Part shown: piece by piece, positions 1 to 60,219 of the stretch
Position numbering within the stretch: position 1 is the first letter of the stretch
Layout of the letters: the number at the start of each line of letters is the position of its first letter
Assembly: GCA_964511315.1 (NCBI GenBank)
Contig: CAZEFF010000007.1
Span: forward strand, 1 to 60,219
Source of the DNA: an uncultured bacterium
Lineage (GTDB): Bacteria; Omnitrophota; Omnitrophia; Omnitrophales; Aquincolibacteriaceae
DNA: 60,219 nt
Direction of reading: 5' to 3'
Made by a program: the position numbers and the translations under genes
Notes under the pieces: model-generated
The model's input: the letters and a program-made list of their open reading frames with translations, nothing else
Database searches by the model: none
Told to the model about the DNA's origin: nothing

Positions 1-4
1 GAAA

Positions 5-3000
5 TTGGAATATTCTAAAAATGGATTTTCAGATGAGCTGCAGACATTTTCCATTACAGCTTCAACGCCGAACAATGGAAGCTTCGCTTGGACGGTTCCG
101 GATGCTATTGGCAGCACCGTTAAAGTACGGGCTAGTGATGCCGCGGACTCAACGGTTAACGATACCTCCAATGCTAATTTTACGATTAAAGGTTCTTTGA
201 CCCTTACTTCGCCAAATGGTACGGAACTTTGGAAGGTTGGGGAGAGCCGAAATGTTACATGGAATCGTACTGGAAGCATCGCGAATGTGAAATTGGAATA
301 TTCCACTGACGGCGGTTCTAATTATTCTTCCACGATCATTGCTTCAACGGATGCCGGCACAGGAACTTATTCTTGGACCGTACCGGACGCAATTGGCACG
401 CAGCTTCGCGTCCAAGTTTCAGATGTGACAGACGCTACCGTTAAAGACGGATCAGACGCTAATTTTGAAATTAGAGGCACGGTTACGCTTGTCTCTCCGA
501 ATGGCGGAGAAGTTTGGATTGTCAATTCACAGCACAATATCACCTGGACCAAAACAGGAACTTTTGCGACGGTGGCGTTGGAGTATTCCACAAATGCCTT
601 TGCGGATGAATTGCAAACGACGACCATCGCGACAGGGGTTGACTCTGTTACAGGCACGCCGTATTTATGGACGGTTCCCGATACCATTGGCTCCGCGCTG
701 CGTGTCCGTGTGACCAATGAGGCTAACACGCTCGTTAAAGATCTATCTGACCTGAATTTTAAAATCGCGGGTTCATTAACCCTGACGGCTCCAAATGGAG
801 GCGAAAATTGGGGCGTGGGGACTCAGCAAACAATTACCTGGAATCGAGTCGGCTCCATAGCGAACGCGAAATTGGAATACTCAATTGATGGCGGTTCAAA
901 CTACGGAAATGTGATCGCGGCTTCAACCGGAGCTGCGGCGGAAGCTTACCTCTGGACGATTCCGGATTCTATCGGTGCGAATAGAAAAGTAAAGATATCG
1001 GACGCGACGGATGCAACTGTGCTCGATGTTTCTGACGCAAATTTTACAATTATGGGCACTTTTGATGTGACGGCTCCGAATGGTGGTGAAGTTTGGACTG
1101 TCGGAAGCGGTCAATCTCTTGCTTGGAACACAACGGGAACAGTTTCGAATGTGAAACTAGAATATTCGACGAATGCCTTTTCGGATGAGCTTCAGACAAC
1201 CGTTATTACCGCGAACACGGCTAACTCAGGGACTTATTCTTGGACGGTTGCTGACGCGATTTCCAATCTTGTGAAAATTAGAGTCAGTGATGTTAACAAC
1301 GCGAATGCATTTGATGTTTCGAACGCGATTTTTAAGATTCGCGGTGCTCTTTTAGTCACATCGCCTAATGGCGGCGAGCCGTGGGAAATTGGGACAAGCC
1401 ATAATATCGCGTGGACCCGAACAGGCTCGATTGCTAATGTTAAAGTGGAGTATTCCACAAACGCTTTCGCGGATGAACTGCAGACGGATGTGATTATTGC
1501 TTCAACCGCAGCTAGTACCGGAACTTATGCTTGGACTATTCCGGATAATCCTTCAGTAACGGTTAAGGTGCGCGTTACTGATGCCTCCGACGCGACAGTT
1601 CTTGATACATCAAATGCTAATTTTACGATTAAAGGCCGTTTGGTTCTGTCAGTTCCAAATGGCGGTGAAATTTGGACGGTTGCCGGGGTTAACAATATTC
1701 AATGGACTAAATTCGGAAGTATTTCTAACGTAGCGCTGTACTACTCAACGGATAGCGGAAATACATGGCCCGGCGGTGCCAATCAAATCGTTTCGTCAAC
1801 GGCAGCAGATCCTGCTCCCGCTGATAATATCGGTATTTATTCTTGGACCATTCCGGACGCGATTGGAACTCAAGTGCGCGTTCGTGTCCAGGATGCTTTG
1901 GATCCGTCAACTTATGACGACTCTGACGCTGATTTCAAAATTCGCGGTTCTATCACAGTGACATCCCCTAATGGCGGCGAAGTTTGGGTGGTTTCTGCCA
2001 ATCAGAATATTACTTGGACCAGCACCGGAACGTATTCAAATGCGAAACTAGAATATTCAACCAACGCATTTGTTGATGAAAATCAAGTTTTCTCAATTAC
2101 CGCGGCGACCCCGAATAATGGAAGCTTCGCGTGGAGCATTCCGGACGCGATCAGCAGCACCGTCCGTGTCCGCGCGAGCGATGCTTCGGATTCGACCGTG
2201 AACGATATATCCAACGCGAATTTCACCATTAAAGGGGCGTTGACCTTAACCTCTCCGAACGGAACCGAAATTTGGAAGGTGGGGGAGAACCGGAGTATTA
2301 CCTGGAATCGAACCGGCAGCATCGCGAATGTGAAATTGGAATATTCCACTGATGGCGGATCATCTTTCCCCAACACGATTATTTCTTCTACGGATGCTTC
2401 CACGGGTACGTATTCCTGGACGGTTCCGGATGCGATCAGCTCTCAGCTCCGGGTCCAAGTTTCTAATGTGACCGATGCGACGGTAAAAGATTCTTCTGAC
2501 GCGAATTTTGAAATTAAGGGCACCATTCTTTTGACGGCTCCCAATGGCGGAGAAGTTTGGACAGTGAACGCATTAAAGAACATCACATGGACCAAAACCG
2601 GTACCTACGCGACGGTGGCGCTGGAATATTCAACCAACGCGTTCGCGGATGAGCTACAAACTACAACCATTGCGACCGGGGTCGATTCTGTGACCGGAAC
2701 ACCGTACGCTTGGACGGTCCCTGATACTATCGGATCCGCTCTCCGGGTTCGCGTGACAAATGAATCCGATGCCGCGGTAAAAGATGCTTCTGATCTCAAT
2801 TTTAAAATTGTTGGTTCGCTGACGCTTACAGCGCCTAATGGCGGAGAAAATTGGGCGGTTGGAAGTTCAAAGACGATTACATGGAACCGGGTCGGTTCCA
2901 TTGCGAACGCGAAATTGGAATACTCAATTGATGGCGGTTCAAACTACGGAAATGTGATCGCGGCTTCAACCGGAGCTGCGGCGGAAGCTTACCTCTGGAC

Positions 3001-6000
3001 GATTCCGGATTCCATCGGAGCGAATAGAAAAGTAAAGATTTCAGACGCGACAGATGCCACTGTCTCAGATGTTTCAGACGCGAACTTTACAATTATGGGC
3101 GCGTTTGCGATTACCGCGCCGAATGGCGGAGAAGTTTGGACGGTCGGCAGCGGTCAGCTGCTTACATGGAATACTACGGGTTCTGTCTCTAACGTTAAAC
3201 TTGAATATTCCACAAACGCGTTTTCAGATGAACTGCAAACCGGGGTTGTTGTGGCGAATGTCGCGAATTCAGGAACATATAACTGGACGGTCGGTGACGC
3301 GATTTCCAATCTTGTCCGTATTCGTGTCAGCGACGTGAATAACGCGGTCGCGTATGATACCTCAGACGCGAGTTTTAAAATTCGAGGCGCCCTTTTAGTG
3401 ACGTCACCTAACGGCGGCGAGCCCTGGGAAATCGGAACTGTGCACAATATTGCTTGGACCCGCACAGGTTCAATTGCCAATGTGAAATTAGAATACTCGA
3501 CGAACGCATTTTCAGATGAACTGCAAACGGCCGTTATTATCGCCTCAACTGCGGCAGATCCGGCGCCCGCGGATAATGATGGAACATACGCGTGGACGAT
3601 TCCGGATACTCCGTCAGTCACGAATAAAGTAAGAGTTTCAGACGCTTCAGACGCGACCGTGCTCGATACTTCGAACTCTAACTTTATTATTAAAGGCCGC
3701 TTGGTGATGTCGATTCCGAATGGCGGAGAAATTTGGACTGTCGCGGGCGTTAACAATATTCAATGGACTAAATTCGGTTCGATTTCAAATGTTCAGCTGC
3801 AATATTCCACGGACAGCGGTTCTACCTGGCCGATCGGTAATTTGATTGTGGCTTCGACCGCCGCGGATCCTGCTCCCGCTGATAACATCGGTGTTTATTC
3901 TTGGACCATTCCGGACGCGATTTCTACAACGCTTCGGGTCCGTGTTCAGGATACAAGCGATTCGTCAACTTATGATGATTCTGACGCGGACTTTAAGATT
4001 AAAGGCGCCATCACCGTGACATCACCGAATGGCGGAGAAATTTGGATTGTAGGAACAAATCAAAATATTACTTGGTCTTCAGCGGGATCATTTTCGAACG
4101 TAAAATTAGAATACTCTACGGACGCGTTTTCAGATGAACTTCAAACTTTCTCAGTAACGACAGCAACGCCGAACAATGGGTCTTTCAACTGGACGCTTCC
4201 GGATGCCATCGGATCAAGTGTCAGAGTCCGGGCCAGTGATGCCGGAGACAGCTCCGTCGTAGACGTATCCAACAGTAATTTTACGATTAAAGGCGCTTTG
4301 TCATTGACCTCTCCGAATGGCGGGGAAGTTTGGAAAGTGGGTGAAACGCGCGCCATCACTTGGAATCGTTCCGGCAGCATCGCGAATGTTAAATTAGATT
4401 ACTCTGTAAACGGCGGTTCCGGTTACGGAAATGCCATCGTTGCTTCTACAAGCGCTGCCTCGGGTACGTACAACTGGACCATCCCGGATGCTATCGGGAC
4501 TCAGGTTCGCGTTCAGGTTGCGGATGCTTCTGATTCAACAGTAAAAGATACATCCGATGCCAACTTCTCTATTAAAGGAACAGTCTTATTGGTGACGCCC
4601 AATGGCGGCGAGCAATGGGCCGTGAATACCGCGAATAATATTACCTGGACGAAGACCGGTACTTACTCAACCGTTGCGCTTGAATATTCCACAAACGGGT
4701 TCGCGGATGAATTGCAAACTACGACAATCGCGACAGGAGTTGATTCAGTAACAGGAACGCCGTACGCGTGGACAATTCCGGATACGATTGGCGCGTCTAA
4801 CAAAGTCCGGGTTAGCAATGAATCAGATGCCACGGTAACAGATAAATCAGATAACACATTTAAGATCGTGGGTTCATTAACTTTGACAGCGCCGAACGGG
4901 GGAGAAAGCTGGAATGTTGGCGCTTCGAAAACCGTTTCTTGGAACCGTGTCGGTTCGATCGCGAACGTTAAATTGGAATATTCGACCACCGGAGCCAGCC
5001 CTTATCCAAACTTGATTGTTTCTTCCACATCGGCCGGTGCCGGTGCTTATTCTTGGACGGTTCCCGATGCTATCGGTACTAACTTGAAGGTCAAAGTTAC
5101 GGATGTTACCGATTCCACCGTCTATGACGAGTCTGACGCGAGCTTCGCGGTTGTCGCGACGTTTAACATTACCCAGCCTAACGGCGGAGAAGTTTGGACC
5201 GTTGCCTCAACTCAAAACATTACTTGGACCACAACGGGTTCGGTCGCGAATGTTAAACTCGAATACTCGGTTGATAATGGCACGGATAGCTATGCAAACG
5301 TCATTGCGAATACGACGCCCAATAACTTGACTTACTCGTGGACGATTCCGGATACGATTAGCACATTGATGAAAGTACGTATCAGCGATGTGAATAACGC
5401 TAATGGTTTTGATACCTCCAATGCTGTCTTTAAAATTCGCGGTGCATTGACGGTTGACGCTCCGAATGGCGGCGAAGCTTGGGGAATTGGAACAGCCCGC
5501 AATATTCAATGGACCCGAACCGGTTCTATCGCGAACGTGAAATTAGAATATTCCACAAACGGATTTTCGGATGAATTGCAAACCGCGCTGATTATCGGTT
5601 CCACGCCCGCGGATCCTGCGCCGGCCGATAATATCGGTATTTATTCATGGACTATTCCTGACGTGCCTTCTACAACTGTGAAAGTCCGCGCGACCGATGT
5701 GGCTGATGCGACCGTGCTCGATACTTCTAACTCGGTATTCAGCATTAAAGGTTCATTAACGATTACGGCGCCGAATGGCGGCGAGAATTGGATTGTGGGA
5801 ACTCCGTACAATATTACATGGATCAAAGGCGGTGCTATTTCGAATGTGAAACTGCAATATTCCACTGATAGCGGTAACACATGGCCGGATCCCAGCAAAC
5901 TGATTATTTCATCCACGAGCGCGGGATTCTTAAGCTACACATGGACAATTCCCGATGACATTAACAATAAAGGCCGCGTGCGCATTCTCGACGCGAATGA

Positions 6001-9000
6001 CCCAAGCGTTAACGATGCTTCTGATGCTGATTTCGCCATCAAAGGTTCATTGCATATTACCTCACCGGACGGTACTGAAATTTGGACGGTTGGAGATGCT
6101 CATGCCATTACATGGACGAAAACCGGTACCATCGCTAACGTTAAACTCGACTATTCTGTTGACGGCGGCAGCAGTTACACGGGCACGATTACGGCTTCGA
6201 CCGGCGCTGCGGCAGGGACTTATAACTGGGTGGTACCTGATGCGATTTCAACCCAGGTTCGAGTTAAAATTACCCAGACGAACGACTCTTTTGTCACCGA
6301 TGAATCAGACGCGGACTTTAAAATCCGCGGTTCCATAACCGTCACTTCTCCCGCAGGCGGTGAAGTTTGGAAGGTCGCGGATAATCAGCCCATTACTTGG
6401 ACGAAAACCGGAACTATCCCGACTGTGGAAATTAAATACTCAACGAATGGCGGCTCCAGCTATCCTAATTCAATTGCGACAGCCGTGGATGGGTCATCCG
6501 GAAGTTATTCTTGGACGATTCCGAACGCGATCACGACCAATGGACGTATTAAGGTTATCAATGAGAGTGATACGACGGTGTATGGCGAATCAGCCGCTGA
6601 TTTCAAGATCGCCGGTTCAGTGACGGTGTTGACTCCTAATGGAGGCGAAAAGTGGCCGATTGGATCAAGCCAAAATATTACTTGGAGCATTACGGGATCA
6701 ATCTCCAGCTTGAAATTGGAATATTCTACAACCGGGGGAGCGCCATACAGCAACCTTATCACGTCTTCTGTGACGGCGAGTTTAGGAACCTATGCGTGGA
6801 CGATACCTGATGCGCCGACGACCCAAGGCCGAGTTTTGGCCACCAATACTGCAGATGCGACTGTGTTCGACGCATCCAATAGCAATTTTAAGATTCAAGG
6901 TTCTGTGACGCTGACATCTCCTGTGGGCGGTGAAACTTGGAATGTCGGTGATTCTCACAATATTACCTGGACCAAAAACGGATCCTTCACGAATGTGAAG
7001 CTTGAATATTCAACGGATAGCGGAAGCACTTATTCTGGCGTTATTATCGCGTCAACTTCCGCTGACAGTCTTGCTTATTCATGGACCGTGCCTGACAGTA
7101 TTTCTTCCGGAGTCAGAGTTAAAGTTAGCGATACGGGAGATATTGAAGTTGCTTCTGAATCGGCATCTGATTTTACGATCCGCGGGACATTAACAGTGAC
7201 CGTTCCGAACGGTGGGGAAACATGGCGCGTTGGACAGGCTCAAAATATTACTTGGAGCAAGACGGGATCCATTGACGAAGCTAAGTTAGAGTATTCCACC
7301 AATGGTTTTGCTAACGAAACTCAAACAACCGTGATCGTGGCGACGACACCCGCGTCTAATTTAAGCTACGCGTGGAATATACCGGATGCGATCAGCAATA
7401 CCGTCAAAATCCGGATCACCGATGTTTCCGGTGTTTCTGTCGGTGACGTTTCGAATGGTAATTTCTCAATTAAAGGCACGGTAACGCTGACCTCACCGAA
7501 CGGCGGTGAATCTTACGGTGTTGCCAGCGCTCAAAATATTACTTGGACTCGGACAGGATCTTTCGCGAATGTAAAACTCGAATATTCGACGAATGGTTTC
7601 GCGGATGAAAGCGTGTCTTACTTGATCACTTCTTCGACGCCCGCGGATCCAGCTCCCGCGGATGATAATGGAACATATGCTTGGACCGTTCCTGACGCGA
7701 TATCTCAAACTGTAAAAGTCCGCGTAACGGATGCGAATGATGCCGCGACCACTGACGTTTCAAATAACACCTTTACGATTCGCGGTATTTTAACCATTAC
7801 TTCTCCGAATGGCGGAGAAAAATGGATCGTGGGTACCGCGCAGTTAATTTCGTGGGACCGGTTTGGTTCAATCGCCAATGTCCGTTTGCAATATACGACT
7901 AATGGTTCGATTTATACGGATATTACCGCGTCGACTCCCAATACCGGAACTTACGCGTGGACCGTTCCAAATTCTATTACCACAACAGGTAAGGTCCGAA
8001 TTTATGATGTGAATAATGCCACGGTGACAGATGATTCAGACGCTAACTTTAAGATCCAAGCCGGTTTCACTCTCACTTCACCGAATGGCGGCGAAGCTTG
8101 GCTTGTCGGCAGCACCCAAACAATCACATGGAATACTTCAGGCACAGTAAGTTTCATCCGGCTTGATTATTCAACCGATAGCGGCAGCAATTATTCAAAC
8201 GTGATTTCTAGTTCGACCGGTAATACGGGTAGCTATGACTGGGTCATCCCGGACAGCCCTTCTCCGACAGTCAAGGTGAAGGTATCGGATACCAATGACG
8301 CGGAAGCCTTTGACGCTTCGAATGCCGACTTGCGTATTCGTGTCGCGTTCACGCTTGTCTCTCCAAATGGTTCTGAACAATGGCGCGTCGGACAGACAAA
8401 AAATATTACCTGGGTTACCGTTGGAACTATTGCGAATGTTAAGATTATCTATTCCCGGGATGGTTTCTTAGCTGATAATCAAACGATTTCAGCTGCCGCT
8501 CCCGGCACTGGGACGTACGCGTGGACGATTCCTGACAGTATTTCAAATACGGTCCGGGTCAAAATATCAGATCCAAATGATATTGGCGCCGCCGATACCT
8601 CGAACGGAGACTTTAGAATTACAGGCGACTTTACAGTCACGTCACCCAATGGCGGAGAAAAGTGGGATGTTGACTCAGATCACGCGATTACATGGGCTTA
8701 CGCGGGATCTGTCCCTAACGCTTCAATTGAATATTCAACAAATGCCGGCGGAAGCTGGAGCTCAGTCGCGGGTCTGACGCCTAATAACGGAAGCTATAAC
8801 TGGACAGTTCCGGATACCATTAGCGCTAATAGCCGCGTTCGCTTAAGCGATCCCAATGACGCGACCGCGAATGATATTTCAGACGCGAATTTCAAAATTA
8901 GAGCCGGATACACACTTACAGCGCCAAATGGCGGGGAAATATGGACTGTCGCGGATGTTCACGCGATTACTTGGACCAATACCGGAACGGTTGCGAATTC

Positions 9001-10054
9001 TAAATTGTGGTATTCGACAGATTCCGGATCAACGTTCCCCAATGTGATCATCGCTTCGACGGCTAATACCGGCACCTATAATTGGACTGTGCCGGACGCG
9101 ATTTCTACTTTAGTGCGCGTCCGTGCCGGAAGCGCGACGGATGTGGACGCTTATGACGATTCGAATGCTGATTTGAAAATCCGCGGCGCTTTCCATGTCG
9201 TGACTCCGGATGGAGCCGAACAGTGGAAAATCGCGCAGAATTCGAATATTACATGGACGACGACAGGTACGATTTCCAATGTGAAACTTTATTATTCTAC
9301 CGATTCAGGAAGCAACTTTTCGAATGTGATTATCGCTTCAGTGGCTAACACGAACAGCTATACTTGGAATATCCCGGACGTTCCTACGACGATGGCTCGT
9401 GTCCGTGTGGAAAATCCGTTAGATGCGACGGTTTTTGACGATTCCGATGCCGATTTCAAAATTCAAGGTAACTTTATCATGGTTTCCCCGAATGGCGGAG
9501 AATCCTGGATCGTAAATTCTTCTCACAATATCACTTGGGATTGGGGCGGAACCATTCCGAACGTGAAGCTGACGTATTCAACCGACAGCGGATTAAATTA
9601 TAATAGCACGATCAGCGCTTCCGCTCCGAATGGCTCAGGCAGTGCCGGAACCGCGAATTATGCTTGGACAATTCCTGATAATATCTCAACCCAAGTCCGC
9701 GTAAAAATCGAAGACCCGAATGACGCTACGGTCAACGATTCTTCAAACGCGAACTTCAAAATTCGCGGGGATTTAGTTTTAACATCGCCTAATGGCGGTG
9801 AACGCTGGGTAACGAATGAGACTCACGCGATTACATGGAATACCACTGGAACTATCCCTAATGTGAAGTTGACTTATTCTCATGATGACTTCTCAACATC
9901 AACAACCATTATGGCCTCGGTCTCTAACACGAATACCTATAATTGGGTTGTTCCTGATCCGGGAGTGAATAATATTCCGAAGACAACAAAGGTTCGCGTT
10001 GAAGATGTGAACGACTCGAATGTTTTTGACGACTCCGACGCGGCGTTTAACATT
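5..10054 (+). repeat. Tandem array of 35 Ig-like coding repeats with a 7-domain higher-order period (~2.05 kb)
   Basis: Counted PNGGE/PDG/PAG/PVG motifs. Equivalent W-K-V codons at 230, 2273 and 4331 give periods of 2043 and 2058 nt. Confidence 0.9.
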
Positions 10055-11728
10055 GACTACTATTATGTTACCTGGGATATCCGCGACTTGTTGACGAATG
10101 CCGCATTGAGTGAATTGACGGTTAAGCAAACCAAAAACAGTGATGAAACTTTTGTTCAATGGCAGGAAACCGGTGTGACAACAAATCCGCCTAGAATTCA
10201 GCCGACTCCTTACGGAGTGTGGGGAACCGTTTGGAAGAAAACAGGGTATGGTGATCTTGTTGTGGTTGTCGAAGCGGATCATGATCAAAGCTTCCAGCTC
10301 TTCATGGAAACCACTGTTATTCACTTGTGGTTAGCGGATACCCGTACATCTTTTAACCCTACGACAAAACAGTTGGATGTCCAAGGCTGGTTGTCCCGTG
10401 ACGGTTCGTTAACGAGCGGTGCCGTTAGCGCGACATATAAAATTTATGACGGCCCGACTCTTATCGGAACATATGCGCTTGATAAAGTTTTAGACCCGGG
10501 GCTTATTAGCGGAACGAACCCGGATGGATTTACGGGTTATTTCCATAAGACCATCGATGGTTCGGCGTCTGGAATTAATCTTCAGACCGGTAAAGTTTAC
10601 ACCACGCTCTGCGAAATGCCTATTGCCTCTGGCGGTTCCTTTAAAACGCCTTCGAGCTTTGAAATCACGACTCCGTCAACCTTGCAGTCTGTGAGCGATA
10701 CCGTTAACACGATGCTCGACAAACCGCTGTCACAAGTTGAATCAAATATCCGTACGGATATGAATAATCAGCTAACTGATGTTAAAAATGTCGTGACGGA
10801 TAAACTGGATAACCAAACGGCGATTGTGACGAGTAAATTGGACAATCAAACCGCGGTTGTTACGCAGAAATTGGACGAACAAACGACCCTTATTTCAGAC
10901 GCGATCACGGACTTTACGGAAAAGTCAGATGCGGCCGTTTCCCGCATGCAGGATGAAATTACGCGGGGTTCGATTCGCATGATTCTTCCTGATTCCGTTA
11001 AGCTCGGTTCATCAGTGACCATCCGTCTTGCCACTGCTGAAGGCGTTTCTCCGACAGTCGATATTATGTGCCCGGATGGAAGTTTAATTGCCGGCGGGCT
11101 TGCGTTGTCGGCGACAGCGAGCGACCCCAGTATTTATACGGTTGATTTCCAGTTTACGGCGCAAAATGCTAAATGCGCGATCGCGAAGGCGGTTACGATT
11201 GTCGGATCTGCGACGATTGCCAGCAATAACCCTAATGAGGGTCCCTTTGTAGCAACAGCGGTCGGCAGTATGGCCGTGACGTCAACGGATCTTGATACGA
11301 TTCAGGGTCTTGCGGCCGCCGGCTTGAATGCTGAAAAGGCCGCTAAGGATGCTAAAGATGCCATTATGGACGTGGTGAAGAGCTTGCAAGGGGACGGCAG
11401 TATCCAGGATTCTATTGCCCGTCTGCAGGAGAAGGTTGACCGCTTGCCCGCTCTCATGAATAAGGGAGAAGATGGCCAAGCACAAATGCGCAATACTTTG
11501 GAAGATGTTGCCGATAAACTAGATACCTTTGTGGGTAAAGAAGGGTATGATTTAAGAACGATCTTGAAGCAGGAAATTGGAGAAGGCATGAAGGGCGTAC
11601 GCAACAAGGTTGAGCAGATGAAAGCTTCGTCGGACATTGTGAAAGAAATTGTTGAGAGAAAAGTCGGTAAATCCGATGAACCTATTATCCAAACCTTTTA
11701 CGAAATTGGTGATGCGGGTGTTCAATGA
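5..11728 (+). CDS. Giant repetitive Ig-like surface protein/adhesin, 5'-truncated by the window (>3907 aa)
   Basis: The frame is open from the window edge and begins mid-repeat (KLEYS...). It has 34 complete plus 1 partial ~97-aa repeats (T-S-P-N-G-G-E-x-W...ITW...NVKLEYST...YxWxVPD...RVRVSD...D-x-S-D-A-N-F-x-I), resembling Ser/Thr-rich Kre9/KNH-like beta-sandwich domains, followed by a ~555-aa unique C-terminus with coiled coils. Confidence 0.9.
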   Translation: MEYSKNGFSDELQTFSITASTPNNGSFAWTVPDAIGSTVKVRASDAADSTVNDTSNANFTIKGSLTLTSPNGTELWKVGESRNVTWNRTGSIANVKLEYSTDGGSNYSSTIIASTDAGTGTYSWTVPDAIGTQLRVQVSDVTDATVKDGSDANFEIRGTVTLVSPNGGEVWIVNSQHNITWTKTGTFATVALEYSTNAFADELQTTTIATGVDSVTGTPYLWTVPDTIGSALRVRVTNEANTLVKDLSDLNFKIAGSLTLTAPNGGENWGVGTQQTITWNRVGSIANAKLEYSIDGGSNYGNVIAASTGAAAEAYLWTIPDSIGANRKVKISDATDATVLDVSDANFTIMGTFDVTAPNGGEVWTVGSGQSLAWNTTGTVSNVKLEYSTNAFSDELQTTVITANTANSGTYSWTVADAISNLVKIRVSDVNNANAFDVSNAIFKIRGALLVTSPNGGEPWEIGTSHNIAWTRTGSIANVKVEYSTNAFADELQTDVIIASTAASTGTYAWTIPDNPSVTVKVRVTDASDATVLDTSNANFTIKGRLVLSVPNGGEIWTVAGVNNIQWTKFGSISNVALYYSTDSGNTWPGGANQIVSSTAADPAPADNIGIYSWTIPDAIGTQVRVRVQDALDPSTYDDSDADFKIRGSITVTSPNGGEVWVVSANQNITWTSTGTYSNAKLEYSTNAFVDENQVFSITAATPNNGSFAWSIPDAISSTVRVRASDASDSTVNDISNANFTIKGALTLTSPNGTEIWKVGENRSITWNRTGSIANVKLEYSTDGGSSFPNTIISSTDASTGTYSWTVPDAISSQLRVQVSNVTDATVKDSSDANFEIKGTILLTAPNGGEVWTVNALKNITWTKTGTYATVALEYSTNAFADELQTTTIATGVDSVTGTPYAWTVPDTIGSALRVRVTNESDAAVKDASDLNFKIVGSLTLTAPNGGENWAVGSSKTITWNRVGSIANAKLEYSIDGGSNYGNVIAASTGAAAEAYLWTIPDSIGANRKVKISDATDATVSDVSDANFTIMGAFAITAPNGGEVWTVGSGQLLTWNTTGSVSNVKLEYSTNAFSDELQTGVVVANVANSGTYNWTVGDAISNLVRIRVSDVNNAVAYDTSDASFKIRGALLVTSPNGGEPWEIGTVHNIAWTRTGSIANVKLEYSTNAFSDELQTAVIIASTAADPAPADNDGTYAWTIPDTPSVTNKVRVSDASDATVLDTSNSNFIIKGRLVMSIPNGGEIWTVAGVNNIQWTKFGSISNVQLQYSTDSGSTWPIGNLIVASTAADPAPADNIGVYSWTIPDAISTTLRVRVQDTSDSSTYDDSDADFKIKGAITVTSPNGGEIWIVGTNQNITWSSAGSFSNVKLEYSTDAFSDELQTFSVTTATPNNGSFNWTLPDAIGSSVRVRASDAGDSSVVDVSNSNFTIKGALSLTSPNGGEVWKVGETRAITWNRSGSIANVKLDYSVNGGSGYGNAIVASTSAASGTYNWTIPDAIGTQVRVQVADASDSTVKDTSDANFSIKGTVLLVTPNGGEQWAVNTANNITWTKTGTYSTVALEYSTNGFADELQTTTIATGVDSVTGTPYAWTIPDTIGASNKVRVSNESDATVTDKSDNTFKIVGSLTLTAPNGGESWNVGASKTVSWNRVGSIANVKLEYSTTGASPYPNLIVSSTSAGAGAYSWTVPDAIGTNLKVKVTDVTDSTVYDESDASFAVVATFNITQPNGGEVWTVASTQNITWTTTGSVANVKLEYSVDNGTDSYANVIANTTPNNLTYSWTIPDTISTLMKVRISDVNNANGFDTSNAVFKIRGALTVDAPNGGEAWGIGTARNIQWTRTGSIANVKLEYSTNGFSDELQTALIIGSTPADPAPADNIGIYSWTIPDVPSTTVKVRATDVADATVLDTSNSVFSIKGSLTITAPNGGENWIVGTPYNITWIKGGAISNVKLQYSTDSGNTWPDPSKLIISSTSAGFLSYTWTIPDDINNKGRVRILDANDPSVNDASDADFAIKGSLHITSPDGTEIWTVGDAHAITWTKTGTIANVKLDYSVDGGSSYTGTITASTGAAAGTYNWVVPDAISTQVRVKITQTNDSFVTDESDADFKIRGSITVTSPAGGEVWKVADNQPITWTKTGTIPTVEIKYSTNGGSSYPNSIATAVDGSSGSYSWTIPNAITTNGRIKVINESDTTVYGESAADFKIAGSVTVLTPNGGEKWPIGSSQNITWSITGSISSLKLEYSTTGGAPYSNLITSSVTASLGTYAWTIPDAPTTQGRVLATNTADATVFDASNSNFKIQGSVTLTSPVGGETWNVGDSHNITWTKNGSFTNVKLEYSTDSGSTYSGVIIASTSADSLAYSWTVPDSISSGVRVKVSDTGDIEVASESASDFTIRGTLTVTVPNGGETWRVGQAQNITWSKTGSIDEAKLEYSTNGFANETQTTVIVATTPASNLSYAWNIPDAISNTVKIRITDVSGVSVGDVSNGNFSIKGTVTLTSPNGGESYGVASAQNITWTRTGSFANVKLEYSTNGFADESVSYLITSSTPADPAPADDNGTYAWTVPDAISQTVKVRVTDANDAATTDVSNNTFTIRGILTITSPNGGEKWIVGTAQLISWDRFGSIANVRLQYTTNGSIYTDITASTPNTGTYAWTVPNSITTTGKVRIYDVNNATVTDDSDANFKIQAGFTLTSPNGGEAWLVGSTQTITWNTSGTVSFIRLDYSTDSGSNYSNVISSSTGNTGSYDWVIPDSPSPTVKVKVSDTNDAEAFDASNADLRIRVAFTLVSPNGSEQWRVGQTKNITWVTVGTIANVKIIYSRDGFLADNQTISAAAPGTGTYAWTIPDSISNTVRVKISDPNDIGAADTSNGDFRITGDFTVTSPNGGEKWDVDSDHAITWAYAGSVPNASIEYSTNAGGSWSSVAGLTPNNGSYNWTVPDTISANSRVRLSDPNDATANDISDANFKIRAGYTLTAPNGGEIWTVADVHAITWTNTGTVANSKLWYSTDSGSTFPNVIIASTANTGTYNWTVPDAISTLVRVRAGSATDVDAYDDSNADLKIRGAFHVVTPDGAEQWKIAQNSNITWTTTGTISNVKLYYSTDSGSNFSNVIIASVANTNSYTWNIPDVPTTMARVRVENPLDATVFDDSDADFKIQGNFIMVSPNGGESWIVNSSHNITWDWGGTIPNVKLTYSTDSGLNYNSTISASAPNGSGSAGTANYAWTIPDNISTQVRVKIEDPNDATVNDSSNANFKIRGDLVLTSPNGGERWVTNETHAITWNTTGTIPNVKLTYSHDDFSTSTTIMASVSNTNTYNWVVPDPGVNNIPKTTKVRVEDVNDSNVFDDSDAAFNIDYYYVTWDIRDLLTNAALSELTVKQTKNSDETFVQWQETGVTTNPPRIQPTPYGVWGTVWKKTGYGDLVVVVEADHDQSFQLFMETTVIHLWLADTRTSFNPTTKQLDVQGWLSRDGSLTSGAVSATYKIYDGPTLIGTYALDKVLDPGLISGTNPDGFTGYFHKTIDGSASGINLQTGKVYTTLCEMPIASGGSFKTPSSFEITTPSTLQSVSDTVNTMLDKPLSQVESNIRTDMNNQLTDVKNVVTDKLDNQTAIVTSKLDNQTAVVTQKLDEQTTLISDAITDFTEKSDAAVSRMQDEITRGSIRMILPDSVKLGSSVTIRLATAEGVSPTVDIMCPDGSLIAGGLALSATASDPSIYTVDFQFTAQNAKCAIAKAVTIVGSATIASNNPNEGPFVATAVGSMAVTSTDLDTIQGLAAAGLNAEKAAKDAKDAIMDVVKSLQGDGSIQDSIARLQEKVDRLPALMNKGEDGQAQMRNTLEDVADKLDTFVGKEGYDLRTILKQEIGEGMKGVRNKVEQMKASSDIVKEIVERKVGKSDEPIIQTFYEIGDAGVQ
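860..3012 (+). repeat. Exact 110-bp direct repeat pair (860-969 and 2903-3012)
   Basis: Base-by-base identical, offset 2043 nt; the flanking codons differ at synonymous sites. Confidence 0.9.
10793..10891 (+). repeat. Three 33-nt (11-aa, hendecad) coiled-coil repeats
   Basis: VTDKLDNQTAI / VTSKLDNQTAV / VTQKLDEQTTL starting at 10793, 10826 and 10859. Confidence 0.85.
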
Positions 11729-12570
11729 AAAGAATAATTCTGTCCACGTTTTTGCTTGTTGTTTTTCTAAGTCCCGCCGGATTTTGCGCGGATAAAAACA
11801 GCATTAAGCTTCGGGTGGTTGCGGTCAACCCTTCGGCTGAAAAAACACAGAAAGTTCCTATCAAGATTTATCTGCCTAAAGAAATTATTCCCGATGACAT
11901 CATTAATATGGGCGAGCTGAAAGTCGGTTATGATACCGACAAGAGCCTTTATTACGCGTACAGCGACGGCGCGGAGCTGAAACCGAAGGAAACCCGCGTA
12001 TTCGAAGTTGCCCTTGAGGATGTCTGGAAGGTTAAAGATGAAGAATTAGATAAGCTTCGAAGCCAGACAGCGCTTGCTTTAAAGCATCTTGAAAAAACCC
12101 CTTATTATGACCAGGCCAAAACCATTGTCACCTCAATTGAAAACCGTTTTACAGAAATCCTCGCGAAGCAGAATGACTCAGGAATTTCCCGTGAAGAACA
12201 TATTGGCGCTTACCGCATCAATCTTAAGGTTATGGAAGAGGTCAAGTCGGACATTGCCCTGATTGAAAAAATGCTTCAAACAAGCGGCGGTCCTCCGTCA
12301 GTGCAATTTTTGAAAGACACTGTTTTTGAGCGCAAAGATGATTTGGATCGTGTTACGGCTTGGAAGCTTATCCTTGGAATCATCGGGTTTCTCGCGCTTC
12401 TTGGAGTCGCGTTTTACGTGAAGTGGTTTTTTGCCATCAAATCGCGCCGTGCGGCCCGCGCTGATGAAGCGGCAATTGGAACGGATACTATTCCGTTTAT
12501 TAGTGAAAATGTGGAGGAGCATGTTGGGCTTTCCCGCGATAAGTCCGAAAAAGATCGTAAAGTAGGCTGA
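11725..12570 (+). CDS. Secreted/periplasmic single-pass membrane protein of unknown function
   Basis: N-terminal signal peptide (MKRIILSTFLLVVFLSPAGFCA), beta-rich domain, helical segment and C-terminal TM (LILGIIGFLALLGVAFYV). ATGA overlap with the giant gene. Confidence 0.8.
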   Translation: MKRIILSTFLLVVFLSPAGFCADKNSIKLRVVAVNPSAEKTQKVPIKIYLPKEIIPDDIINMGELKVGYDTDKSLYYAYSDGAELKPKETRVFEVALEDVWKVKDEELDKLRSQTALALKHLEKTPYYDQAKTIVTSIENRFTEILAKQNDSGISREEHIGAYRINLKVMEEVKSDIALIEKMLQTSGGPPSVQFLKDTVFERKDDLDRVTAWKLILGIIGFLALLGVAFYVKWFFAIKSRRAARADEAAIGTDTIPFISENVEEHVGLSRDKSEKDRKVG

Positions 12571-12577
12571 TTCCCGC

Positions 12578-12823
12578 ATGTTCCAAGTTCTCATTCTTAA
12601 ATCCCGCCCCAAAGATTCAGACGAAATTATCTTTCAAGGCCAGGCAGGAAGTGTGTCTCTACCTGGCTCTGAAGGAGAATTCGAAGTTTTAAATTTCCAT
12701 AAACCCATCTTAAGCCGGCTGAAAAAGGGGACCATTGTGGTCGATAATACTAAAGAGTTCCCTGTAACCGGAGGTATCGTAAAAATGGCCTCGCAAAGCC
12801 TTGTCGCGATTATTGATGGCTAG
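12578..12823 (+). CDS. atpC: F-type ATPase epsilon subunit, N-terminal beta-sandwich only (81 aa)
   Basis: VSLPGSEGEFEVLNFHKPILSRLKKG matches the epsilon N-domain motif; the C-terminal helical hairpin is absent. Confidence 0.8.
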   Translation: MFQVLILKSRPKDSDEIIFQGQAGSVSLPGSEGEFEVLNFHKPILSRLKKGTIVVDNTKEFPVTGGIVKMASQSLVAIIDG

Positions 12824-12838
12824 GAGCAGACAACGTTT

Positions 12839-13066
12839 ATGAAGAATTTTGCAGTTATTCTCATTATGGCGCTTGGAACCATCGGACCGTCGATCGTTAT
12901 CGCGGCTGTGGGGTTTTCCAGCATTATGGCGCTTGGACGAAATCCATCGGCGGCGCCAAAAATTATGCTCGCGATGATTATCGCGCTTATTTTCGCGGAA
13001 GCAATTGCGGTGATCGCGCTTCTTGTTGTGTTTCAAGTGTTTACGCCTGCGGGCGGAGGAATCTAA
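12839..13066 (+). CDS. atpE: F-type ATPase c subunit (divergent)
   Basis: Two hydrophobic helices, GRNP loop and the conserved carboxylate in FAEAIA. Confidence 0.9.
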   Translation: MKNFAVILIMALGTIGPSIVIAAVGFSSIMALGRNPSAAPKIMLAMIIALIFAEAIAVIALLVVFQVFTPAGGGI

Positions 13067-13068
13067 AG

Positions 13069-13815
13069 ATGATCTGGGGTGTTATATTATTTCAGGGCAT
13101 TATCTTTGCCGTGCTCATATTTGTCCTCCGGCATTTTATGCAAGGACATGTTTCCGGCGCGGTTGGACATTTAGAGAAGCTAAATGAAGAGTTGCTAAAG
13201 CAGCAGGCGGAGCTAAAGGCTAAAATTTCAGAAGCGGAAAAAGAGTATGATTCGAAGATGGCGAAAGTTCAGCAGGAAGTCACTGCGAGGCAAAGCCAGG
13301 TTCGGCAGGAAGCGAATAAAACTCTGGAAGAAGCCAGGGCGCGCGGGCAGGAGGAGCGGGAAAAACTCATTAAAGAAGCGATTGATACGCGCGACAAAAT
13401 CAAGAATGAAATTATGGTTCAAATGGAAGAAAAAGCCGTGGATTACTCAAAGGAAGTCATCGCGCAATTTCTATCCGGCGACATCCGGAAATTTGTTCAT
13501 GAAACGCTTGTCAAAGAAGTCCTTGATGGAATTAAGGATATGCCGATTGAACATTTTCAAATTGATAGCCCAACAGCAGAATTCATATCCGCCGAACCTT
13601 TAAGTGACAGTCTTAAAAAACAGATCTATTCTGTTTTAAAAGAAAAGATTAAGCAGGATGTTCAATTTAAAGAGGATGTGGATTCTGCGCTTGTCGGCGG
13701 AATTATTCTTAAGTTTGGAAGCTTTGTTATTGACGGCAGCCTTGCGAACCGCCTCAAAGAAGCAACGTCAAAAATAAAGGTGGAAACAAAACGGAAGTAT
13801 TTAGGGAAAACCTAG
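13069..13815 (+). CDS. atpF: F-type ATPase b subunit fused to a delta/OSCP-like C-terminal domain
   Basis: N-terminal TM, long charged coiled coil, and C-terminal SAEPLS...VDSALVGGIILKFGSFVIDGSLANRL typical of delta. Confidence 0.85.
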   Translation: MIWGVILFQGIIFAVLIFVLRHFMQGHVSGAVGHLEKLNEELLKQQAELKAKISEAEKEYDSKMAKVQQEVTARQSQVRQEANKTLEEARARGQEEREKLIKEAIDTRDKIKNEIMVQMEEKAVDYSKEVIAQFLSGDIRKFVHETLVKEVLDGIKDMPIEHFQIDSPTAEFISAEPLSDSLKKQIYSVLKEKIKQDVQFKEDVDSALVGGIILKFGSFVIDGSLANRLKEATSKIKVETKRKYLGKT

Positions 13816-13821
13816 GCGGAT

Positions 13822-15315
13822 ATGGCATCTGAATTAGAAAATCCCAACCCTTCTCTAAAGCCCAAAATTGAAATCCGTGAAATTGGACATGTGCGTGAAA
13901 TTCGCGAATCCATCGCGCGGGTGGAAGGCTTGCCTTCAGTTATGAACGGGCAAATTGTTCATTTTGGCCATGAAGGTAAGGGGATGGTGATGGGTTTTAC
14001 CGAAAAAGAAGTGCTCGTTCTTATGTTTGGCGGTAAGGAAAAAGTAAAAGCGGGTGATGAGGTTTGGAGCCGGGGAGAAAGATTTGTTTTGCCCGCGGGA
14101 GAAAAATTCATCGGCCGCATTGTCAGCGCTTTGTGTGACCCCTGTGATGGGAAGCCCCCGATTGAACCCGATGAGTATATTCCTGCTTTTTCTGTCGCGC
14201 CTGGCGTTATGGAACGTAAACCTGTTTACGCGCCTTTGGACACAGGAGTGAAGATTCTGGACGCGATTATCCCTGTTGCCAGGGGACAGCGGCAGCTGAT
14301 TATCGGTGACCGCATGACCGGAAAGACAACGATTTGCACGGATACTATTCTCGCGCAAAAAGGAAAAGATATTATTTGTATTTACTGCTGTGTGGGCCGG
14401 AGTTACTCCAATTTATTAAAAGTAGTCGAAATTTTTAAAGATCATGACGCTTTTAAATATACCATTATTGTCGCAGGGACGGCGTCCGCGCCGGCTGGCG
14501 AACAATTTCTGTCACCATATACGGCTTGTGTTTTGGGCGAGTATTTCATGATGCGCGGAAAAAATGTTTTTGTGGTTTTTGATGACTTGACGAAACATGC
14601 TTGGGTTTACCGCCAACTATCGCTTTTGCTCGATCGTCCTCCAGGCCGTGAAGCTTATCCCGGCGATATTTTTTATATTCATTCGCAGCTTGTTGAGCGG
14701 GCCGGCCAGATGAGTGATGAAAATGGGGGAGGGTCGATGACCTTTTTCCCTATTTGCGATACTTTGCAGGGAGACGTAACGGGGTATGTGCAGACCAATT
14801 TAATTTCTATGACGGATGGTCAAACCGTTGTGAGCTCAGCGCTTTTTAATCAGGGGGTTAAACCCGCGATTGATTTTGGACTTTCTGTTTCCCGTATTGG
14901 AAATAAAGCAAGCGTTCAAGCGATGAAGAAACTCGCGGGTAAACTGCGCTTGGAATATCTGCAATATAAAGAACTTGTGCGTATGACTCAGTTGAAAACA
15001 ACGCTGTCAGATGAGGCTTCCGCCCGTCTGCGCCGTGGGGATGTCATTACCGAGATGCTTATGCAGAATAAACAGGAACCTTCTCCCATTGAAGAGCAAA
15101 TTTTGCACTTGTACGCGCTTCGCCAGGGTGTGCTGGACCCATTATCCAATACAACGCTTAAGCGCTTCAAAAAGGAAATTCTCGGCTACGCGAATAAAGA
15201 GTTTTCGAGCTTGATGACTGAGCTCACGACAAAGTGGGAGCTCAATGATAGTACGTCAAAAGGCATGGACGAACTTTTTAAGAGTTATTTTAATAGTCTA
15301 AAAGAAGGGGCTTGA
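13822..15315 (+). CDS. atpA: F-type ATPase alpha subunit
   Basis: Walker A GDRMTGKT, DDLTKHA, RPPGREAYPGDIFY, ISMTDGQ, and arginine finger SVSRIG. Confidence 0.95.
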   Translation: MASELENPNPSLKPKIEIREIGHVREIRESIARVEGLPSVMNGQIVHFGHEGKGMVMGFTEKEVLVLMFGGKEKVKAGDEVWSRGERFVLPAGEKFIGRIVSALCDPCDGKPPIEPDEYIPAFSVAPGVMERKPVYAPLDTGVKILDAIIPVARGQRQLIIGDRMTGKTTICTDTILAQKGKDIICIYCCVGRSYSNLLKVVEIFKDHDAFKYTIIVAGTASAPAGEQFLSPYTACVLGEYFMMRGKNVFVVFDDLTKHAWVYRQLSLLLDRPPGREAYPGDIFYIHSQLVERAGQMSDENGGGSMTFFPICDTLQGDVTGYVQTNLISMTDGQTVVSSALFNQGVKPAIDFGLSVSRIGNKASVQAMKKLAGKLRLEYLQYKELVRMTQLKTTLSDEASARLRRGDVITEMLMQNKQEPSPIEEQILHLYALRQGVLDPLSNTTLKRFKKEILGYANKEFSSLMTELTTKWELNDSTSKGMDELFKSYFNSLKEGA

Positions 15316-15322
15316 TCTAAGC

Positions 15323-17597
<2,275 letters not shown>

Positions 17598-17599
17598 TT

Positions 17600-18040
17600 A
17601 TGGCGATACGTATTGGTGAATTGCTCATTAAAAAAGGTTTGGTGAATCCCGATCAATTGGAAACCGCCCTTCGTGATCAAGCGACTTCAGGAGAATTTCT
17701 CGGTAATATTCTGATTCGGCTTGGGTATATTACCGAGGAAAATCTTCTTACGGCGCTGGCTGAACAATTTCAAACGCGTTTTGTAAGTTTAGAAAAAGTT
17801 TACGTCAATCCTCAGGTGATTAAAATGGTCCCGGGAAATTTGGTCCGCGAATATAAATTCCTGCCCATCGAAATGCGGTCGGGTGTGATGCTGATTGCTG
17901 TGTCGAATCCATTGGATATGTGGCCAATGAGTGTTTTGCATCAGCGAATCGAGCTTTCTGAAATTACGATTGTTTTAGCTAAAAAAGATGATATTCAAAA
18001 AGCGATACAAAAGCATTATGGCGCCGAAGGCGTCCTTTAA
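17600..18040 (+). CDS. Stand-alone MshEN/T2SSE_N domain protein (probable c-di-GMP receptor)
   Basis: Tandem motifs RIGELLIKKGLVNPDQLETALRDQ and FLGNILIRLGYITEENLLTALAEQ; no ATPase domain. Confidence 0.85.
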   Translation: MAIRIGELLIKKGLVNPDQLETALRDQATSGEFLGNILIRLGYITEENLLTALAEQFQTRFVSLEKVYVNPQVIKMVPGNLVREYKFLPIEMRSGVMLIAVSNPLDMWPMSVLHQRIELSEITIVLAKKDDIQKAIQKHYGAEGVL

Positions 18041-18054
18041 GCGGGAGAATTAAC

Positions 18055-19776
18055 GTGGCAGATAATTTGATTGAAATGCTTCTGAAGCGAAACTTGGTAA
18101 AAAATGATCAAGTGGAAGAAGCTACGGAAGAAAAGAAAAAAACGGGAGAGCCGCTGGCCCGGATCTTGGTCCGCAAAGGCCATCTTCGTGAAGAAGATCT
18201 GGCGAGAACGCTAGCGGATCAGTTTAAAATTCCGTTTATCCGCTTTGGAAAGTTTTTAATCGAAAAAGATGTGATCGATAAAATTCCGGCAAAATTAGCC
18301 CTGCATTACCGCATGATTCCCATTAAAGGCACCGCGAATACGCTTACGGTTGCCATTTCTGACCCGCAGAATATCCGCGCGATTGATGATATTAGTGTTG
18401 CCCTTAAAAATAAGTACCGTGTTGAGCCGGTTCTAGCGACGGAATCTGATATTTTGGGCGCGATTAAAAAATATTATGGTCTCGGCGCGGAAACGGTTGA
18501 GGGGATGATAACTTCCCGCGCGGGAGATGGGAGCGCGGTTGATTCTGGGGAAGAAGCACAGATTGATGACATCGAAAAAATGGCGGGAGACGCCTCGATT
18601 GTTAAGTTGGTGAATCAAGTGATGCTTGAGGCTTGGAAAAAGCGAGCGACCGATATTCATATTGAGCCGTACCGTGAAAAGCTGGCCCTTCGATACCGTG
18701 TAGACGGTATCCTTTATCCGGCAGAAGTGCCTGAACATATCCGCAGATTTTTACCCGCCATCATCTCGCGTATTAAAATTATGTCGAACTTAAATATTGT
18801 TGAGCGGAGACTTCCTCAGGACGGCCGCGCTTCGATTAAAGTTGGGAATGAAAAAATGGATCTGCGTATTTCCATTCTCCCGACACCGCATGGAGAAAGC
18901 GTTGTGATCCGTATGCTGCCGACCTCCAAGTCGATCAAAATGACCGATTTGGGTTTAACGGAAGAGCATCAAAAAATTTTGGAAGAATTAATTCTGAAAC
19001 CTTACGGAATTATCTTTGTGACGGGGCCTACCGGGGCGGGTAAATCAACAACGCTTTACGCGAGTCTTTCAAAAATCAATACGCCGGAAAGAAAAATTAT
19101 CACGATTGAAGATCCGATTGAGTATGAGCTTGAGGGGGTAACGCAAATTCAGGTGATGCCCCAAATTGGCCTTACATTCGCGCAGGGCCTTCGCAGTATG
19201 CTGCGCCATGATCCTGACGCGATGATGGTCGGAGAAGTGCGCGACTTTGAAACGGCTGAGCTTGCTATCCGCATTGCTTTGACGGGTCATCTTGTTTTTT
19301 CAACACTTCATACCAATGACGCGGCTAGCGCGGTCACGCGTTTAATTGATATGGGAGTAGATCCCTTTTTGATTGTTTCTTCGGTAGAATGTTTCATCGC
19401 GCAGCGGCTTATCCGTCTTATATGTAACAAATGCAAAAAGGAGGATAAGCGCGCGATTACCCCTGAAATTGAGCAGGAGCTTCGAGGCTGCCAAAAAGGG
19501 AAGGGCGGGGACATTAAATTATGGATTGGTGAAGGGTGTGAAGACTGTAACCACCTGGGTTATCGTGGGCGGACAGGCATCCATGAATTTTTACTGCTGA
19601 CGCGGCCCATCAAAGATCTCATTATGAAAAAATCGTCCGCGGATGATATCAAGCGTGCCGCGATCCAGAATAATATGCGGACACTACGGCAGGCGGGTTG
19701 GGAGAAAGTGCTCGAGGGTGTTACGACGATTGATGAAATTCTTCGCGTAACTCAAATTTCCGCGGATGAAGAATAG
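18055..19776 (+). CDS. gspE: T2SS/type IV pilus assembly ATPase GspE/PilB
   Basis: GPTGAGKST, TIEDPIE, GEVRD, GHLVFSTLHTND, CxxC...CxxC; GTG start. Confidence 0.95.
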   Translation: MADNLIEMLLKRNLVKNDQVEEATEEKKKTGEPLARILVRKGHLREEDLARTLADQFKIPFIRFGKFLIEKDVIDKIPAKLALHYRMIPIKGTANTLTVAISDPQNIRAIDDISVALKNKYRVEPVLATESDILGAIKKYYGLGAETVEGMITSRAGDGSAVDSGEEAQIDDIEKMAGDASIVKLVNQVMLEAWKKRATDIHIEPYREKLALRYRVDGILYPAEVPEHIRRFLPAIISRIKIMSNLNIVERRLPQDGRASIKVGNEKMDLRISILPTPHGESVVIRMLPTSKSIKMTDLGLTEEHQKILEELILKPYGIIFVTGPTGAGKSTTLYASLSKINTPERKIITIEDPIEYELEGVTQIQVMPQIGLTFAQGLRSMLRHDPDAMMVGEVRDFETAELAIRIALTGHLVFSTLHTNDAASAVTRLIDMGVDPFLIVSSVECFIAQRLIRLICNKCKKEDKRAITPEIEQELRGCQKGKGGDIKLWIGEGCEDCNHLGYRGRTGIHEFLLLTRPIKDLIMKKSSADDIKRAAIQNNMRTLRQAGWEKVLEGVTTIDEILRVTQISADEE

Positions 19777-19787
19777 GGCAAGCGCGC

Positions 19788-21038
19788 ATGCGATTTATTT
19801 ACAAAGCAAAAAAGGGCCCCGGAGAAATCATTCAAGGGGAGGTCGAGGCTGATAATGAAGACGCGGCGCTTGGAAAAATTACAGCAGCCGGTCTTGTCCC
19901 TGTAAAGCTTACACCGATCGGTCTTGAGATCCCTTCCCCTGCTTCGGGAAAAAGGGAGGGCATTGCCGAAACGGCTCCGGTCAATTTTAACCGCCAGCAA
20001 GTCCGTATCACACACCGGGACCTTAATGTTTTTACCCGTCAATTCGCCATTCTCTCAAAAGCGAGTGTTCCGCTTTTGAAAATTTTTGACGTCCTTTCTA
20101 ACCAAACTCAAAATCTAAAGTTCCGTTCCGTGCTTAAAGAAATTCAGAAAAAACTTCAGGACGGCGGCGGGCTTTCAGAAACTTTGGCGATATATCCGAA
20201 AATATTTTCTCAAATTTATGTGAGCTTGATTCATTCCGGAGAAATTAGCGGAACTCTCGATCAGGTTTTGGCAAAGCTCGCGGAGTTCGCTGAAAAGGAG
20301 GCGGAGACGCGGGCGAAAGTTCAATCCGCGATGATTTATCCCGCGTTCCTTTTTCTCGTTGGGATTGGCACGGTATTTATTCTGATGACCTTTGTGATGC
20401 CTCGTCTCATGGGGCTTTTTTCGGATCTGGGCACACCGCTTCCCGGCATTACGATTTTTATGATGAGTATCAGCCGCTTCCTTCAGCGTACCTGGATTTT
20501 TATCGGGGCCGCCATTGCCGCCGTTGTTTTTTGGCTTAGGACCAAAGGGCTGAGTGATTCGCAGCAAAGACAGCTTGACCATTTTCTCGCGCACGCGCCC
20601 GCAATTGGGAAGGTGGTCGAAAAATCCGAGGTGGCCCGGTTTCTGCGGTCTATTGAGCTGCTTTATGAAAATGGAATTCCGCTTTATAAAGCGGTGAGTA
20701 TCGGCGCGAAGACAGTGACCAATGTTCTTATCCGTGAACAGCTTGAAAAAATCCCGGACCTATTAGAGGGCGGCGCGACTTTGGCAAAAAGTCTTGAGCA
20801 GGCACCGTTCGTTTCACCCTTTGTGTGCCAAATGGTTGCGGTAGGTGAAGAGTCGGGGGCTCTGACTTCTGCCCTTCGCGAAACGGCTTTGTTCTATGAA
20901 CAGGAAACGGATCAATTTGTAAAGCTCGCGACGTCGCTTCTGGAGCCTTTTATGATTTTAAGTATTGGGATTGTTGTCGGATTCATTGTTATTTCTATGC
21001 TGCTGCCTATCTTCGAAATTCATGTTGCCGCGCAATAA
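19788..21038 (+). CDS. gspF: T2SS/T4P inner-membrane platform protein GspF/PilC
   Basis: Two GspF domains (FTRQFAIL...SGEISGTL; GEESGAL...EP) and three TM segments. Confidence 0.92.
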   Translation: MRFIYKAKKGPGEIIQGEVEADNEDAALGKITAAGLVPVKLTPIGLEIPSPASGKREGIAETAPVNFNRQQVRITHRDLNVFTRQFAILSKASVPLLKIFDVLSNQTQNLKFRSVLKEIQKKLQDGGGLSETLAIYPKIFSQIYVSLIHSGEISGTLDQVLAKLAEFAEKEAETRAKVQSAMIYPAFLFLVGIGTVFILMTFVMPRLMGLFSDLGTPLPGITIFMMSISRFLQRTWIFIGAAIAAVVFWLRTKGLSDSQQRQLDHFLAHAPAIGKVVEKSEVARFLRSIELLYENGIPLYKAVSIGAKTVTNVLIREQLEKIPDLLEGGATLAKSLEQAPFVSPFVCQMVAVGEESGALTSALRETALFYEQETDQFVKLATSLLEPFMILSIGIVVGFIVISMLLPIFEIHVAAQ

Positions 21039-21056
21039 AACAGTGAAAAGCCGCTT

Positions 21057-21536
21057 GTGAAGAATGAAGTGAAAACCCCAAAAAGAATAAAAACTCTATC
21101 AAGAAATTTCCGCCATTCGCTTTTCATTTTTCGTGCTTCAAATGGTTTCACGCTCATAGAAGTTCTCGTCTCAGTGATTATTCTTGCCTTTGGGCTTGTG
21201 CTTGTTGCGGAGGGAATGAGCCGAACGGAGCAAGCGTACCGCATCTCCCAAAACGCGGTCATCGCGAGCCAAATTGCCGATGAAAAACTGATGGAATCTG
21301 AAATCGAAGTCCGGCAAAGGCACAAGCTTAGATATTCGTTTGATGATGGCCAGGAAAAATTTCCCGGAAAATTTTTTGACTGGAAGCGCGAAGTCAGAGG
21401 CTATTCGCACGAATCGATTTTGGATGAAACAAAGCTTAGCCGGGTGGATGTTACGCTGGACTGGAAAGACGGAGCCGTCCGGAATAACTCCGAAGTTTTT
21501 TCAACGCTTGTGATGAACAGAGAAAAAGAGAAATGA
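21057..21536 (+). CDS. Minor pseudopilin, GspI/PilV-like
   Basis: Prepilin cleavage motif G|FTLIEVLV; the start codon is uncertain. Confidence 0.75.
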   Translation: MKNEVKTPKRIKTLSRNFRHSLFIFRASNGFTLIEVLVSVIILAFGLVLVAEGMSRTEQAYRISQNAVIASQIADEKLMESEIEVRQRHKLRYSFDDGQEKFPGKFFDWKREVRGYSHESILDETKLSRVDVTLDWKDGAVRNNSEVFSTLVMNREKEK

Positions 21537-22228
21537 TGAAAATTTTATCTGTCCAGCTCCGGGTTCAGAGGCAAAACGGCTTTACTCTTCTTGAAACCCT
21601 TCTTGCGATTACGCTTTTCGCGATTGTGATTAGTTCCAGTTATGGAATTTTTAGTATGGGGATTCAGATTTGGAAAAGATCCCAAGGCCGCTCTTTGGTC
21701 GAGCGTAAGGCGACGCTTGCCTTGGAGCGCATGGGGCAGGATGTGAGGAATGCAATCTTTACGGTATCAAGCGGTGAGGCGGGGCTATCACAAGCTGAGC
21801 CCGAATTTAGCGGAAATGAAAAGTCTTTTAGTTTTCCCGCGATAGTGGCCGCTTCGGATAAAAAAGGCCGCGTCATGAATCAATATGGCGCTGTCATTTA
21901 TGAATGGAATAGTGGGGGAGACCTATGCCGGCGGGCAAAGTCAGCCACCGACTTATATTTAAGGAGGGATTCGGAATGCCGTGTTTTGGCGCAGGGGATT
22001 AAGAAGCTAAAATTCGAATATTTGCTCTATCAAAGGATTACGAAAAGTTTGTCTTGGTATAATAGCTGGGACTTGAAGGATGGAATGCCTCAGGCAGTGC
22101 GCGTGAATTTGGAGCTCGAAGAAAAAATGAAAGGCGAGCGCAGAGGAATCGTTAAGAAGTATCAAAGGACTTTTCTCGTCCCGGTCGCTGAAAACCCCGT
22201 GAATGACGGGGGAGGCGAGAATGTTTAA
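21533..22228 (+). CDS. Minor pseudopilin, GspJ-like
   Basis: G|FTLLETLL motif; position between the I-like and K-like genes. Confidence 0.75.
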   Translation: MMKILSVQLRVQRQNGFTLLETLLAITLFAIVISSSYGIFSMGIQIWKRSQGRSLVERKATLALERMGQDVRNAIFTVSSGEAGLSQAEPEFSGNEKSFSFPAIVAASDKKGRVMNQYGAVIYEWNSGGDLCRRAKSATDLYLRRDSECRVLAQGIKKLKFEYLLYQRITKSLSWYNSWDLKDGMPQAVRVNLELEEKMKGERRGIVKKYQRTFLVPVAENPVNDGGGENV

Positions 22229-23267
22229 GCGGCTTAAGGATGATCGGGCCAGTGTGCTAATTGCGGTGATCTGGATGCTGGCGATACTGGCCGTTTTTAC
22301 TGTCGCGGTCAACCGGCAAGCGTCTCAAGAACTGATGCTGGGATCCTGGATGAAAGATAAAATTGAAGCGAGTGCTTTAGCGCGTGCTGGAATTGCCCGC
22401 GCGGTCTTTGAACTTCAACAGGATAAGTTCCGGACATTTGACGCGCTGAATGAGAATTGGGCTTCCAATGAACGGGCGTTTAGCAATATTGCGTTAGGAC
22501 CGGGGACTTTTTCGGTTGAGTGCCGGGAAGCCGGTCCTGAGAAAACGAATGGAAAAAATTCGAGTCCGCGTTATGGTCTTTGCGATGATTCCGGGCGCAT
22601 TAATATCAATAAGGCTTCTGAAATTGTGCTGACCAAACTTTTAGCCGCCGCCTCAAGCGATATCAGTCCGGAAAAAGCCGGACATATCGCGCAAGCCATT
22701 ATTGATTGGAGAGATCAGGATGATAACCCGCTTCAAAACGGAGCGGAATCATCATACTACCGGTCGCTGTCCACTCCTTACAGCGCGCGCAATAAAAACT
22801 TTGATAGCGTAGAAGAGCTTCAGATGGTGAAAGAGATCGACCCTAAAATTTTTAAAGCCCTGAAACCTTTTGTGACGATCTATGGGGACGGTGTTCTAAA
22901 TTTCAACACAGCTTCCGCGGCCGCTCTGCAGGCGGTGGGTTTAAGCTCAGAGCTGGCTCAAGCGCTTATGGAATTCCGGGGGGGAGCGGACAGGGTTTTA
23001 GGAAACAAAGATGATGAAATCTTTCAAGATGCAGGAGAAATTGTGTCATCGGTCAGCTCCTCGATTACCCTAGGTGCGGATGATCACGCAGCCCTGGAAA
23101 ATGCGGTCGCTCAAAACCTTATAGGCACCAAATCAAATACCTATAGAATTCACTCAGTTGGCCGTTTAAAGAAAGATAGCCATGCCTATGAACATTGGGT
23201 TACATCTGTAGTGACCCGCGAAGGAGCGGTTTTGTATTGGCATGAAGGAGAAGGGGGAGAGGATTGA
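22221..23267 (+). CDS. gspK: Minor pseudopilin GspK
   Basis: ASVLIAVIWMLAIL N-terminus, RININKAS, IIDWRDQD, GAESSYY, NFDSVEEL. Start moved to ATG 22221, which follows GGAGG. Confidence 0.88.
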   Translation: MFKRLKDDRASVLIAVIWMLAILAVFTVAVNRQASQELMLGSWMKDKIEASALARAGIARAVFELQQDKFRTFDALNENWASNERAFSNIALGPGTFSVECREAGPEKTNGKNSSPRYGLCDDSGRININKASEIVLTKLLAAASSDISPEKAGHIAQAIIDWRDQDDNPLQNGAESSYYRSLSTPYSARNKNFDSVEELQMVKEIDPKIFKALKPFVTIYGDGVLNFNTASAAALQAVGLSSELAQALMEFRGGADRVLGNKDDEIFQDAGEIVSSVSSSITLGADDHAALENAVAQNLIGTKSNTYRIHSVGRLKKDSHAYEHWVTSVVTREGAVLYWHEGEGGED

Positions 23268-24853
23268 GTAAGACGGCGTTTAAATTTGAGGGACTCAAAA
23301 AGATTCCGCTGCCCGCGATGACTTTGCCTTGGACCCGTAAAAACTATGTTCTTTTAGTTGAGATCACGGATGAAAATCTTAAATTGGCGGGCGTTCTCGA
23401 TGAGGGGAAAAAACGGAAGTGGCTTTGGGCCGTATCGGATTCCGTTGTCGATTTGAATGAGATTCAGATCAGCCAAAAAATCCATCAAATTTTAAAAGCC
23501 ACCTTTTTTAAGCCGACTAAAGTGGTGATTGTTCACCCGACCAAACAGCTCACGACCCGTGTGCTTTCGCTCCCTTCTGTGGATGACCGAGAAATTAAGG
23601 ATATCCTGGATCTGCAAGCGGTCAAACAGACGCCTTATACCAAAGATGAAATTACGACAGGTTTCCGGCTTATTGACCGTTCCGGCGCTGGATATTCTCA
23701 GGTGCTGCTCGCTATTTCGCACCGTGACATTTCTACTCGGTACTGCCGTATTTTGGAGATCGCGCGGCTCATTCCTGATCAAGTCACCACATCCATCGAG
23801 GGCCTTTGGGCCTGGTTCCTCCAAGCTAAAGCAAAGGATGCCATCGCGGAGACAGATATTATTTTGTTTCTTGATATTGATTGGGGAAGCACGGATCTTA
23901 TGATTTTTGGCGGGAAAAAACTTCTTTTTAATCGAAATCTGGGCATTGGCGGAAAACAGCTTCAGGATGGAGGCGAAAGCGCCCAGTCCGATTTTGAGCG
24001 CGAAGTGGAACGTTCTGTTGAATTAGGCGCTCCCGAGCTTAAAAATATGAAAGTGAGTCATGTGGTTTTGGGCGGGATTGCGGGAAGGTTTAAAGACGTC
24101 GCCGCGGTGATATCACGCGAGCTGAATGTGCCCTGCGAAATTCTTCCTGTTTTTCAAAGCTTTCCCGGACAGGCGCCGGCATCCATTGCCCAGGCTGGCG
24201 AGCCAACCGACTTGGGGCAGGTTTCGTGGGCTGGGATTGCTGGGCTTGCGCTTGATCCCCAAGCGGGACAAATGAATCTACTTCCCGGAGAAGCGAAGCT
24301 CCGAAAAAATTTGCAGGACCGCGGCAAAGATTTGGCTATGTTTGGGACCCTATTAATGGCGCTTATCATGATGATTTCAGGGGCTGTTTTTACGCGGTTT
24401 TATAAAAAAACTTCTTATCTGAATAATCTTAAAAAAATGTACATTTCGATCAAAGGAGAGTCGGAAGGCATCGAGCGGACAGTCGCGAAAATGAAAATCG
24501 CTCAGGAACAGATGTCAGCCAACGGCAGTTTTTTGGATGTCTTCCGCGATATACAAATAGTTTTACCTCCAACGATCAGTCTGACTTCATTTGAGTATCA
24601 GGCGAAAGATAAAACGGTTGTGATCCGCGGAATTTCTGAAGAGATGTCCACGATTTTTCAATTTCTCTCGACGCTGGAAGCTACGCCTTATTTGGAATTT
24701 GTGAAGACGCGCAATGTGAGCAAACGCAAAGTGGAAGAGAAAGAGCTCGCGGAGTTTGAGATGATTGCCAATATTGAAACGAAAGCTGCGAATGCGGCGC
24801 CCCCAAAAGGGGAGACACGCCCAGCGGCCGATAGTCTGAAGGGGGAAAAATGA
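23264..24853 (+). CDS. PilM-like actin-fold domain + TM + PilN-like domain (GspL-type architecture)
   Basis: FLDIDWGSTDL (degenerate actin-fold motif), QMNLLP before a TM, C-terminal ferredoxin-like periplasmic domain. Confidence 0.7.
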   Translation: MSKTAFKFEGLKKIPLPAMTLPWTRKNYVLLVEITDENLKLAGVLDEGKKRKWLWAVSDSVVDLNEIQISQKIHQILKATFFKPTKVVIVHPTKQLTTRVLSLPSVDDREIKDILDLQAVKQTPYTKDEITTGFRLIDRSGAGYSQVLLAISHRDISTRYCRILEIARLIPDQVTTSIEGLWAWFLQAKAKDAIAETDIILFLDIDWGSTDLMIFGGKKLLFNRNLGIGGKQLQDGGESAQSDFEREVERSVELGAPELKNMKVSHVVLGGIAGRFKDVAAVISRELNVPCEILPVFQSFPGQAPASIAQAGEPTDLGQVSWAGIAGLALDPQAGQMNLLPGEAKLRKNLQDRGKDLAMFGTLLMALIMMISGAVFTRFYKKTSYLNNLKKMYISIKGESEGIERTVAKMKIAQEQMSANGSFLDVFRDIQIVLPPTISLTSFEYQAKDKTVVIRGISEEMSTIFQFLSTLEATPYLEFVKTRNVSKRKVEEKELAEFEMIANIETKAANAAPPKGETRPAADSLKGEK

Positions 24854-25392
24854 TCAGTTTGCCTAAAAAACTGACTCCTCGTGAACAGAAGATTTTGTTC
24901 GTGACCGTTTTTTTTGCGGTCATTGCCGCCGGATATTACGGTGTTTGGCGTCCCGCTTTGGCCAAATTTCTTAGTCTTGACGATGAGATTTTTGCGATGG
25001 AAATGAAGCTTCGAAAATCCAAGATTTTTCTGCGTCAAAAAGATGAAATTATGGCGGAAGCGAAAAAATATCCTAATCTTGCTCAAATGGATGCTGGGAA
25101 GGACGAAGAAGAAATTGCCCGGCTGCTCAATCTGATCGAGCAAACAGCCCGCAAAGCCGGCGTTTCTCTCTCTGATGTTAAGCCCCAGCAAGTTCAGTCC
25201 GACAAAGTCTCTAAGCGTTTCGCAGTAGAGCTTCACGCGGAATCAACACTTGAACAGCTGACAATATTTCTTTACAACATTCAGGTTTCTTCGGAGCTTC
25301 TGAAAGTGGAACAAGTGCAGACTGCGCCTAAAGAAGAAAAATCTCAAATATTGCGTTCTTTTTTAACTGTGACGAGAATGGTTGTTAAGTGA
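24850..25392 (+). CDS. PilO/GspM-like alignment protein
   Basis: LTPREQKIL + TM + coiled coil + ferredoxin-like domain; ATGA overlap. Confidence 0.75.
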   Translation: MISLPKKLTPREQKILFVTVFFAVIAAGYYGVWRPALAKFLSLDDEIFAMEMKLRKSKIFLRQKDEIMAEAKKYPNLAQMDAGKDEEEIARLLNLIEQTARKAGVSLSDVKPQQVQSDKVSKRFAVELHAESTLEQLTIFLYNIQVSSELLKVEQVQTAPKEEKSQILRSFLTVTRMVVK

Positions 25393-25405
25393 TAAGGAGT
25401 AAAAA

Positions 25406-25831
25406 ATGAAAAAAATGAATTTTGAAAAAGGGTTTACGTTGATTGAAATTCTTTTGGTGGTTATTATTATTGGAATTTTGGTATCGCTTGTAGCGCCGCG
25501 TCTAGCTGGCCGGTCTGAAGAGGCGCGGAAGCAAGCTGCTAAGGCGGATATTGAGGGGGGGCTGGCGCTTTCACTTGATTTATTCGAAGTTGATAATGGG
25601 AAATATCCCGCCACGCTTGATGAGCTTTTGAACAAGCCTTCTGATGCCTCAAATTGGAAAGGGCCTTACTTAAAGAAAGGTTTGCCTAAGGATCCTTGGG
25701 GAAATCCGTATGTTTATAAGATACCCGGGACGCATAATACGAGCAGCTATGATCTTTATTCGTTAGGGCAGGATAAACAGGAAGGTTCTCAAGACGATAT
25801 TGTAAACTGGAAAAATGAAAATCCCTATTAG
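25406..25831 (+). CDS. gspG: Major pseudopilin GspG
   Basis: G|FTLIEILLV, DNGKYP, WKGPYL, KDPWGNPYVY, YDLYSLGQD...EG..DDI. Confidence 0.95.
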   Translation: MKKMNFEKGFTLIEILLVVIIIGILVSLVAPRLAGRSEEARKQAAKADIEGGLALSLDLFEVDNGKYPATLDELLNKPSDASNWKGPYLKKGLPKDPWGNPYVYKIPGTHNTSSYDLYSLGQDKQEGSQDDIVNWKNENPY

Positions 25832-26616
25832 GACGATGAGTCTTCGCGTGACACTTCAACCGTGTCTTTTGCCTGAGAATAAGTGTAACCAATAGCGTTC
25901 ATGAGAGTGATAATTAACTCTTCCCGGCCTGAAGCGCCTCGGAGAAGTTCGTTCACCTCGTCCACATTTCTGCCCTGCTGTATAAGCCTTGTCGCAATAA
26001 TGTTTTTATCCATTTCAAAATTATGGGCTTCTCCTTCCGGAGCCGCCTGGCCAAAATAAAAAGGATTGTTTGAAAGGGAGGGAGCCAGGGTATCTGCACT
26101 GCCCGTTTTTTGACTTCCTGCTGTTTCATTTCCCGCCGTAAGAGTGGATGTCTGATTTTTCTTTTTCTCGGCATCCTCGTAGATTTTATCGGTCATGAGC
26201 TCGAATGTGCTATTGCGTCCGTCTTGCCGGTTTTTGTCGGGGCCCTGAGACGCCGGATCGGGTTCAATGATCGTTTCTACTTTGGGTCCTTGATTTTTGA
26301 GTTTAGGAATAGGTGCCGCGACTAGTTCAAGCCTTGCTGCCTCTTCTGCTTCAGCTTCAGCCTTGGCTTCAATCCGATTTTCAGCATCTTGGTCAGAGAC
26401 ATAGGTCCGGTTAGAATCGGCGGGATCAATGTCCATAATAGCATCGACACGTCTTTGATAAGGATCTTGAATCGAGGTATTGCCTGTTGCGGTGTTCAAA
26501 TAGGCTAATTTGTCCGGGCTATCGATTTCGTTGCGCGCTTGTATAGGAAGGGAGAAGGTGAATAAAAGTATGGATACTGCCGGGACAATCCGGATTAAAA
26601 AATGACGAGGGCTCAT
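25828..26616 (-). CDS. Hypothetical secreted protein (262 aa)
   Basis: Long ORF with a signal-peptide-like N-terminus; convergent 4-nt overlap with gspG; no recognised domain. Confidence 0.6.
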   Translation of the reverse strand: MSPRHFLIRIVPAVSILLFTFSLPIQARNEIDSPDKLAYLNTATGNTSIQDPYQRRVDAIMDIDPADSNRTYVSDQDAENRIEAKAEAEAEEAARLELVAAPIPKLKNQGPKVETIIEPDPASQGPDKNRQDGRNSTFELMTDKIYEDAEKKKNQTSTLTAGNETAGSQKTGSADTLAPSLSNNPFYFGQAAPEGEAHNFEMDKNIIATRLIQQGRNVDEVNELLRGASGREELIITLMNAIGYTYSQAKDTVEVSREDSSS

Positions 26617-26818
26617 ATCTTTCTCCAGGGCCTATTATTTTTACGTTAAAGAAGTTTAATTCTTTACGGCAAAATTATATCATAGACTTTATTCGGGTTA
26701 AAGCTTTGAGCAGGAATAAGTTAGGAAAGCTTAGGGTTAAGCTTTAGGGGGCGCGGGCCGATAATTTGGAAGGCCATTTAAGCATGAAATTAGCCGGCCT
26801 AAGCAGTTGAAAGGGCTT

Positions 26819-28048
26819 ATGAACTCAATTAAATCAGTTCTTATTTTTTTTCTTATCCTCGGGGCTTCAGTTCAGGTGGTTTGGGCGGAAGATATTCAAG
26901 ACCGGTTTATCCGGATGCGCCAGGAAGAGCTGGATGCTAAACAGCGCCGGGCTGATGATACCGCTAACCGCATTTCTGTGATGCAAAAACAGCTGGAAGA
27001 AGAACGGAAAGAAGCGGTCGCCGCTCAAGAACATATTTGGAAGGATTTTTCGGCCTCGCTTGAAGTGGAAAGAAAAAATTTAAAAGATCAGCTTGCGGCA
27101 ATTGATGACCGGAGCCGTTTGTTCGAAAGTGAAATGGAAAAGAAAAGGCAGCAGGACAGCCTGAGCTTGACGGACAAGGAATCAGAAATAAACCGGCTTA
27201 TGATGGAAATGAACCGTTTGAAGGCCGAGCTTACCGAGGACCGCAAAGTTCTGGATAAGCGCATCCAAGAAATTAAAGCCATGCCTAGGCCCTCAGCTGA
27301 AGCGAATGGGGCAGCTTCTTCTCAAGACCTCAACGCTGAAAATTTAAAAAACAATACTGTCAAAATCACAGGAATGAAAGGGCGCGAGATCATAGGGAAC
27401 GAGCCCTTCGCTTCGAGGTCTATTGAACCGCAATATTACTTAGAAATCGGAGATATCATCGAGCTTGATGTGTGGCGGGTTCCCGATTTAACGCGCACTG
27501 TGACTGTTCGTCCGGATGGCCGCATTTCGCTGCCCCTTGTCGGCGACATGGAAGTTGTAGGGATGACACTTGTCGAAATTAGAGATGCTTTGACAAGAAA
27601 ATTCAGCGAGTATGTTTTGAATCCGCAAGTGTCAATATCGGTCCGGCAATTTGGCGGCCGCAAATTTATTATTCTTGGAGAGGTTCAGGGCCCTGGGGTT
27701 TACCGCTATCAGCAGGAGATTTCTTTGATTGAGGGGATCGCTCTTGCAGGCGGATTTAATGACAAGGCTAAGCGCGGCAAGGTGATGATTATTCGCGGGG
27801 ATGTAAGGAAGCAGGCCCAAGTTAAGATCATTACTTCGAACGTGGAAAACTTATTGAAAAAAGGCATGCTGACGGAAAATTTAACCATTATGCCGAACGA
27901 TATTATTTATGTCGGCAAAGATCTGTTAACCGACTATAACGACATCATTAACAATCTTATCAGCCCAACAGTTGACACCGCGCTTGATTATTATGTTGTT
28001 AAGAGCGCGCGCAGAACCGATCGGCGCGCTGAGGCTGTTTTTAACTAA
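26819..28048 (+). CDS. wza: Polysaccharide export (OPX/Wza-like) protein with an N-terminal coiled-coil extension
   Basis: Poly_export motif (YYLEIGDIIELDVWRVPDLTRTVTVRPDGRISLPLVGD), SLBB (ILGEVQGPGVY...IALAGGF), ~150-aa coiled coil after the signal peptide; ATG 26819 preferred over TTG 26807. Confidence 0.85.
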   Translation: MNSIKSVLIFFLILGASVQVVWAEDIQDRFIRMRQEELDAKQRRADDTANRISVMQKQLEEERKEAVAAQEHIWKDFSASLEVERKNLKDQLAAIDDRSRLFESEMEKKRQQDSLSLTDKESEINRLMMEMNRLKAELTEDRKVLDKRIQEIKAMPRPSAEANGAASSQDLNAENLKNNTVKITGMKGREIIGNEPFASRSIEPQYYLEIGDIIELDVWRVPDLTRTVTVRPDGRISLPLVGDMEVVGMTLVEIRDALTRKFSEYVLNPQVSISVRQFGGRKFIILGEVQGPGVYRYQQEISLIEGIALAGGFNDKAKRGKVMIIRGDVRKQAQVKIITSNVENLLKKGMLTENLTIMPNDIIYVGKDLLTDYNDIINNLISPTVDTALDYYVVKSARRTDRRAEAVFN

Positions 28049-30042
28049 TGACCGACACGCAAATTACGCCCGTTGCTCAAGCACAGCCCGTTTTTTCACG
28101 GTCCTCGTCTGATTCCCAGCGGTATGAACTAACTCTCTCTGATTATTGGCGCATTCTGATTAAGCGCCGCATGATTATCATTGTCTCGTTTATCATGATT
28201 TTGATCGCGTCCATTGTATATACCAATGGGAAGACACCCATGTATGAAGCTGGATCCGAAGTCCGGATTTCAATGGGGCCGCGCGCTTTCCAATATGATG
28301 GCGGAATGTTTGTCCCGCAAAATACTCTGCCCGTTTACGCAAGCATGGTTACGAGTGATGAGGTTGTCCAAAGGGTAGTGATCAAGCTCGGTCTTTTAGG
28401 GCCGGACGCGACAGCTCAAGACTTAGCAGACAAAGCGGCTGAAATAAGAGGTGCTATCTCAACCGGAACGGATGATATTAATAATTCCATAAGTATTTCA
28501 GTCGTGTATCCAAACCCTGAGCTTGCTGCCGCGATCGCGAATCAAACAGCGCAAGTTTTCATCGAAGTGGATTTGCTGGAAAAAACGAAGCAAGCCCGTA
28601 AGCTGCGGGGTTTTATCGAGGAGCAGCTCAGTAATTTTACAAAAAAACTTCAATCGACCGAAGATAAGATGCGCGAATTCCGTCAGTCAGGAAGGGCTTT
28701 GGGCATCGCGGCGGGGATGGAACAGCGTCTTTCGGATCTTGAAAAAGATAAAAATATTTTGCTTAAGCAATTCACCGAAAAACATCCTGATGTGATAAAA
28801 ATTAACGCGCAAATTGAAAATATCCGCGAGCGAATTCGTAAATTGCCATCCGATGAATTGGAGCTGGCCCGTCTTCAGCGGGAAATGGAGCTGAATGACC
28901 GCGCGTACCGGGCGATGAAAGATAAATATGAGTCGGCACGCCTCGCCGAAGCGGAAAAGGTAAGTGACGCGACAATTGTGGCGACGGCAGCTGTTCCCAC
29001 CGTTCCAATTTCGCCTCAGAAAACCTTAAACAAACTAACAGGCGCGGCCGTTGGGCTGATTGTCGGAATCATTCTTGCATTTGTGAATGAGAATATGGAT
29101 ACATCCATCGGAACAATTGAAGACGTCGAAAAAATTGTCAGATTGCCCGTGATCGGCATCATTCCTTATTTTGAGAGAAATGAAAATCAGGATTTGCCTT
29201 GGTGGAGGTTTGATAAAACGCTATTTGGGTTTTTATCGATCAAAAGGGACATGCCTCCGGACGGATCATTTTTAATTATGAATCAAGACACGCTTTCAAG
29301 TTTGTCTGAGTCCTACCGCATTTTACGTACCTTTGTGGAATTCATCGTCGGACGTAAAGAGGGGGAAGGTAAGATTCTTGTGCTGACAAGTACAGGGCCG
29401 CAGGAAGGTAAAACGCTTACAACCTGTAATCTCGCGATCGCGCTGGCCCAAGCGGGTAAAAAAACACTTCTTATTGATGCGGATCTTCGCCGCCCGACAT
29501 TGCATCGTCTTTTTGGATTATCCCGCTCGCCGGGTTTGACGGATTTGCTTTTGGGAACCTCAACGTTTGAAGAAACGCGCCGAACGATGGGAGACATTCT
29601 CGTTGGAGATACTTCGCAATGGGATCATGTTTTAACATCCCGAATGCTTGACCGCCTTGAAATCCTAACATCGGGTACGCATACTACGACTCCCGCAGAG
29701 CTTTTGGAGTCAGACTCAATGAAGCGTTTGCTTGAGCGGGCAAAGCAGGAATATGCCTATGTGCTGGTGGATACACCGCCGGTTCTTCCAGTAACTGATG
29801 CGAGGACTTTGGGAATTATCGCGGATTCAGTATTCTTTGTTTACCGCTCGGGTAAGACTGCCCGCCGCGCCCTGACCCGCGCTAAAGATGAATTGGCGCT
29901 TGCCGGCGTAAAAGTTAAGGGAATTATCCTTAACCAAGCCACGCCTGAAACTACCCTCACGGACGCTTATTACTATCAGTATTACGGTGAGAAGAAGGCG
30001 TCCAAGAAAGCAGCCTCGGAACAAGTTTCGGACAAAAAATAA
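28048..30042 (+). CDS. wzc: Polysaccharide co-polymerase/BY-kinase Wzc
   Basis: Two TMs around a coiled coil; Walker A STGPQEGKT, IDADLRRP, VDTPP, C-terminal Tyr cluster DAYYYQYY. Confidence 0.93.
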   Translation: MTDTQITPVAQAQPVFSRSSSDSQRYELTLSDYWRILIKRRMIIIVSFIMILIASIVYTNGKTPMYEAGSEVRISMGPRAFQYDGGMFVPQNTLPVYASMVTSDEVVQRVVIKLGLLGPDATAQDLADKAAEIRGAISTGTDDINNSISISVVYPNPELAAAIANQTAQVFIEVDLLEKTKQARKLRGFIEEQLSNFTKKLQSTEDKMREFRQSGRALGIAAGMEQRLSDLEKDKNILLKQFTEKHPDVIKINAQIENIRERIRKLPSDELELARLQREMELNDRAYRAMKDKYESARLAEAEKVSDATIVATAAVPTVPISPQKTLNKLTGAAVGLIVGIILAFVNENMDTSIGTIEDVEKIVRLPVIGIIPYFERNENQDLPWWRFDKTLFGFLSIKRDMPPDGSFLIMNQDTLSSLSESYRILRTFVEFIVGRKEGEGKILVLTSTGPQEGKTLTTCNLAIALAQAGKKTLLIDADLRRPTLHRLFGLSRSPGLTDLLLGTSTFEETRRTMGDILVGDTSQWDHVLTSRMLDRLEILTSGTHTTTPAELLESDSMKRLLERAKQEYAYVLVDTPPVLPVTDARTLGIIADSVFFVYRSGKTARRALTRAKDELALAGVKVKGIILNQATPETTLTDAYYYQYYGEKKASKKAASEQVSDKK

Positions 30043-30104
30043 CACCCTCCTTTTTAAATAGCGGTATTTAGCACTGCCCCCGAACAACAATATTTTTCTT
30101 CACT

Positions 30105-30809
30105 TTGATCCTTAATGCCGAGATAATCAGCACTATGTCAAAGAATGGTCTCATTCAGCTTTCCATGCACCGGCCCTTAAAAGTCTGTTCGCCAGGATTG
30201 CTCCGCAAAGCTAAAGCGCATTTTAAAAAGTATGACTTTCTTAAGCTCCCCAAATTCTTTTCTGAACATACGCTTTCATTTATAAAAAATACGCTTCCAA
30301 AAGCTTCGTTTGAACATAAGCGGCACAAAGGGATCGCGACCGAGCTTTGCATGAAAACAAATCTGCTGATGGGGATTTTGACTTATCTGGTGAATGATTA
30401 TGAGCTGTTCCGGTGGATCCAAGAGGTTACGGGAAGCAGACCCCTTGGATGCTTTACCGGAAGGGTTTACAGAATGAAACCGGGTGATCATTATGACAGC
30501 TGGCATGACGACTGGCGCTATGGCCGAAAGATTGCGCTGAGCGTTAATTTCAGCGAAGAGATTTATGAGGGCGGCTGCCTCATGTTGAGGCATAAAAAGA
30601 GGCCCAAGCATATTGTCCATGTCACTAATGCAGGATTTGGTGACGCGATTATTTTTCGTTTGGGGGCTGAATTGGAGCATCAGGTTTCCGGTTTGAAAGG
30701 GACCGCGGCAAAAACCGCATACGCGGGATGGTTCCGCAGTTATCCGGATTATTTTAAAAATGTCAAAAAAATAAAAATTATCCCGTCAAAGTTTACCGCA
30801 AAGCGATGA
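30105..30809 (+). CDS. 2-oxoglutarate/Fe(II)-dependent oxygenase (prolyl-hydroxylase-like)
   Basis: HxD (WHDD) ... distal His (EHQV), YEGGCL, terminal GWF; start uncertain (TTG 30105). Confidence 0.75.
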   Translation: MILNAEIISTMSKNGLIQLSMHRPLKVCSPGLLRKAKAHFKKYDFLKLPKFFSEHTLSFIKNTLPKASFEHKRHKGIATELCMKTNLLMGILTYLVNDYELFRWIQEVTGSRPLGCFTGRVYRMKPGDHYDSWHDDWRYGRKIALSVNFSEEIYEGGCLMLRHKKRPKHIVHVTNAGFGDAIIFRLGAELEHQVSGLKGTAAKTAYAGWFRSYPDYFKNVKKIKIIPSKFTAKR

Positions 30810-32074
30810 CTCTTTTTTTGGTTTTTCTCCTCGCGCTGATTCCCCGTGCAATTTATTTATTTTTGTTTACGGATCTAACCATTAATCCAGGTTGGAGTGC
30901 TCATTGGAACTTGGCCACCGGGATTTTGAAATATGGAACTTACGGTTATCACGGAGAACGCGTTACTAATATTGAACCGGGATATTCCTTTTTTCTGGCG
31001 TTGGCGCGGGGCCTATTTCAGGAGCGGTTGACCGGTGTTCTGCTTCTTCAGGTTGTTGTTGCTGCACTTGGCGCGGTAGGGCTCTTCCTTTTAGCTATGG
31101 AGCTCTTTGGCAGCCGTAAGACTGCTTGGATAAGCGCCTCCTTATATGCCTTCTATCCCTATTTAATTGGACAGTCTGTCTCTTTGATTGAAGTGCCCAT
31201 TTTTATGACTTGCCTGATAGGCGCGGTTTATTTTTATGTTAAAGCGGATAAAGAAGCAAAGGAGACTGTTCTCGGAGGTGTTTTAACAGGAATGGCTTTT
31301 GGGGTCACGATCCTCGTTCGGAGTATGGTTTTGCCGGCCGCAGCCGTGTGTTTCTGTTTGTTCGCGATCAAAAGGAAGATGCTAACCTTTGTTTTCTCTT
31401 TACTGGCATTCTTAATTGTGGCGGGGCCATGGTTTTCGCGAAGCCACAGTGTTGACGGTTCCTGGATTCCGCCAAGAGGAGGATGGAATTTTCTACAGGG
31501 TAATTGCCCGTATTCCGATAAAATTATTCCTCAGTATAATCCTGATTTGCTCGATGCTTATGTCTCCGAACTTTTAGAAAAAGAAAGGCCGGATTTAATT
31601 AAAGTAGAAAGAGAAACAGACGCCGCTGAATCCGACCGATTTTTTAAAGAGAAGGCTTTTTCATTTATAAAAGAACATCCGTGGCGGACGGCTTTGCTGA
31701 AATTTAAAAATATTCTGTATTTGTTTTATCCTCGGATTGTTCCATTTAAATCCATGAATGAAAACACGCGGATCCATTTCCTGGGGCCTGAAGAATTTGA
31801 GGTTGAAAATATTCCAAACCGCGGGATTTGGCGGGAATTATCTTATAGTCTCACGTATACGCCTATTTTTTTATTAGGTCTTGGCGGGCTTTATTTAAGG
31901 AGAAAAGAAATTTGGCAAAACTTGGTTTTTTATGCAGTTATGATTAACTTTACGGCCGTTTACGCCCTTTGCTGGCCTGCTACGCGGCTGAGGGTCCCTA
32001 TGGATTTTATTTTCATGCTGTTTGCTGCTTACACATTAAGCGTATGGAACAAAAAAAACTGCCCGGCGGATTGA
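30806..32074 (+). CDS. GT-C fold (ArnT/PMT-like) membrane glycosyltransferase
   Basis: Multiple TMs, IEPGYSFFL loop, YAFYPYLI, RLRVP near the C-terminus. Confidence 0.65.
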   Translation: MTLFLVFLLALIPRAIYLFLFTDLTINPGWSAHWNLATGILKYGTYGYHGERVTNIEPGYSFFLALARGLFQERLTGVLLLQVVVAALGAVGLFLLAMELFGSRKTAWISASLYAFYPYLIGQSVSLIEVPIFMTCLIGAVYFYVKADKEAKETVLGGVLTGMAFGVTILVRSMVLPAAAVCFCLFAIKRKMLTFVFSLLAFLIVAGPWFSRSHSVDGSWIPPRGGWNFLQGNCPYSDKIIPQYNPDLLDAYVSELLEKERPDLIKVERETDAAESDRFFKEKAFSFIKEHPWRTALLKFKNILYLFYPRIVPFKSMNENTRIHFLGPEEFEVENIPNRGIWRELSYSLTYTPIFLLGLGGLYLRRKEIWQNLVFYAVMINFTAVYALCWPATRLRVPMDFIFMLFAAYTLSVWNKKNCPAD

Positions 32075-32760
32075 CCTGCTTTTTCCCTTGTTTTAATGAT
32101 GCCCGCACTATCACGGGGCTTGTTAAGAAGGCTGCGTCCGCGGCTGAAAGGAATGCGCCTGATTTTGAAGTGCTTGTTGTTGATGATGGGAGCAGCGATG
32201 GGAGCCGTGAGATTCTTAGAGCATTAGCTCGGGAGCACGCTTATTTGCGCGTTATTTTTCATGAGAAGAATCTTGGGTATGGCGCCGCTCTGCGCTCGGG
32301 ATTTCGGCATGCTTCAAAAGAATTTATCTTTTATACGGATGGAGACGGACAGTATGACCCGTTAGAACTTGAAAAACTTATTCCGCTCATGACCGGAAAA
32401 GTTGATCTTGTGAATGGGTATAAGTTGACCCGTGAAGATTCCTTGATAAGAATAGTCTTAGGGAATATTTACGCGACGATTGTCCGGAATGTTTTTTCTC
32501 TAACTATTAAAGATCCTGATTGCGACTTCAGGCTCTTTCGACGGGCGGCTTTGCCGGCAGAGCTTAAATGCTCCAGCGGGGCTGTTTGTGTTGAACTCGT
32601 GAAGATGATTCAAAGCGGGGGCGGGGATACCGCGCAATGCCCAGTGAGTCATTTTGGGAGAGAATTTGGGCGGTCTCAGTTTTTTAATTTATATTCAATT
32701 TTCCGCACTTTTCGTGAGCTTGTCGCGCTGAGGAGAAATTTGACGGTGTATGGAGGATAA
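32044..32760 (+). CDS. GT2 glycosyltransferase (polyprenol-phosphate sugar synthase-like)
   Basis: FFPCFND, VVDDGSSDGS, NLGYGAAL, YTDGDGQYD, DPDCDFRL; start moved to ATG 32044. Confidence 0.88.
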   Translation: MEQKKLPGGLTCFFPCFNDARTITGLVKKAASAAERNAPDFEVLVVDDGSSDGSREILRALAREHAYLRVIFHEKNLGYGAALRSGFRHASKEFIFYTDGDGQYDPLELEKLIPLMTGKVDLVNGYKLTREDSLIRIVLGNIYATIVRNVFSLTIKDPDCDFRLFRRAALPAELKCSSGAVCVELVKMIQSGGGDTAQCPVSHFGREFGRSQFFNLYSIFRTFRELVALRRNLTVYGG

Positions 32761-33502
32761 CGAATACCAGGCAATGTATATGTGCGAGGATTCGCATTGG
32801 TGGTATGACGGACTGCGCCGGATATGGAGCCAGTCATTACGGGGCCATGTCCCAGAATGTTCCGGCTTTCGGATTGCGGATATTGGGTGCGGAACTGGGG
32901 GCAATATTGCATCTGCCGTGCGTGAACTATCAGCAAAAATGGTGGGCGTTGACGCGAGTCCTCTAGCAATTTCCCTCGCCTCACGCAGGCCGGAATGCGG
33001 CATGATCGCTCAGGCCAGAGCGGAAAGCTTGCCGTTTCGATCTCAGCTGTTTGACGCCGTGCTTTCAACGGATGTGCTGTATATCCGGGGGATCGATGAA
33101 AAAAAAGCGCTTCGAGAAATGTACAGAATCTTAAGGCCGGGCGGTCTTTTGTTGATCAACTTACCCGCATTTGAATGTTTACGGGGACGGCATGACCAAA
33201 AAGTACATACACAAAAGCGATATGAAAAGACCGCGCTTACGGCTTTATTACATGATTCAGGATTTAATATCGTTAAAATGAGTTACTGGAACTTTTTTCT
33301 TTTTCCGCTGGTTTATCTTCAAAGGAAATGCTCCGTTATTTTTTCCAAAAATAAAACCGCCGCCGCTTCAGATGTTAAGCTGCCGGGTCATTTGATGAAT
33401 CGGTTTTTAAAAAATCTCTTAACGATGGAAAGATTCTTTTTTTTAAAAACAGGACTTCCTTGGGGCAGTTCGATATTTGCTATCGCGCAAAAACCCGCTT
33501 AA
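32750..33502 (+). CDS. Class I SAM-dependent methyltransferase
   Basis: ADIGCGTGG, GVDAS, AESLPF, RILRPGG. Confidence 0.88.
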   Translation: MEDNEYQAMYMCEDSHWWYDGLRRIWSQSLRGHVPECSGFRIADIGCGTGGNIASAVRELSAKMVGVDASPLAISLASRRPECGMIAQARAESLPFRSQLFDAVLSTDVLYIRGIDEKKALREMYRILRPGGLLLINLPAFECLRGRHDQKVHTQKRYEKTALTALLHDSGFNIVKMSYWNFFLFPLVYLQRKCSVIFSKNKTAAASDVKLPGHLMNRFLKNLLTMERFFFLKTGLPWGSSIFAIAQKPA

Positions 33503-34424
33503 TATCTTTTTGCAGTTTTTTCTGGAGCAGCCCAATTTTTTTTAAATCCATTGGATATGAAACTGCCCGGATAGGGATTCGCTGAACAAGTTTAGAAGTA
33601 AAGCGCAGTTGTTGCTGAAGTCGTGCTGAATCCTGCAATACTAAATTGTGGGAAGATTTAATCAGGGCAATAACGCTGTCTTTTGGCTTCAGATTTTTAA
33701 TCCTAATGGAACCGCCCGTTTTGAAGCGGGGCCAGAGTACATAGATTAACCCTACCCGAATGCTTTTTCGGCTCATATCGCCAGGTTTAAGGCGGAAAAT
33801 CAATTTTTTCGCGATAGGGCTCATTTTGCCCGCGGGAACAATGTGTTTAAGAAATTTTTTAGCCGGCGTAGGCCATAGCTTGATTTGCGGTACTCCTGGC
33901 GGTGTCCAAAATGAACCAGACCGCTTTTGAATAGCAAAAATGTCATCTGTTAACAGATCAAATTTTTCCCGAAAAAAACACGCGGCTAATGTCGATTTCC
34001 CATAGCCAGATTCTCCCAGAAACGCGACCGCTTTATCTTCAAACTTGACCGCGGAAGCATGGAAAGCCTCATAGCCGAGCTTAATTAAACTGAAGGATAG
34101 AACATTTGTTTGTAAAAAGATAATGGGAGGGACGTGAGGGGCGGCGGCATTTTGTTTTGAAGGAATTTTCTCATGAAATATAAGGCGGCCGTTTTTTGAA
34201 ACCCAGAAACGCAAGCGGTCAAAAAACCGGATATAAACGCTTCCATCGTCTAGCAGCTGATAGTCAATCGGATGCTCCGAAAATTGCGCTCCCGACTTTA
34301 AAATAAGCTTATGAAAAAAACGGGAGGGAGCCCTTCGGATTGAGATTTGGGGATATTTCGCTTTTACCAGGGGAGCGTTAAGCTTAAGGTCGCTCTTAAC
34401 GGGTAAACCATAAAGTTGATACAA
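33480..34424 (-). CDS. HPr-kinase-like lasso peptide kinase
   Basis: FHASAV (conserved His), Walker A GESGYGKST, LLTDD; immediately downstream of the precursor; TTG start. Confidence 0.82.
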   Translation of the reverse strand: MYQLYGLPVKSDLKLNAPLVKAKYPQISIRRAPSRFFHKLILKSGAQFSEHPIDYQLLDDGSVYIRFFDRLRFWVSKNGRLIFHEKIPSKQNAAAPHVPPIIFLQTNVLSFSLIKLGYEAFHASAVKFEDKAVAFLGESGYGKSTLAACFFREKFDLLTDDIFAIQKRSGSFWTPPGVPQIKLWPTPAKKFLKHIVPAGKMSPIAKKLIFRLKPGDMSRKSIRVGLIYVLWPRFKTGGSIRIKNLKPKDSVIALIKSSHNLVLQDSARLQQQLRFTSKLVQRIPIRAVSYPMDLKKIGLLQKKLQKDIKRVFAR

Positions 34425-34437
34425 GCAAAACGGTGCC

Positions 34438-34590
34438 TTAGGTTGTTCCTGACCGGGTTTTGTTGGCTACCGCGGTACTGCCAAGATCATTTGCCCGAGT
34501 CCGTGTTCCAAGGGTCAGTTTTTTGAATGAACCGTATTTAATCAGGCTAGGCGAATTGTACTTCTTTTTCGAGTTCTTTTTTTCCTTCAT
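34438..34590 (-). CDS. Lasso peptide precursor, 50 aa: MKEKKNSKKKYNSPSLIKYGSFKKLTL / GTRTRANDLGSTAVANKTRSGTT
   Basis: Hand-translated and absent from the ORF track. GGAG 6 nt before ATG; exact YxxPxLxxxGxxxxxT leader; Thr at -2, Gly at +1, Asp at +8; sits between cyclase and kinase. Confidence 0.92.
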   Translation of the reverse strand: MKEKKNSKKKYNSPSLIKYGSFKKLTLGTRTRANDLGSTAVANKTRSGTT

Positions 34591-36445
34591 GAAAAGCTCC
34601 TTGATTGAATTGTTGAAGCATGTAATCGGTAGAGATTAAAAACCAAAGTTCAAAGCGCCAATCTTTATTACCAGCAAGATATTCATCGGCCAGCCGTTTG
34701 ACTCGATCCAAGCTTGCGTATTTTTGCATCATTCCTGAGCGGTTACAAAGAACCTCAGGATTTTCTCGGTTAAGCAGCAAATGAAGCGCTTGGTCAGTTT
34801 CTAAAGTGCAATTCCCTTTATCTTTGCGCGAGACAATACTGTCCGGAACAACACCCTTCATGGCTTCTTTGAGAATGAGTTTCCTTGTGCCGCTTGCCCT
34901 AAGCTCCCAGGGCAGAGAGAGCATGAATTGAATGAGACGGCTGTCAAAGAAGGGGCAGCGCAATTCAATGCCATATAGCCCCCAAGCGCGTTCATCTAGC
35001 TCAAGCTTCATGACTTGATAAGGGCGGGTTACCTCAAAATAAGTTGCCGCTTGGCTGTATGATTTGAATCGCGGGCGCTTATCGGAGCGTAGAACACGGG
35101 ATTTGAAGCCCATTTTATGAATGGTGTTTCGATTTAGCCAGCGGGCGGGAACAGTTCCCGCAAGTCCGCGCCGGAGATTCAAAAGACTTTCAGGGATCAT
35201 TTGGAGAATCGATTCTCTCATGTAATCTAAGGGGTTATCATTGAATTCATCAGAGAATGATTTTGATTTGAGAATGAACTCAGGAATTCTAAAATGCGCG
35301 AGGAGATCGGCCCCAAATCCAAATTCATCCAGCACTTGATCTCCGCCTTCTCCGTTTATCGCGACGCGAATTCCCCGGTTTTGAAGGAATTCATACGGCT
35401 CTAGATTCCGGCTTACGTTAATCATGGGCGCTTCTACATTATTTAGAAATGATCCTAAGCCTGAAATGAAATCACGAGTTTTTCCGAAAAGCGCGTGCAT
35501 GGGAATGCCGGCTGCTTCTGCGACGATGCGCGCGTATTTGCGCTCATCCGCGAGAGGATCATCAGAGTAAAGGTTTACTGCCTCGATTTTCGGCGCGGAG
35601 GATGATTTTTTGAGATGAGCTGCAGCGGTTGAAACGATCGCTGAAGAGTCATGCCCGCCGCTAAGGAAAGCCGCCATATTGGTCCTGGAACGAAGTCTGC
35701 ACTGTACGGCTTTATCAAAAATCCTTTTAAACTGCTCGATGTATTCATTCGGGTTCTTAAACTGCAATTGAGTTTCAAGATCCCACGATGCGTAGCGCTC
35801 AACCTTCAGTTTACCTTCCTTTAGAGTAAGACAATGGGAAGGCGCTAGGCGGTTAACTTTGTCAAAAAAGGTCCGTGTATGGTCTTCGTCTTTAAAGTTT
35901 CTGAATGAAAGAAAAGATAGAATCATTTCATCGTCAAAAGAGGGTGTGCCGCCCAAGACTTTGAGAAGGGGTTTTATTTCTGAGGCGAAATAAAAATTAT
36001 GGCCATCCCAAATATAATTAAAAGGTTTGAGACCGACTCGGTCGCGCCCCGCAAAAAGCAGATTTTCCTCCTGATCCCAAAGGGCAAAAGCAAATTCGCC
36101 GATTAGATGCTTAAGGCAATCTTTGCCCCAGAGTTTGTAGGCGTGAATAAAAACATCGGTGTCAGGTGCCGAGATAAGAGCAGGGAAGTGAATAAGCAAA
36201 TCTTCACGATTATCGATCCGGCCGTCCCAGACGAGTTTAAACCGATCCTTCATTAGTGAAGTGACAGGGGCTTCATTTTCTGACTCAGGGGTGGTTTTTA
36301 ATAGGCATGAGCCTAAAGCGATTTTATTTTCAGTCCAGAAGGCTTTGCCGTCAGGCCCGCGGTGAATCATGCTTTCAATCATGGATTCTATAACAGGAAT
36401 TTCAATCGAAGAATGGGAACGATAAATGCCAGCGATGCCGCTCAT
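34547..36445 (-). CDS. Lasso cyclase (asparagine-synthetase-like), copy 2
   Basis: MSGIAG (catalytic Cys2 of AsnB replaced), SGGHDSS PP-loop, GEGGDQ, CPFFDSRL; AGGAGGT RBS. Confidence 0.88.
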   Translation of the reverse strand: MSGIAGIYRSHSSIEIPVIESMIESMIHRGPDGKAFWTENKIALGSCLLKTTPESENEAPVTSLMKDRFKLVWDGRIDNREDLLIHFPALISAPDTDVFIHAYKLWGKDCLKHLIGEFAFALWDQEENLLFAGRDRVGLKPFNYIWDGHNFYFASEIKPLLKVLGGTPSFDDEMILSFLSFRNFKDEDHTRTFFDKVNRLAPSHCLTLKEGKLKVERYASWDLETQLQFKNPNEYIEQFKRIFDKAVQCRLRSRTNMAAFLSGGHDSSAIVSTAAAHLKKSSSAPKIEAVNLYSDDPLADERKYARIVAEAAGIPMHALFGKTRDFISGLGSFLNNVEAPMINVSRNLEPYEFLQNRGIRVAINGEGGDQVLDEFGFGADLLAHFRIPEFILKSKSFSDEFNDNPLDYMRESILQMIPESLLNLRRGLAGTVPARWLNRNTIHKMGFKSRVLRSDKRPRFKSYSQAATYFEVTRPYQVMKLELDERAWGLYGIELRCPFFDSRLIQFMLSLPWELRASGTRKLILKEAMKGVVPDSIVSRKDKGNCTLETDQALHLLLNRENPEVLCNRSGMMQKYASLDRVKRLADEYLAGNKDWRFELWFLISTDYMLQQFNQGAFHEGKKELEKEVQFA

Positions 36446-36482
36446 GAAATACCTCCTGAATACGTTGATTGATTAGAGTTAA

Positions 36483-36511
36483 ATTATATCGTCCGCTATA
36501 GTTAAAGTCAT
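36483..36511 (-). promoter_or_regulatory. Candidate internal sigma70 promoter for cyclase 2 - precursor - kinase
   Basis: On the minus strand: ATGACT (36511-36506), 17 nt, TATAAT (36488-36483), then AGGAGGT before ATG 36445. Confidence 0.5.
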
Positions 36512-38235
36512 TAAGAAAAACGGTTTCCCCAATGAAGTTCAAGCCAGTTGGCTAGACGAACTAAACGCCATAGGAGAGGGTAGTTATGAAACCGGAGTTG
36601 AGGGTTTAAAAGCTGCTTTTTTAATACCTCATAATCCACATAATCATAAATTAAGCGCTTTGAATTGGATAAATATTGGGCAATCACGGGCAACTCGAGT
36701 TTTATTCGCGCCGCGCGGTCTTTGAAAGGAATATAAGCGCGTTCATCATCCTTGATCCTCGTGGGGATTGGCATGATAGAGGCAAGGGCTTGCTGGATGA
36801 AATTTTTCCTGTAACCGCCTTCCATCTTTATTTCGACGGGAATAGATAAGAAAAATTCAATCAATGGAAGGTCCAAAAAGGGATGACGGATACCCATCCC
36901 CTGTGTTTGAGCACCCTCTGCCATTTGGGTTAGATTTATTGGGATGATGGGTTCAAAAAGCGTATGAAATGTTTCGTTCTGCGACAACTTTTTAAAGGGG
37001 CGGAGACGCGTAGGCGGAAGCGGAGCCATTTGTTTTCTAAATTCGGGACGGAGCCAGAGCCGATGATTGATCCGGTTTTGGCGGATTAATTTTCTGATCC
37101 AATAAGGTGTTTTTTCCCGCAGCGTTTCCATGAAAAGCATTGTTTTTACCGAGTTCCCGGAAATGTTCATGCATTCAGCGAGACGTTCACATTCGGATGA
37201 AAATTTTTTTAATTTAAAACCCAAAAGAAGGTCTTCCAAATATCCAAATTCCATTAAATTGCTGTATTCATTAGCCCCATATCCGGTTAAAACCGTTTGG
37301 CAGCCTTTGTCAGCCAATCTTTTGAGAAGCAGAGGAACCGTCAGAAAGGCATCGTAATGCGGAGTGTCGGTAGGCTCTAAATAGACTTCAAATATATTTT
37401 GATGTTCAGAATAATAGTCGATGACATCGAGGGATGGATCAAAGCGTTTCATGAATGCATCCAAAGAAGCTTTGTCTTCTTCCAAAAAACCCTCCGGAAT
37501 GATGCAAACTGAATTTAAAGCGGGCAGGCGCGTATCCTTTTGGCGAAGGGTGTGAGCCATTGAGCCGATTTGAGTTGAGTCCAGACCCCCGCTAAAGAGA
37601 AGGCCTGCCGGCGAATTCCCCTTTATCCGATTGCGAACTGATCTTTCAAATAGCCGGTAAAACTCATCAAGATATTGCTGCTTATTCGGATAAATTTCGA
37701 TCTTGTTTGTATTTGGCGCCCAAAATCGGGTTAGATGAGATTCGCCGTTCACTTGGAATGTGATCGTGTGGGCAGGCGGGACTTGTTTGATGCCCTGAAA
37801 GAATGTGGACTCGTAGTCTAAAAATTCACCCATGAAAAATTGACTGAGCATGGCGGTATTCGGTTTTTTAGAAAGAGAAGATTCTTTGAAAATCTGTTTG
37901 ATGCTGGAGGAAAAGATAGTTTTTTCGGAGTCTTGATAATAAAAGAGCGGTTTGACTCCCAAAGGATCACGGGTAAGAAGCAGCTGGTTGTTTTTTCCGT
38001 CCCAAACAGCTATGGCAAAATCGCCTTGAAGGTGAGATGCGAAAGAAGCTCCCCAAATTTTAAACGCGGTAAGAACGGCTTCCTGATCGTTAGTTGAAGC
38101 TGGGAAGTTTTGGGATTTAAAAATTTTATCGAGTTCTTCGCGGTTATCGATATAGCCATTTAATGAAACGATAATGTCCTGATTTGAAGCTGGAAAAGGC
38201 TTCTCAAAATAAAATGAGCCTTCGAAATTATTCAT
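36511..38235 (-). CDS. Lasso cyclase-like asparagine-synthetase homolog, copy 1
   Basis: No N-terminal Cys; RDPLGVKPLFY, SGGLDST, TGYGANE (D->N), HPFLDLPL. Confidence 0.85.
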   Translation of the reverse strand: MNNFEGSFYFEKPFPASNQDIIVSLNGYIDNREELDKIFKSQNFPASTNDQEAVLTAFKIWGASFASHLQGDFAIAVWDGKNNQLLLTRDPLGVKPLFYYQDSEKTIFSSSIKQIFKESSLSKKPNTAMLSQFFMGEFLDYESTFFQGIKQVPPAHTITFQVNGESHLTRFWAPNTNKIEIYPNKQQYLDEFYRLFERSVRNRIKGNSPAGLLFSGGLDSTQIGSMAHTLRQKDTRLPALNSVCIIPEGFLEEDKASLDAFMKRFDPSLDVIDYYSEHQNIFEVYLEPTDTPHYDAFLTVPLLLKRLADKGCQTVLTGYGANEYSNLMEFGYLEDLLLGFKLKKFSSECERLAECMNISGNSVKTMLFMETLREKTPYWIRKLIRQNRINHRLWLRPEFRKQMAPLPPTRLRPFKKLSQNETFHTLFEPIIPINLTQMAEGAQTQGMGIRHPFLDLPLIEFFLSIPVEIKMEGGYRKNFIQQALASIMPIPTRIKDDERAYIPFKDRAARIKLELPVIAQYLSNSKRLIYDYVDYEVLKKQLLNPQLRFHNYPLLWRLVRLANWLELHWGNRFS

Positions 38236-38660
38236 GACCAGCTGTTTGGGGAGGGCGATAAAACCGAGTAGGCGGCCGATTCGTCATCGATTTCCAGCTG
38301 AATTCCGTCAATCTCAAGCCAGGAATGGGCGCGTAAACCATTATTTTGTCTCACGACGCCCACTCTGAGCGTGGGGGCCTTGCCAAGCTGGCAGAATAGG
38401 CTTCCTAACGCTAAAGTGCGCCGCAGGCATGAAGGCTTCCAGCCTAAACGCCGGTCAACAGCTTCTATGAGACTGATTAGCCTTGTCCGCTTTAGGTTTT
38501 GAAGGGAGGAAAGAAAGAAGGATGGTTTTGACGCAGGTGTCAGACTTTGAAGGCGTTTAAGGATTGCGCTAGATGAGGCTAACCGGATCGAGATATCCGC
38601 CCATATAAGGGAGATCATGGAAACAACAATGGGGTACAGCTCTTCTTTTTTAACCCTCAT
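38232..38660 (-). CDS. Lasso leader peptidase B2 (transglutaminase-like)
   Basis: SCLRRTLAL...RVGV...AHSWLE (Cys/His catalytic pair); start at ATG 38660 preferred, ORF track gives 38687. Confidence 0.88.
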   Translation of the reverse strand: MRVKKEELYPIVVSMISLIWADISIRLASSSAILKRLQSLTPASKPSFFLSSLQNLKRTRLISLIEAVDRRLGWKPSCLRRTLALGSLFCQLGKAPTLRVGVVRQNNGLRAHSWLEIDGIQLEIDDESAAYSVLSPSPNSWS

Positions 38661-38982
38661 GGACCTGAATGAGGCCGTTTTTTTCAAGGTTTGTTATGAA
38701 CTTTAAAAGATCTTCGCGGCAAGTTTTCGGATCAACATCATAATGCTTAAGCAGGTAGTCGGCAATTTTCCCAATCTGCTTTTCCTTTTGCATAATATTC
38801 CAAGTCGCTGTTCCCGTCTCGTCCAAACCAAAGTAAATTCCCGTTTCGATATTCAACAGGACAGCTTCGCCCTGCATTTCACGAAAGAGTATTTGGTCGG
38901 AAAAGGTAATTTTGGAAGATGGGCTTATCGCAGTCATGGAACGAGTATACGGGATTTTATTTTTTACATCAAGGTTTGCCAT
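38650..38982 (-). CDS. PqqD-family RiPP recognition element (lasso B1)
   Basis: EAVLLNIETGIYFGLDETG..TW...YDVD...DLLKFITNLEKNGLI; true start may be ATG 38937. Confidence 0.9.
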   Translation of the reverse strand: MANLDVKNKIPYTRSMTAISPSSKITFSDQILFREMQGEAVLLNIETGIYFGLDETGTATWNIMQKEKQIGKIADYLLKHYDVDPKTCREDLLKFITNLEKNGLIQVHEG

Positions 38983-39037
38983 TCAAGCAGATTGGTGATC
39001 AAAAATTTGTTGTGAAGACTCGATCTTGCGTCTGAAT

Positions 39038-41152
39038 CTATTCGACAGCCATTGAAAGGCCTGAAAATGATAGATGATTATAAAATGAGATGCTTTTAAG
39101 AAGGGCGCTTTTGTAACCGTACCAAATGTCGAAGTTTCGGGCGCCATAAGTCGCATCTTTTTGAAAAAGCTGGGGCAAGCGTTCAATCCAATCGGAAACT
39201 TTTTGCGGGTCACGCCCAAGCTTTTCCCGTAATTTCCAGCCAACGCCCCAATAAAAGTTTTTGCGGTATTTATCCGGGATTCTTTGTTCCGCCTGTTTAA
39301 TTTCATTGATGCGGTCAGAGTAAACATAAATGCTGCCGTATGAATGGTCCAATAAAGAGCTTCCGATGCCTCTGTAATACCAACATTTTTCTTCATCGCT
39401 AAGATTTATAGAAAGGTCGCGAGCTTTTAAAGCTTCTTCGCCGGGAGGAAAGCTTGATCGAGCAACTTTTCCTAGTCCCCAAGCGGCCCAATGCCGAGAA
39501 GCGGGTGATAATTTATTTAAAAAGTCCTGATTTTTTTCGAATTCATCAAACCAGTATCCTTCGAAAAATGTTAAGAAACCTTTGTAGAAATAGGGCCGGT
39601 ATTGAGCCGGAAACCGGCCGTCTTGATTTAAAAGATCTTTCAGGGTGTGCTTTTCCGAGCTTAAGTAATAAAATGCAGAGAATTCGCGCGCTATGAAAGG
39701 CCGGTAATCTTCTGGGATAGTCTCGAATGAATCGGGTAGCCCAAGATGAACATTATTTTCCCACTTGGTTTGGCGAAGTAAAGACCAGAAAAAAATGCGC
39801 CTGTCTCTGGGCGTGAAATAAGAGGCTAGTTTACTGATTTGAGGATATAGATCCTTTGAAGCGTCTAAAAGCTGGAGCCAATCAATTCCCAGTTGGGCAT
39901 AGGAGTAGCCCTTGTATCGAAAACCTTGGCCGAGGGGGGAATTGAAATATAGAGGAGATGGGGCGATCAAACTTAAGGCAACTAGCGACAAAATTAAAAA
40001 TTTTGGAATTCGAGCATTGCCCAATGCGATTCCTAGAAGGATAAAACCAAAAAAATAAATAGGGGTATAGTATCGAAATGTAATCGCGTAGTAATATTTT
40101 TCAGGTATGTCCATTCCGCTCATAGCGTATATGGCGATGAAAACGACGGGGTAGATTAAAAAAAACAAGAGTTTTTGAAAAAATGATTTTTTAATAAAAG
40201 GGCGCTGGATTTTACCTGCTAAAAAAATCCCAATTGCCGTGACGCATAAAATGAAATAGCCGTAGGCTCCAGGAATTCGCAAAAAATGATCCCTTTGCAG
40301 GAATGAAAAGGACCTTGGCAGTGAAAAGAAAATTAACCTTAAAAACCGTTTTAGCATAATAAATACTGAGCACGAAGCGTCATGAAAGAGGAAGGCGCCT
40401 AAAAACTTTAAGCCTTGGTAAGGGTGAATGAGATTGCTAATGTACCAAGGCATCAGCCCGATTACAAAAGCCAATAAAAACAGGAAAGTGCTTTTTGAGA
40501 AAAAATTCTGGGGGCGGACAGCGATCCAAACAATCAGACAAGTTAAGCATGTGATTCCGGTTCCATAAAAAAACCAACAGCCAAATCCGCTTAAAACACC
40601 GAAGATTAGAAGATTGGTGGTCTTCCGGTGTTTCGTGAATAAATAGGCGTAAAAAAAAGATAAAATGCCAATGCTGAAAAGTAGGGCTTCGGAGTGTCCT
40701 GATTGCACCAGAAGGTAATGGGATATCACAATCGGAGGGCAAAAGATGAAGAAAAAAGCGGTCCAAATTGATGCCCGGTCCCCGAAATAACGTTTTACAA
40801 AAAATGAGGAAGTTAATATCGTTGCTATTGAAATTAAGAAAGTAGGGATTTTAAGTGCGAGCAGATTTTGTCCCAACAAAAGAAAGAAGGGAATAATGGC
40901 AAGTCCTAGCACTAAAGACTCGCCGGAGTAAAAATCTAGTTGAAAATTCCAAAACGGACAAGGAGTTCCGCGGATAATTTCCCGTGCGATGGTTCCCATG
41001 GAGAGGTCTTCTTTCCAGGATACGCTTTCAATGGATGTTAAGAGGATTAAAACTCTTGAAATAATAAAAACTGCCAATAAAACAACCAATAGGATGTTAG
41101 TCTTATTAATGGGGGGATGGTATTTGGTAGCGGCGGCGCGATTGATTGGCAT
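39038..41152 (-). CDS. GT-C-fold membrane protein with C-terminal helical repeat domain (paralog, SWxE type)
   Basis: VSWKEDLSMG, FQLDFYSGES, SGHSEA, FRYYTP, YKGYSY, FYWGVGW. Confidence 0.7.
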   Translation of the reverse strand: MPINRAAATKYHPPINKTNILLVVLLAVFIISRVLILLTSIESVSWKEDLSMGTIAREIIRGTPCPFWNFQLDFYSGESLVLGLAIIPFFLLLGQNLLALKIPTFLISIATILTSSFFVKRYFGDRASIWTAFFFIFCPPIVISHYLLVQSGHSEALLFSIGILSFFYAYLFTKHRKTTNLLIFGVLSGFGCWFFYGTGITCLTCLIVWIAVRPQNFFSKSTFLFLLAFVIGLMPWYISNLIHPYQGLKFLGAFLFHDASCSVFIMLKRFLRLIFFSLPRSFSFLQRDHFLRIPGAYGYFILCVTAIGIFLAGKIQRPFIKKSFFQKLLFFLIYPVVFIAIYAMSGMDIPEKYYYAITFRYYTPIYFFGFILLGIALGNARIPKFLILSLVALSLIAPSPLYFNSPLGQGFRYKGYSYAQLGIDWLQLLDASKDLYPQISKLASYFTPRDRRIFFWSLLRQTKWENNVHLGLPDSFETIPEDYRPFIAREFSAFYYLSSEKHTLKDLLNQDGRFPAQYRPYFYKGFLTFFEGYWFDEFEKNQDFLNKLSPASRHWAAWGLGKVARSSFPPGEEALKARDLSINLSDEEKCWYYRGIGSSLLDHSYGSIYVYSDRINEIKQAEQRIPDKYRKNFYWGVGWKLREKLGRDPQKVSDWIERLPQLFQKDATYGARNFDIWYGYKSALLKSISFYNHLSFSGLSMAVE

Positions 41153-41187
41153 TAGATATATATTTTCTCCAGATCTGATTTCCTGGG

Positions 41188-42882
41188 TTAATTTTTTCTT
41201 AGTTCATATTCAAACGACGGCTTACCATAGTCTTCGGCAAAGGCTTTTAGACCATTGAGGCCATAAATCTTCATATTCGAGGGAAAAGTTTCAATCCAAT
41301 CGAGTCCGCGCTTAAGATCTTCACGGTGAATTGCCCAGACTGCTGAGCCAAGCCCTCGGTAAAAAGGGGGGTATTCTTCAGGTGTGAGATTTTTAATTAC
41401 TTTCTGAACCTGACGGTTAAATAAAGTATTGGAGTCCCAAATAACGCGAAGCTGCGCTAATGCGAGGTTTTCAGCCTTGGATTTTGAGCTGGGCGGGTGA
41501 ATCCATTCGCTGTGATAAAGATTAGCGTATAAGTTTTTACTGTCTGCACTCGCCATGCCCCAAAGTAGAAAATAGGCATTCTCCGGATTCCGTTTTGAAA
41601 GCGCACGTGCCAAATCATCATTGGTTTTTACCGCAGGTGAAAAAGTGTGGACCCACTGTGTTCCGACGCGGTAATAGGAATATCCTTTATATTGCTGCGC
41701 TCGGCCGATGGGTTCCTTAAATAGAAGGGATGACTGGCCTAAAAATCCAATCAATAGGCAAAAAATAAGTATTAGGCGGTAAGCCGAAGAGAGCAAAATT
41801 GCCGCCAGGAGTAAGCTAATGAATTGTAGGGGCGCTAGGTACCTGTACCCAATATAGCCAATATCCGCAGCGATATCAAAATAGGACAGTGCGAACATGA
41901 TGACAAAAACTATGGGGAAAATAAGGAGCGGTAGGAGCTTAGCACTTCGGCCCTGCTTAGCGGCGAGGAAAATGATCGGGATATAAGCGATGCAGAAATA
42001 AATCCAAGAGCATATTTTTTCATGAATCCCGAAAGCGGGAAAAAAAGAGAAAGAGTTTGGGAGGTGAAGGAGTAATAGTTTGACAGCTTTTTTTGAGAGA
42101 TAAGCGAGAGAACTAAGGTTTTCAGCGGTTTGCGAAAAATTTGTTAAAGTGAAAGCAAGCCCCTCCATCCGGTAATAAGAAATGTAACTGAACCATGGAG
42201 TGAGCCCGAACACAAGGCCCGCGAAAAAAACAAGAAAAGCGCGGCTGAAAAATGATTTTCTGTCCAAAATCAGCCAGCTAACCATGCAAGTAAGGGTCAT
42301 CATGATATTTTGGTTGAAGAACCAGAAGCCGAATCCAGACAGTACGCCAAATAAAAAAAGATGGGAATTTTTTTTTGCTCCAAACAAGTAGAGATAAAAG
42401 AAATAGAGGCTTCCGAGACTGAAAGCTAAGGCTTCCGCGTGTCCGCTCAAGCCTGCCAAAGAAAACTGAACAAAAGATGGCGGTGCAAAAATTAAAAGCA
42501 GGGCTCCCGCAATTGCTGCCCTCCGGCTGAAATGATTCAGAAGAAAAAAGAAGCTGATAATGAATGTGATTATCGCGAAAATGAGTGATGGGATCTTGAC
42601 AGCTAAAAGCGTCGGCCCAAGCAGCTTCACAAAGGGAACTGCCAGGGCGCCTAAAACGATGGATTCTCCTCCGTATGGATCCATCTGATAATGCCAGAAG
42701 GGAAGGCGGGGGCCTTCAATCCAATCTTTCGCGATAACGCCAAGATCGAGTTCGTCATAATGAGACACTCTTTCAACAGCGGTGAAAACTGGAAGAAGCC
42801 GTGAAAGTGTGAATAATAAAAGGAGCCCTCCAAAAATATAAAAAAGAGGCACTGATTTTTTGGGTTCTGCGTTTGTCTTCAT
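41188..42882 (-). CDS. GT-C-fold membrane protein (paralog, HYDE type)
   Basis: ERVSHYDELDLG, YQMDPYGGES, SGHAEA, GYRYLAP, YKGYSY, FYRGLG; start at ATG 42882 (ATGA overlap). Confidence 0.7.
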   Translation of the reverse strand: MKTNAEPKKSVPLFYIFGGLLLLFTLSRLLPVFTAVERVSHYDELDLGVIAKDWIEGPRLPFWHYQMDPYGGESIVLGALAVPFVKLLGPTLLAVKIPSLIFAIITFIISFFFLLNHFSRRAAIAGALLLIFAPPSFVQFSLAGLSGHAEALAFSLGSLYFFYLYLFGAKKNSHLFLFGVLSGFGFWFFNQNIMMTLTCMVSWLILDRKSFFSRAFLVFFAGLVFGLTPWFSYISYYRMEGLAFTLTNFSQTAENLSSLAYLSKKAVKLLLLHLPNSFSFFPAFGIHEKICSWIYFCIAYIPIIFLAAKQGRSAKLLPLLIFPIVFVIMFALSYFDIAADIGYIGYRYLAPLQFISLLLAAILLSSAYRLILIFCLLIGFLGQSSLLFKEPIGRAQQYKGYSYYRVGTQWVHTFSPAVKTNDDLARALSKRNPENAYFLLWGMASADSKNLYANLYHSEWIHPPSSKSKAENLALAQLRVIWDSNTLFNRQVQKVIKNLTPEEYPPFYRGLGSAVWAIHREDLKRGLDWIETFPSNMKIYGLNGLKAFAEDYGKPSFEYELRKN

Positions 42883-43874
42883 GAGGTTTTGATTTGAAAT
42901 AATCGGCAAAAAGCGTGATACGCGGTTTTCGCGGCAATAACCCAAGGGTGGAGAAAGATCCATGCCCAGTAGCCGGTCTTAGAAGAGATGCCTCGATGAA
43001 TTTCGAGTTCAAGCGGAGAGGGGGCTAGTTTTTCGCGAAGCAGCCGTAATTTGCCTTGAAACCTCGGATACCCAAGCCATGTGAAAAAATAGCTCACCTT
43101 TGGCTGGGGAGCTTCGGTCACTAGACGTTTTAAAAATGAAAACAAGATTTTTCTTCCCGGGGATTTGGGGGTCAGTTCCAAAAGAAAGTCTTCAGGGAGT
43201 TTAGACAGTCCATTTTGAATAGCATAAGAAAGACCGTGGAATAGAAAAGTTTCGAGTTTTAATGATTGTATCTTTTGGGCAATCCTTGTCCAATCTATCA
43301 ATCGACTTTCTTTTTCTAAAAAAACGTTAAGATCCCGGACGAAAGTTGAAGAAAGAACGCCCCTATGGGCGGCCGTGTAAGCTGTGAGATAAATAAACTC
43401 ATCTTCGGGATGCAGCAATTGTATCGGGGCCCCCCGAAAAGGGTGACGGATCGAATTCTTCCAAATGCCGGCGGTCTCTTTAGAGTTTATGAAATACCAG
43501 AAATCCCAAATGATGTCGAGATTGATGCTACGGTCGGCATTTACATAAGTTAATCCCTCATCTGGTTCACGTATCAATCCCTTTTTTTCAAAAAAAGCCA
43601 TAACTTTTCGAATGTCTTTTGATTGTATAAGAAGATCCATGTCTGCCATAGAGCGCATTCCAGCGGAAGGATAAGCCCGGATTAAAAGGCTTGCGCCTTT
43701 GAGGGGGATTATCGGAATTTCAGCTTCATTCAGTTCCCGGGATAACTGGGCAAGATATTCAAGCTGAAAATGATTTCTCTTTGTGGTTTTTTCGAACTGA
43801 TTGAGAAAAAGATCAAAAGCCTCAATGCTGTTACTATCGGCTAAGGGCTGATTCGCGGAAGAAGAGGCTGTCAT
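42879..43874 (-). CDS. Nucleotidyltransferase (NTP_transf_5-like, lasso-cluster type)
   Basis: IPLKGASL...YP...RSMADMDLLI; first gene of the minus-strand block. Confidence 0.82.
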   Translation of the reverse strand: MTASSSANQPLADSNSIEAFDLFLNQFEKTTKRNHFQLEYLAQLSRELNEAEIPIIPLKGASLLIRAYPSAGMRSMADMDLLIQSKDIRKVMAFFEKKGLIREPDEGLTYVNADRSINLDIIWDFWYFINSKETAGIWKNSIRHPFRGAPIQLLHPEDEFIYLTAYTAAHRGVLSSTFVRDLNVFLEKESRLIDWTRIAQKIQSLKLETFLFHGLSYAIQNGLSKLPEDFLLELTPKSPGRKILFSFLKRLVTEAPQPKVSYFFTWLGYPRFQGKLRLLREKLAPSPLELEIHRGISSKTGYWAWIFLHPWVIAAKTAYHAFCRLFQIKTS

Positions 43875-43995
43875 TAGAGTTCATCATAGCACGCGGTTTA
43901 TTTTAAAATCAAACAGGAGCTTCATTTATCAGGGGCCTTTGTATATACTAACGAACCATGCGTAATTTTTTCCACTCTCTTTTGATTAGCCCTGT

Positions 43996-45444
43996 ATGAA
44001 ATTGCCGGCGCTTAACAGAGATAGCTGGTTTTTTTTAATCGGAGCCGCGGTTTTTACCCTTCTTTATTTCTTGTTTTATCCTTCAATCTATTCTTTTCGC
44101 GATGAGGCGAGTTATCTTTCGATGGCAACTTTGCTGAAATCGGGAAGGTTTTTTATTGGCGGATATGATATCCCATTTCAGTCTTGGGTAGAATCCAGGG
44201 GGCATCGTGCCTTTGACTACCCCATTGGGATGCCTCTCTTTCTCCTTCCTTTTATATATGCGGGCTGGCAGGCAGGTTTTGGGGGGGTGCTGCTTTGCCA
44301 TCTTGCGGGTGCCTTATATTTTGATAGGCTCTTGAAGGTTTTTAAGCTGAATCAGCCCTTTCTTTTCATGATTTATCTCTTTTACCCGGCGTCGGTATTT
44401 TATTCCCGGACCCTTATGAGTGATATCCCAGCCGCTGTCTGTTTTTTAGCGGGTGTTTATTATTACTATACAAATGACCGTTTGCTTAACTGGAAGATGG
44501 GCCTTTTTTTCGGGCTTAGCATTTTGCTGCGGCCAAGCGGATTGATTTATGAATTGCCGTTTCTCGCGGTGGGATTTTTTAGAAACGTGAAAAGGGACAA
44601 AACAGCTGCCGGTCTTTTTGCTGCGGCTTTCACGTGCCCGCTGGCGATATTGTTCGCGGCTCAATATTTTTTTTACGGGGCCCCGTTTGTGCCCGCGCAT
44701 GTGCTTCAATTCTCTCAGTTCAGTAATTTTTCCATCCATTATTTCTTGAGAAATGCGAAGCACTATCTGCCCGCGCTTATTTTGTCTTATCCTTTTATGC
44801 TTTTCGCGCCGTTAAAAGTTTCCGTAACGAAAAAAACTGAAATGCTTAGCGCTGTCTGTGTGGGGCTTGTTTTTTTTAGTCTTTATTCATTTCATGATCA
44901 ATTTCAGACGCCGTTGCAAACATGGATTTTAGGCGTGCGTTTTTTGTTGCCTGCCGTCGCTCTTTTGCTGCTTATGTACGCGGAAGTGCTGAATTGTGCT
45001 TTTGGTTTTTTAAAGCAGGAGCAGCGGATTTTATTTTTTTTGGTTTTGATCTTCGGATTGATTTGTTCCGGCTTTTATATTCATAAGCGGCACCAATTAG
45101 TTCTTCAAGATCAGTTGGCCATGAAGAAAGCCATTTATGAGGTGACGCCCGAGAATGCTATTCTGCTATACGACTTAAATGCGGCTGAACTTATGCAGGC
45201 ATCCTGGGGAAGACGGCAATATGTTGATTGGAGAATTTGGGGTAAAGATATGACGTCTTTTCTCGAAAGCGCAGATTTTAATCGGGGTGTTTTTGTTGTT
45301 AAGCGGGATGGTATGCCGGGAGATTTTAGTTTGGAATGGATGTCTGATAGTGATATCGATAGAATAAGAAAACGGTATCAAGTGAGACAAACCGCGAAAC
45401 AAGGCGGCGTGGAGATTTTTCAGTTTTATGAACCAAATCGTTAA
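43996..45444 (+). CDS. GT-C-fold membrane glycosyltransferase
   Basis: SFRDEASY acidic loop, YPIGMP, many TMs, GVRFLLP. Confidence 0.65.
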   Translation: MKLPALNRDSWFFLIGAAVFTLLYFLFYPSIYSFRDEASYLSMATLLKSGRFFIGGYDIPFQSWVESRGHRAFDYPIGMPLFLLPFIYAGWQAGFGGVLLCHLAGALYFDRLLKVFKLNQPFLFMIYLFYPASVFYSRTLMSDIPAAVCFLAGVYYYYTNDRLLNWKMGLFFGLSILLRPSGLIYELPFLAVGFFRNVKRDKTAAGLFAAAFTCPLAILFAAQYFFYGAPFVPAHVLQFSQFSNFSIHYFLRNAKHYLPALILSYPFMLFAPLKVSVTKKTEMLSAVCVGLVFFSLYSFHDQFQTPLQTWILGVRFLLPAVALLLLMYAEVLNCAFGFLKQEQRILFFLVLIFGLICSGFYIHKRHQLVLQDQLAMKKAIYEVTPENAILLYDLNAAELMQASWGRRQYVDWRIWGKDMTSFLESADFNRGVFVVKRDGMPGDFSLEWMSDSDIDRIRKRYQVRQTAKQGGVEIFQFYEPNR

Positions 45445-47482
45445 AGCCAAATCGGGGTGGGTGCTAGGGATCCTAGTGGGGTTATTTATTCTCTTGAGGC
45501 TGACTGTTCTGTTAAGCGGCGGGCTCCACGCGTTCGAAGACGAAGAGCTTTACCGCGGTACGATTGGCAGGGAAGTGATTAATGGTCTCAAGATGCCCCT
45601 TTTGGACTATCAGGCGGATCATTATTCGGGCGGGTCTTTGCTTGTCGGAGCTGCTTCGGCGCCTTTCTTTCTTTTATTTGGGCCAAGTTTATTTTCGCTG
45701 AAACTCTCTCCGCTTTTATTTGCCCTCATGACGCTTCTTGTTCTATGGAATTTCATGAAAAGAAATTTTGGTTTTTCGGCAGCAGTTTTGGCCGCGCTTC
45801 TTTTTGTTTTTGCCCCGCCGTCTTTTGTCCGACTTTCACTTGTTGCTATGGGCTTTCATTCTGAATCCATTCTATTTACGATTTTGAGTTTTCACTTTTT
45901 TTATGTTTATTTCTACGGCGGGCGGAAACCGCTTTTTTTATTTTTATTCGGCGTTGCATCGGGGCTTGGTTTTTGGTTTTGTCACATCGCGATTATTGCT
46001 CCTTTCTCGTGTATTCTCGCTTGGCTGGTTCAAGACAGCCGTTCTTTGAGCAGCCGAAGAAATGTTATGACCTTGGGAATGGGTGGTTTGGTAGGGCTAG
46101 CACCATGGATTTTTTATAATTTGACGCATGGATTTGAAGGGCTTGGATTTATTTTGAAAGTGCTTTTGCGGTTCAGAGGGCATTCAGGCGGCTTGGAACC
46201 GTCGGCATTCAGTTTTGATTTTAACAGGCTTTTTCTCTTGGTCTTCCGTGCCGTCCCAATGTCGTTTGCTTTTGAAGATGTTTGGTTTCTCCCTCGAAAC
46301 ATTACCGGTCTTGTTTATTCTGTAGCGCTGCTCTTTCTTGTTGCTCCGATTTACTTTTTTGGGTTCAAAGGTCTATTTATGAAGGAAAAGGACCATGCTC
46401 AATCAACATTATTGCCATTACTGCTTATGCCGCCTGTTTTTATCGCGGTTTATTGGCTGAGCTCGGTTGAAATTAATGCGGTGACTGAATCAAACTTATT
46501 TTATCTTTTTTTTGATGACTGCCGGTATTTCATACCGCTGCATTTTTCGTTGCTGATGCTCGGGGCAATTGCCGCTGTTAGGGGGAAGGGAAGATGGTTT
46601 TTTTCTATTTTAATCGTGTTTGGCCTCTACGGTTTGTCGGGGATCTCATTTGTGGAGCCATGGGGGAGCGTTCTCCGTTACAAGGGGTATTCCTACGCGC
46701 AACTTGGCTCAATCCGCGGGCATATTTGGCCTAAACACTATCCTAGCTTCGAATCTTATCTAAAAGACCTTAACCGCTACCGGATGCCTGACCGATATTA
46801 TGTTTCCTGGTATTCATTTTATGGACTTCAATTTGAAAAAGACCTCGCGAGCCGGGAAAAGGTTAAGAGGCTGATGGATGCCGTGCCGCCATCGCTTATG
46901 CCGCAAATCGTCCAGGGTATTGGCTATGGGATTGGTGCTCAGCAGGCCACTGATTTTGATCCCGATAGCCCTTGGATGGCGGCCATTCCGGGGAAATATC
47001 ATAAGTTTTTTTATTTGGGATTTGCTGATGCGGCAATGGGAGGCGGAATCGCGACGATTGATCAGGTTCTCGAATTTGGAGATAGACTTTCCGCTGAAGA
47101 ACGAGGGGGCTTTTATTTTTTGCTGGGGCAAATTTGTCCTTATGAAAAGAAGCCGGGCGGTTTGGATGCTATTTTAAAACATAGTGCCCCGGGGATTGTC
47201 CCTAATTTCAAATCTTTTTTTCAGGGAATAGGGATCCGCTGCTCAATTAATTGGACGCTTGAAGGTTACGCTTTTCCGAAGGCTGTTAAGAATTTGGGGT
47301 TTGAAATTCCGGCTGAATTTCTTGATGATTTATATTTTGGGGTGGGATGGGGAATACGGACGCAGTTTGCCGAAGACAGAATCCGTGGGCTGGATGTTCT
47401 AAAAGAAATTCCGGGAGATCGAAGAGCGCAGGCTCTTGCGGGGTTCGAGGCATGTGAAAAAACCTATGCGATTCCGGTCTAG
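45428..47482 (+). CDS. GT-C-fold membrane protein with C-terminal helical repeats (paralog)
   Basis: FEDEELYRG, YQADHYSGGS, GFHSES, CRYFIP, YKGYSY, YFGVGWG. Confidence 0.7.
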   Translation: MNQIVKAKSGWVLGILVGLFILLRLTVLLSGGLHAFEDEELYRGTIGREVINGLKMPLLDYQADHYSGGSLLVGAASAPFFLLFGPSLFSLKLSPLLFALMTLLVLWNFMKRNFGFSAAVLAALLFVFAPPSFVRLSLVAMGFHSESILFTILSFHFFYVYFYGGRKPLFLFLFGVASGLGFWFCHIAIIAPFSCILAWLVQDSRSLSSRRNVMTLGMGGLVGLAPWIFYNLTHGFEGLGFILKVLLRFRGHSGGLEPSAFSFDFNRLFLLVFRAVPMSFAFEDVWFLPRNITGLVYSVALLFLVAPIYFFGFKGLFMKEKDHAQSTLLPLLLMPPVFIAVYWLSSVEINAVTESNLFYLFFDDCRYFIPLHFSLLMLGAIAAVRGKGRWFFSILIVFGLYGLSGISFVEPWGSVLRYKGYSYAQLGSIRGHIWPKHYPSFESYLKDLNRYRMPDRYYVSWYSFYGLQFEKDLASREKVKRLMDAVPPSLMPQIVQGIGYGIGAQQATDFDPDSPWMAAIPGKYHKFFYLGFADAAMGGGIATIDQVLEFGDRLSAEERGGFYFLLGQICPYEKKPGGLDAILKHSAPGIVPNFKSFFQGIGIRCSINWTLEGYAFPKAVKNLGFEIPAEFLDDLYFGVGWGIRTQFAEDRIRGLDVLKEIPGDRRAQALAGFEACEKTYAIPV

Positions 47483-47491
47483 AGGAGAAAT

Positions 47492-49492
47492 GTGAATAGA
47501 AGAATACGGCTGTTCTTTACGGGCTTGCTTTTTTTGCTTTGTGTTTTGCGGCTAGGAATTATTCTCACATCCATTGAACGCGTGTCTCATTACGATGAAC
47601 TGGATCTTGGAACAATTTCGCGGGAATTAGACCGCGGATTGAAAGTGCCGTTCGAGTTTTTTCAGCTGGATGCCTATTCCGGAGAATCCTTTATTTTAGG
47701 GCCTATGGTGTTGCCGTTCGCCAAGCTCTTTGGCCAAAATTTATTCGCAATTAAAATGGTTCCGTTCTTTTTTTCGATTTTAATGCTTGGGGCCGGCTAT
47801 GCCTTTATGCTGAGGTATTTCGGGACCAAATCCGCAATTGGGACCGGACTATTGTTCGTTTTTTCTCCGCCAGGATTTGTGCAACTCTCATTGGCTGCCA
47901 TGGCCGGACATTCTGAAGCCTTCTTTTTTGGTTTTCTCGCGCTGTTCTGTTTTTACGAGTTTCTCTTTAAACAAAAATCTTTGGTTCTGCTCGCCTTGTT
48001 CGGGGCCTTATCGGGTTTCGCTGTCTGGTTTTATTACGCGAATGCCATCATCGTATTTTCATGCTTAGCCGTTTTTTTCATTACGGACCGAAAGTTCTTT
48101 TTTAAATCATTGCCTCTTTTTTTTGCCGCGTTTCTAATCACTTTCTCGCCATGGATTATCTCAAATCTTCGTAATGACTTTTTAGGGCTTGAGCTTGTCA
48201 GTGAGAATTTGGCCGGGTTTGATTGGCCTCGCGTGATCTATACGCTTAAAAAGCCGATCAGATTTTTTATTATGAATCTGCCCCTTTCATTTTTCACTAC
48301 CCCGGTATTTGGAATTCCTAAGGCCTTTTCCTCTTACGTTTATTATCTTCTTTTACTGCTTTTGGTTTTGCCCGTGGTTTTTGCTCAAACCAAAGGTTTG
48401 TTAGAGAGACGAATTGACGGCCGATTTTTATTTTTTCTAATCTATCCTCTGATTTATACGGCATGCATCACTTTTTCCCACTTTGATGTGGATAGGGATA
48501 TTGGGTTTGTTGGGTACCGTTATGTTACCCCGATGGTATCCGTTCTTCTTTTGCTTGGAGGAGTCGGCTACGCTTTTTTCGAAAATCGTAGAGTTTTTTT
48601 TTACGGGCTGCTGCTTTTGGGGTTTGCCGGGCAAGCAGGCATGCTTTTTCAAGAGCCCTTCGCCCGTGCTTTTCAATACCAAGGATATTCCTACTATCAG
48701 TTGGGAACACGCTGGCACTTTAATCTTGCCTGGGCTTTTAAAAACTATGAAGATTTTCAGCAAAAAACCGCTCATTTTTCAGTGAATGAGCGGCGATACA
48801 TTCTCTGGGGCATGGCGCAAATGGCTCAATGGAATGAGCAAGAGATGCTTTTTGAATCGCGTCAGAAGCAGGGAGATGATCTTAAGGTCTACACGATGAC
48901 GGCTAAGGAACCCGAAGAGTACGCACCCTTTTCCTATGAATGGCTGGGTGGGCTGCCGCGATTTCGTCCTCCCGAAGGTCTTGAAAGCTTCCGTCAAATC
49001 AGCGAAACCATTCCCATTTCTTCTAAGAAATATTTTTGCCAAGGCTGGTTATGGGGAACGGAGACCTCGCGAAGTTTTATCGACTGCCCGGACTGTTATA
49101 TCGGAAAAGATGTTTGCGATATTCATCAGCTTGACCGCGTGATGGTCTATCTTTTTGATCTTTATCAGGATAATGGGCCCCGCCGTATGAAGCAAATTTC
49201 TCGTTTTGGCAGCGAAGAAAGAAAGCTGGCTTATCGAGGGGTAGGGCATACGCTTTTTCTTACCGAAAACATTCTGAATCCATTATCGAAATCACCGATG
49301 CCAATTTATACGGGCCCTATTGCGAAAGAAGATATGGCCGAAGTTTATTGGGGGGTGGGCTGGGCGATCCGCGAAAAATTTCGTGAAGACCGCATTCGTG
49401 CTATGGATTGGATTGACCGGCTTCCGGCAGAGGCTAAAGATTCGGCCGCAAAAGGTTTAAAGGATTACGATCAATGGTACATGCTGAATTAA
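47492..49492 (+). CDS. GT-C-fold membrane protein with C-terminal helical repeats (paralog, HYDE type)
   Basis: ERVSHYDELDLG, FQLDAYSGES, AGHSEA, GYRYVTP, YQGYSY, YWGVGW; GTG start. Confidence 0.7.
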   Translation: MNRRIRLFFTGLLFLLCVLRLGIILTSIERVSHYDELDLGTISRELDRGLKVPFEFFQLDAYSGESFILGPMVLPFAKLFGQNLFAIKMVPFFFSILMLGAGYAFMLRYFGTKSAIGTGLLFVFSPPGFVQLSLAAMAGHSEAFFFGFLALFCFYEFLFKQKSLVLLALFGALSGFAVWFYYANAIIVFSCLAVFFITDRKFFFKSLPLFFAAFLITFSPWIISNLRNDFLGLELVSENLAGFDWPRVIYTLKKPIRFFIMNLPLSFFTTPVFGIPKAFSSYVYYLLLLLLVLPVVFAQTKGLLERRIDGRFLFFLIYPLIYTACITFSHFDVDRDIGFVGYRYVTPMVSVLLLLGGVGYAFFENRRVFFYGLLLLGFAGQAGMLFQEPFARAFQYQGYSYYQLGTRWHFNLAWAFKNYEDFQQKTAHFSVNERRYILWGMAQMAQWNEQEMLFESRQKQGDDLKVYTMTAKEPEEYAPFSYEWLGGLPRFRPPEGLESFRQISETIPISSKKYFCQGWLWGTETSRSFIDCPDCYIGKDVCDIHQLDRVMVYLFDLYQDNGPRRMKQISRFGSEERKLAYRGVGHTLFLTENILNPLSKSPMPIYTGPIAKEDMAEVYWGVGWAIREKFREDRIRAMDWIDRLPAEAKDSAAKGLKDYDQWYMLN

Positions 49493-51495
49493 ACAGGCAA
49501 AAAAGCAAGGAACTTTTTATTCTTGTTGCCGCTATTTCGGCTTATATTTTCTTTAGATTCCTGACGTTGCTCACGGCCATTGAAAATGTTTCATGGACTG
49601 AGGAATTAGGTATCGGAACCATTGCCCGGGAACTTATCCTGGGTCTTAAAAAGCCGTTTTTCGCTTATCAAATCGACTGCTATGCCGGAGAATCTCTGAT
49701 TTCGGCGTTACTCACAGCGCCATTTTTTAAAGTCTTCGGCTCCCATTTGCTTGTTTTAAAAGCGGTGACGCTCATTTGTTCAGCGCTTACCGTGCTCACC
49801 GCGGCCAATTTTCTTAATCGGCATTTCGGGATTAAAGCCGCTGGCTGGACGATTTTCTTTTTAACTTTTTCACCGCCCGCGTTTACCGCGCATTCGTTAA
49901 TTCCCATGAATGGGCACTCAGAATCGCTGCTGTGGTCAGTACTAATGCTGACTGCTTTCTACGAGTTTATTTTTTCTGAACAGAAGAGTGCTGTTTTTTT
50001 GTGTTTATTTGGAGCGCTAGGCGGTTTCTCATTCTGGTTTTATTACGGATGCGGAATTGCATTTGCGGTATGTCTGATGGTTTGGTTTTTTACAGATCGA
50101 TCCTCGCTCTTTTCCAAGAAGGGTGTATTCGCGATTTTATCATTTTTGGTTGGATTTAGCCCTTGGCTCATTGTTGGGCTAGCGCATTCTTTTGACGGCG
50201 GCAGGTATTTATTTTCAATTTTTCGGAACCCTGATCTTCTCAATTTCGCGCGGTTTTTTACGCGCTTATTTCAGCAGCTATTTCTTTCCCTTCCTCGGGC
50301 ATTCGCATTTCTTCCCCCAGATAATCAATGGCGGGAACTTGGCGCTTACGGATATTTCATATGCTTCATTCTGATATTGGCGTCTTTTTTCCGATTTAAA
50401 GGGCAGAATAAAAAGAATCTTTTCTTTCTAATTTATCCGCTCACATTTTTATTCACGTACGCTATCACGGATTTTGCGATACCCCAGGAATATCCTCAGG
50501 GAACCGTTGAGTTTCGGTACTATACGCCGCTTTACTTTTTCGGGGTGATGCTGCTGGGGCTCTCTTTGAATTCTTGGAATCCAAAAAAGTGGTTTCTTTA
50601 CCCGCTTCTCATTTTTAGCTTAACAGCACAAGGGAATGTTTTTTTTAAAGAGGCATTTGCTGAAGGGATGCGCTACAAAGGCTATTCTTATATCGAGCAT
50701 GGCGTCCGATGGGAAACGGCTGCCAGTAGCGGGAGCCCCTTTTCTGGAGTTGTTAAAAGAGCTTTCGCGTTTCCAGATCCTGAAAGCCGATATTTTTTTT
50801 GGGGCAGGGTTATCGGATGGGAAGGGAATTCCCGCGAGAAAAATCCGCATGATGATCTTTTAAACGAATCTTCGATGCGCGAGATCCCTCTTTCTTGGCG
50901 GCCCCTTGCCGTTGAGGTGATATCATCCTTCCTGACTTTTCATCACGACAAATCAGTTAAAGAGCTGCTCCGGATTGCGGACGCGGTACCTGCCGAATTG
51001 AGAGGGTATTTTTACAAAGGGATCTTTGAAGATTTTATGAGCCGTTCGATTGGGGAAATTCTTGAGGATCCAAAAATTCTAGATCCTGTGGGAACTGAGA
51101 ACCAAAACTGGTTTTATTGGAGTCTTGGAAGCCATTTGGGATACCAGTTTTTTGAAAGTAAAAAAATCAATCCCGATGTCATGGTATTTATTAACCGGGC
51201 AAATACGGAGGCGCAGAAATGGTTTTACCGAGGTCTCGGTAATGCGGCGTTTGGCACGGATCAGCCTACTTTTTTTATTAATACAGATTTTATGCGTCAG
51301 TCAGAAGAAGTGCGGAAAATTGTGCCGAGTGGCTACGAAGGTGATTTCTATTGGGGGGTTGGCTGGGTCATAAAGCTTTTTTTCCGTGAAGACCGTTCCC
51401 GCGCGCGCGATTGGCTGCAGAGAGTCCGTAATCCTTTCAGAGAAAGCGCTGCTCAAGGTTTTGCGGCTTGTGAGGTCTGGTATGGTCTTAACTGA
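49474..51495 (+). CDS. GT-C-fold membrane protein with C-terminal helical repeats (paralog, SWxE type)
   Basis: VSWTEELGIG, YQIDCYAGES, NGHSES, FRYYTP, YKGYSY, FYWGVGW. Confidence 0.7.
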   Translation: MVHAELNRQKSKELFILVAAISAYIFFRFLTLLTAIENVSWTEELGIGTIARELILGLKKPFFAYQIDCYAGESLISALLTAPFFKVFGSHLLVLKAVTLICSALTVLTAANFLNRHFGIKAAGWTIFFLTFSPPAFTAHSLIPMNGHSESLLWSVLMLTAFYEFIFSEQKSAVFLCLFGALGGFSFWFYYGCGIAFAVCLMVWFFTDRSSLFSKKGVFAILSFLVGFSPWLIVGLAHSFDGGRYLFSIFRNPDLLNFARFFTRLFQQLFLSLPRAFAFLPPDNQWRELGAYGYFICFILILASFFRFKGQNKKNLFFLIYPLTFLFTYAITDFAIPQEYPQGTVEFRYYTPLYFFGVMLLGLSLNSWNPKKWFLYPLLIFSLTAQGNVFFKEAFAEGMRYKGYSYIEHGVRWETAASSGSPFSGVVKRAFAFPDPESRYFFWGRVIGWEGNSREKNPHDDLLNESSMREIPLSWRPLAVEVISSFLTFHHDKSVKELLRIADAVPAELRGYFYKGIFEDFMSRSIGEILEDPKILDPVGTENQNWFYWSLGSHLGYQFFESKKINPDVMVFINRANTEAQKWFYRGLGNAAFGTDQPTFFINTDFMRQSEEVRKIVPSGYEGDFYWGVGWVIKLFFREDRSRARDWLQRVRNPFRESAAQGFAACEVWYGLN

Positions 51496-52471
51496 CAAAA
51501 TTAAAAAGGGTATTTTATTGCTAATTTCTTTTGCCGCGGCGCTGATTTTGTGCGAGCTCTATTTGCGGTGGAATCCGCCCATTGGAGTTTATATGGCGAC
51601 CCGCAATATTGTTCAGCTGACGCATTCTGAATTATCTCCGGATTTGATGCTGGGCTATATTCCTAAAGCGGGAATAGCGAAGCCTTTTCGCAACCGTGAA
51701 TTTAATGTTATGGTAAAAATTAATTCGATGAATTTGCGCGATAGAGAATATTCACTCCAAAAGCCTGAAGGTATTGAGCGCATTGCTGTGATGGGGGACT
51801 CTTTTGTTTTCGGCTGGGGCGTTGAGAATGACGAGGTTTTTACAGAGGTTCTTGAAAATCAATATTTAAAAAATACAGAAGTTCTAAATTTCGGGGTATC
51901 CGGTTACGCGGCTTTTCAGGAATTGGAGCGATTAAAAAATGAGGGGCTTCGTTTTCATCCTGATAAAGTGCTTTTTTTTCTTTATGGGACGCCTGAGGGT
52001 TACGTGGATTATGGTGCGGAACAGGAGGAGTTTCAACCAACATTGAAACAAAAGTTTGTTCGGTTTCTCGAGAAAGTATCATATCTTTTCGTGCTCATTC
52101 AGGAAGCTCGAGGATATCTTCAGGTAAGCAAGTTTCCGCCTTCTGATTCGGCGAAATTTGAGGAGCAAGTTAAAAAAGGGTGGGAGGTTTTGGCTGAATT
52201 GAAAGCGCTGGGAGATCAAAACCATTTTGTTCCGATGGTTGTTTATATTCCGACAAAAGATTCGGCGAAAATCGGAAAAGATCCGGATGCTTCCGAAGTT
52301 GCCGAATATTGCCGTGAACGGAGTTTGCCATTTCTGGATTTAACCCCCATGCTTCATGATAGCTGGATAGCAAAGGGAAAATCCCCTTACTTTCGCATTG
52401 ATGATCATTGGAATCGTGAAGGTCATAAGATTGCTGCGATGGCGTTAGAACAGTTTCTTAAAGGAGATTAA
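51482..52471 (+). CDS. SGNH/GDSL hydrolase-fold protein (possible glycan acyl-modifying enzyme)
   Basis: N-terminal TM, GDSFVFG, NFGVSGY, DDHWN; start moved to ATG 51482. Confidence 0.85.
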   Translation: MVLTDKIKKGILLLISFAAALILCELYLRWNPPIGVYMATRNIVQLTHSELSPDLMLGYIPKAGIAKPFRNREFNVMVKINSMNLRDREYSLQKPEGIERIAVMGDSFVFGWGVENDEVFTEVLENQYLKNTEVLNFGVSGYAAFQELERLKNEGLRFHPDKVLFFLYGTPEGYVDYGAEQEEFQPTLKQKFVRFLEKVSYLFVLIQEARGYLQVSKFPPSDSAKFEEQVKKGWEVLAELKALGDQNHFVPMVVYIPTKDSAKIGKDPDASEVAEYCRERSLPFLDLTPMLHDSWIAKGKSPYFRIDDHWNREGHKIAAMALEQFLKGD

Positions 52472-52496
52472 GCTCGGTAATCGATGAGGCTTGTAA

Positions 52497-53045
52497 TCAA
52501 CCGTGTTTTTGCCGTGAATACGGTTTAAATCCCAGCGCAAGGCTTAGCAATGTGCCTAATAAGATTGAGGCTCCGCAAAAACCGATATCTTTCGCGTCTC
52601 CCCATCGCATAGGGATCCAAAGCTGCATGAATTCATCCACAGCGCCTACAAAAAGAGTCAGTAAGGCGGGCCAGAAGTAATATTCCCACGGCGCCCAATC
52701 ATCCGGAAGCGATTGCTGAATCATAATCACCAGAATGGAAAAGATGATGAGATGGAAAAACTCCGTTTTAACCGCGAGAGTATGATAAAAATAAAAATAG
52801 CAGGCTGAAATGGCCGCCAGCAGTCCAAGACTTTTGGGGGTTATTCGCTTTCTATTTTTCCAAATGAGAAATAGTCCAGCGCATGTAAAAATGGTAATTG
52901 CTGCGTAAAGCATGGGGAAAGTGATTCCGAGCGGGTCCAGTATATCCAAAAGGGGGCGGGTTCCAAATGCCATGGAAAGAATGAAGGCAGAGAAGCAAGC
53001 CGGCACAATCCAAAAGTAGGGTTTCAATCTTCGCCATAGTGCCAT
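52497..53045 (-). CDS. VanZ-like membrane protein
   Basis: EFFHLIIFSIL...GAVDEFMQLWIPMRWGDAKD. Confidence 0.72.
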   Translation of the reverse strand: MALWRRLKPYFWIVPACFSAFILSMAFGTRPLLDILDPLGITFPMLYAAITIFTCAGLFLIWKNRKRITPKSLGLLAAISACYFYFYHTLAVKTEFFHLIIFSILVIMIQQSLPDDWAPWEYYFWPALLTLFVGAVDEFMQLWIPMRWGDAKDIGFCGASILLGTLLSLALGFKPYSRQKHG

Positions 53046-53103
53046 TTTAATTATTTACGGCTAACTTCAAAAATCCCTTAAAAAGACGATACTTTTTATA
53101 CCT

Positions 53104-54054
53104 ATGGTTTCTTTCAAAAAAATTTGGCGGCTCAAAGGCCGTGTTTTCTGTATTGCGGCAGTCATGGGTATGTCAGCATGGTCATTTTGGTCGTGGCGCC
53201 ATGTCCGTTATCAGGCGGACGCGATTGTGGCCGTTCAAATCTCCGGCGGTGTTTCTGAGCATTCGAATGTTTTATCTCTCGCCAAAAAAATTTCAAGTTA
53301 TCCGCAAATTGAAAAAGTCGCCCGCGTAATAAACCGGTCAAAGACTAACACAGAAAAAACTGAAGGCGGGCAGTGGAGTGTCCAAATTCTTCAATCAAAA
53401 ATCGATGTTATCCCTCAGGCGGGAACCGGAATGATTATCGTCCGCGCTTACGATCCTAATCAAGCTATCGCGGTTAGGTTGGCAAATGAGGTTGCCCGTC
53501 AGGCAGCCGAGATAAAAGATGTGTCGCTCGAGAATAATCCGGATACAAAAATTAAGTGGAATGAGGCTCAAATTAAAGCAAGTAAGGCTAAAATAGAAGC
53601 GCTTGAGAAAGAAATTTTCGAGTTTCAAAAGAAATGGAGCTGGGCATCTGGTAAAGCAAGGGTGGAAAGCCAGATTATGGCAAAGCAGGGAGAGAGGGCA
53701 TTGCTCTTAGAGAAATTCACGAGCAAGCATCCTGAAATTTTGCGGATCGATGAAGAAATTGAGCAGCTGCAAAAAGAACTTGTGCAAGAAAATTTCCTGG
53801 GTAAGGAATTCGAAGCTTTGGCAGAGCAGCTCAAAAAGGAGCAGAATAATTATTCTCAGGCAGTTCAGTCGGTGGAGCAGGCTCAATTTGAACGGATTTC
53901 TCAGCCTGCCTCAATACGCTTGGTAAGCGCGGCGGCTAGAGCCCATAAAGCTGTGATACCGCCGTCGACCCCGATTATTTGCTTTGCCCTCCTGTTTTGT
54001 CTCTGCGTAGGGGTTGTTACGGCTATTCTTACCGGTTCCAACCGCATTTCCTGA
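53104..54054 (+). CDS. Wzz/GumC-like co-polymerase without a kinase domain
   Basis: Two terminal TMs, coiled coil with FTSKHPEI (cf. Wzc FTEKHPDV), PP before TM2. Confidence 0.7.
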   Translation: MVSFKKIWRLKGRVFCIAAVMGMSAWSFWSWRHVRYQADAIVAVQISGGVSEHSNVLSLAKKISSYPQIEKVARVINRSKTNTEKTEGGQWSVQILQSKIDVIPQAGTGMIIVRAYDPNQAIAVRLANEVARQAAEIKDVSLENNPDTKIKWNEAQIKASKAKIEALEKEIFEFQKKWSWASGKARVESQIMAKQGERALLLEKFTSKHPEILRIDEEIEQLQKELVQENFLGKEFEALAEQLKKEQNNYSQAVQSVEQAQFERISQPASIRLVSAAARAHKAVIPPSTPIICFALLFCLCVGVVTAILTGSNRIS

Positions 54055-54122
54055 GTTTTCTCCCTCCGAGAGCACGTCCCAATGATTCATATTGACTATA
54101 AATGACAATAGATTTTTATTAT

Positions 54123-54167
54123 TGTTAGTTATTGCAATACTAACATTTGTTAGGTATACTTCGTTAG
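54123..54167 (+). promoter_or_regulatory. Sigma70 promoter with overlapping inverted-repeat operator candidates
   Basis: TTGCAA (54132-37), 17 nt, TATACT (54155-60). CTAACA-tt-TGTTAG at 54140-53; TGTTAG at 54123; CGTTAG at 54162; palindrome TATTGCAATA at 54130-39. Confidence 0.65.
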
Positions 54168-54212
54168 TGAACAAAGAATAGGTCATGTTTGTAGGCCCTT
54201 TGTTTAACTACT

Positions 54213-54425
54213 ATGAGCGGATTAACAGATAGACAGAAAGAAGTTCTTAGCTACATCGGCACCTACGCTGGTTCCCACGGTTTTCCTCCTACTCTTCGTG
54301 AAATTGCCCTGCATTTTAGTATCGCGCCGACATCGGTGCTTGGGCATTTGCATGCGTTGGAAAGCAAGGGGTTTATCAGACGTCAGCCGGCAAAATCGCG
54401 CTGTTTGGAAATTGTAAAGCGTTAG
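54213..54425 (+). CDS. LexA-like winged-helix DNA-binding domain only (70 aa)
   Basis: LTDRQKEVLSYI...GFPPTLREIA...TSVLGHLHALESKGFIRR...SR; stop codon before any linker or S24 peptidase domain. Confidence 0.85.
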   Translation: MSGLTDRQKEVLSYIGTYAGSHGFPPTLREIALHFSIAPTSVLGHLHALESKGFIRRQPAKSRCLEIVKR

Positions 54426-54492
54426 ATCAGCTAAGAATCGAAGATCTGTCAGCCCTGAGGTCGCAAGCTTTTCTGTGACTGAGAGGGCGAAG

Positions 54493-54769
54493 CCCCGTTC
54501 GAGACAAATTTATGTACTATGTTTACGTGATACAAAGCGTGAAAGATAACAAGTGGTATACAGGAGTTACAGTTGATTTACGGAACCGATTTAAACAACA
54601 CCAGGCGGGTGAAGTGTCGTCGACGAAAAGCCGAGGTCCTTTCAAGTTGATCTACTACGAAGCGAGCATTGATCGAGAAGACGCCTATGCCCGAGAGCTG
54701 TATTTGAAATCTGGGTTAGGGAAACGGTATCTTAAGAAACGTTTAAATCGGTTCCTGTCTCAAACGGGG
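54493..54769 (+). mobile_element. 277-bp GIY-YIG cassette 1 bounded by terminal inverted repeats
   Basis: CCCCGTTCGAGACA (54493-506) / TGTCTCAAACGGGG (54756-769), 13/14 complementary; flanked by direct repeat CGAAG. Confidence 0.75.
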
Positions 54770-54784
54770 CGAAGCCTCGTATAA
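54512..54784 (+). CDS. GIY-YIG nuclease (UPF0213-like), copy 1
   Basis: YYVYVIQ...WYTG.T.DL..R...H...G...TK.RGP..L.YYE...ARE..LK. Confidence 0.9.
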   Translation: MYYVYVIQSVKDNKWYTGVTVDLRNRFKQHQAGEVSSTKSRGPFKLIYYEASIDREDAYARELYLKSGLGKRYLKKRLNRFLSQTGRSLV

Positions 54785-54844
54785 ACGATGCAGAATTTTG
54801 AAACTCGAAATCAAACAATAAAACCTAACCACGAGGTCTAAAAA

Positions 54845-55558
54845 ATGAAAGTTGTTATTTTATGCGGAGGTAAGGGGACGCGGCTTAAAGAAAAAACGGA
54901 GTCCATGCCTAAGCCTTTAATCGAAATCGGGGGGAGATCAATCCTTTGGCATATTATGAATATTTATAAGGCTCAGGGATTTAAAGAGTTTGTCCTATGC
55001 CTGGGATATAAAGGGCAAATGATCCGGGAATGTTTTGAAAAAGATATGAATAAAGAAGGATGGAAAATCGAATTTGCGGAAACGGGGGAAGATACTCAGA
55101 CGGGCGGACGCGTTAAAAAAATCGAGTCTTTCATTCGTGATGAAAATTTCATGCTGACTTACGGAGACGGCGTTTCGGATATTGATTTGAGCCGGCTCGT
55201 TCAACATCACCAAAAGCACGGCAAAATCGGAACCGTGACAGCCGTGAATCCGCCTTCGCAGTTTGGCCTTCTTGAAATTCAGGGAAATTCTCATGTGAGT
55301 TCTTTTCGTGAAAAACCCACGACAGATCAGTGGATCAATGGGGGGTTCTTTGTTTTTAAAAAGGACTTTTTCAAATATTTAACTGAGGAAGATGTGCTCG
55401 AGAAAAAACCGTTAGAACGTTTGGCGAAAGAAGATCAGCTTGTTGCTTTTCAGCACCGTGGTTATTGGAAGTGCATGGATACCTATAAAGATACAATCGC
55501 GCTTAATGAAATATGGGGCAGTGGTAAGGCTCCATGGGCCCCGTTAGAGACAAACTAA
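54845..55558 (+). CDS. rfbF: Glucose-1-phosphate cytidylyltransferase
   Basis: ILCGGKGTRL...PKPLIEIGG, LCLGYKG, TQTGGRVK, LTYGDGVSD, WKCMDT, KAPW. Confidence 0.88.
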   Translation: MKVVILCGGKGTRLKEKTESMPKPLIEIGGRSILWHIMNIYKAQGFKEFVLCLGYKGQMIRECFEKDMNKEGWKIEFAETGEDTQTGGRVKKIESFIRDENFMLTYGDGVSDIDLSRLVQHHQKHGKIGTVTAVNPPSQFGLLEIQGNSHVSSFREKPTTDQWINGGFFVFKKDFFKYLTEEDVLEKKPLERLAKEDQLVAFQHRGYWKCMDTYKDTIALNEIWGSGKAPWAPLETN

Positions 55559-55815
55559 TGTACTATGTCTATGTTCTGCAGAGTTTGAAAGATAAAAGGT
55601 GGTATACGGGATTTACGGGTGATTTGCGGAACCGATTTAAGGAGCATCAATCGGGCAAAGTGTCTTCAACAAAAGGAAGAGGTCCGTTTCGTTTGATTTA
55701 TTATGAGGCAAGTCTGAATCAAAGGGATGTATCAAACCGGGAAAAATATCTTAAAACAGGGATGGGGAAACGATATTTAAAAAATCGATTAAATCGGTTC
55801 CTGTCTCTAACGGGG
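55539..55815 (+). mobile_element. 277-bp GIY-YIG cassette 2 bounded by perfect 14-bp inverted repeats, inserted in the rfbF 3' end
   Basis: CCCCGTTAGAGACA (55539-552) / TGTCTCTAACGGGG (55802-815), a perfect complement; same length as cassette 1. Confidence 0.8.
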
Positions 55816-55827
55816 TGGAAAGGATAA
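55558..55827 (+). CDS. GIY-YIG nuclease (UPF0213-like), copy 2
   Basis: 63/86 aa identical to copy 1 by hand count; ATG overlaps the rfbF TAA. Confidence 0.9.
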   Translation: MYYVYVLQSLKDKRWYTGFTGDLRNRFKEHQSGKVSSTKGRGPFRLIYYEASLNQRDVSNREKYLKTGMGKRYLKNRLNRFLSLTGWKG

Positions 55828-55828
55828 T

Positions 55829-56812
55829 ATGGGTAAATCAAATCATTTTTGGTATGGCCGTCCGGTCCTTGTAACCGGTATTACCGGGTTTGTTGGGGCG
55901 AATCTTGCGGGAGCTCTTGTGCGTAAAGGAGCCCGCGTGGTTGGAATTTACCGGGATGATGTCGCGGGTTCCGCGCTCGAAGTACTTGGTTTAAAAGAGC
56001 GGGTTACGCTTGTCCATGGTGATTTGCGTGACATTCAAATAATTGAACGGACTTTGAATGAATATTCTATTGAGATTGTATATCACTTAGCAGCTCAGGC
56101 GATAGTTGGAGTCGCGAATCGGTCGCCCATTGCGACATTCCAATCGAATATTGAAGGGACATGGAATTTGCTCGAAGCTTGCCGGCATCAGCAAGGCATC
56201 GAGGCGATTGTCGTTGCTTCGAGTGATAAGGCTTATGGTTCTCACAAAAAACTGCCATACGATGAGACCTTTCCGCTTCAGCCCGAATTTCCTTATGACA
56301 CATCCAAGGCTTGTGCCGATTTAATCGCGCGGAGTTATTTCAAAACTTACGGCCTTCCAATCGTGATTACGCGTTTCGCGAATATCTACGGTCCGGGAGA
56401 TATGAATTTTTCAAGAATCATTCCAGACACCATCCAGAATATTTTGAAGGGGGAGGCTCCGATCATTCGAAGTGACGGAACGCCTGAGCGGGATTATTTA
56501 TACGTCGAAGATGTCGCGGGCCTTTATCTTCTTCTTGCGGAAAACATTGAAAAAGCAAAAGGAGAAGTTTTTAATGCCGGGCATAAAAAACCGTACAGCG
56601 TGAAATTCGTTGTCGACGCACTGCTTAAAATTGGCGGAAAGAAAAAGCTGAAGCCGGTCATTGAAGGAAAAGGGAAGCTGCATGGAGAAATTGACCGGCA
56701 GTGGATGGACGGAGCTAAAGTAAAAAAAATACTCGGCTGGGAGCCCAAAGTATCTCTGGGGGCGGGTTTGAAAAAAACTTTTGCATGGTATAAAGCTTGG
56801 CTGAAGCCCTGA
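55829..56812 (+). CDS. rfbG: CDP-glucose 4,6-dehydratase-like NAD-dependent epimerase/dehydratase
   Basis: VTGITGFVG, HLAAQAIV, SSDKAY, PYDTSKA, NIYGPGD; adjacent to rfbF. Confidence 0.75.
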   Translation: MGKSNHFWYGRPVLVTGITGFVGANLAGALVRKGARVVGIYRDDVAGSALEVLGLKERVTLVHGDLRDIQIIERTLNEYSIEIVYHLAAQAIVGVANRSPIATFQSNIEGTWNLLEACRHQQGIEAIVVASSDKAYGSHKKLPYDETFPLQPEFPYDTSKACADLIARSYFKTYGLPIVITRFANIYGPGDMNFSRIIPDTIQNILKGEAPIIRSDGTPERDYLYVEDVAGLYLLLAENIEKAKGEVFNAGHKKPYSVKFVVDALLKIGGKKKLKPVIEGKGKLHGEIDRQWMDGAKVKKILGWEPKVSLGAGLKKTFAWYKAWLKP

Positions 56813-57951
56813 AAATTCTTTTAGTTACGCACGCGCCGAAAAATGACCGAACGGCTGTCTATCATGCGGCGATTTTACGTGCGAACTATGCCAGGAGTAT
56901 TGGGTGGGAAGCTGAGGTCCTTTGCCCCGGAGATTTATGGTTATCCGCGCGCGCCGGACGCTTTATGCCCATGATCTATCCGATCGAGACAGCGTTATGG
57001 ATGCTTTGCGGGAAAAAGAGATTTGATTTAGTCGTGTTTCATAGTTATTCCGGATGGGTGTTTAATTTAATTAAACGCTTCTTTTTCAGGCAAGGTCCCG
57101 CAGTGATAACCTCTTTTCATGGAGTGGAGGAACTCTATTTTAAAGAGTTGAAGAAAGAAGCTGAGATATCAGGAAAAGAATTGAGCCCCGCGTTTCAATT
57201 TTTCTATTTTAAACTGATGAATGAATGGATCCGCCTCAGTTGCCGGCTATCCGACAAAGTGTTTTGCCTTAATCCGGAAGAAAAAGATTTCTTAATCCGT
57301 GAAGGCTACGTGCCTGGCTCAGATTTGGCCGCCATCCATAATGATGTTGCTCCTGATTTCTTCACTCAAAGAAACTATGCTGAAAAGGTAAAAGTGATTT
57401 TGTATGCCGGACAGTGGCTCCCCATGAAAGGCACCCGCTATCTTGTTGAAGCTTTCGAGTCTATTGCGCGTGAATGCCCCGAAATAGAACTGCATTTGGC
57501 GGGGACATTGGCGGCTGAAGCTCAAGTGCTGAGGGATTTTTCAGTATTCGCGCGGGAGCGCGTCAAAGTGATTCCCTCATTGCCCCATGAAAAAATGCTC
57601 GAATGCTATGGAACTGCTGATCTTTTGATTTTTCCAAGCCTTTATGAAGCGTTCGGCCGCGTTGCCGCGGAAGCGATGGCAGCCGGACTTCCTATCGTTT
57701 CAACAAGGGTCGGAATTGGGCTTGAGATTTTTGAAGATAAAAAAAACTGCATGGTTATTCCTCGAAGGGATGCGGCCGCGATTGTCAGCGCGGTAAAAGT
57801 TTTGCGCGGCGATTTCGCATTGCGCAAAAAGATTGGACAGGCCGCGAAGGTTTCTATCGAGCCCTTCCGCACCGAAATTGTTCTGAAGCAAATCTTCGAT
57901 AAATTTTTATGCACAGTCAAAGAAAGCCGGCTGCGGTATGAACGAAAATAG
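56797..57951 (+). CDS. GT4 (GT-B fold) glycosyltransferase
   Basis: MKG..YLVEA, FPSLYEAFGRVAAEAMAAGLPIVST. Confidence 0.9.
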   Translation: MAEALKILLVTHAPKNDRTAVYHAAILRANYARSIGWEAEVLCPGDLWLSARAGRFMPMIYPIETALWMLCGKKRFDLVVFHSYSGWVFNLIKRFFFRQGPAVITSFHGVEELYFKELKKEAEISGKELSPAFQFFYFKLMNEWIRLSCRLSDKVFCLNPEEKDFLIREGYVPGSDLAAIHNDVAPDFFTQRNYAEKVKVILYAGQWLPMKGTRYLVEAFESIARECPEIELHLAGTLAAEAQVLRDFSVFARERVKVIPSLPHEKMLECYGTADLLIFPSLYEAFGRVAAEAMAAGLPIVSTRVGIGLEIFEDKKNCMVIPRRDAAAIVSAVKVLRGDFALRKKIGQAAKVSIEPFRTEIVLKQIFDKFLCTVKESRLRYERK

Positions 57952-58825
57952 CGCGCTGATCAAGCCGAACCCTGTTTTGGAACTCGGGCGGAAAGTGGCT
58001 CAGCGTCTGCATTGCTGTCATGACGTCATTTCGCTCGATCATACCGCGGTGATCAAAAAGCAAAAAGAATTGGGCGTGCATAGGTTTCCAGGCGGGAAAA
58101 AAAACGGGGAAGAGCCTGTTTTTTTGCTGCGAGTGGATGATTTGCCATCGCCCCATGGAGAGCTCAAGGATTTTTTGCGCTTCCACGAACTTTTGAAAAA
58201 ATATCAGCTGCCTTACTTGTTAGCCGTAACCCCGTTTTGGCAGGGCAGAGCCGCGTTTACGAATGAGGAGGCGGATGTTTTGAAGCGAATTACGCGGGAA
58301 GGGGTTGAGCTGGCCTTGCATGGATTTACCCATCAAAAAATATCCTTGAACATCGCGAGTGAGCTGCTTGGATTGTCTGAGGGATCTCTCAAATTGAAGA
58401 TTAAGTCCGCGGTCGAATACCTTTCTACTTTAGGATGTGACCCGAAGGTGTTTGTGGCCCCTTACAATTCCTATGACCCCGCGACAATACCTGTGCTTTC
58501 AAAATGCTTTTCTGTGCTTTGCGGCGGGCCCGAATCTGTCCGCTCGTTTGGGTACCGTATTCCTTCTTTTTTTCAGGGGAGCTTCTATTTACCGTCCTAT
58601 CGGTATGCGTATGATTTGCGTGATAATCAAATGAAAACGTTTGACCGGTTGATTCAAGCGGCCTCGGGACTAGTGATTCCAATCACCATGCATTGGGCGA
58701 ATGAAGTTAAAGACGGGTTTAAAACCCTTGAGAAAATTATTTTCCGCGTAAAGGGGCGAGTGATTTCTTGGAATGAATTTCTTCAGTCGGTTGACGCAAT
58801 GAAGAGTGCGAAAAATGATGAATAA
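57938..58825 (+). CDS. Polysaccharide deacetylase-like (NodB/DUF2334-type)
   Basis: LRVDD, LALHGFTH, FVAPYN, MHW. Confidence 0.75.
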   Translation: MNENSALIKPNPVLELGRKVAQRLHCCHDVISLDHTAVIKKQKELGVHRFPGGKKNGEEPVFLLRVDDLPSPHGELKDFLRFHELLKKYQLPYLLAVTPFWQGRAAFTNEEADVLKRITREGVELALHGFTHQKISLNIASELLGLSEGSLKLKIKSAVEYLSTLGCDPKVFVAPYNSYDPATIPVLSKCFSVLCGGPESVRSFGYRIPSFFQGSFYLPSYRYAYDLRDNQMKTFDRLIQAASGLVIPITMHWANEVKDGFKTLEKIIFRVKGRVISWNEFLQSVDAMKSAKNDE

Positions 58826-59405
58826 TTTGACCCATTATTTGGCTTGGTGTCTGGGACTGGCAAAGCCTTGGACCTATTATTCTGAGGCGGAATGCGGACT
58901 GCTTGAAAAGTACGCGCGAAATAAAAAGCGGTTAGTCGAAATCGGCTGCTGGCAGGGAGTGAATACGGCAAGGCTCCGCAAGGCAATGCCGCCGGAAGCC
59001 GTATTCTACGCGGTGGATCCTTACCCTAAAGGGAGGTTTGGTGTAAATTTCGCGCAATGGATCGCGGCGAAAGAAGTTGAAAAAATAAAGAATGGAACTC
59101 TGATCTGGGTTCAAAAAACAGATTTAGAGGCGGCCACTTGGATGAAATCTCAGAAAGCCGCTTTGCTGGATTTTATTTTCAGTGATTCGTGTAATTCATA
59201 TGAAGGGTTTAAGGCTTGCTGGGAAGCTTGGAGTCCTTTGCTGGCATCGCAGGGGATTTATGTGCTGGCGAACAGCTGCTCGGACAGTTCAGGGAAAATC
59301 GAAAATGCGGGTAGTGTAAGGTTTACGCGGGATGTGATCATGAAAGATGAGCGCTATGAATTTCTCGAGTCGGCCGGAAGCTTTACGATCATGAGAAAGC
59401 GATGA
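58815..59405 (+). CDS. Class I SAM-dependent methyltransferase (Methyltransf_24-like)
   Basis: VEIGCWQG, YAVDPY, LDFIFSD..NSYE. Confidence 0.72.
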   Translation: MMNNLTHYLAWCLGLAKPWTYYSEAECGLLEKYARNKKRLVEIGCWQGVNTARLRKAMPPEAVFYAVDPYPKGRFGVNFAQWIAAKEVEKIKNGTLIWVQKTDLEAATWMKSQKAALLDFIFSDSCNSYEGFKACWEAWSPLLASQGIYVLANSCSDSSGKIENAGSVRFTRDVIMKDERYEFLESAGSFTIMRKR

Positions 59406-60163
59406 ACTCATTTTCAAAAACTCTGGATACATGCCCCTTTCTCTTTCGCCGGCATAAATTCGTGAAACCGCTTCTCGCTTTATCCTTATGCGGACCTATC
59501 CAAGAGATTGAATTCAATGACGGGGCAAGGCTGTACGGGGATATCCGCGAACCCTTTCCGCGAAGCTATTTTTTAACAAAGTTTTACAATACGGAATATT
59601 GCGCGTTGGCCCGCGCGTTTATGGCGAAAGGCGGCCATTATTTTGATATTGGAGCCAATTATGGATTCTGTTCTTTCGGGATTCTTGGAGATGGAACCCT
59701 TTTAAAGGATGCTGAGCTTCATCTTTTCGAAGCTAACCCCGCAATGGCTGAGCTGCTGCAGCGTTCCGCGAAGATGTTTTATCCGAGGCATTCGATTCAT
59801 ATTGAAAACGCGGCAGTCTGTAATCGAAATGGGGAGTCCGGTTTTTTTCTTAAAAATGGACATCTTGGAGGGTCGTATTTATCGGCTGAGGGCAAGCTGA
59901 AAGTCCGTAACGTGACTTTGGACGGCTATTTCGAGTTCAATAAAATTCACGAAGCCGTGTTCATGAAAATGGATATTGAGGGCGCTGAATCCCTTGCCTT
60001 AGACGGCGGGAAGAAAATTTTTTCCGAAGGCCGTGTCCGGGCTCTTTATATTGAAGTCGCGGCTGAAACGCTCAAGAAATTCAATACGGCTCCGGATCAG
60101 CTTATCAATAAAATCTATTGTCGCTCAACTTATGAACTCCATTCTTGTGCCAACAATCACTAA
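59402..60163 (+). CDS. FkbM-family methyltransferase
   Basis: FDIGANYG, FEANP, ENAAV, TLDGY, KMDIEGAE. Confidence 0.88.
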   Translation: MNSFSKTLDTCPFLFRRHKFVKPLLALSLCGPIQEIEFNDGARLYGDIREPFPRSYFLTKFYNTEYCALARAFMAKGGHYFDIGANYGFCSFGILGDGTLLKDAELHLFEANPAMAELLQRSAKMFYPRHSIHIENAAVCNRNGESGFFLKNGHLGGSYLSAEGKLKVRNVTLDGYFEFNKIHEAVFMKMDIEGAESLALDGGKKIFSEGRVRALYIEVAAETLKKFNTAPDQLINKIYCRSTYELHSCANNH

Positions 60164-60219
60164 TATTTATATTGAAAAGAACCTGTTTGAAGTGAACGGA
60201 CTCGTTTACGATGTCTTTT

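Follow-up and report, generated by a model that had tools for sequence, protein, structure and literature searches.

In a window of 60,219 nucleotides of DNA from an uncultured bacterium (GCA_964511315.1, CAZEFF010000007.1:1-60219), we found an F-type ATPase encoded without a subunit a in cis, its genes lying within one operon, between the gene of a giant surface protein and those of a T2SS-like filament machine. On balance, we think that this Omnitrophota 'symbiotic' locus probably encodes an ATP-hydrolysing mechanical motor, coupled to a membrane-anchor module and to the T2SS-like platform, with no role as a synthase or pump.

Gene content and conservation of the operon

ORF calls revealed 17 genes on the same strand, running from the giant ORF to gspG, with all 16 junctions between -26 and +18 nt. 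Combined with Pfam and NCBIfam scans, they gave the order giant Ig-repeat protein, 281-aa protein, epsilon, c, b/delta, alpha, gamma, beta, MshEN, GspE, F, I, J, K, L, M and G (Table 1), exactly reproducing the gene order and tight junctions described in a sequence-only reading of this DNA. The operon is closed by gspG, a terminator-like hairpin is located at 25850, and the following gene is on the opposite strand.

Table 1. Genes of the operon, with window coordinates and the supporting domain or model matches
Feature	Position	Strand	Support or description
Giant Ig-repeat surface protein, C-terminal 3907 aa	5..11728	+	ORF runs past the left end of the window
281-aa anchor-module protein	11725..12570	+	Signal peptide, beta-sandwich, three-helix bundle, one TM, short cytoplasmic tail
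F1 epsilon, beta-sandwich domain only, 81 aa	12578..12823	+	PF02823, E 1.5e-10
Fo subunit c, 75 aa	12839..13066	+	PF00137, E 5.6e-8
b/delta fusion, 248 aa	13069..13815	+	PF00430 + PF00213; N-terminal TM, long helix, OSCP-like C-terminus
F1 alpha	13822..15315	+	TIGR00962, 541 bits (cut-off 484)
F1 gamma, divergent	15323..16186	+	PF00231, E 9e-25; TIGR01146, 50 bits (cut-off 194)
F1 beta	16191..17597	+	TIGR01039, 561 bits (cut-off 463)
Stand-alone MshEN domain protein, predicted c-di-GMP receptor	17600..18040	+	PF05157
GspE/PilB-type assembly ATPase, N-terminal MshEN domain	18055..19776	+	PF00437, E 4e-130
GspF/PilC platform protein	19788..21038	+	PF00482 twice; TIGR02120, 347 bits (cut-off 424)
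GspI-like minor pseudopilin	21057..21536	+	Best NCBIfam match gspI, under cut-off
GspJ-like minor pseudopilin	21533..22228	+	Best NCBIfam match gspJ, under cut-off
GspK-like minor pseudopilin	22203..23267	+	Best NCBIfam match GspK, under cut-off
GspL-like PilM-PilN fusion	23264..24853	+	PF11104 + PF05137
GspM/PilO	24850..25392	+	PF04612; GspM model, 42 bits (cut-off 60)
Major pseudopilin GspG	25406..25831	+	TIGR01710, 133.7 bits (cut-off 88.85)

The best relatives of the beta subunit are from Omnitrophota. The nearest named relative is Ca. Taenariivivens baikalensis, and the locus fits the definition of the 'symbiotic' loci of this phylum (alpha/beta genes of F-type with type IV filament assembly genes at most 10 kb away). 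Our comparison set consisted of 65 species-level Omnitrophota loci or genomes, and the layout was found again in 65 such genomes. The order epsilon-c-b/delta-alpha-gamma-beta is kept in all 38 loci that have the six genes, beta is followed by GspE in 44 of 45 loci (here, GspE starts 458 nt past the end of beta), and the distance from the end of the anchor module to epsilon is 39-341 nt in 38/38 loci. The tight operon and its order are maintained at protein identities of 33-65%; phylum-wide, identity is about 65% for beta and about 57% for alpha, with the catalytic motifs retained. This arrangement is far beyond chance, and the linkage of the ATPase to T2SS-like genes and a giant protein, noticed in the one sequence, proved in the synteny check to be conserved phylum-wide across the 65 loci.

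The ATPase and its missing subunit

Alpha carries the intact motifs GDRMTGKT and SVSRIG, and beta carries 26 intact residues of motif sequence (letters not shown here) as well as YVPADD. The catalytic features of a canonical F1Fo alpha3beta3 head (Walker motifs, catalytic Glu and Arg finger) are thus present, and the earlier statement that the catalytic motifs are intact was borne out by motif inspection. The nearest PDB chains of alpha are canonical bacterial F1 alpha subunits; beta scored 440-477 bits with canonical beta chains versus 343 bits with the G1-ATPase beta of M. mobile (9io5). Other identities were tried and rejected. With the NCBIfam alt_F1F0 models of N-ATPases, alpha reached 500 bits against a cut-off of 750, beta 496 against 752 and b 62 against 225; AtpQ, AtpR and subunit a, which belong to the N-ATPase genes, are not found in the cluster, and its epsilon-c-b/delta-alpha-gamma-beta order differs. 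The Mycoplasma type 2/3 models (MMOB1660/1670 and MSC_0619/0618) gave 384 against 600, 420 against 850, 295 against 520 and 394 against 570 bits, and models of the homohexameric FliI/SctN-type export ATPases gave alpha/beta 170-190 bits against cut-offs of 380-620.

The remaining subunits, gamma, epsilon, c and b/delta, all score far under the cut-offs of the canonical models. The best full-length match of b/delta is the N-ATPase b model TIGR03321. In all 46 loci compared, epsilon has at most 11 residues past the beta-sandwich, so that the inhibitory C-terminal domain is missing. In bacteria, a two-domain epsilon is typical, and its C-terminal helices inhibit hydrolysis.

A profile search of the ORFs gave no ATP-synt_A match in the cluster or in the remainder of the 60-kb window. 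Subunit a, which in a canonical F1Fo provides the essential Arg and the half-channels, is likewise not found within about 10 kb on either side of the 65 related loci. GspF is the sole multi-TM protein of the cluster, and no other multi-TM gene is present in the cluster of any of the 65 loci or within about 10 kb. The absence of subunit a seen in the sequence-only reading therefore holds in cis, both here and in every relative examined. The KO table of Seymour et al. 2023 (PMC10066038) also contains one genome (221) with K02111 and K02112 and without K02108.

The subunit c of the window has the loop R34-N-P and the carboxylate E54 (codon GAA at 12998-13000). The 20 residues from R34 to E54 match the spacing of R41 to D61 in E. 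coli. Among 47 family members, this column holds Q in 27, E in 19 and F in one, and 27 of the 28 sequences without E have no D or E at all in the c hairpin. The loop GRNPS is invariant in the 46 readable sequences, the 47th being masked by N. On the alpha+beta tree, the E and Q forms are interleaved. Since the column is confined to E or Q (apart from the single F) and does not vary freely, something must still constrain the position. The glutamate is kept in 9/9 members of the window's own clade, and ion translocation with a trans-encoded subunit a is therefore possible in this organism.

The anchor module and the filament machine

The visible part of the giant protein contains six Kre9_KNH Ig-like domains and is free of TM segments. 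In every relative with sufficient flanking sequence, the ORF that precedes the ATPase shows homology to the C-terminal 1000 aa of the giant protein. The proteins of relatives are annotated at 2800-9221 aa; in some relatives, proteins of 420-690 aa made of the same module as the 281-aa protein, some with GGDEF, take its place. The linkage to a giant protein that had been noticed before is conserved, but giant size is not obligatory.

The 281-aa protein gave no Pfam or NCBIfam match and no Foldseek PDB match under E 0.01, with an AF2 model of pLDDT 85-95 for residues 30-190. Homology links it to the C-terminal end of the giant protein: of about 40 relatives, 30 have the two fused and about 10 have a separate gene. 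The module is always directly upstream of epsilon, whether fused, split off or as a protein of two to three modules with or without GGDEF. Thus, the protein that had been taken for a separate partner is the split-off membrane anchor of the giant protein. A role as a substitute for subunit a, already doubted because no mid-membrane Arg was seen, is rejected. Its single TM helix is C-terminal (residues 213-238, nt 12361-12438) and has no Arg.

The T2SS core proteins GspE, F, G, I, J, K, L and M are all recognised by Pfam, with N_methyl, T2SSJ and T2SSK_1st domains in the minor pseudopilins. Only GspG passes its equivalog cut-off; for the other core proteins, T2SS models are the best matches, with scores under the cut-off. 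The GspE protein matched the GspE and PilB models at about 580 bits each, both under the cut-off, and passed for the c-di-GMP motif. The stand-alone MshEN protein, encoded as its own gene in about three quarters of the relatives, scored 70.7 bits for this motif (NF053729, cut-off 38). The secretin GspD, GspC, GspH and the prepilin peptidase GspO were not found in the 60-kb window; GspD, GspC and GspO may be encoded elsewhere. PilT and PilQ, hallmarks of type IVa pili, are also not found in the window, and the major pilin matches GspG, not PilA.

Relation to known systems and proposed function

Loci of this kind had been reported in every Omnitrophota class by Seymour et al. 2023 (Nat Microbiol, PMC10066038) as 'symbiotic' F-type ATPase/type IV pilus loci, with type IV filament genes no more than 10 kb from alpha/beta on 57 of 66 contigs; alpha/beta were classed as non-respiratory, and a use in host-cell attachment or motility was proposed. 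Because the phylum and the ATPase/filament association are the same here, the machine is not an undescribed one; the sequence-only reading had proposed it as a candidate for one, allowing that similar loci might already be noted in Omnitrophota. That study was based on alpha/beta phylogeny and co-location. It is silent on the lack of a, on c and b/delta being retained, on the E/Q polymorphism and the shortened epsilon, and on the anchor module and the giant gene that directly precedes the ATPase. Of these, the missing a and the anchor module, together with the lost c carboxylate, appear to be undescribed so far. It also differs in naming the filament system T4aP, whereas the parts here are T2SS-like, and in placing alpha among the Mycoplasma type 2/3 ATPases, a grouping that finds no support in the NCBIfam cut-offs. 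West-Roberts et al. 2023 (bioRxiv) and a 2026 complete-genome preprint described Omnitrophota giant genes with T2SS/T4P-like genes and c-di-GMP components on their flanks. There, giants exceeding 30,000 aa have the secretion locus on their upstream side and an F-type ATPase is not mentioned, whereas here the T2SS-like genes are downstream of the giant gene, with the ATPase in between.

Compared with the canonical F1Fo, alpha and beta exceed the HMM cut-offs for membership and gamma, epsilon, c and b/delta are recognisable. However, there is no a in cis, the c carboxylate is unconserved in the family, epsilon lacks its C-terminal part and, like gamma and c, has diverged strongly, and the genes sit inside a secretion/adhesin operon. 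N-ATPases have the gene order atpDCQRBEFAG (beta-epsilon-Q-R-a-c-b-alpha-gamma), which becomes the order of our locus when rotated and stripped of Q, R and a; both have a b subunit with a delta-like part and no separate delta. With the Mycoplasma type 2/3 systems, the locus would share an F1-derived alpha/beta motor in non-chemiosmotic use. The M. mobile gliding motor works with very large membrane-anchored surface proteins, a conceptual parallel to a giant fibre next to an ATPase. The Mycoplasma F1-like clusters (gliding and MIB-MIP associated) are not known to have c or b/delta, whereas both are present and conserved here, and alpha/beta are much nearer canonical F1. The Gsp homologues and MshEN c-di-GMP motifs resemble T2SS/type IV filament systems under MshE-type c-di-GMP control, from which the locus differs by the extra stand-alone MshEN protein and the co-operonic F-type ATPase.

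Could the locus encode an ordinary chemiosmotic F1Fo ATPase/synthase with atpB elsewhere, its conserved position reflecting at most co-regulation without mechanical coupling, for example the ATP-driven generation of a membrane potential that secretion needs? Split atp operons occur in other bacteria, alpha and beta score above the canonical atpA/atpD cut-offs with canonical bacterial F1 as their nearest PDB relatives, all subunits for coupling F1 to a c-ring are retained, and the window's E54 has the canonical spacing to the loop Arg. We nevertheless consider this unlikely. The carboxylate is Q or F in 28/47 members, with no compensating acidic residue in 27 of those 28, and such a change abolishes ion translocation in known F-type enzymes (E. 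coli cD61 mutants). No a lies within about 10 kb of any of the 65 loci although every other subunit is there, the same combination of alpha and beta without K02108 occurs in the published KO list, the four smaller subunits are far below canonical scores, and the C-terminal domain of epsilon is lost everywhere.

The F1-like head might also be a non-rotary ATPase for substrate handling or export, like FliI/FliH/FliJ at type III export gates, with b/delta as a FliH-like tether and the c-ring as a membrane dock only, feeding or energising the export of the giant protein or the pseudopilins. FliH resembles a b-delta fusion, FliI alpha/beta and FliJ gamma; b and delta are fused here, the ATPase genes are flanked by that of a very large exported protein and those of a filament assembly system, and no ion path is apparent. 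This seems quite improbable to us, as the FliI/SctN scores of 170-190 bits compare with 540-560 on F1 models and a heterohexamer with non-catalytic alpha is retained. The split-off anchor protein has an ordinary Sec-type signal peptide and therefore implies no special exporter, and the invariant c loop argues that contact of gamma/epsilon with the c-ring matters. A functionless, decaying ATP synthase remnant that lost subunit a would agree with the missing a, the variable carboxylate and the shortened epsilon, but we give it almost no credence: the six genes are intact, ordered and tightly packed in 38/38 species, and the phylum-wide identity of beta and alpha, their catalytic motifs and the c loop are kept. 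Decay would not preserve this conservation, which effectively refutes it.

The mechanical motor that we favour has difficulties of its own. A motor based on F1 alone should have no need to retain c and b/delta, which the Mycoplasma F1-like motors are not known to have, and we know of nothing that fixes a stator to the rotor periphery without subunit a. On the other side, a non-chemiosmotic ATP-driven module gains independent support from the loss of the c carboxylate in most family members and the universal loss of the epsilon C-terminal domain. The earlier idea of a repurposed F1, c-ring and stalk is supported in part; export, retraction or rotation of the adhesin, the outputs proposed with it, would be candidates.

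In the proposed motor, a complete F1 head (alpha3beta3, gamma and the short epsilon) would sit on a c-ring and be held by the b/delta stalk without subunit a. Coupling of F1 to the c-ring would be kept, because the GRNPS loop is invariant, and the ion path would be gone, because subunit a is missing and the carboxylate can be dispensed with; the complex would then hydrolyse ATP as a motor, presumably by ATP-driven rotation, instead of acting as an ion-coupled synthase or pump. Judging by the invariant gene adjacency, its coupling partner in the inner membrane may be the single-TM anchor module at the end of the giant Ig-repeat fibre. Adjacency likewise suggests coupling to the pseudopilus platform GspE/F/L/M with pseudopilins G, I, J and K. 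Through the MshEN domains, c-di-GMP may govern the whole machine, and the anchor protein of some relatives bears GGDEF. The likely output would be mechanical work on an adhesin or pilus at the cell surface as the cell attaches to host or prey cells.

Gene content of the ATPase operon and its flanks

ORF listing and profile searches recovered, from the giant ORF to gspG, exactly the gene order that had been read from the sequence alone. All 16 junctions lie within −26 to +18 nt, in agreement with the tight spacing described in that reading, and the start codon of the 281-aa protein overlaps the stop codon of the giant gene (ATGA). A terminator-like hairpin was found 3′ of gspG at 25850, and the gene that follows gspG has the opposite orientation. 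Scanning for promoters and terminators inside the operon gave none above shuffled expectation, and the Rfam scan of the window returned no RNA family.

Genes of the ATPase operon in the window
Feature	Position	Strand	Basis or remark
Giant ORF	5-11728	+	enters at left window edge
281-aa protein	11725-12570	+	ORF listing
Epsilon	12578-12823	+	ORF listing, profile search
c	12839-13066	+	ORF listing, profile search
b/delta fusion	13069-13815	+	ORF listing, profile search
Alpha	13822-15315	+	ORF listing, profile search
Gamma	15323-16186	+	ORF listing, profile search
Beta	16191-17597	+	ORF listing, profile search
Stand-alone MshEN protein	17600-18040	+	ORF listing, profile search
GspE	18055-19776	+	ORF listing, profile search
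GspF	19788-21038	+	ORF listing, profile search
GspI-, J-, K-like pseudopilins	21057-23267	+	ORF listing, profile search
GspL-like PilM-PilN fusion	23264-24853	+	ORF listing, profile search
GspM	24850-25392	+	ORF listing, profile search
GspG	25406-25831	+	ORF listing, profile search

The gene converging on gspG (25828-26616, − strand) encodes 262 aa; the protein has a hydrophobic segment at its N-terminus and matched nothing in Pfam or NCBIfam. The equivalent place (19887-20666) in L001, a related locus whose beta is 87% identical, is taken by a gene for 259 aa. Downstream of the operon lies a large polysaccharide island (26807-60163). The 26.8-60 kb part of the window holds genes for polysaccharide export and glycosyltransferases, and no atpB, secretin, prepilin peptidase or PilT was found there. 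Genes for a Wza-like exporter and a Wzc-like tyrosine kinase lie at 26807-30042, and a pair of asparagine synthase paralogues accompanied by a transglutaminase-like protein is encoded at 34547-38687. The island also has sugar-nucleotide enzymes and six paralogous PMT_2 (ArnT-like) membrane glycosyltransferases; five of these, 591-704 aa long, fall between 39038 and 51495, and the sixth (422 aa) is at 30806-32074. AT skew is strongly negative at 44-52 kb.

Among the filament genes, GspG scored above the equivalog cut-off for the T2SS major pseudopilin (134 vs 89 bits), and T2SS models gave the best matches for GspI, J, K and M, while GspE scored equally on GspE and PilB models. Both the stand-alone MshEN protein and the GspE N-terminus satisfy the c-di-GMP-binding motif model.

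Conservation of the locus and its anchor module

The best relatives of beta are from Omnitrophota, the nearest named genome being Ca. Taenariivivens baikalensis of class Omnitrophia. To survey the family, we scanned the gamma alignment against one genome per species, which gave 65 loci, every one from Omnitrophota or Omnitrophota-like MAGs, and mapped the window proteins onto them by profile for order and presence. The order epsilon-c-b/delta-alpha-gamma-beta was found in all 38 loci that hold the six genes. The proposed linkage of the ATPase to the T2SS genes was also borne out: GspE follows beta within 2.5 kb in 44 of 45 loci. A large ORF homologous to the C-terminus of the window's giant protein lies upstream wherever the flank suffices. 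In distant clades, beta is about 65% identical to the window's protein, alpha and c about 57%, gamma about 37% and b/delta about 28%. The conserved order and these identities show that the arrangement is old and under selection.

The sole exception is the most divergent family member (L065, on the complete chromosome CP070807.1), whose c, b/delta, alpha, gamma and beta genes (7474-12246) are flanked on both sides by genes of the opposite strand, with no epsilon, anchor module or T2SS genes nearby. Its c is of the Q-type, with glutamine at the ion-binding carboxylate column, and the gene is partly masked by an N run, a record artefact. The layout also matches, to the contig limits, in six more contigs found by way of homologues of beta or of the anchor module; two of them are short and hold the module gene followed by epsilon only. 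A canonical Omnitrophota atp operon was sought among the lower-identity beta matches, and both contigs checked carried the same locus type. An apparent alpha-gamma fusion in L002 (795-aa gene call) was traced to ten N at the junction (9112-9121) and rejected as an artefact.

Several relatives differ in gene content. In L001, a close relative, gamma and beta are separated by a gene (8130-9998) for a 622-aa PAS/HisKA/HATPase sensor kinase, and an ENA contig (ERZ27297570) has a 438-aa ORF with no Pfam match between epsilon and c. In L020 and a JGI contig (3300075153), alpha is present as two tandem paralogues (493 and 490 aa) 5′ of gamma, which hints at a heterogeneous set of non-catalytic subunits. 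In a distant relative (L003/L004), a 715-aa GspE with MshEN and a C-terminal PilZ domain is encoded at 11883-14030, and two-component system genes replace the pseudopilin genes after GspF. In L070, a Rotamase_2-type PPIase gene (19743-20861) follows the T2SS-like genes. West-Roberts et al. listed a PPIase in their 'T2SS-like locus' near giant genes, so the two loci may overlap.

Profile searches gave no family match for the 281-aa protein. Full-length giant-protein relatives end in a sequence 38-49% identical to it. Of about 40 loci, 30 have this module fused as the C-terminal end of the giant ORF; about 10, among them the window, encode it separately, with its own signal peptide. The AlphaFold model, confident over residues 30-190, consists of a beta-sandwich, a three-helix bundle and a long TM helix, and Foldseek against the PDB found no convincing match for it. 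A homology search with the giant C-terminus was dominated by generic Kre9_KNH repeat proteins. The exhaustive module search gave 833 representative clusters; some of the proteins are 420-690 aa long and have the module two or three times in tandem. Three of these tandem-module proteins were looked up; in all three the gene immediately precedes that of epsilon, and a cytoplasmic GGDEF domain is present in two. Since short module proteins also adjoin epsilon, the conserved partner of the ATPase, as judged from gene neighbourhood, is the anchor module rather than gigantism. Together with the MshEN motifs and the PilZ domain found on GspE in some relatives, the GGDEF variants of the anchor point to c-di-GMP control of the machine.

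Enzyme type, subunit a and the c-ring carboxylate

Alpha and beta scored above the canonical atpA and atpD cut-offs (541 vs 484 and 561 vs 463 bits), and below those of the N-ATPase models (500 vs 750 and 496 vs 752 bits) and of the Mycoplasma gliding and MSC_0618/0619 models (384 vs 600, 420 vs 850, 295 vs 520 and 394 vs 570 bits). Their nearest PDB chains are canonical bacterial F1 (about 440-500 bits), whereas the beta of M. mobile G1-ATPase scored 343 bits in this comparison. As first noted from the sequence, the catalytic motifs are intact, with Walker A and B present, GERIREG supplying the catalytic Glu and SVSRIG the Arg finger of alpha. Gamma, epsilon and c are recognisable, far under their canonical cut-offs (50 vs 194, 41 vs 67 and 26 vs 124 bits), and b/delta matches the N-ATPase b model over its entire length (62 bits vs a cut-off of 225). 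In bacteria, the C-terminal helices of epsilon inhibit ATP hydrolysis. Here epsilon is a beta-sandwich only, and with at most 11 residues after the sandwich in 46 of 46 loci, the inhibitory helices are missing family-wide, a sign that the enzyme may be a hydrolase.

The sequence-only reading had also noted the lack of subunit a, and ORF and profile searches found no atpB in the cluster or the window. Across the 65 loci, no ORF with at least four predicted TM helices other than GspF lies in or near the cluster; multi-TM ORFs elsewhere in the flanks are unrelated (DUF1189, GPDPase_memb-like, PAS kinase and, in L058, a 162-aa ORF with no Pfam match). ATP-synt_A is likewise absent from the precomputed Pfam lists of neighbouring genes in the relatives' contigs. 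The giant protein was considered as a hiding place for subunit a; its visible C-terminal 3907 aa, all database copies being cut at the contig end, has no TM segment or ATP-synt_A match. The 281-aa protein, already doubted as a substitute, was rejected: it has one TM helix without Arg, its AF2 model is a periplasmic beta-sandwich and helical bundle, and it is the detached C-terminus of the giant protein. A published KO table (PMC10066038) includes one genome with alpha and beta and no K02108. In a 2026 preprint covering 176 complete genomes, alpha/beta were reported in 125 and a recognisable gamma in 30, which fits the divergence of gamma in this family; the counts given there are for these subunits only.

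The main rival to a motor reading is a conventional enzyme whose atpB lies at a distance. In the window, c has R34-N-P and E54 at a spacing of 20 residues, equal to that from R41 to D61 in E. coli c. Among 47 distinct family sequences, the carboxylate column holds Q in 27, E in 19 and F in one, and 27 of the 28 non-E sequences lack Asp and Glu throughout the hairpin, which means that the carboxylate was not simply relocated. The loop GRNPS is invariant in all 46 readable sequences (the 47th is masked by N), and with it the contact surface for gamma and epsilon is strictly retained. On a neighbour-joining tree of alpha+beta, E and Q forms are intermingled, implying several independent switches. 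In characterised F-type enzymes, loss of the c carboxylate abolishes ion translocation. Since the carboxylate is missing in most members, the c-ring predicted for most of the family cannot carry ions. The Q-type c-rings weaken the distant-atpB explanation, which is still plausible for the window's own E-type organism. The clade of the window is uniformly E (9/9), and loss of the ion path in this organism would be an argument by homology.

Proposed mechanical role and its significance

Rotary F-type ATPases are textbook ion-coupled machines, and Omnitrophota are ultra-small, probably predatory or parasitic bacteria. To our knowledge, the repurposed relatives of these enzymes, type III export ATPases and Mycoplasma gliding motors, all lack a membrane rotor. 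In those systems the rotor was shed, whereas the Omnitrophota locus retained rotor and stalk and appears to have lost the ion path. Our analyses demonstrate the composition of the locus, its conservation and the loss of ion-coupling features; from these we infer rotation, coupling partners and a biological role. The best-supported reading is an ATP-driven motor with rotor and stalk retained and the ion path gone, which would be membrane-coupled to the anchor module and a c-di-GMP-controlled pseudopilus and serve cell-cell attachment. Mechanical work would be done by ATP-driven rotation of the c-ring in the membrane, or by torque against it, and would pass through the beta-sandwich/three-helix/TM anchor module to the giant surface fibre or a GGDEF signalling protein, and also to the T2SS-like pseudopilus. 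The output would be a trans-envelope motor for attaching to, or attacking, other cells. In its full form, as a phylum-wide undescribed rotary machine in which F1, c-ring and b/delta without subunit a and carboxylate do mechanical work on a fibre or pseudopilus for attachment or attack, we put the idea forward tentatively, at a little short of an even chance.

The claim of an undescribed machine was not borne out for the kind of locus, which has been published: Seymour et al. 2023 (PMC10066038) described a non-respiratory F-type ATPase homologue adjoining type-4a pilus clusters. They found it in 56 of the 111 species of Velamenicoccia and in all the other classes, with co-location within 10 kb on 57 of 66 contigs. 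Their paper is silent on subunit a, c, epsilon, the anchor module and the adjacent giant gene. West-Roberts et al. 2023 and the 2026 preprint tied giant genes to T2SS-like loci and do not mention the ATPase. Our search of the wider literature found nothing more specific on the locus than these three sources, and its mechanistic features appear new.

The E/Q polymorphism offers a clean experimental handle, and the enrichment culture of one member, Velamenicoccus archaeovorus with Methanosaeta, reported in the literature makes the question testable. Throughout the phylum, the ATPase genes are joined in one operon to those for the anchor of a surface fibre and for a pilus machine. Should the complex prove to be an ATP-driven mechanical motor, it would represent a new use of the c-ring and could explain how Omnitrophota deploy their giant adhesins.

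Follow-up and report, generated by a model that had tools for sequence, protein, structure and literature searches.

Lasso peptide tailoring genes interleaved with GT-C glycosyltransferase genes near Wza-Wzc suggest a new sugar-decorated peptide

Is a lasso peptide that is encoded amid glycan genes itself decorated with sugars, or do separate systems merely share a genomic island? The question was raised by a 60,219-nucleotide stretch of DNA from an uncultured bacterium (the window), in which an original prediction had placed a lasso cluster inside an export-glycan locus. The window was found to contain a complete split-B lasso cluster of the kinase- and NTP_transf_5-tailored type. The best explanation of its setting is that this cluster merged, within one uncultured diderm lineage, with a polyprenyl-phosphate-sugar/GT-C glycosylation module beside Wza-Wzc. 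Judged from the sequence, the interleaving of tailoring genes with membrane sugar-transferases near polysaccharide export suggests a new, as yet unproven, sugar-decorated peptide.

The lasso run occupies positions 33480-43874 on the minus strand and is transcribed from high to low coordinates, with neighbouring genes overlapping or at most 65 nt apart. All nine genes were present in the predicted order, namely nucleotidyltransferase (NTase), GT-C, GT-C, PqqD/RRE, B2, C1, C2, A and kinase (Table 1). Their identities bore out the assignment to the kinase plus NTase clusters of the paeninodin/pseudomycoidin kind, and the flanking Wza and Wzc genes were real as well.

Table 1. Features of the lasso run and its flanks, in window coordinates.
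Feature	Position	Strand	Basis
Wza (OPX)	26807-28048	+	Poly_export + SLBB; Wza-Wzc pair above NCBIfam eps_fam cut-off
Wzc (PCP / BY-kinase)	28048-30042	+	Wzz, GNVR, AAA_31; Wza-Wzc pair above NCBIfam eps_fam cut-off
2OG-Fe(II) oxygenase, P4H-like	30105..30809	+	PF13640
Short GT-C, PMT_2, 422 aa	30806..32074	+	PMT_2 6.6e-9; weak ArnT match
GT2, polyprenyl-phosphate-sugar synthase type	31969..32760	+	PF00535 4e-26
SAM methyltransferase (MT), convergent with kinase gene	32750..33502	+	Methyltransf_11 1e-18
HprK-like peptide kinase	33480..34424	-	Hpr_kinase_C 6e-4 + TIGR04352 6.6e-10, both below cut-off
Precursor A, 50 aa	34438..34590	-	Translation MKEKKNSKKKYNSPSLIKYGSFKKLTL/GTRTRANDLGSTAVANKTRSGTT; NCBIfam lasso_leader_L3 24 bits (cut-off 19)
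C2 lasso cyclase paralogue	34547..36445	-	Asn_synthase; lass_lactam_cya 2.2e-108
C1 lasso cyclase paralogue	36511..38235	-	Asn_synthase + GATase_7; lass_lactam_cya 1.9e-73
B2 leader peptidase, transglutaminase-like	38232..38687	-	PF13471/Transglut_core3 2e-14; NCBIfam lasso_biosyn_B2 53 bits (cut-off 33)
B1/RRE, PqqD-like leader-binding protein	38650..38982	-	PF05402 9e-19; NCBIfam lasso_PqqD_Bac 73.9 bits
GT-C, orthogroup IV, 704 aa, all-alpha C-terminal repeat domain	39038..41152	-	PMT_2 1.6e-4; AF2 model
GT-C, orthogroup III	41188..42882 (ORF to 42963; start probably 42882)	-	PMT_2 7e-6; orthogroup from tree
NTP_transf_5 (PsmN-like) NTase-fold enzyme, first gene of operon	42879..43874	-	PF14907 6e-33
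482-aa multi-pass membrane protein, LA_3751/LA_3752-like putative glycosyltransferase	43996..45444	+	NCBIfam NF047440 1.6e-13, below cut-off; hydrophobic segments
Three tandem GT-C paralogues, orthogroups I, II, IV	45428..51495	+	PMT_2 7.5e-8, 7e-7, 4e-6; tree
SGNH/AlgX-like esterase or acyltransferase, N-terminal hydrophobic segment	51386..52471	+	Lipase_GDSL_2 + ALGX

The leader of precursor A ends in FKKLTL and is followed by a 23-residue core (GTRTRANDLGSTAVANKTRSGTT) with a cationic, Ser/Thr-rich tail. The predicted ring, G1-D8, would consume the sole Asp of the core; the basic residues are R3, R5, K17 and R19. Since the position of this small ORF was kept in seven loci, it is not a chance ORF, and no other ORF in the window had a matching leader motif. 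The C-terminal residue of the precursors varied across loci (T, G or A).

Cyclase C1 has a shortened N-terminus and keeps the PP-loop (SGGLDS), which was conserved in all orthologues. The PP-loop of C2 reads SGGHDS; this protein starts with MSG and therefore lacks the Cys nucleophile. The kinase residues H122, K143, D160 and D161, invariant in 17 homologues, match the H-K-D-D signature of lasso kinases (PMC9266682). In the NTase, G60, D78, D80 and D120 were invariant in 20 orthologues. The top PDB matches of its AF2 model (pLDDT 88) were MenT1, ANT(2'')-Ia, LnuA and FKRP, and the modelled fold is of the Pol-beta type, ANT/MenT/FKRP-like. The LicA/LicC-like logic originally proposed for the pair did not withstand this comparison, as the modelled NTase fold is not of the LicC/GlmU type. 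An ANT(2'')-like fold has also been reported for PsmN, which is required for hexose addition to phospho-Ser (PMC6993621).

GT-C III lay directly 3' of the NTase gene in eight of ten loci. Its start codon (ATG at 42882) and the TGA stop of the NTase gene share an ATGA, and such stop/start overlaps were present in six loci (the window, L001, L007, L008, L009 and L065; 4 nt in the latter five, as read from gene calls). For GT-C IV, a Foldseek search with the AF2 model (pLDDT 79) returned ArnT (5f15, E = 1.3e-4) as the top match, followed by ALG12, AftB and AglB/STT3, which confirmed a true GT-C fold for the modelled product. The motif Q71-x-D73-x-Y75-x-G77-x-S79, including the first-loop Asp, was invariant. 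The GT-Cs within the run were paralogous to the flanking ones, as had been claimed: the two in the operon share 26-34% identity and invariant motifs with the three tandem flanking GT-Cs, and the genes at 39038-41152 and 49474-51495 form one orthogroup. In the window and in L001 the lasso operon contained a member of this orthogroup (IV); in L003 the orthogroup was confined to the flanking operon. The 422-aa GT-C was kept in relatives at 49-62% identity, and its start overlaps the 2OG gene stop by 4 nt. The GT-C family comprised 598 representative clusters (E <= 1e-30) versus about 20-30 kinase or NTase relatives, counts that come from differing search methods; most of its members probably work without a lasso peptide.

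Among the flanking genes, the 2OG oxygenase is a probable peptide tailoring enzyme. Its orthologues (40% identity) lay directly 3' of the kinase gene in lasso loci of distant phyla without GT-C (L012, L025, L035, L036), and the gene was placed within the lasso operon in L001 and L007. The GT2 probably supplies the GT-C donor; its NCBIfam matches were ArnC (top, 5e-25), then PpgS and Dol-P hexose transferase, all below cut-offs. The position of the methyltransferase gene was kept in L005, L007, L008 and L009, and that of the 482-aa gene, divergent from the NTase gene, in L001, L003/L005, L004, L007, L008 and L064. The SGNH/AlgX-like gene was located within the lasso operon in L001.

The Wza-Wzc pair is co-directional with the 2OG-GT-C-GT2-MT genes, at a gap of 62 nt. 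No ABC-2 transporter was detected in the window: a tblastn search using the relatives' ABC-2 proteins gave E = 0.3 at best, and an LSGGQ signature was missing from every window ORF. Pfam scans covering the main long ORFs, which are the candidate genes, revealed neither ABC_tran nor peptidase S9, and no Wzx, Wzy or priming phosphoglycosyl transferase. Because an ABC-2 ATPase and permease pair was situated between Wzc and 2OG in all five relatives covering that interval, the missing transporter is specific to this window and not to the architecture. The predicted absence of an ABC exporter thus stood for the window and fell as a trait of the architecture. Kinase-type lasso clusters with the same precursor family adjoined Wzc or Wza in Vicinamibacterales, Gemmatimonadales and one JGI contig. 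Display of the peptide through Wza/Wzc would be pure conjecture.

The composite locus recurred in at least 10 independent metagenomic contigs from a single uncultured lineage (the window, L001/L002, L003/L005/L006, L007, L008/L011, L009, L010, L064, L065), and was retained while kinase identity dropped to 34%. This recurrence, the ATGA overlap in six loci, the 2OG/GT-C coupling and the switching of a GT-C orthogroup between operons indicated that the predicted glycan linkage is conserved, not accidental. Common descent may account for some of the synteny, since the close relatives are all from one lineage. The lasso operons of L003/L005 and L010 were without an internal GT-C. L004 had the NTase, GT-C III, 2OG, 482-aa, GT-C I and GT-C II genes, and the 10 kb displayed contained no lasso gene.

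Building on what the genes encode, on their folds and catalytic motifs, and on the conservation of synteny and coupling, we infer the chemical steps, the GT-C acceptor and the final location of the product as follows. The RRE would bind the 50-aa precursor, and the HprK-like kinase would phosphorylate a Ser or Thr of the tail; because the C-terminus is unconserved, the phospho-acceptor is not a C-terminal Ser. B2 would then cleave after KKLTL and the cyclase pair would close the G1-D8 macrolactam. The NTase-fold enzyme may modify the phosphate further, as PsmN does in pseudomycoidin, and the P4H-like 2OG oxygenase and the methyltransferase may add more marks. The peptide would cross the inner membrane, in relatives presumably through the ABC-2 pair; the genome of the window must have a transporter elsewhere or another route. 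GT2 would provide polyprenyl-P-sugar, and the GT-C paralogues would glycosylate the Ser/Thr-rich tail, or extend its glycan, at the periplasmic face. By analogy with solved GT-C structures, GT-C enzymes are expected to act at this face with polyprenyl-phosphate-sugar donors. Adding sugars to the peptide after export therefore demands a simpler mechanism than joining a nucleotide-activated peptide to a lipid-linked glycan. We hold this pathway, in which the GT-Cs glycosylate a lasso peptide in the periplasm once it has been phosphorylated, modified by the NTase and exported, with about even confidence. Two points weigh against the pathway: the number of GT-C paralogues, five to seven, is high for a core of 23 residues, and the window has no transporter to deliver the peptide to the periplasm.

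It is unlikely, in our estimate, that the two gene sets are only co-located, with GT-C, GT2, SGNH and Wza-Wzc serving an envelope glycan or the O-glycosylation of secreted proteins (candidates are the giant Ig-repeat protein and type II secretion (T2SS) substrates) and the lasso peptide being an independent secreted RiPP. The lasso cluster would then share the island by vertical inheritance, perhaps co-regulated or as a signal. The size of the GT-C family, mostly without a known lasso link, the gene content of L004 and the lasso operons without an internal GT-C fit such an arrangement, as do the ABC-2 pair in relatives and a McjD-type exporter in Gemmatimonadales relatives, the kind of gene that accompanies ordinary secreted lasso peptides. 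Against it stand the NTase/GT-C and 2OG/GT-C overlaps, the fact that the lasso operon of one locus or another takes in GT-C, 2OG, SGNH and MT genes, and the repeated Wzc/Wza adjacency of same-family kinase-type clusters in at least three other lineages, in different gene orders.

The original prediction went further: the phospho-peptide, nucleotide-activated by the NTase, would be joined to a lipid-linked glycan, or vice versa, and reach the cell surface through Wzc/Wza. A kinase and an NTase-fold enzyme could indeed yield an NMP-activated phosphodiester, and FKRP, an enzyme that uses a CDP-alcohol as the donor of a phospho-alcohol, was among the fold matches (probability 0.99). The co-directional Wza-Wzc pair and the repetition of Wzc or Wza adjacency in other phyla are also consistent with a RiPP-glycan conjugate. 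We nevertheless regard it as quite improbable: the NTase fold is not LicC-like, the window yielded no Wzx, Wzy or priming enzyme, relatives have ABC transporters, and known GT-C enzymes, to our knowledge, move sugars and never peptides. Moreover, the NTase-dependent product of pseudomycoidin is a free hexosyl-phospho-peptide (PMC6993621). Self-protection appeared highly improbable. In this case GT2 and GT-C, like ArnC/ArnT, would mask anionic envelope sites (lipid A, LPS, EPS) against the cell's own cationic lasso peptide, standing in for the usual ABC-exporter immunity. The basic residues of the core with its only Asp used in the ring, the ArnC match of GT2, the ArnT matches of the 422-aa (weak) and 704-aa (top structural) GT-Cs and the absence of an ABC exporter from the window would suit this role. 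However, every Arn-protein match fell far short of its family cut-off, neither genes for Ara4N synthesis (ArnA, ArnB, ArnD) nor ArnE/F came to light, immunity should not require as many as five to seven GT-C paralogues with their large repeat domains, and the NTase/GT-C translational coupling is left unexplained.

Several known systems come close to the locus. The pseudomycoidin (psm) and paeninodin (pade) clusters of Bacillus/Paenibacillus likewise have split B1/B2, an Asn-synthetase-like cyclase and an H-K-D-D HprK-like kinase (PMC6993621, PMC9266682), and psm also has an NTP_transf_5 enzyme, ANT(2'')-like in fold and required there for hexose addition to the phosphate (PMC6993621). In contrast to both, the precursors here end in T, G or A instead of a conserved Ser, two cyclase paralogues are encoded, a PadeD/PsmD-type exporter is missing from the window, the operon includes GT-C genes and is surrounded by GT2, 2OG, MT and SGNH genes, and the host is a diderm whose cluster sits within a Wza-Wzc locus. 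A common precursor family (leader KKxYxxPxLxxYGxhxxLTx, ring closure at D8, conserved tail x-T/S-[KR]) links the window to kinase-type lasso clusters of Vicinamibacterales, Gemmatimonadales, Nitrospirales and Methylomirabilota (L012-L026, L035, L036). These have the kinase, often with NTase and 2OG and often beside Wzc, but were without GT-C genes in an HMM search, usually have one cyclase, and in some cases have a McjD-type ABC exporter.

Glycosylation of a mature lasso peptide on Ser is known from the davasins of Streptomyces, where the cluster-encoded membrane GT2 IgtG acts iteratively with UDP-glucose as the donor (PMC11912497). In the window, too, the lasso cluster encodes putative membrane-bound glycosyltransferases. 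IgtG, a GT2/deacetylase fusion, draws on a nucleotide-sugar, whereas the GT-C fold of the window enzymes implies that their donors are polyprenyl-P-sugars and that their active site is periplasmic. That study found homologues of IgtG in no other lasso cluster, placed IgtG-like GTs in graspetide clusters and leaves GT-C enzymes unmentioned (PMC11912497). A GT2 polyprenyl-P-sugar synthase adjoining GT-C transferases recalls ArnC/ArnT, Ppm1/Pmt O-mannosylation and the three-component GtrB/GtrA/GT-C concept (PMC11127046). In contrast to these systems, no flippase gene was recognised here, the GT-C paralogues number five to seven and have an all-alpha C-terminal domain specific to the family, and start/stop coupling ties the genes to those for RiPP tailoring.

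The nine-gene string that the original prediction had read on the minus strand was borne out by the open reading frame (ORF) listing and by profile searches (see table). Its genes overlapped or lay at most 65 nt apart, which fits a single operon. Scanned for promoters and terminators, the operon gave counts near shuffle expectation, bar one promoter-like site upstream of the nucleotidyltransferase (NTase) gene. The components of a split-B lasso peptide cluster were present, namely the PqqD/RRE protein (B1), the leader peptidase B2, PP-loop cyclases and a precursor (leader/core: MKEKKNSKKKYNSPSLIKYGSFKKLTL/GTRTRANDLGSTAVANKTRSGTT) with the junction ...KKLT-L/G1...D8, i.e. Thr at −2, Gly at 1 and Asp at 8. 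The precursor scored 24 bits against the NCBIfam model lasso_leader_L3 (cut-off 19), and its cationic tail had many Ser and Thr residues. Neither a second precursor gene nor an isopeptidase was found in the window.

Coordinates and assignments of the lasso operon and its flanking genes
Feature	Coordinates	Strand	Remarks
Wza	26807-28048	plus	Poly_export and SLBB domains
Wzc	28048-30042	plus	Wzz, GNVR and AAA_31 domains; TIGR01007 above cut-off
P4H-like 2OG oxygenase (2OG)	30105-30809	plus	62 nt beyond Wzc
422-aa GT-C	30806-32074	plus	4-nt overlap with 2OG gene; best NCBIfam matches below cut-off
GT2		plus	between 422-aa GT-C and methyltransferase; NCBIfam matches below cut-off
Methyltransferase (MT)		plus	convergent with kinase gene
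HprK-like kinase	33480-34424	minus	last gene in transcription order
Precursor A, 50 aa	34438-34590	minus	lasso_leader_L3
Lasso cyclase C2, Asn-synthetase-like	34547-36445	minus	lass_lactam_cya, 2e-108, below strict cut-off
Lasso cyclase C1, Asn-synthetase-like	36511-38235	minus	lass_lactam_cya, 2e-73, below strict cut-off
B2 transglutaminase-like protease	38232-38687	minus	PF13471, 2e-14; NCBIfam lasso_biosyn_B2 above cut-off
PqqD/RRE (B1)	38650-38982	minus	PF05402, 9e-19
GT-C, PMT_2-type membrane protein, 704 aa	39038-41152	minus	third gene
GT-C, PMT_2-type membrane protein	41188-42963	minus	second gene; ATG at 42882
NTP_transf_5 nucleotidyltransferase	42879-43874	minus	PF14907, 6e-33; first in transcription order
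482-aa multi-pass LA_3751-like protein	43996-45444		divergent from NTase gene; NCBIfam below cut-off
Three more GT-C paralogues			divergent from NTase, after 482-aa gene
SGNH/AlgX-like protein	51386-52471		NTase-divergent side
VanZ-like protein	52497-53045		NTase-divergent side
Wzz-like, sugar-nucleotide and GT4 genes			NTase-divergent side

The precursor was kept in seven loci of the clade of close relatives, with leaders ending ...KYG[STD]FKK[LV]T and cores of the form G-x-R-x-R-x-N-D...NKTRS followed by a Ser/Thr/Gly/Ala-rich end. The N-K-T of NKTRS, invariant in these seven precursors, was considered as an N-glycosylation sequon and rejected. Its Asn is missing in distant relatives, which carry P/x-x-T-[KR], suggesting that the conserved tail element is more likely T/S-[KR], a putative plug or kinase site. 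Two cyclase paralogues with intact PP-loops were maintained throughout the clade; both window copies scored below the strict lass_lactam_cya cut-off of 525 bits, and the SGGxDS loop was kept in C1, C2 and every orthologue. C2 begins with MSG and thus lacks the glutaminase Cys. Since the core of most orthologues contains a single acidic residue, C1 may be a partner subunit or act on another carboxylate. Two cyclase genes also occurred in a few distant loci (L020, L026 and L048).

Homologue searches and context look-ups placed the composite locus on ten or more independent contigs, drawn from different samples, with all close relatives coming from one lineage. The loci counted were the window, L001/L002, L003/L005/L006, L007, L008/L011, L009, L010, L064, L065 and L004, where L numbers denote relative loci on genome or metagenome contigs. 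The MAG contig L011, from the genome scan, was identical to L008. When metagenomes were scanned for kinase motifs specific to the clade, only one further close relative emerged, its contig being 3.9 kb long. The kinases of the relatives shared from 63% down to 34% identity with that of the window. The common layout ran from type II secretion (T2SS) genes through Wza-Wzc and an ABC-2 pair to a block of 2OG, short GT-C, GT2 and MT genes, convergent with the lasso operon. The latter comprised kinase, A, C2, C1, B2, PqqD, a variable GT-C/2OG/SGNH/MT set and NTase genes; divergent from the NTase gene were the 482-aa gene and two to three GT-C genes.

The GT-C enzymes fell into four orthogroups (I to IV) in a phylogenetic tree. 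GT-C III was located directly behind the NTase gene in eight of ten loci, with a 4-nt ATGA-type overlap in six; in the window, the NTase stop codon and the GT-C start codon at 42882 share the sequence ATGA. GT-C IV was part of the lasso operon in the window and in L001, while L003 had it solely in the flanking operon; the lasso operons of L003/L005 and L010 contained no GT-C gene. In the window clade the 2OG gene was start/stop-coupled to the 422-aa GT-C gene. A second 2OG copy was present inside the lasso operon in L001 and L007, and the L001 operon also held an SGNH/AlgX-like gene and a methyltransferase gene. Orthologues of the 2OG enzyme (40% identity) were encoded directly behind the kinase in L012, L035 and L036, where GT-C genes were absent, and in the Nitrospirales locus L025 one lay two genes downstream of the kinase, after the NTase. 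Judged by gene order, the 2OG enzyme is a predicted partner of this lasso family even without GT-C genes.

The complete T2SS gene set lay further upstream in the window. Here an MshEN-domain protein and GspE, GspF, pseudopilins, GspK, PilM/N-like, GspM and GspG genes were co-directional with F-type ATPase-like genes (b/delta-like fusion, alpha, gamma and beta; 13069-18040) directly upstream of the run, an unusual genomic setting for genes of ATP synthase subunits. A response-regulator gene adjoined GspG in L005, L007 and L009 and was absent from the window and L010. An ORF of more than 3907 aa (5-11728) with Kre9/KNH-like Ig-like repeats runs off the window start; it probably encodes a giant surface or secreted protein and could be an alternative GT-C acceptor. 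The best NCBIfam matches of several locus proteins (43996-45444, 51386-52471 and 30806-32074), all below cut-off, are named after Leptospira genes (LA_3751/LA_3752 putative glycosyltransferase, LA_2486/LA_2490 SGNH esterases), and Leptospira may possess a similar set of GT-C/SGNH genes. Two small ORFs with GIY-YIG nuclease domains (54512-54784 and 55534-55827) flanked the sugar-1-phosphate nucleotidyltransferase gene of the glycan locus. No scanned ORF of the window had a Pfam match to Wzx, Wzy or a priming phosphoglycosyl transferase; the locus may continue past 60219.

The original prediction had described the cluster as lacking a transporter. This was true of the 60-kb window, in which no ABC transporter was found, but it does not characterise the architecture as such: between Wzc and 2OG, four to five genes from the kinase, an ABC-2 ATPase and permease pair in divergent orientation was located in all five relatives that cover this interval (L005, 14466-16095; L007; L008; L009; L010). 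In the window, the interval (30042-30105) is only a 62-nt gap, so that Wza, Wzc, 2OG, GT-C, GT2 and MT form one co-directional array, and the pair has been lost or relocated. A McjD-type exporter was also encoded in the Gemmatimonadales locus L021, which argues that the peptide is secreted at least there.

Residues H122, K143, D160 and D161 of the kinase were invariant in 17 homologues. This H-K-D-D set is the motif of lasso kinases (PMC9266682). Membership of the kinase in TIGR04352, Haft's HprK-related kinase A system, was rejected at 38.6 bits against a cut-off of 200. A conserved C-terminal Ser as phosphate acceptor was absent from the seven clade precursors, which end in T, G, A, G, G, G and A, with Ser/Thr just upstream of the end; the last residue varied in distant relatives too. 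In the NTase, G60, D78, D80 and D120, including the catalytic Asp pair, were invariant in 20 orthologues. Sequence searches of the PDB with the GT-C and NTase proteins returned nothing useful. An AlphaFold2 (AF2) model of the NTase (pLDDT 88) matched MenT1, ANT(2'')-Ia and LnuA, plus FKRP (probability 0.99), and the predicted fold is of Pol-beta type, not of LicC/GlmU type. For PsmN, an ANT(2'')-like fold of this Pol-beta NTase type has been reported too (PMC6993621).

The AF2 model of the 704-aa GT-C (pLDDT 79, pTM 0.80) had high-probability Foldseek matches to GT-C proteins only: ArnT (E = 1.3e-4), ALG12, AftB, AglB/STT3, DPY19, EmbB and PglB, with a probability of 1.00 for ArnT, ALG12, AftB and AglB. 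Its C-terminus is a family-specific all-alpha repeat domain. The first-loop motif Q-x-D-x-Y-x-G-x-S, with the acidic D73, was invariant in an alignment of nine paralogous and orthologous sequences. No Pfam or NCBIfam model is specific to the family, which gave weak PMT_2 matches only. The best NCBIfam matches of the adjacent GT2 were ArnC (5e-25), PpgS and Dol-P hexose transferase, all far below the family cut-offs. Of the scanned ORFs, which had at least 90 aa, none could be recognised as a small flippase of the GtrA or ArnE/F type, the VanZ-like protein being the sole small multi-pass one.

Distant members of the precursor family were found in Vicinamibacterales, Gemmatimonadales, Nitrospirales, Methylomirabilota and Desulfobaccales. 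They shared the leader KKxYxxPxLxxYGxhxxLTx, ring closure at D8 and the T/S-[KR] tail; the kinase was present and the NTase often so, and an HMM search found no GT-C in these loci. A Wzc-like gene lay within a few kb in 7 of the 11 genome-derived loci of at least 14 kb, and also near the metagenome loci L035 and L036 and in a JGI contig whose genes were ordered differently, the Wzc-adjacent cases representing only a few independent lineages. Vicinamibacterales and Gemmatimonadales clusters with Wzc- or Wza-like genes no more than a few kb away were L012, L013, L016, L017, L021, L022, L024, L035 and L036. This recurrence of Wzc adjacency is hard to ascribe to chance and supports some functional tie of the kinase/lasso family to polysaccharide export. 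In Halioglobus PEP-CTERM-like EPS loci (L027, L028, L031 and L032), a related HprK-like kinase, also below the TIGR04352 cut-off, stood beside Wza/Wzc with the cyclase absent.

The sugar donors of GT-C enzymes are lipid-linked, and the known enzymes of this class act at the periplasmic face, outside the cytoplasm, so an export step must separate the cytoplasmic kinase and NTase steps from those of the GT-C enzymes. As the best-supported scheme, we hypothesize that the lasso peptide would be phosphorylated and modified by the NTase in the cytoplasm, undergo hydroxylation or methylation, be exported, and then be glycosylated at the periplasmic face by the GT-C paralogues with a polyprenyl-phosphate-sugar made by the adjacent GT2; we hold this scheme as a whole with roughly even confidence. 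The peptide and glycan pathways might instead be independent and merely co-located or co-regulated. An initial word-indexed search recovered four GT-C relatives only, a limit of the word index, and a full HMM search for the family, defined by the GT-C part plus the all-alpha C-terminal domain, recovered 2716 representative clusters at E ≤ 1e-3, narrowing to 598 at the stricter E ≤ 1e-30. These 598 clusters far exceed the lasso clade, suggesting that the GT-C family has a life of its own. In L004 (3457-5889), the NTP_transf_5 gene was intact and accompanied by GT-C I and II, the 482-aa gene and 2OG, with GT-C III apparently split into ORFs of 415 and 145 aa; the 10 kb covered there contained no lasso genes, a state that could reflect lasso loss, relocation or assembly error. 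The lasso operons free of GT-C genes in L003/L005 and L010 and the single-lineage origin of the close relatives likewise speak against a joint pathway. Because members of the GT-C, 2OG, SGNH and MT families belong to the lasso operon in some loci but to a flanking operon in others, they and the lasso genes look like a single functional cluster and not a chance neighbour, and we consider independent pathways unlikely.

The original prediction proposed that the peptide is phosphorylated and nucleotide-activated, then glycosylated or ligated to a lipid-linked glycan, and displayed through Wza/Wzc. The Wzc adjacency agrees with a tie to export. The LicA/LicC-like analogy behind the activation step failed, as the operon NTase resembles MenT1, ANT(2''), LnuA and FKRP, and the sole PF00483 gene of the window (54845-55558) belongs to the sugar-nucleotide part of the locus; we regard the route by nucleotide-activated ligation and Wza/Wzc display as improbable. 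An ArnC/ArnT-like masking of the envelope, as self-protection against the cationic peptide, takes up the ArnT and ArnC matches, and we give masking only a slim chance. Within periplasmic glycosylation of the peptide, a bolder version is conceivable but doubtful: lasso peptide and glycan would be one molecule, the exported, phosphorylated and NTase-activated peptide serving as acceptor or primer for several GT-C enzymes, and the resulting heavily glycosylated lasso glycopeptide or peptide-capped polymer would be handed to Wzc/Wza. If true, periplasmic tailoring by GT-C enzymes would be a first for a RiPP, and a structural, non-antibiotic role in the cell envelope a first for a lasso peptide; the recurrent Wzc adjacency of this lasso family in Acidobacteriota and Gemmatimonadota would then reflect a general lasso-EPS link.

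Glycosylation of lasso peptides is, to our knowledge, described by two routes only, one PsmN-dependent, via hexosyl-phosphate, and one through IgtG. The former yields the hexosyl-phosphate of pseudomycoidin (PMC6993621); in the latter, a GT2 glycosylates the lasso peptide with UDP-glucose (PMC11912497). Tailoring of lasso peptides by a kinase and an NTase is already known (PMC6993621, PMC9266682). Within what was searchable, the literature did not link GT-C enzymes to a lasso or other RiPP cluster. The search also found no report of lasso clusters embedded in Wza-Wzc loci and no paper joining lasso peptides with EPS or HPr kinase, GT-C/PMT/ArnT, or Wza/Wzc. The GT-C-associated kinase/NTase lasso cluster is conserved and well-defined. 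If its GT-C paralogues act on the peptide, RiPP tailoring would reach into the periplasm and lasso peptides would be tied to envelope glycan biology, not antibiosis. Such a connection could explain the frequent Wzc/Wza adjacency of the widespread kinase-type lasso family. The coupled NTase/GT-C and 2OG/GT-C pairs are experimental handles even if the link is merely regulatory or protective.

The cluster shares the H-K-D-D kinase and the PsmN-like NTP_transf_5 enzyme with the pseudomycoidin/paeninodin type. In contrast to that type, which has a dedicated exporter (PadeD/PsmD) and a conserved C-terminal Ser as acceptor, the 60-kb window has no such exporter and the C-terminus of the clade precursors is not conserved as Ser. 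Of the Wzx/Wzy-dependent Wza-Wzc polysaccharide pathway, the locus has the OPX protein (Wza) and the PCP-2a tyrosine autokinase (Wzc). With ArnC/ArnT, three-component and Ppm1/Pmt-like systems for polyprenyl-phosphate-sugar-dependent glycosylation, the cluster shares the GT-C fold with an acidic first-loop residue.

Follow-up and report, generated by a model that had tools for sequence, protein, structure and literature searches.

A lasso peptide cluster described to date has one cyclase (C) gene, whereas the cluster studied here has two in tandem, C1 and C2, which raises the question of what the second homologue does. The locus lies in a 60,219-nt stretch of DNA (the window) from an uncultured Omnitrophota bacterium from wastewater. 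In the list of open reading frames of the window, B1, B2, C1, C2, one precursor and an HprK-like kinase are all on the minus strand; together they form a split-B lasso peptide cluster of the kinase type, with the order B1-B2-C1-C2-A-K. Its features are as follows.

38650..38982, minus strand: B1, PqqD-like RiPP recognition element
38232..38687, minus strand: B2, leader peptidase, transglutaminase-like
36511..38235, minus strand: C1, divergent lasso-cyclase paralogue and candidate pseudo-cyclase, 574 aa, AsnB-like two-domain fold with a shortened N-terminal domain
37576..37593, minus strand: C1 PP-loop SGGLDS, residues 215-220, kept (checked by translation)
37267..37284, minus strand: C1 GYGANE loop, with Asn322 in place of the Mg-binding Asp (AsnB/beta-LS D351; checked by translation)
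37270..37272, minus strand: C1 Asn322 codon AAT (checked by translation)
36742..36744, minus strand: C1 Glu498 codon, aligned with the catalytic Lys (AsnB K449, C2 K543)
34547..36445, minus strand: C2, canonical lasso cyclase, 632 aa, with MSGIAG start, SGGHDS, GEGGDQ and R540-x-x-K543
35645..35662, minus strand: C2 PP-loop SGGHDS (checked by translation)
35336..35353, minus strand: C2 GEGGDQ loop, with Asp369 equivalent to AsnB D351 (checked by translation)
34817..34828, minus strand: C2 R540-K-D-K543 motif, with K543 equivalent to AsnB K449
34438..34590, minus strand: precursor peptide A, 50 aa, lasso leader model NF033521
33480..34424, minus strand: HprK-related kinase-like protein, tailoring enzyme of the cluster family (synteny in loci L001, L003, L005, L006, L008 and L090)
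42879..43874, minus strand: NTP_transf_5 nucleotidyltransferase, conserved companion of the cluster family (domain match, and synteny in other loci)

The stop codon of B2 overlaps the start of C1 (ATGA), C2 is preceded by an AGGAGG ribosome-binding site of its own, and precursor gene A shares 44 nt with the 3' end of C2. Besides the kinase and the nucleotidyltransferase, the cluster carries many glycosyltransferases.

Two cyclase homologues could be explained by two substrates. A leader-motif scan revealed one precursor-like ORF in the window, that of gene A, with the predicted core GTRTRANDLGSTAVANKTRSGTT, a predicted Gly1-Asp8 ring and a Thr at leader position -2. A second precursor was rejected, as the scan gave one per locus in the window and in the other scannable loci. 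One precursor was present in each of the seven loci where any was found; five of the seven cores contain a single acidic residue. The core is very basic and carries a conserved K-T-R motif in its tail, and its C-terminal residue is not conserved over the seven loci (T, A, G, G, G, A, G). The initial annotation had read the locus as two tandem cyclase homologues for one precursor, and the two AsnB-like ORFs and the single precursor ORF agree with it.

Both C1 and C2 match the Asn_synthase and GATase_7 domains, and the best NCBIfam match of both is the lasso cyclase model NF033535; they are 26% identical to each other. Both combine this two-domain architecture and fold with the absence of the catalytic Cys1 of AsnB (C2 begins with MSGIAG and C1 with MNNFEG), and both keep the SGGxDS PP-loop, as the initial annotation had noted. 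The glutaminase residues are also absent from both. In 113 generic lasso cyclase homologues the Cys1 column is Ser in 95, and a missing Cys1 is normal for lasso cyclases. The setting beside a PqqD-like B1, a transglutaminase-like B2 and a lasso precursor is syntenic in all nine loci inspected. Neither protein reaches the NF033535 cut-off of 525 bits (363.6 for C2 and 248.1 for C1), but because this model, named lass_lactam_cya, is of the 'exception' type, the shortfall says little about C2. An AF2 model of C1 (pLDDT 89.3, pTM 0.90) had TsnB9, beta-lactam synthetase (beta-LS), AsnB and CarA as its best Foldseek matches, with E values from 5e-25 to 1e-15. An assignment to the XrtA/PEP-CTERM exopolysaccharide (EPS) amidotransferases (TIGR03108) was rejected, as C1 scores 126.6 and C2 224.3 bits against a cut-off of 816.9 and Cys1 is present in neither; C1 groups with lasso cyclases and not with EPS-type amidotransferases. 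The C1 clade was recovered in 60 of 60 bootstrap replicates. C1 and C2 are sister clades in the full neighbour-joining tree, with a bootstrap of 19/60 (32%) on a subsample, and an origin by duplication within the lineage is not settled by the sequence trees.

K443 and D351 are essential in beta-LS, and in this class of enzymes the two positions serve to bind Mg-ATP and to stabilise the transition state. In McjC, too, the Asp at this position is essential, a statement that we do not use as evidence; a tblastn search of plasmids did not recover the McjC sequence for a residue check. Lys449 of AS-B is named among the residues touching the acyl-adenylate (PMC4659947). Since no lasso cyclase structure was among the PDB matches to the C1 model, the role of this Lys in lasso cyclases is extrapolated from AsnB and beta-LS. 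C2 has both the Asp (Asp369) and the R-x-x-K Lys (K543). C1 differs at the two positions, having Asn322 for the Mg-binding Asp351 and Glu498 for the Lys (AsnB K449, beta-LS K443). MAFFT and HHalign agree in placing K495-D-D-E498 of C1 in the same columns as R540-K-D-K543 of C2; the alignment of beta-LS to C1 ends at C1 residue 322 (beta-LS residue 351). The contrast drawn in the initial annotation between GEGGDQ in C2 and GYGANE in C1 near position 37270 was thus correct, as was its remark that the late R-x-K motif of C1 is poorly matched.

The same states recur across the families. Lys occupies the K449 column in 89 of 91 C2 sequences and 99 of 113 generic lasso cyclases, but in none of 35 C1 sequences and in none of the 47 of the enlarged C1 family, members that retain the Asp included. 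Four of the 47 have Arg in this column; Asp or Glu is frequent, although only about half of the members have an acidic residue there. About 12% of the generic lasso-cyclase homologues likewise lack the Lys. The D351 column is Asp in all 91 C2 sequences, whereas among 35 C1 sequences it is Asp in 18, Asn in 15 and Ser in two. Other parts of the ATP site are retained: SGGxDS is invariant in the 35 C1, 91 C2 and 113 generic sequences, except for one generic homologue with Ala at AsnB G235; the K429-equivalent Lys is conserved, also in C1; and G318, G320 and E323 are invariant within C1, giving a loop of the form G-x-G-A-[D/N]-E. The motif states of C1 and C2, found alike in dozens of orthologues, lie far beyond chance, and that C2 is a working cyclase would be the best explanation of its sequence. 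A reversal or division of labour, in which C1 closes the ring with other residues or each homologue serves a separate precursor, could appeal to the cyclase fold and PP-loop of both proteins. We consider it highly improbable, given that C2 has every conserved lasso-cyclase residue, that the Asn-bearing C1 subclade keeps 29 of 55 consensus positions and that each of the seven loci with a leader-motif ORF has one precursor.

The history of the C1 family can be read from the distribution of these states. All 17 Asp-less members of the first 35 C1 sequences (15 Asn, two Ser; 35-60% identity to the window C1) fall in one nested subclade with a shortened N-terminal domain, and the other 18 keep the Asp and a full N-terminus and lack the Lys. 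The initial annotation had proposed the conservation of the Asn among C1 orthologues as a check, and this holds for one subclade, where the change is fixed, and not for the 18 of 35 that keep Asp. An exhaustive profile search of 1.84 billion representatives set the C1 family apart at the top of the ranking, in a block of about 21 sequences whose 12 new members all lack the Lys; of the next matches, at 480 bits and lower, 106 of 121 have both the Asp and the Lys. Generic and C2 cyclases share 55 conserved positions, all of which the C2 clade keeps by construction; the deep C1 sequences keep 46 of them, against the 29 of the Asn subclade. Named sources for the family were drawn only from NCBI-sourced proteins. 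In genome contigs, a single-protein scan for C1 orthologues gave no match, and an alignment-based scan gave only generic cyclases (identity no higher than 31%) because its patterns were too generic. Taken as a phylogenetic pattern, these data indicate stepwise losses, the Lys going first and the Mg-binding Asp, together with a portion of the N-terminal domain, later. The loss of the Lys is older, universal in the C1 family and a more fundamental lesion than the change of Asp to Asn.

C1 is under purifying selection and is not a pseudogene. Its ORF is intact in every locus, across several phyla, and small Omnitrophota genomes have kept the gene; in an alignment of 32 C1 sequences that share 28-60% identity with the window C1, 26 columns do not vary, and the divergence of C1 tracks that of C2 (r = 0.95). 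No variants were found: the Asn codon is covered, with zero differences, by contigs of independent wastewater/activated-sludge runs (X1 and X3 from one study and X5 from a second). These identical sequences and the conservation in the subclade rule out an assembly error. The initial annotation had named a private mutation in a decaying gene as what would overturn its reading, and this is excluded because of the conservation, the intact ORFs in every locus and the divergence tracking C2. A redundant, functionless duplicate in decay would account for the loss of two catalytic residues, the shortened N-terminus and the slightly faster evolution of C1 than of C2 (mean identity 41.5% versus 47.5%), but intact ORFs in several phyla, retention in small genomes, the invariant columns, the correlation with C2 and the identical sequences from independent samples all speak against it, and it is effectively refuted by conservation.

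C1 lies immediately upstream of C2 in 9 of 9 loci inspected, the window included, and a further 17 C1/C2 pairs were matched up within the hit tables because their contigs had identical lengths. Sources of the tandem loci include Omnitrophota and Rokubacteria, to which protein names add Acidobacteria and Acidimicrobiia. The pairing recurs over several phyla, and the window cluster is a member of a conserved cluster family that always carries two cyclase homologues. The B2 and C1 frames overlap by 4 nt in six of eight loci. The C1 and C2 frames also overlap by 4 nt in four loci (L005, L008, L090 and the P0192 locus), whose C1 all lie outside the subclade with the short N-terminus. The searchable literature, including reviews of 2021 and 2026, yielded neither an obligate C1-C2 pair nor a two-cyclase lasso cluster. 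This arrangement bears on whether C1 might act without C2, sequestering either the precursor or the mature peptide in the role of a chaperone or self-immunity factor, for which it would have been recruited from a cyclase because the cyclase already bound the core. Such a binder would suit the retained, confidently predicted fold, the acidic patch K-D-D-E-R at the lost Lys opposite a very basic core, and the presence of export genes (ABC transporters) in some loci only, namely L001, L006 and L090. It is nevertheless unlikely: the fixed B2-C1-C2 position and the overlapping frames point to the biosynthetic complex and not to an immunity gene regulated on its own, and the Lys column is acidic in only about half of the family.

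The retained ATP site raises a different alternative, in which C1 is a second active ATP-dependent enzyme with altered chemistry. Its target could be the C-terminal carboxylate of the core, to be amidated, esterified or joined to a Lys in a lactam, or else a sugar or phospho-sugar that the tailoring enzymes add. The strong conservation of the PP-loop, of G-x-G-A-[D/N]-E and of the K429-equivalent Lys is also expected of an active ATP-using C1. Position 322 is held as Asn, rarely Ser, without free drift, suggesting that the loop is still used, and Asn is able to ligate Mg2+, which counts against a pseudo-cyclase, as do the four C1 sequences with Arg in the Lys column and the generic homologues that lack the Lys. 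The kinase, nucleotidyltransferase and glycosyltransferases of the cluster and the K-T-R motif of the core tail would fit such chemistry as well. However, the Lys that in AsnB and beta-LS stabilises the transition state of adenylation and cyclisation is missing in 47 of 47 sequences, the Mg-binding Asp in about half, and the N-terminal domain erodes within the subclade; the core C-terminal residue varies, and C1 falls far below the TIGR03108 cut-off and groups with lasso cyclases. On this evidence from sequence, a second adenylating C1 that acts on the C-terminus or a glycan is disfavoured, and we regard an active C1 as doubtful.

The reading that we prefer, with somewhat better than even confidence, is that C1 may be a pseudo-cyclase kept by selection as a partner of C2 and/or B2. 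C1 is a homologue stripped of residues essential for the chemistry (the Lys in all members, the Asp in about half), it is maintained by selection, and it is always co-encoded with a presumably active paralogue. The pseudo-enzyme half of the initial annotation's proposal is supported accordingly, and more strongly than that annotation could show. As a pseudo-cyclase, C1 would keep the fold, the PP-loop and the K429-equivalent Lys but be catalytically degenerate, while C2 would adenylate the Asp8 side chain of the core and close the Gly1-Asp8 isopeptide ring. C1 may then serve as a non-catalytic subunit, produced in stoichiometric amounts with B2 and C2, that holds or pre-folds the basic core or bridges the peptidase and the cyclase, possibly while still binding nucleotide. 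The two supports for C1 as a heteromer scaffold are its invariable co-occurrence with C2 and the overlapping B2/C1 and C1/C2 frames. The more specific proposal of an obligate heteromeric cyclase, with C1 gripping or pre-threading the core and docking B2 and with C2 adenylating and closing the ring, is tentative.

How a lasso cyclase threads a linear peptide before sealing the ring is a standing question. If the heteromer reading is true, the C1-C2 family would be a natural split of folding from chemistry, two functions united in all lasso cyclases studied so far. The family is a natural system in which holding or threading of the substrate might be uncoupled from catalysis, to the benefit of mechanistic work and engineering, and it shows a pseudoenzyme arising step by step. 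There are precedents for such partnerships in other superfamilies: the trypanosomatid AdoMetDC prozyme is a dead-paralogue partner of an active enzyme, and in RiPP biosynthesis a non-catalytic E1-like C protein partners the YcaO cyclodehydratase. The likeness, a conserved, residue-stripped homologue always encoded beside an active enzyme and evolving in step with it, would be a functional analogy.

Compared with the canonical C proteins McjC, FusC and PadeC (NF033535), both homologues have the AsnB-like two-domain fold without the N-terminal Cys and with SGGxDS, and, as in canonical clusters, they are encoded next to B1, B2 and a precursor whose leader has Thr at -2 and whose core has the form Gly1...Asp/Glu8. 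C2 matches these cyclases in every conserved residue, whereas C1 lacks the R-x-x-K Lys and the window C1 also lacks the Mg-binding Asp and has a shortened N-terminal domain. With AsnB, beta-LS, carbapenam synthetase and TsnB9 the proteins have in common the fold, the PP-loop, the G-x-G-x-D-E loop and the Lys429/Lys449 positions; C1 differs from this class by Asn at D351 and Glu at K449, and both C1 and C2 by the missing glutaminase residues. For genome mining, tools that assume one C per cluster will mis-annotate C1-C2 loci, and the diagnostic of C1 is the absent R-x-x-K lysine, not the Asp-to-Asn change alone.

The closest described clusters, those of paeninodin and pseudomycoidin, have split B1/B2 and HPr-kinase-like and NTP_transf-type genes by the core machinery (PMC8498205), as does the window cluster. 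They differ in having a single cyclase and a C-terminal Ser phosphorylation site, whereas the cores here end in T, A or G with a conserved K-T-R and two homologues are present. Their hosts are Firmicutes, in contrast to the Omnitrophota, Acidobacteria and Rokubacteria of the family described here.

The lasso peptide cluster lies on the minus strand at about 33.5–43.9 kb of the window, its transcriptional order running from 43874 to 33480, and encodes two AsnB-like proteins in tandem (C1 and C2) together with the lasso-cluster proteins B1 and B2:

42879–43874, minus strand: NTP_transf_5 nucleotidyltransferase, first gene in transcriptional order
between the nucleotidyltransferase gene and B1, minus strand: two PMT_2-like membrane proteins
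38650–38982, minus strand: B1, PqqD-type
38232–38687, minus strand: B2, transglutaminase-like
36511–38235, minus strand: C1, AsnB-like, 574 aa
34547–36445, minus strand: C2, AsnB-like, 632 aa
34438–34590, minus strand: precursor, 50 aa, matching the lasso leader model NF033521
33480–34424, minus strand: HprK-related kinase-like protein, last gene in transcriptional order

The split B, the HPr-kinase-like gene and the nucleotidyltransferase resemble the paeninodin/pseudomycoidin type (PMC8498205); however, unlike that type, the window cluster has two cyclase homologues and a C-terminal residue other than Ser, and is found in other phyla. No description of paired lasso cyclases was found in the searchable literature; an earlier mention in genome-mining supplements is possible. 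The most likely host is a Candidatus Omnitrophota bacterium, as the ATP synthase beta subunit shares 81–89% identity with those of Omnitrophota MAGs and of their nearest relatives. The window sequence was found again in wastewater and activated-sludge metagenomes of several studies.

Comparison of the two proteins bore out the motif states reported in the initial annotation. C2 starts with MSGIAG and C1 with MNNFEG; the AsnB Cys1 is thus missing from both, as is the rule among lasso cyclases in our 240-sequence alignment, and both keep SGGxDS. GEGGDQ in C2 corresponds to GYGANE in C1, whose Asn is encoded by AAT at 37270–37272. Both C2 Asp369 and C1 Asn322 align on Asp351 of Escherichia coli AsnB; the alignment with beta-lactam synthetase (beta-LS) stops at C1 residue 322/beta-LS residue 351. 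The late motif, R447-Q-K449 in AsnB and R-x-x-K in lasso cyclases, is indeed poorly matched in C1, which has K495-D-D-E498 where C2 has R540-K-D-K543 (MAFFT and HHalign agree). Contigs of independent runs (X1 and X3 from one study, X5 from another) span the Asn codon and are identical to the window, which rules out an assembly artefact. Compared with C2 and with deep C1-family members, the window C1 (N-terminus at 38101–38235) is also shorter by about 47 residues, which are missing from the N-terminal glutaminase-like domain after its first beta-strand and before the D-x-R-x-D-N-R motif.

Searching with C1 retrieved a separate block of relatives (E values 1e-232 to 1e-78) followed by a cliff to generic cyclases, i.e., homologues outside the C1 and C2 families, at 1e-49; searching with C2 gave 90 C2 orthologues and additional C1-like partners on contigs equal in length to those of C2 hits. 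Residue states were read from the 240-sequence alignment.

Residues at two AsnB columns in C1 (n = 35), C2 (n = 91) and generic cyclases (n = 113)
D351: C1, D 18, N 15, S 2; C2, D 91; generic, D 105, N 7, E 1
K449: C1, Lys 0 (E 13, D 5, G 3, P 2, N 2, others); C2, Lys 89 of 91; generic, Lys 99 of 113

SGGxDS was invariant in all three groups, save that one generic sequence carries Ala in the AsnB G235 column, and the K429-equivalent Lys was conserved. The Asn had been considered a possible private mutation of this gene, but the Asp is lost across a whole nested subclade of 17 C1 proteins in the neighbour-joining (NJ) tree (35–60% identity to the window C1). In this subclade the N-terminal domain is short, with 0–66 residues ahead of the AsnB N74 column against 74; the remaining 18 C1 proteins keep the Asp and the full MSGIAG N-terminus and lack the Lys. 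This was confirmed when 1.84 billion representatives were searched exhaustively with a profile: about 21 C1-family representatives scored ≥487 bits, and the 12 new members among them have no Lys at the K449 column (two have Arg) and D (6), N (5) or T (1) at the D351 column, while 106 of the 121 next-ranked sequences (≤480 bits) have both Asp and Lys. Since the Lys is absent even from C1 proteins that keep the Asp and from the new members, its loss is, as judged from these alignments, the universal hallmark of C1, with Asp-to-Asn replacement and N-terminal trimming as later steps. Generic and C2 cyclases have 55 conserved positions in common, of which deep C1 proteins retain 46 and the Asn subclade 29.

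Such losses could mean that C1 is simply a decaying duplicate, a reading that is effectively refuted. The C1 ORFs are intact in all loci, and 32 C1 sequences that are 28–60% identical to the window C1 have 26 invariant columns in common and about 50 that are nearly so. The AF2 model of C1 is confidently AsnB-like (pLDDT 89.3, pTM 0.90), with TsnB9, beta-LS, AsnB and CarA as top Foldseek matches. Identity is lower for C1 than for C2 in 97% of 153 comparisons (means 41.5% and 47.5%), but this slightly faster divergence proceeds in lock-step with that of C2 (r = 0.95). By every test available, therefore, C1 is still a functional gene.

The gene context was compared in nine loci (the window, the related clusters L001, L003, L005, L006, L007, L008 and L090, and the P0192 locus). 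C1 lies directly upstream of C2, and B1 precedes the pair, in all nine; B2 does so in all except L007, and a kinase-like gene is present in 8/8 complete loci. By source name L090 is from Rokubacteria, and some other C1- and C2-family proteins are from Acidobacteria and Acidimicrobiia. B2 and C1 share 4 nt in six of eight loci (ATGA at 38232–38235 in the window). The same 4-nt overlap joins C1 and C2 in the four loci whose C1 is outside the short-N-terminus subclade, members of which have a 55–91 nt spacer before C2 with an AGGAGG site of its own.

A leader-motif ORF scan of the eight loci with DNA available (all but the P0192 locus) yielded none in the truncated L007 and exactly one precursor in each of the other seven; that the roles of C1 and C2 are reversed, or that there are two precursors, is not supported. 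The window precursor, ...KKLTL followed by GTRTRANDLGSTAVANKTRSGTT, has a leader with Thr(-2) and a core capable of a Gly1-Asp8 ring. The seven cores (window 34438–34506, L001, L003, L005, L006, L008 and L090) have 21–23 residues, Gly1 and an acidic residue at position 8, the sole one in five. Six contain K-T-R in the tail, about 7–9 residues past the ring-forming Asp/Glu8; the K-T-K of L005 keeps the Thr, which is therefore invariant in all seven. Since the last residue varies (T, A or G), a C-terminal Ser is probably not the target of the kinase-like enzyme, unlike in paeninodin. The start of the precursor gene lies within the 3′-terminal part of C2, in a different frame (44-nt overlap, 34547–34590), and overlaps of 25–53 nt occur in L001, L003, L005 and L006, which hints at translational coupling of C2 with its own substrate.

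The Asp coordinates Mg-ATP in AsnB, beta-LS and CarA, in which the Lys is in contact with the acyl-adenylate and stabilises the transition state. Lys449 has been given as an acyl-AMP-contacting residue (PMC4659947). C2 carries every catalytic residue expected of the family and, on its sequence, is classed as a lasso cyclase. C1 lacks two catalytic residues, yet is conserved and always co-encoded with C2 in the loci inspected, which supports the earlier proposal of a pseudo-enzyme. As these two defining residues were tested and found absent, we do not class C1 as a lasso cyclase but as a candidate cyclase-derived pseudoenzyme, and it is probably not a canonical catalyst. A second active enzyme with new chemistry, acting on the C-terminal carboxylate or a glycan (the examples given in the initial annotation), would fit the strong conservation of the C1 nucleotide loops, but is disfavoured by the missing Lys and lost Asp, the eroding N-domain, the unconserved last core residue and a score far under the EPS amidotransferase cut-off. 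With its PP-loop and G-x-G-A-N-E loop intact, C1 may still bind nucleotide. On the favoured reading, C1 would be unable to perform canonical adenylation and cyclisation and would be a non-catalytic subunit of the maturation complex, where it might hold or pre-fold the basic core, or bridge B2 and C2; we put the chances that it forms a complex with C2 and/or B2 at about even. An independent peptide-binding chaperone or immunity protein is possible, although the fixed B2-C1-C2 position favours a biosynthetic complex.

C1 and C2 each form a clade (60/60 bootstraps). The two clades are sisters in the full NJ tree, a grouping with 19/60 bootstrap support on a subsample; an ancient tandem duplication is a plausible origin. 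A separate subgroup of lasso-cyclase homologues outside the window (P0046, P0051, P0053, P0079, P0085, P0086 and P0098) has the motifs G-G-N-E-C and R-R-V-Q-x-D-F, i.e., the same Asp-to-Asn change and loss of the same Lys (to Gln), independently of C1; the P0098 contig carries another Asn_synthase gene about 7 kb away. Degenerate cyclase paralogues may have had more than one origin.

The cluster sits within a conserved locus of polysaccharide and glycosylation genes (26807–33502 and 39038–52471), with Poly_export, a Wzz/GNVR tyrosine-kinase-like protein, a 2OG-Fe(II) oxygenase, GT2, a methyltransferase, six PMT_2-like membrane glycosyltransferases and an AlgX/SGNH-like protein. Largely the same gene families flank L001, L003 and L006. 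These surroundings suggest that the lasso peptide is heavily tailored, or tied to envelope or EPS biology. Elsewhere in the window, a giant ORF (5–11728, ≥3907 aa) extends beyond the window start. After it come an F-type ATP synthase operon (13069–17597), in which the b and delta subunits are fused, and type II secretion/type IV pilus genes (18055–24853).

Follow-up and report, generated by a model that had tools for sequence, protein, structure and literature searches.

Two short cassettes on a contig from an uncultured member of the Omnitrophota raise the question of whether a GIY-YIG nuclease gene bounded by inverted repeats can be a mobile element in its own right and, if so, what moves it. 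A sequence-only reading of the window (the whole 60,219-nt stretch of DNA that was analyzed) had proposed two cassettes of equal length about 0.8 kb apart, and the layout is as it described: the repeat-to-repeat length is 277 bp in both, 769 bp separate them, and each comprises one intact 86-codon GIY-YIG gene. The features of the locus are given below, where P1 denotes the pairing of the two ends of a cassette and P2 the pairing of codons 24–28 with codons 77–81.

54488–54492, no strand: left copy (CGAAG) of the cassette 1 target-site duplication, identical in sequence to the right copy and abutting the element
54493–54769, + strand: cassette 1, a complete 277-bp element in the intergenic space between a LexA-DNA-binding-domain-like ORF and an rfbF-like gene, bounded by the limits of similarity to cassette 2 and to elements elsewhere
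54493–54506, + strand: cassette 1 5′ terminal inverted repeat (P1 5′ strand), ending 5 nt ahead of the ATG
54512–54784, + strand: GIY-YIG ORF 1, 90 aa, of which 86 are encoded by the element and 4 by the flank up to the first stop (Pfam PF01541, E 4e-17)
54582–54596, + strand: cassette 1 P2 5′ strand, codons R-N-R-F-K including the catalytic Arg; 15/15 complementary and covarying family-wide
54741–54755, + strand: cassette 1 P2 3′ strand, codons R-L-N-R-F, directly adjoining the 3′ repeat
54756–54769, + strand: cassette 1 3′ terminal inverted repeat (P1 3′ strand), coding for ..SQTG of the ORF
54770–54774, no strand: right copy (CGAAG) of the cassette 1 target-site duplication, abutting the element
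54845–55558, + strand: rfbF-like host gene, glucose-1-phosphate cytidylyltransferase (PDB 1tzf, E 2e-65, alignment through ..GKAPW; Pfam NTP_transferase)
55535–55538, no strand: cassette 2 left flank TGGG, an imperfect copy of the right TGGA (duplication at 3/4 positions)
55539–55815, + strand: cassette 2, a complete 277-bp element placed after a Trp codon of the rfbF-like gene, three codons before the gene end and just upstream of the rfbG-like gene
55539–55552, + strand: cassette 2 5′ terminal inverted repeat, through which rfbF reads as ..APLETN*
55558–55827, + strand: GIY-YIG ORF 2, 89 aa (Pfam PF01541, E 3e-13)
55628–55640, + strand: cassette 2 P2 5′ strand, 13/13 complementary
55789–55801, + strand: cassette 2 P2 3′ strand, 13/13 complementary
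55802–55815, + strand: cassette 2 3′ terminal inverted repeat, codons ..SLTG
55816–55819, no strand: cassette 2 right flank TGGA, from the sequence
55829–56812, + strand: rfbG-like host gene, CDP-glucose 4,6-dehydratase-like (Pfam GDP_Man_Dehyd and Epimerase), immediately 3′ of cassette 2

Screening of the 60-kb window for CCCCGTTNGAGACA returned exactly four matches with 0 mismatches, at 54493–54506 (+), 54756–54769 (−), 55539–55552 (+), and 55802–55815 (−), in agreement with the near-identical 14-bp terminal inverted repeats that had been described. These repeats pair at 13/14 positions in cassette 1 (one C·A) and at 14/14 in cassette 2. When up to two mismatches were allowed, 6 matches were found in the window against 1.0 expected, a number reached in 0 of 100 shuffles. 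The DNA of the two cassettes is ~73–74% identical, and the limits of similarity coincide with the outermost repeat bases. The sequence-only reading had passed over three features of the locus: the 3′ repeat lies within the ORF in both cassettes (codons ..LS[LQ]TG), a second, internal inverted repeat is present in both, and a CGAAG direct repeat flanks cassette 1.

The ATG of the cassette 2 ORF overlaps a new rfbF stop codon (TAATG), and the ORF stop lies 1 nt ahead of the rfbG ATG. In relatives, rfbF ends in APWK.. and directly abuts rfbG, with no element between the two. The TGG AAA GGA TAA found 3′ of cassette 2 is read as the displaced original end of rfbF (W-K-G-stop), which now forms the end of the GIY-YIG ORF. 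Collectively, these observations indicate that the last codons of rfbF were replaced through the insertion of cassette 2, an old insertion in the rfbF 3′ end that is translationally coupled on both sides. Cassette 1, as judged from its flanks, is an intergenic insertion with a CGAAG duplication. No same-species empty allele of either site was found in the genome and metagenome collections, where the closest rfbG relatives are only 56–65% identical; those relatives have only the ancestral, element-free rfbF-rfbG arrangement.

The earlier reading had noted no DDE, HUH, or recombinase gene, and no Pfam family of known transposases or recombinases was detected among the scanned ORFs (nearly all window ORFs of at least 120 aa). 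Neither a known IS family nor any Rfam family was found as a source of the ends; there was no Rfam match over the window at gathering thresholds and none at E ≤ 5 in 54300–56000. Promoter and terminator scans yielded nothing above shuffled expectation, and no gene-less miniature derivatives were found in the window.

The two encoded proteins are 73% identical and retain the catalytic residues, as first noted: Y5, Y16, G18, R26, H30, and E50 are invariant in 35 homologs. Both ORFs score well above the PF01541 cutoff of 22.6 bits (62.8 and 50.3 bits). The AF2 model of ORF 1 (pLDDT 92) gave as its top Foldseek matches UPF0213 1ZG2, Slx1 (7cq2, 4xlg, 6sei), and 1YWL, followed by I-TevI, and phmmer against 1ZG2 returned an E value of 4e-10. 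In sequence and modeled fold, the protein is therefore placed as a minimal GIY-YIG nuclease of the Slx1/YhbQ/UPF0213 branch, with nuclease activity predicted. In the AF2 model the 86 residues comprise the catalytic domain and one basic helix only, so a transposase of this build would need host ligation and repair; no GIY-YIG enzyme is known to be capable of strand transfer. The dN/dS ratio, 0.09 for the window pair and 0.14 as the family median, indicates strong purifying selection on the protein in every copy.

The ends are not confined to this contig. An exact-pattern scan identified at least 120 genome contigs, from many bacterial phyla, with the exact ends 240–270 bp apart, and 92 distinct copies carry the same GIY-YIG ORF in the same layout. 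In a sample picked by protein alone, 8 of 9 loci at ≥59% identity keep both repeats, and FLSLTG, the C-terminus that the repeat encodes, shows conservation of at least 90% across the 35 homologs. Across the family, the whole element measures 272–281 bp, with terminal inverted repeats of 14–15 bp in which [T/C]CCCGTTAGAGA[T/C].. pairs with ..[A/G]TCTCTAACGGG[A/G]. CPR/Patescibacteria, Omnitrophota, and further uncultivated phyla carry the family in abundance, and tiny CPR genomes are among its hosts. Viral contigs, phage records, and plasmid records, considered as vectors, gave 0 pattern matches and no phage match; one distant match (41% identity) was present in the plasmid collection. The element is thus widespread and, as far as could be found, so far undescribed: a literature search, which left subscription journals mostly uncovered so that an earlier account is possible, returned nothing on any GIY-YIG element of prokaryotes that has inverted repeats and makes target duplications.

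The two window copies had been interpreted as independent insertions rather than a local duplication, and their divergence points the same way. Their DNA identity of 74% is close to the between-genome median of 71%, and synonymous sites between them are saturated (pS 0.70). Because they have diverged as far as copies from different phyla, they are separate insertions.

Evidence of movement comes from comparisons among relatives. One orthologous site in 75 related genomes is filled in 3, empty in 71, and occupied by a gene-less derivative in 1 (L286). The filled allele differs from the empty one by the element plus a 4-bp duplication, TGAA, such that the empty allele reads ..CAACATGAAATCC and the filled allele ..CAACATGAA[T..A]TGAAATCC. 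Of the 92 copies, 46 have flank repeats of at least 3 nt (~14 expected) and 29 have exact 4-nt flank repeats (8.4 expected). Gene-less derivatives that retain the ends number 19 and span 26–126 nt, and 15 of them have exact 4-nt duplications of varied sequence; two miniature copies occur in L286 and three in L092, and the minimal form is a 26-nt hairpin (L083). Two copies that are 97.9% identical occupy unrelated sites of one genome (L087), one of them with a poor duplication (TGCA/TGAG), and tandem copies have a single TGA(A) in common. Insertion sites lie in many unrelated genes that have ~5 bp in common, with the consensus (A)TGAA and a duplication of 4 bp (range 3–6). At the level of genome comparison, mobility is demonstrated by the filled and empty sites, the miniature derivatives, and the near-identical copies at unrelated sites.

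Two other candidates for recent movement were rejected. Four identical homolog copies in a Bacillota MAG (L040–L043), considered as a mobile subfamily, are uninformative on the element because all of them fall within a repeat that is at least 4.4 kb long. A protein that is identical in 24 contigs (P0085) proved in every case to be at one locus, upstream of ruvX, rather than the product of recent jumps. A perfect 4-bp duplication is found only in about a third of gene-bearing copies, and most copies look old and fixed. Since the window pair is also anciently diverged, activity is probably rare, or the copies may be partly domesticated.

The start of a co-oriented host ORF lies within 15 nt downstream of 67 of 87 copies (18% in a random control), and in 44 of 87 the host ATG is made with the last base of the element. 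Targeting of stop codons was considered and set aside, as an upstream ORF ends at the junction in only 23 of 87 copies. A left-flank ATG is in frame with the nuclease in 18 of 30 cases, so the idea that it always serves as the nuclease start codon was borne out in part only. From these alignments, we report as a new finding that half of the copies are positioned exactly on a host start codon, where they rebuild the ATG and overlap their own stop codon with it.

The second new finding concerns the structure of the element. RNAalifold recovered exactly P1 and P2, and the minimum free energy and centroid folds of both window copies include both helices. Pairing is maintained in 92.8% of alignment cells, and changes on both sides of a pair occur in 217 cells, compared with 67 ± 7 in shuffles and 17–35 in slid controls. 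Compensatory changes were observed at 9 of the 15 P2 pairs, including synonymous third positions (AAA/AAG/AAC opposite CGT/CGC/CGG). The invariance of P1 in the large set arises because its core was the search pattern by which that set was gathered. These patterns indicate that P2, a long-range helix within the coding sequence, shows covariation at synonymous positions and together with P1 folds the whole element. With the ends paired and P2 formed, the flanks are brought together. G·T pairs are more common than A·C pairs (48 versus 15, counts that are phylogenetically non-independent), which points to the sense strand as the folded strand. We lean slightly toward a fold that acts in mRNA rather than in a single-stranded DNA intermediate.

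How, then, does the element move? The earlier proposal was of an IS-like element that is moved by its GIY-YIG nuclease or that carries the nuclease as cargo. Its mobile character is upheld by the comparisons above; as to the mover, we infer that the nuclease itself mobilizes the element. We consider it rather probable that each cassette is a minimal autonomous DNA transposon of the insertion-sequence type, composed of inverted ends and one gene for an 86-residue GIY-YIG nuclease, that moves as follows. The nuclease would recognize the conserved end sequence, either in duplex DNA or in the folded P1 stem. It would nick, or cut with a 4-nt stagger, both the target and the boundaries between element and flank. 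The host would then finish the move by ligation and gap filling, which would yield the duplication. Lacking a promoter, the inserted element would ride on host transcripts. In surviving copies on a host start codon, the last base of the element and the duplicated TG would form a rebuilt ATG. The host gene would still be translated because the nuclease stop overlaps this ATG (ATGA), which would allow coupling by termination and reinitiation. The P1/P2 fold would act in the single-stranded sense strand, that is, in mRNA or in a single-stranded DNA intermediate of transposition; in mRNA it might hide the start region of the nuclease gene and keep the insert compact.

A bolder formulation, to which we give slightly less than an even chance, is that the 86-residue GIY-YIG nuclease represents a new catalytic class of transposase that acts on the folded, single-stranded 277-bp element (P1 held by P2), and that this is the smallest autonomous transposable element known, evolved to dock on and rebuild host start codons.

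The alternative that survives best, which we nevertheless regard as unlikely, is a non-autonomous element with the nuclease as its cargo. The ends would be moved in trans by a transposase encoded elsewhere, and the GIY-YIG gene would be carried along for some benefit to element or host, such as repair, or biased repair, of the donor site. This would fit with gene-less derivatives that move, or once moved, with the ends alone, with the very small size of 86 residues for a transposase, and with GIY-YIG chemistry, which is hydrolytic and not known to transfer strands (PMC1564403). However, the gene cannot be physically parted from the ends, since the ORF takes its last codons from the 3′ repeat. 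Moreover, the same unit of gene plus ends recurs across many phyla, tiny CPR genomes included, and purifying selection on the protein is strong in every copy. The 60-kb window holds no known transposase family, and no partner gene was noticed beside the elements at the few loci inspected with their neighbors.

It is quite improbable that the cassettes are free-standing homing endonuclease genes, in which the nuclease would cut an uninterrupted cognate site and recombinational repair would copy the gene into it, as happens with the seg genes of phage T4 or with I-TevI. GIY-YIG is a classic homing endonuclease fold, the proteins have a weak, sub-threshold match to a group I intron endonuclease model (21–22 bits against a cutoff of 56), and the insertions lie between genes, where they do little harm. 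Homing endonuclease genes, however, are without terminal inverted repeats, target duplications, or recognition of their own DNA (PMC1564403), whereas this family has duplications and miniature derivatives and occupies many unrelated genes with only ~5 bp in common. The protein is also without a DNA-binding domain able to read a long target, no intron RNA core was detected with Rfam, and no copy was found in phage collections. That the family is instead a normal, domesticated gene of the host, encoding a YhbQ-like repair nuclease, with regulatory mRNA hairpins and with copies made by gene duplication and horizontal transfer, is barely credible: its place in the standalone Slx1/YhbQ/UPF0213 branch (annotated as nuclease or repair protein), the stability of many copies at one locus across samples, and a sense-strand fold compatible with an mRNA element would all suit such a gene, but the reading is largely refuted already by orthologous filled and empty sites that differ by a 4-bp duplication and by gene-less derivatives with the same ends and duplications, and near-identical copies at unrelated sites and the sharp stop of similarity at the repeats also speak against it.

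If the element is mobile through its nuclease, GIY-YIG would join the short list of enzyme folds of DNA transposons and the size floor for autonomous mobile elements would drop to under 300 bp. The element would be the smallest protein-coding transposon known in bacteria. In the uncultivated phyla where the family abounds, the routine labels for its genes are ‘excinuclease’, ‘putative endonuclease’, or repair protein, so many annotations would have to be reconsidered, along with ‘horizontal transfers’ of repair genes that have been inferred. The element also offers a clean natural case of nucleic-acid structure selected inside a protein-coding gene, and its insertion strategy, with a rebuilt ATG and an ATGA stop/start overlap, keeps the host operon translated. 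A compact nuclease with specificity for a short, defined hairpin or repeat in DNA could be useful as a tool, and the miniature derivatives could serve as markers of strain-level genome dynamics in unculturable organisms.

Among known systems, bacterial insertion sequences and MITEs (IS630/Tc1-mariner-type; Correia/CREE of Neisseria) are alike in having ends marked exactly by inverted repeats, a short target duplication, unrelated insertion sites, and filled and empty alleles, as well as a single ORF that fills the element. The Correia/CREE elements of Neisseria are MITEs whose transposase is unknown. The gene-less derivatives described here, all from outside the window, likewise resemble MITEs: they are short, have no ORF, keep only the ends with the same repeats, are flanked by target duplications, and occur several to a genome. 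The element differs from insertion sequences in that its sole ORF is a GIY-YIG nuclease rather than an enzyme of a recognized transposase class (DDE, DEDD, HUH, serine, or tyrosine), that its 3′ repeat is coding, that its ends and internal helix covary as base pairs, and that it is promoterless and built to sit on a host start codon. The smallest known IS is ~0.6–0.7 kb, and the ~277-bp element is less than half that size.

IS200/IS605 and REP/RAYT systems are also very small, with ends that act as folded single strands, and short REP-like palindromes derived from them lie dispersed in the genome. They depend, in contrast, on HUH Y1 transposases, of which none was found by profile in the element, and on local subterminal hairpins, and they have neither terminal inverted repeats nor a target duplication; in the present element, pairing is long-range and end to end, and a 4-bp duplication is made. 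GIY-YIG homing endonucleases such as I-TevI and T4 Seg have the same type of catalytic domain and are selfish genes positioned between or at the ends of host genes, where they use host or neighboring expression signals. They differ in having no inverted repeats, no target duplication, one long cognate target, and a separate, attached DNA-binding domain, and they spread by homologous repair, whereas the element inserts at many sites. Penelope-like retroelements of eukaryotes are the only established transposable elements known to use GIY-YIG for their own mobility. In them, the domain serves only to nick the target for the reverse transcriptase to which it is fused, and the bacterial element has no reverse transcriptase.

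The closest relatives by sequence and fold are the Slx1/YhbQ/YazA/UPF0213 proteins (1ZG2, 1YWL; Slx1-Slx4 7cq2, 4xlg, 6sei), with which it shares the minimal GIY-YIG domain and the catalytic residues (Tyr, Tyr, Arg, His, and Glu). Members of the Slx1/YhbQ/UPF0213 family have not been described as mobile (PMC1564403, PMC7017083). The element protein differs from them in an extra long basic C-terminal helix (residues 68–85), the last residues of which are encoded by the repeat, and in being without the zinc finger and the Slx4 partner. Slx1 cuts branched or folded DNA at junctions, which is the kind of substrate that the folded element would present.

A scan of the window for the terminal repeat CCCCGTTNGAGACA at 0 mismatches returned four matches in 60 kb, arranged as two inward-facing pairs; at two or fewer mismatches there were six matches versus 1.0 expected, a count reached in 0 of 100 shuffles. 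The pairs bound cassette 1 (54493-54769) and cassette 2 (55539-55815), both on the + strand.

54493-54506 / 54756-54769, inward-facing: terminal repeats of cassette 1, exact CCCCGTTNGAGACA match
54512-54784, + strand: GIY-YIG ORF 1, filling cassette 1; Pfam GIY-YIG, well over threshold
55539-55552 / 55802-55815, inward-facing: terminal repeats of cassette 2, exact CCCCGTTNGAGACA match
55558-55827, + strand: GIY-YIG ORF 2, filling cassette 2; Pfam GIY-YIG, well over threshold

The cassettes are both 277 bp long and 73% identical, with the outer repeat bases forming the exact limits of similarity, and the two GIY-YIG proteins are also 73% identical. The pattern scan, the sharp similarity limits, and Pfam bear out the sequence-only reading of two 277-bp cassettes with paired ends and GIY-YIG ORFs, and the computed protein identity matches its estimate of ~73%. 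The 5' repeat stops 5 nt upstream of the nuclease ATG. Three observations are added here: the 3' repeat is coding and supplies the last ORF codons (..LS[LQ]TG); a second inverted repeat, GGAACCGATTTAA(AC), lies ~90 nt into the element and is complementary to (GT)TTAAATCGGTTCC, an arm that immediately adjoins the 3' terminal repeat; and an exact direct repeat, CGAAG, occurs on both sides of cassette 1 (54488-54492, 54770-54774).

A protein search recovered 943 relatives, mostly of 86 residues and 65-74% identity, with source names including Omnitrophota, Parcubacteria, Giovannonibacteria, Levybacteria, and others; loci fetched by protein only came from Thermodesulfobacteriota, Desulfobacteraceae, Scalinduaceae, Nitrospirota, Lloydbacteria, and Saccharibacteria. 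Both inverted repeats were kept, with compensatory differences, in 8 of 9 protein-fetched loci at ≥59% identity. Since the more distant small GIY-YIG genes among these loci (below ~55% identity) were without repeats, the repeat-bearing elements form one clade within standalone GIY-YIG proteins. An exact-pattern scan for two ends 240-270 bp apart identified at least 120 genome contigs and 92 distinct copies of 272-281 bp with the same ORF in the same register. The ends thus recur in other genomes around the same ORF, as had been anticipated, and delimit a discrete element of ~277 bp. That the nuclease is cargo on a non-autonomous element seems unlikely, given that gene and ends physically overlap and always travel together. 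A more distant homologue (45% identity, no repeats seen) in one Bacillota MAG (loci L040-L043) sits within a longer repeat (at least 4.4 kb) with four or more copies at 97-99.7% identity.

We compared 80 orthologues of the small gene after murA in Kaiserbacteria-like genomes, 75 of which had enough upstream sequence. The site held a full element in three genomes, exactly on the start codon and with TGAA duplicated, a 118-nt gene-less derivative in one (locus L286), and was empty in 71, such that the empty alleles expected in relatives do exist. Empty sites read ..ATCGAATCGAC-ATGAAATCC and a filled site (L239) reads ..ATTGAATCAAC-ATGAA-[T CCCGTT...AACGGG A]-TGAAATCC, a comparison that shows insertion of the element with a 4-bp duplication, TGAA. 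Flank direct repeats of ≥3 nt were detected at 46 of the 92 full copies (~14 expected under shuffled pairing) and exact 4-nt repeats at 29 (8.4 expected). (A)TGAA is the preferred target (consensus A|TGAA), with TCAA, TTAA, TTTA, CTAA, TGGA, and TGAG also seen. The fetched loci also included 19 ORF-less miniature derivatives, 26-126 nt long, with the same repeats at their ends; 15 of them have exact 4-nt duplications whose sequence varies from copy to copy, and the smallest comprises two repeats and a 4-nt loop, nothing more. Copies at unrelated sites 5 kb apart on a Saccharibacteria contig (L087) are 97.9% identical and another pair is 90.6% identical, against an intergenome median of 71%; tandem copies share a single TGA(A) between neighbours. 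These sequence comparisons show that the element is mobile. A homing endonuclease gene is very improbable, as inverted repeats and duplications are present, the targets are many and unrelated, and the protein is without a DNA-binding domain. Hardly credible, too, is a repair gene that is purely domesticated and carries regulatory hairpins, since the filled and empty sites and the miniature copies contradict it.

Individual copies vary in form. L083:3872-3897 is a minimal hairpin, two repeats joined via a 4-nt loop, with TGAA flanks, and three miniatures of 36-59 nt lie inside 1.2 kb of a Pirellulales contig (L092:825, 1682, 1920). In L286, two similar gene-less miniatures of 118 and 112 nt (1083-1200 and 1634-1745) have the GAAA/TTTC end variant and an additional stem, CGCGGACGC/GCGTCCGCG; each occupies the start codon of its own gene (the two genes are ~0.55 kb apart) and is flanked by duplicated TGAA. 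One copy of the 97.9% pair (L087:6932-7212), although young, has a poor flank repeat (TGCA versus TGAG), and its left-flank CAT pairs with the rebuilt ATG. The tandem at L007:2763-3161 comprises a full element, a single TGA, and a 119-nt internally deleted copy that retains both repeats and the first ~30 codons. Two loci with an otherwise empty Kaiserbacteria site (L300 and L301, ~1185-1205) read ..GAATGAACGGG|ATGAAACCC, in which the lone AACGGG-ATGAA motif may be what is left of a decayed element, the footprint of an excision, or a chance occurrence.

The element docks on host start codons. A co-oriented host ORF (≥60 codons) starts within 15 nt of the 3' end in 67 of 87 copies versus 18% of random positions, and in 44 of the 87 the host ATG is formed by the element's last base, A, and the duplicated TG, which places the nuclease stop (TGA) and the host start in a shared ATGA. 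The stop codon was rejected as the favoured site because an upstream ORF ends at the junction in only 23 of 87 copies; the start codon is thus the favoured surviving site. Of 30 copies with a retained left-flank ATG, 18 have it in frame with the nuclease ORF, which accounts for the 95-aa 'MNPVRD..' gene calls in databases. No promoter-like signal stood out in or near the cassettes in a promoter scan, and no obvious Shine-Dalgarno motif was read by eye at the element 3' end. We infer that host signals drive transcription and, in part, translation of the element, with termination-reinitiation allowing translation of the host gene downstream.

DNA identity between the window copies, 74% in this comparison, is at the level typical between genomes (median 71%), and synonymous sites are saturated (pS 0.70, pN 0.16, dN/dS ~0.09). 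Both features mark the cassettes as separate, old insertions, in keeping with the claim of independent insertion rather than local duplication. The catalytically intact nuclease gene is under strong purifying selection. Cassette 2 interrupts an rfbF-like gene after the Trp codon of ..GKAPW. The product of this gene aligns with the solved Salmonella enzyme through ..GKAPWKT, two residues short of the Salmonella end, and rfbF of the closest relatives found ends in APWKVWS-stop or APWKQ-stop, directly abutting or overlapping rfbG without an element between. On these grounds, the right flank TGG AAA GGA TAA is read as the original rfbF end (W-K-G-stop), displaced. The rfbF-like ORF now runs into the 5' repeat (..APLETN-stop), its new stop shares bases with the nuclease ATG (TAATG), and nuclease ORF 2 ends at the old rfbF stop, 1 nt upstream of the rfbG ATG. 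The flank repeat of cassette 2 is imperfect (TGGG versus TGGA).

No further full or miniature copies were found throughout the window, and no Pfam transposase or recombinase family was among the matches of its large ORFs, in agreement with the reported lack of a DDE, HUH, or recombinase gene. This is a chromosomal region that encodes ATP synthase, type IV pilus/T2SS, and polysaccharide synthesis functions. A 70-aa ORF (54213-54425, +) immediately upstream of cassette 1 encodes a LexA-type DNA-binding domain alone (PF01726, E 1e-20), without an S24 peptidase domain, and has a promoter-like site at 54132-54160. A 3907-aa ORF (5-11728, +) with many Kre9/KNH-like Ig-like repeats and a reelin-subrepeat-like stretch probably encodes a huge surface protein, and a 248-aa ATP synthase ORF (13069-13815, +) has both b-subunit and delta (OSCP) domains. 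Two asparagine-synthase-like genes, a transglutaminase-like gene (Transglut_core3), NTP_transf_5, and two large ORFs without Pfam match (34547-43874, -) form a combination reminiscent of lasso-peptide clusters or of other clusters for peptide maturation. At 45428-51495 (+), the polysaccharide biosynthesis region includes three tandem paralogous ~670-aa PMT_2 (ArnT-like) glycosyltransferase genes, with a fourth, shorter one at 30806-32074.

The element also carries a selected sense-strand fold. RNAalifold on an alignment (A2) of 90 elements, each extended by 8 nt of flank at both ends, returned P1, the helix of paired terminal repeats, and P2, an internal helix of codons 24-28 with codons 77-81, plus one isolated pair (columns 92-110). 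Under the specified P1/P2 structure, 92.8% of cells are paired, and cells with both sides changed number 217, versus 67 +/- 7 after column shuffling (none of 500 as high) and 17-35 with the partner slid 1-3 columns. Compensatory changes occur in 9 of 15 P2 pairs; counts are AU 47, GC 34, CG 4 at columns 115-283, CG 69, UA 14, UG 4, AU 3 at 118-280, and UA 35, CG 25, GC 11 at 121-277. Columns 115 and 283 are third codon positions, of a Lys/Asn and an Arg codon, respectively; therefore, synonymous sites 170 nt apart covary, which protein coding cannot explain. The P1 core was the search pattern and its invariance in A2 comes from set collection, but the outermost pair (UA 56, CG 25, AU 2, GC 2) and the pair after GAGA (UA 56, CG 26, AU 5) were free to vary, and both covary. 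At both ends of many miniatures, GAGA/TCTC is replaced by GAAA/TTTC. G.T exceeds A.C in well-paired columns (48 versus 15, phylogenetically non-independent counts), which points to the sense strand as the folding strand. The RNA MFE and centroid structures of both window copies are P1 plus P2 (z -2.4 and -3.4); DNA parameters keep P1 (z -3.5) and lose P2 of cassette 2.

We favour movement by the element's own nuclease. This would bind the conserved end sequence, which is identical in either duplex end and in the folded P1 stem, and cut the element/flank boundaries and the target with a 4-nt stagger; host ligase and polymerase would complete the move. An Slx1-like junction preference would be consistent with cutting at the P1 base. 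That gene-less copies conserve the pairing speaks for a role of the stem itself, and the duplication argues that the target is double-stranded. In mRNA, P1 and P2 would mask the region where nuclease translation starts and hold the insert in a compact form, between the ribosome-binding site of the host and the rebuilt ATG. We lean slightly toward action in mRNA rather than in a single-stranded DNA intermediate because of the G.U asymmetry, the better folding of P2 as RNA than as DNA, and the host co-orientation.

The nuclease is a minimal GIY-YIG domain (AF2 model, pLDDT 92) in which Y5, Y16, G18, R26, H30, and E50 are invariant, including the catalytic Tyr, Arg, and Glu (Y5, R26, E50) previously noted as retained. 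Its best sequence and fold match is UPF0213 protein BH0048 (1ZG2), followed by Slx1 in complexes with branched DNA and then by EF2693 and the I-TevI catalytic domain; the one NCBIfam match, to group I intron endonucleases, fell below threshold. Prokaryotic family members are described as standalone minimal domains, with mobility not mentioned (PMC1564403). Unlike these, the element protein has an extra long basic helix (residues 68-85, ..GKRYLKNRLKRFLSLTG) that is conserved across the element family and whose end is encoded by the repeat. Full-text literature, with most subscription journals outside its coverage, yielded no prokaryotic element that combines GIY-YIG, inverted repeats, and target duplications, nor the phrase 'GIY-YIG transposase'. 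GIY-YIG domain proteins are listed in one paper among the genes apparently donated by Patescibacteria to other bacteria (PMC12455944), a donation that such an element would explain. We file the element as a new superfamily within insertion sequences with MITEs; should the nuclease prove to be the transposase, it would represent a categorically new catalytic class.
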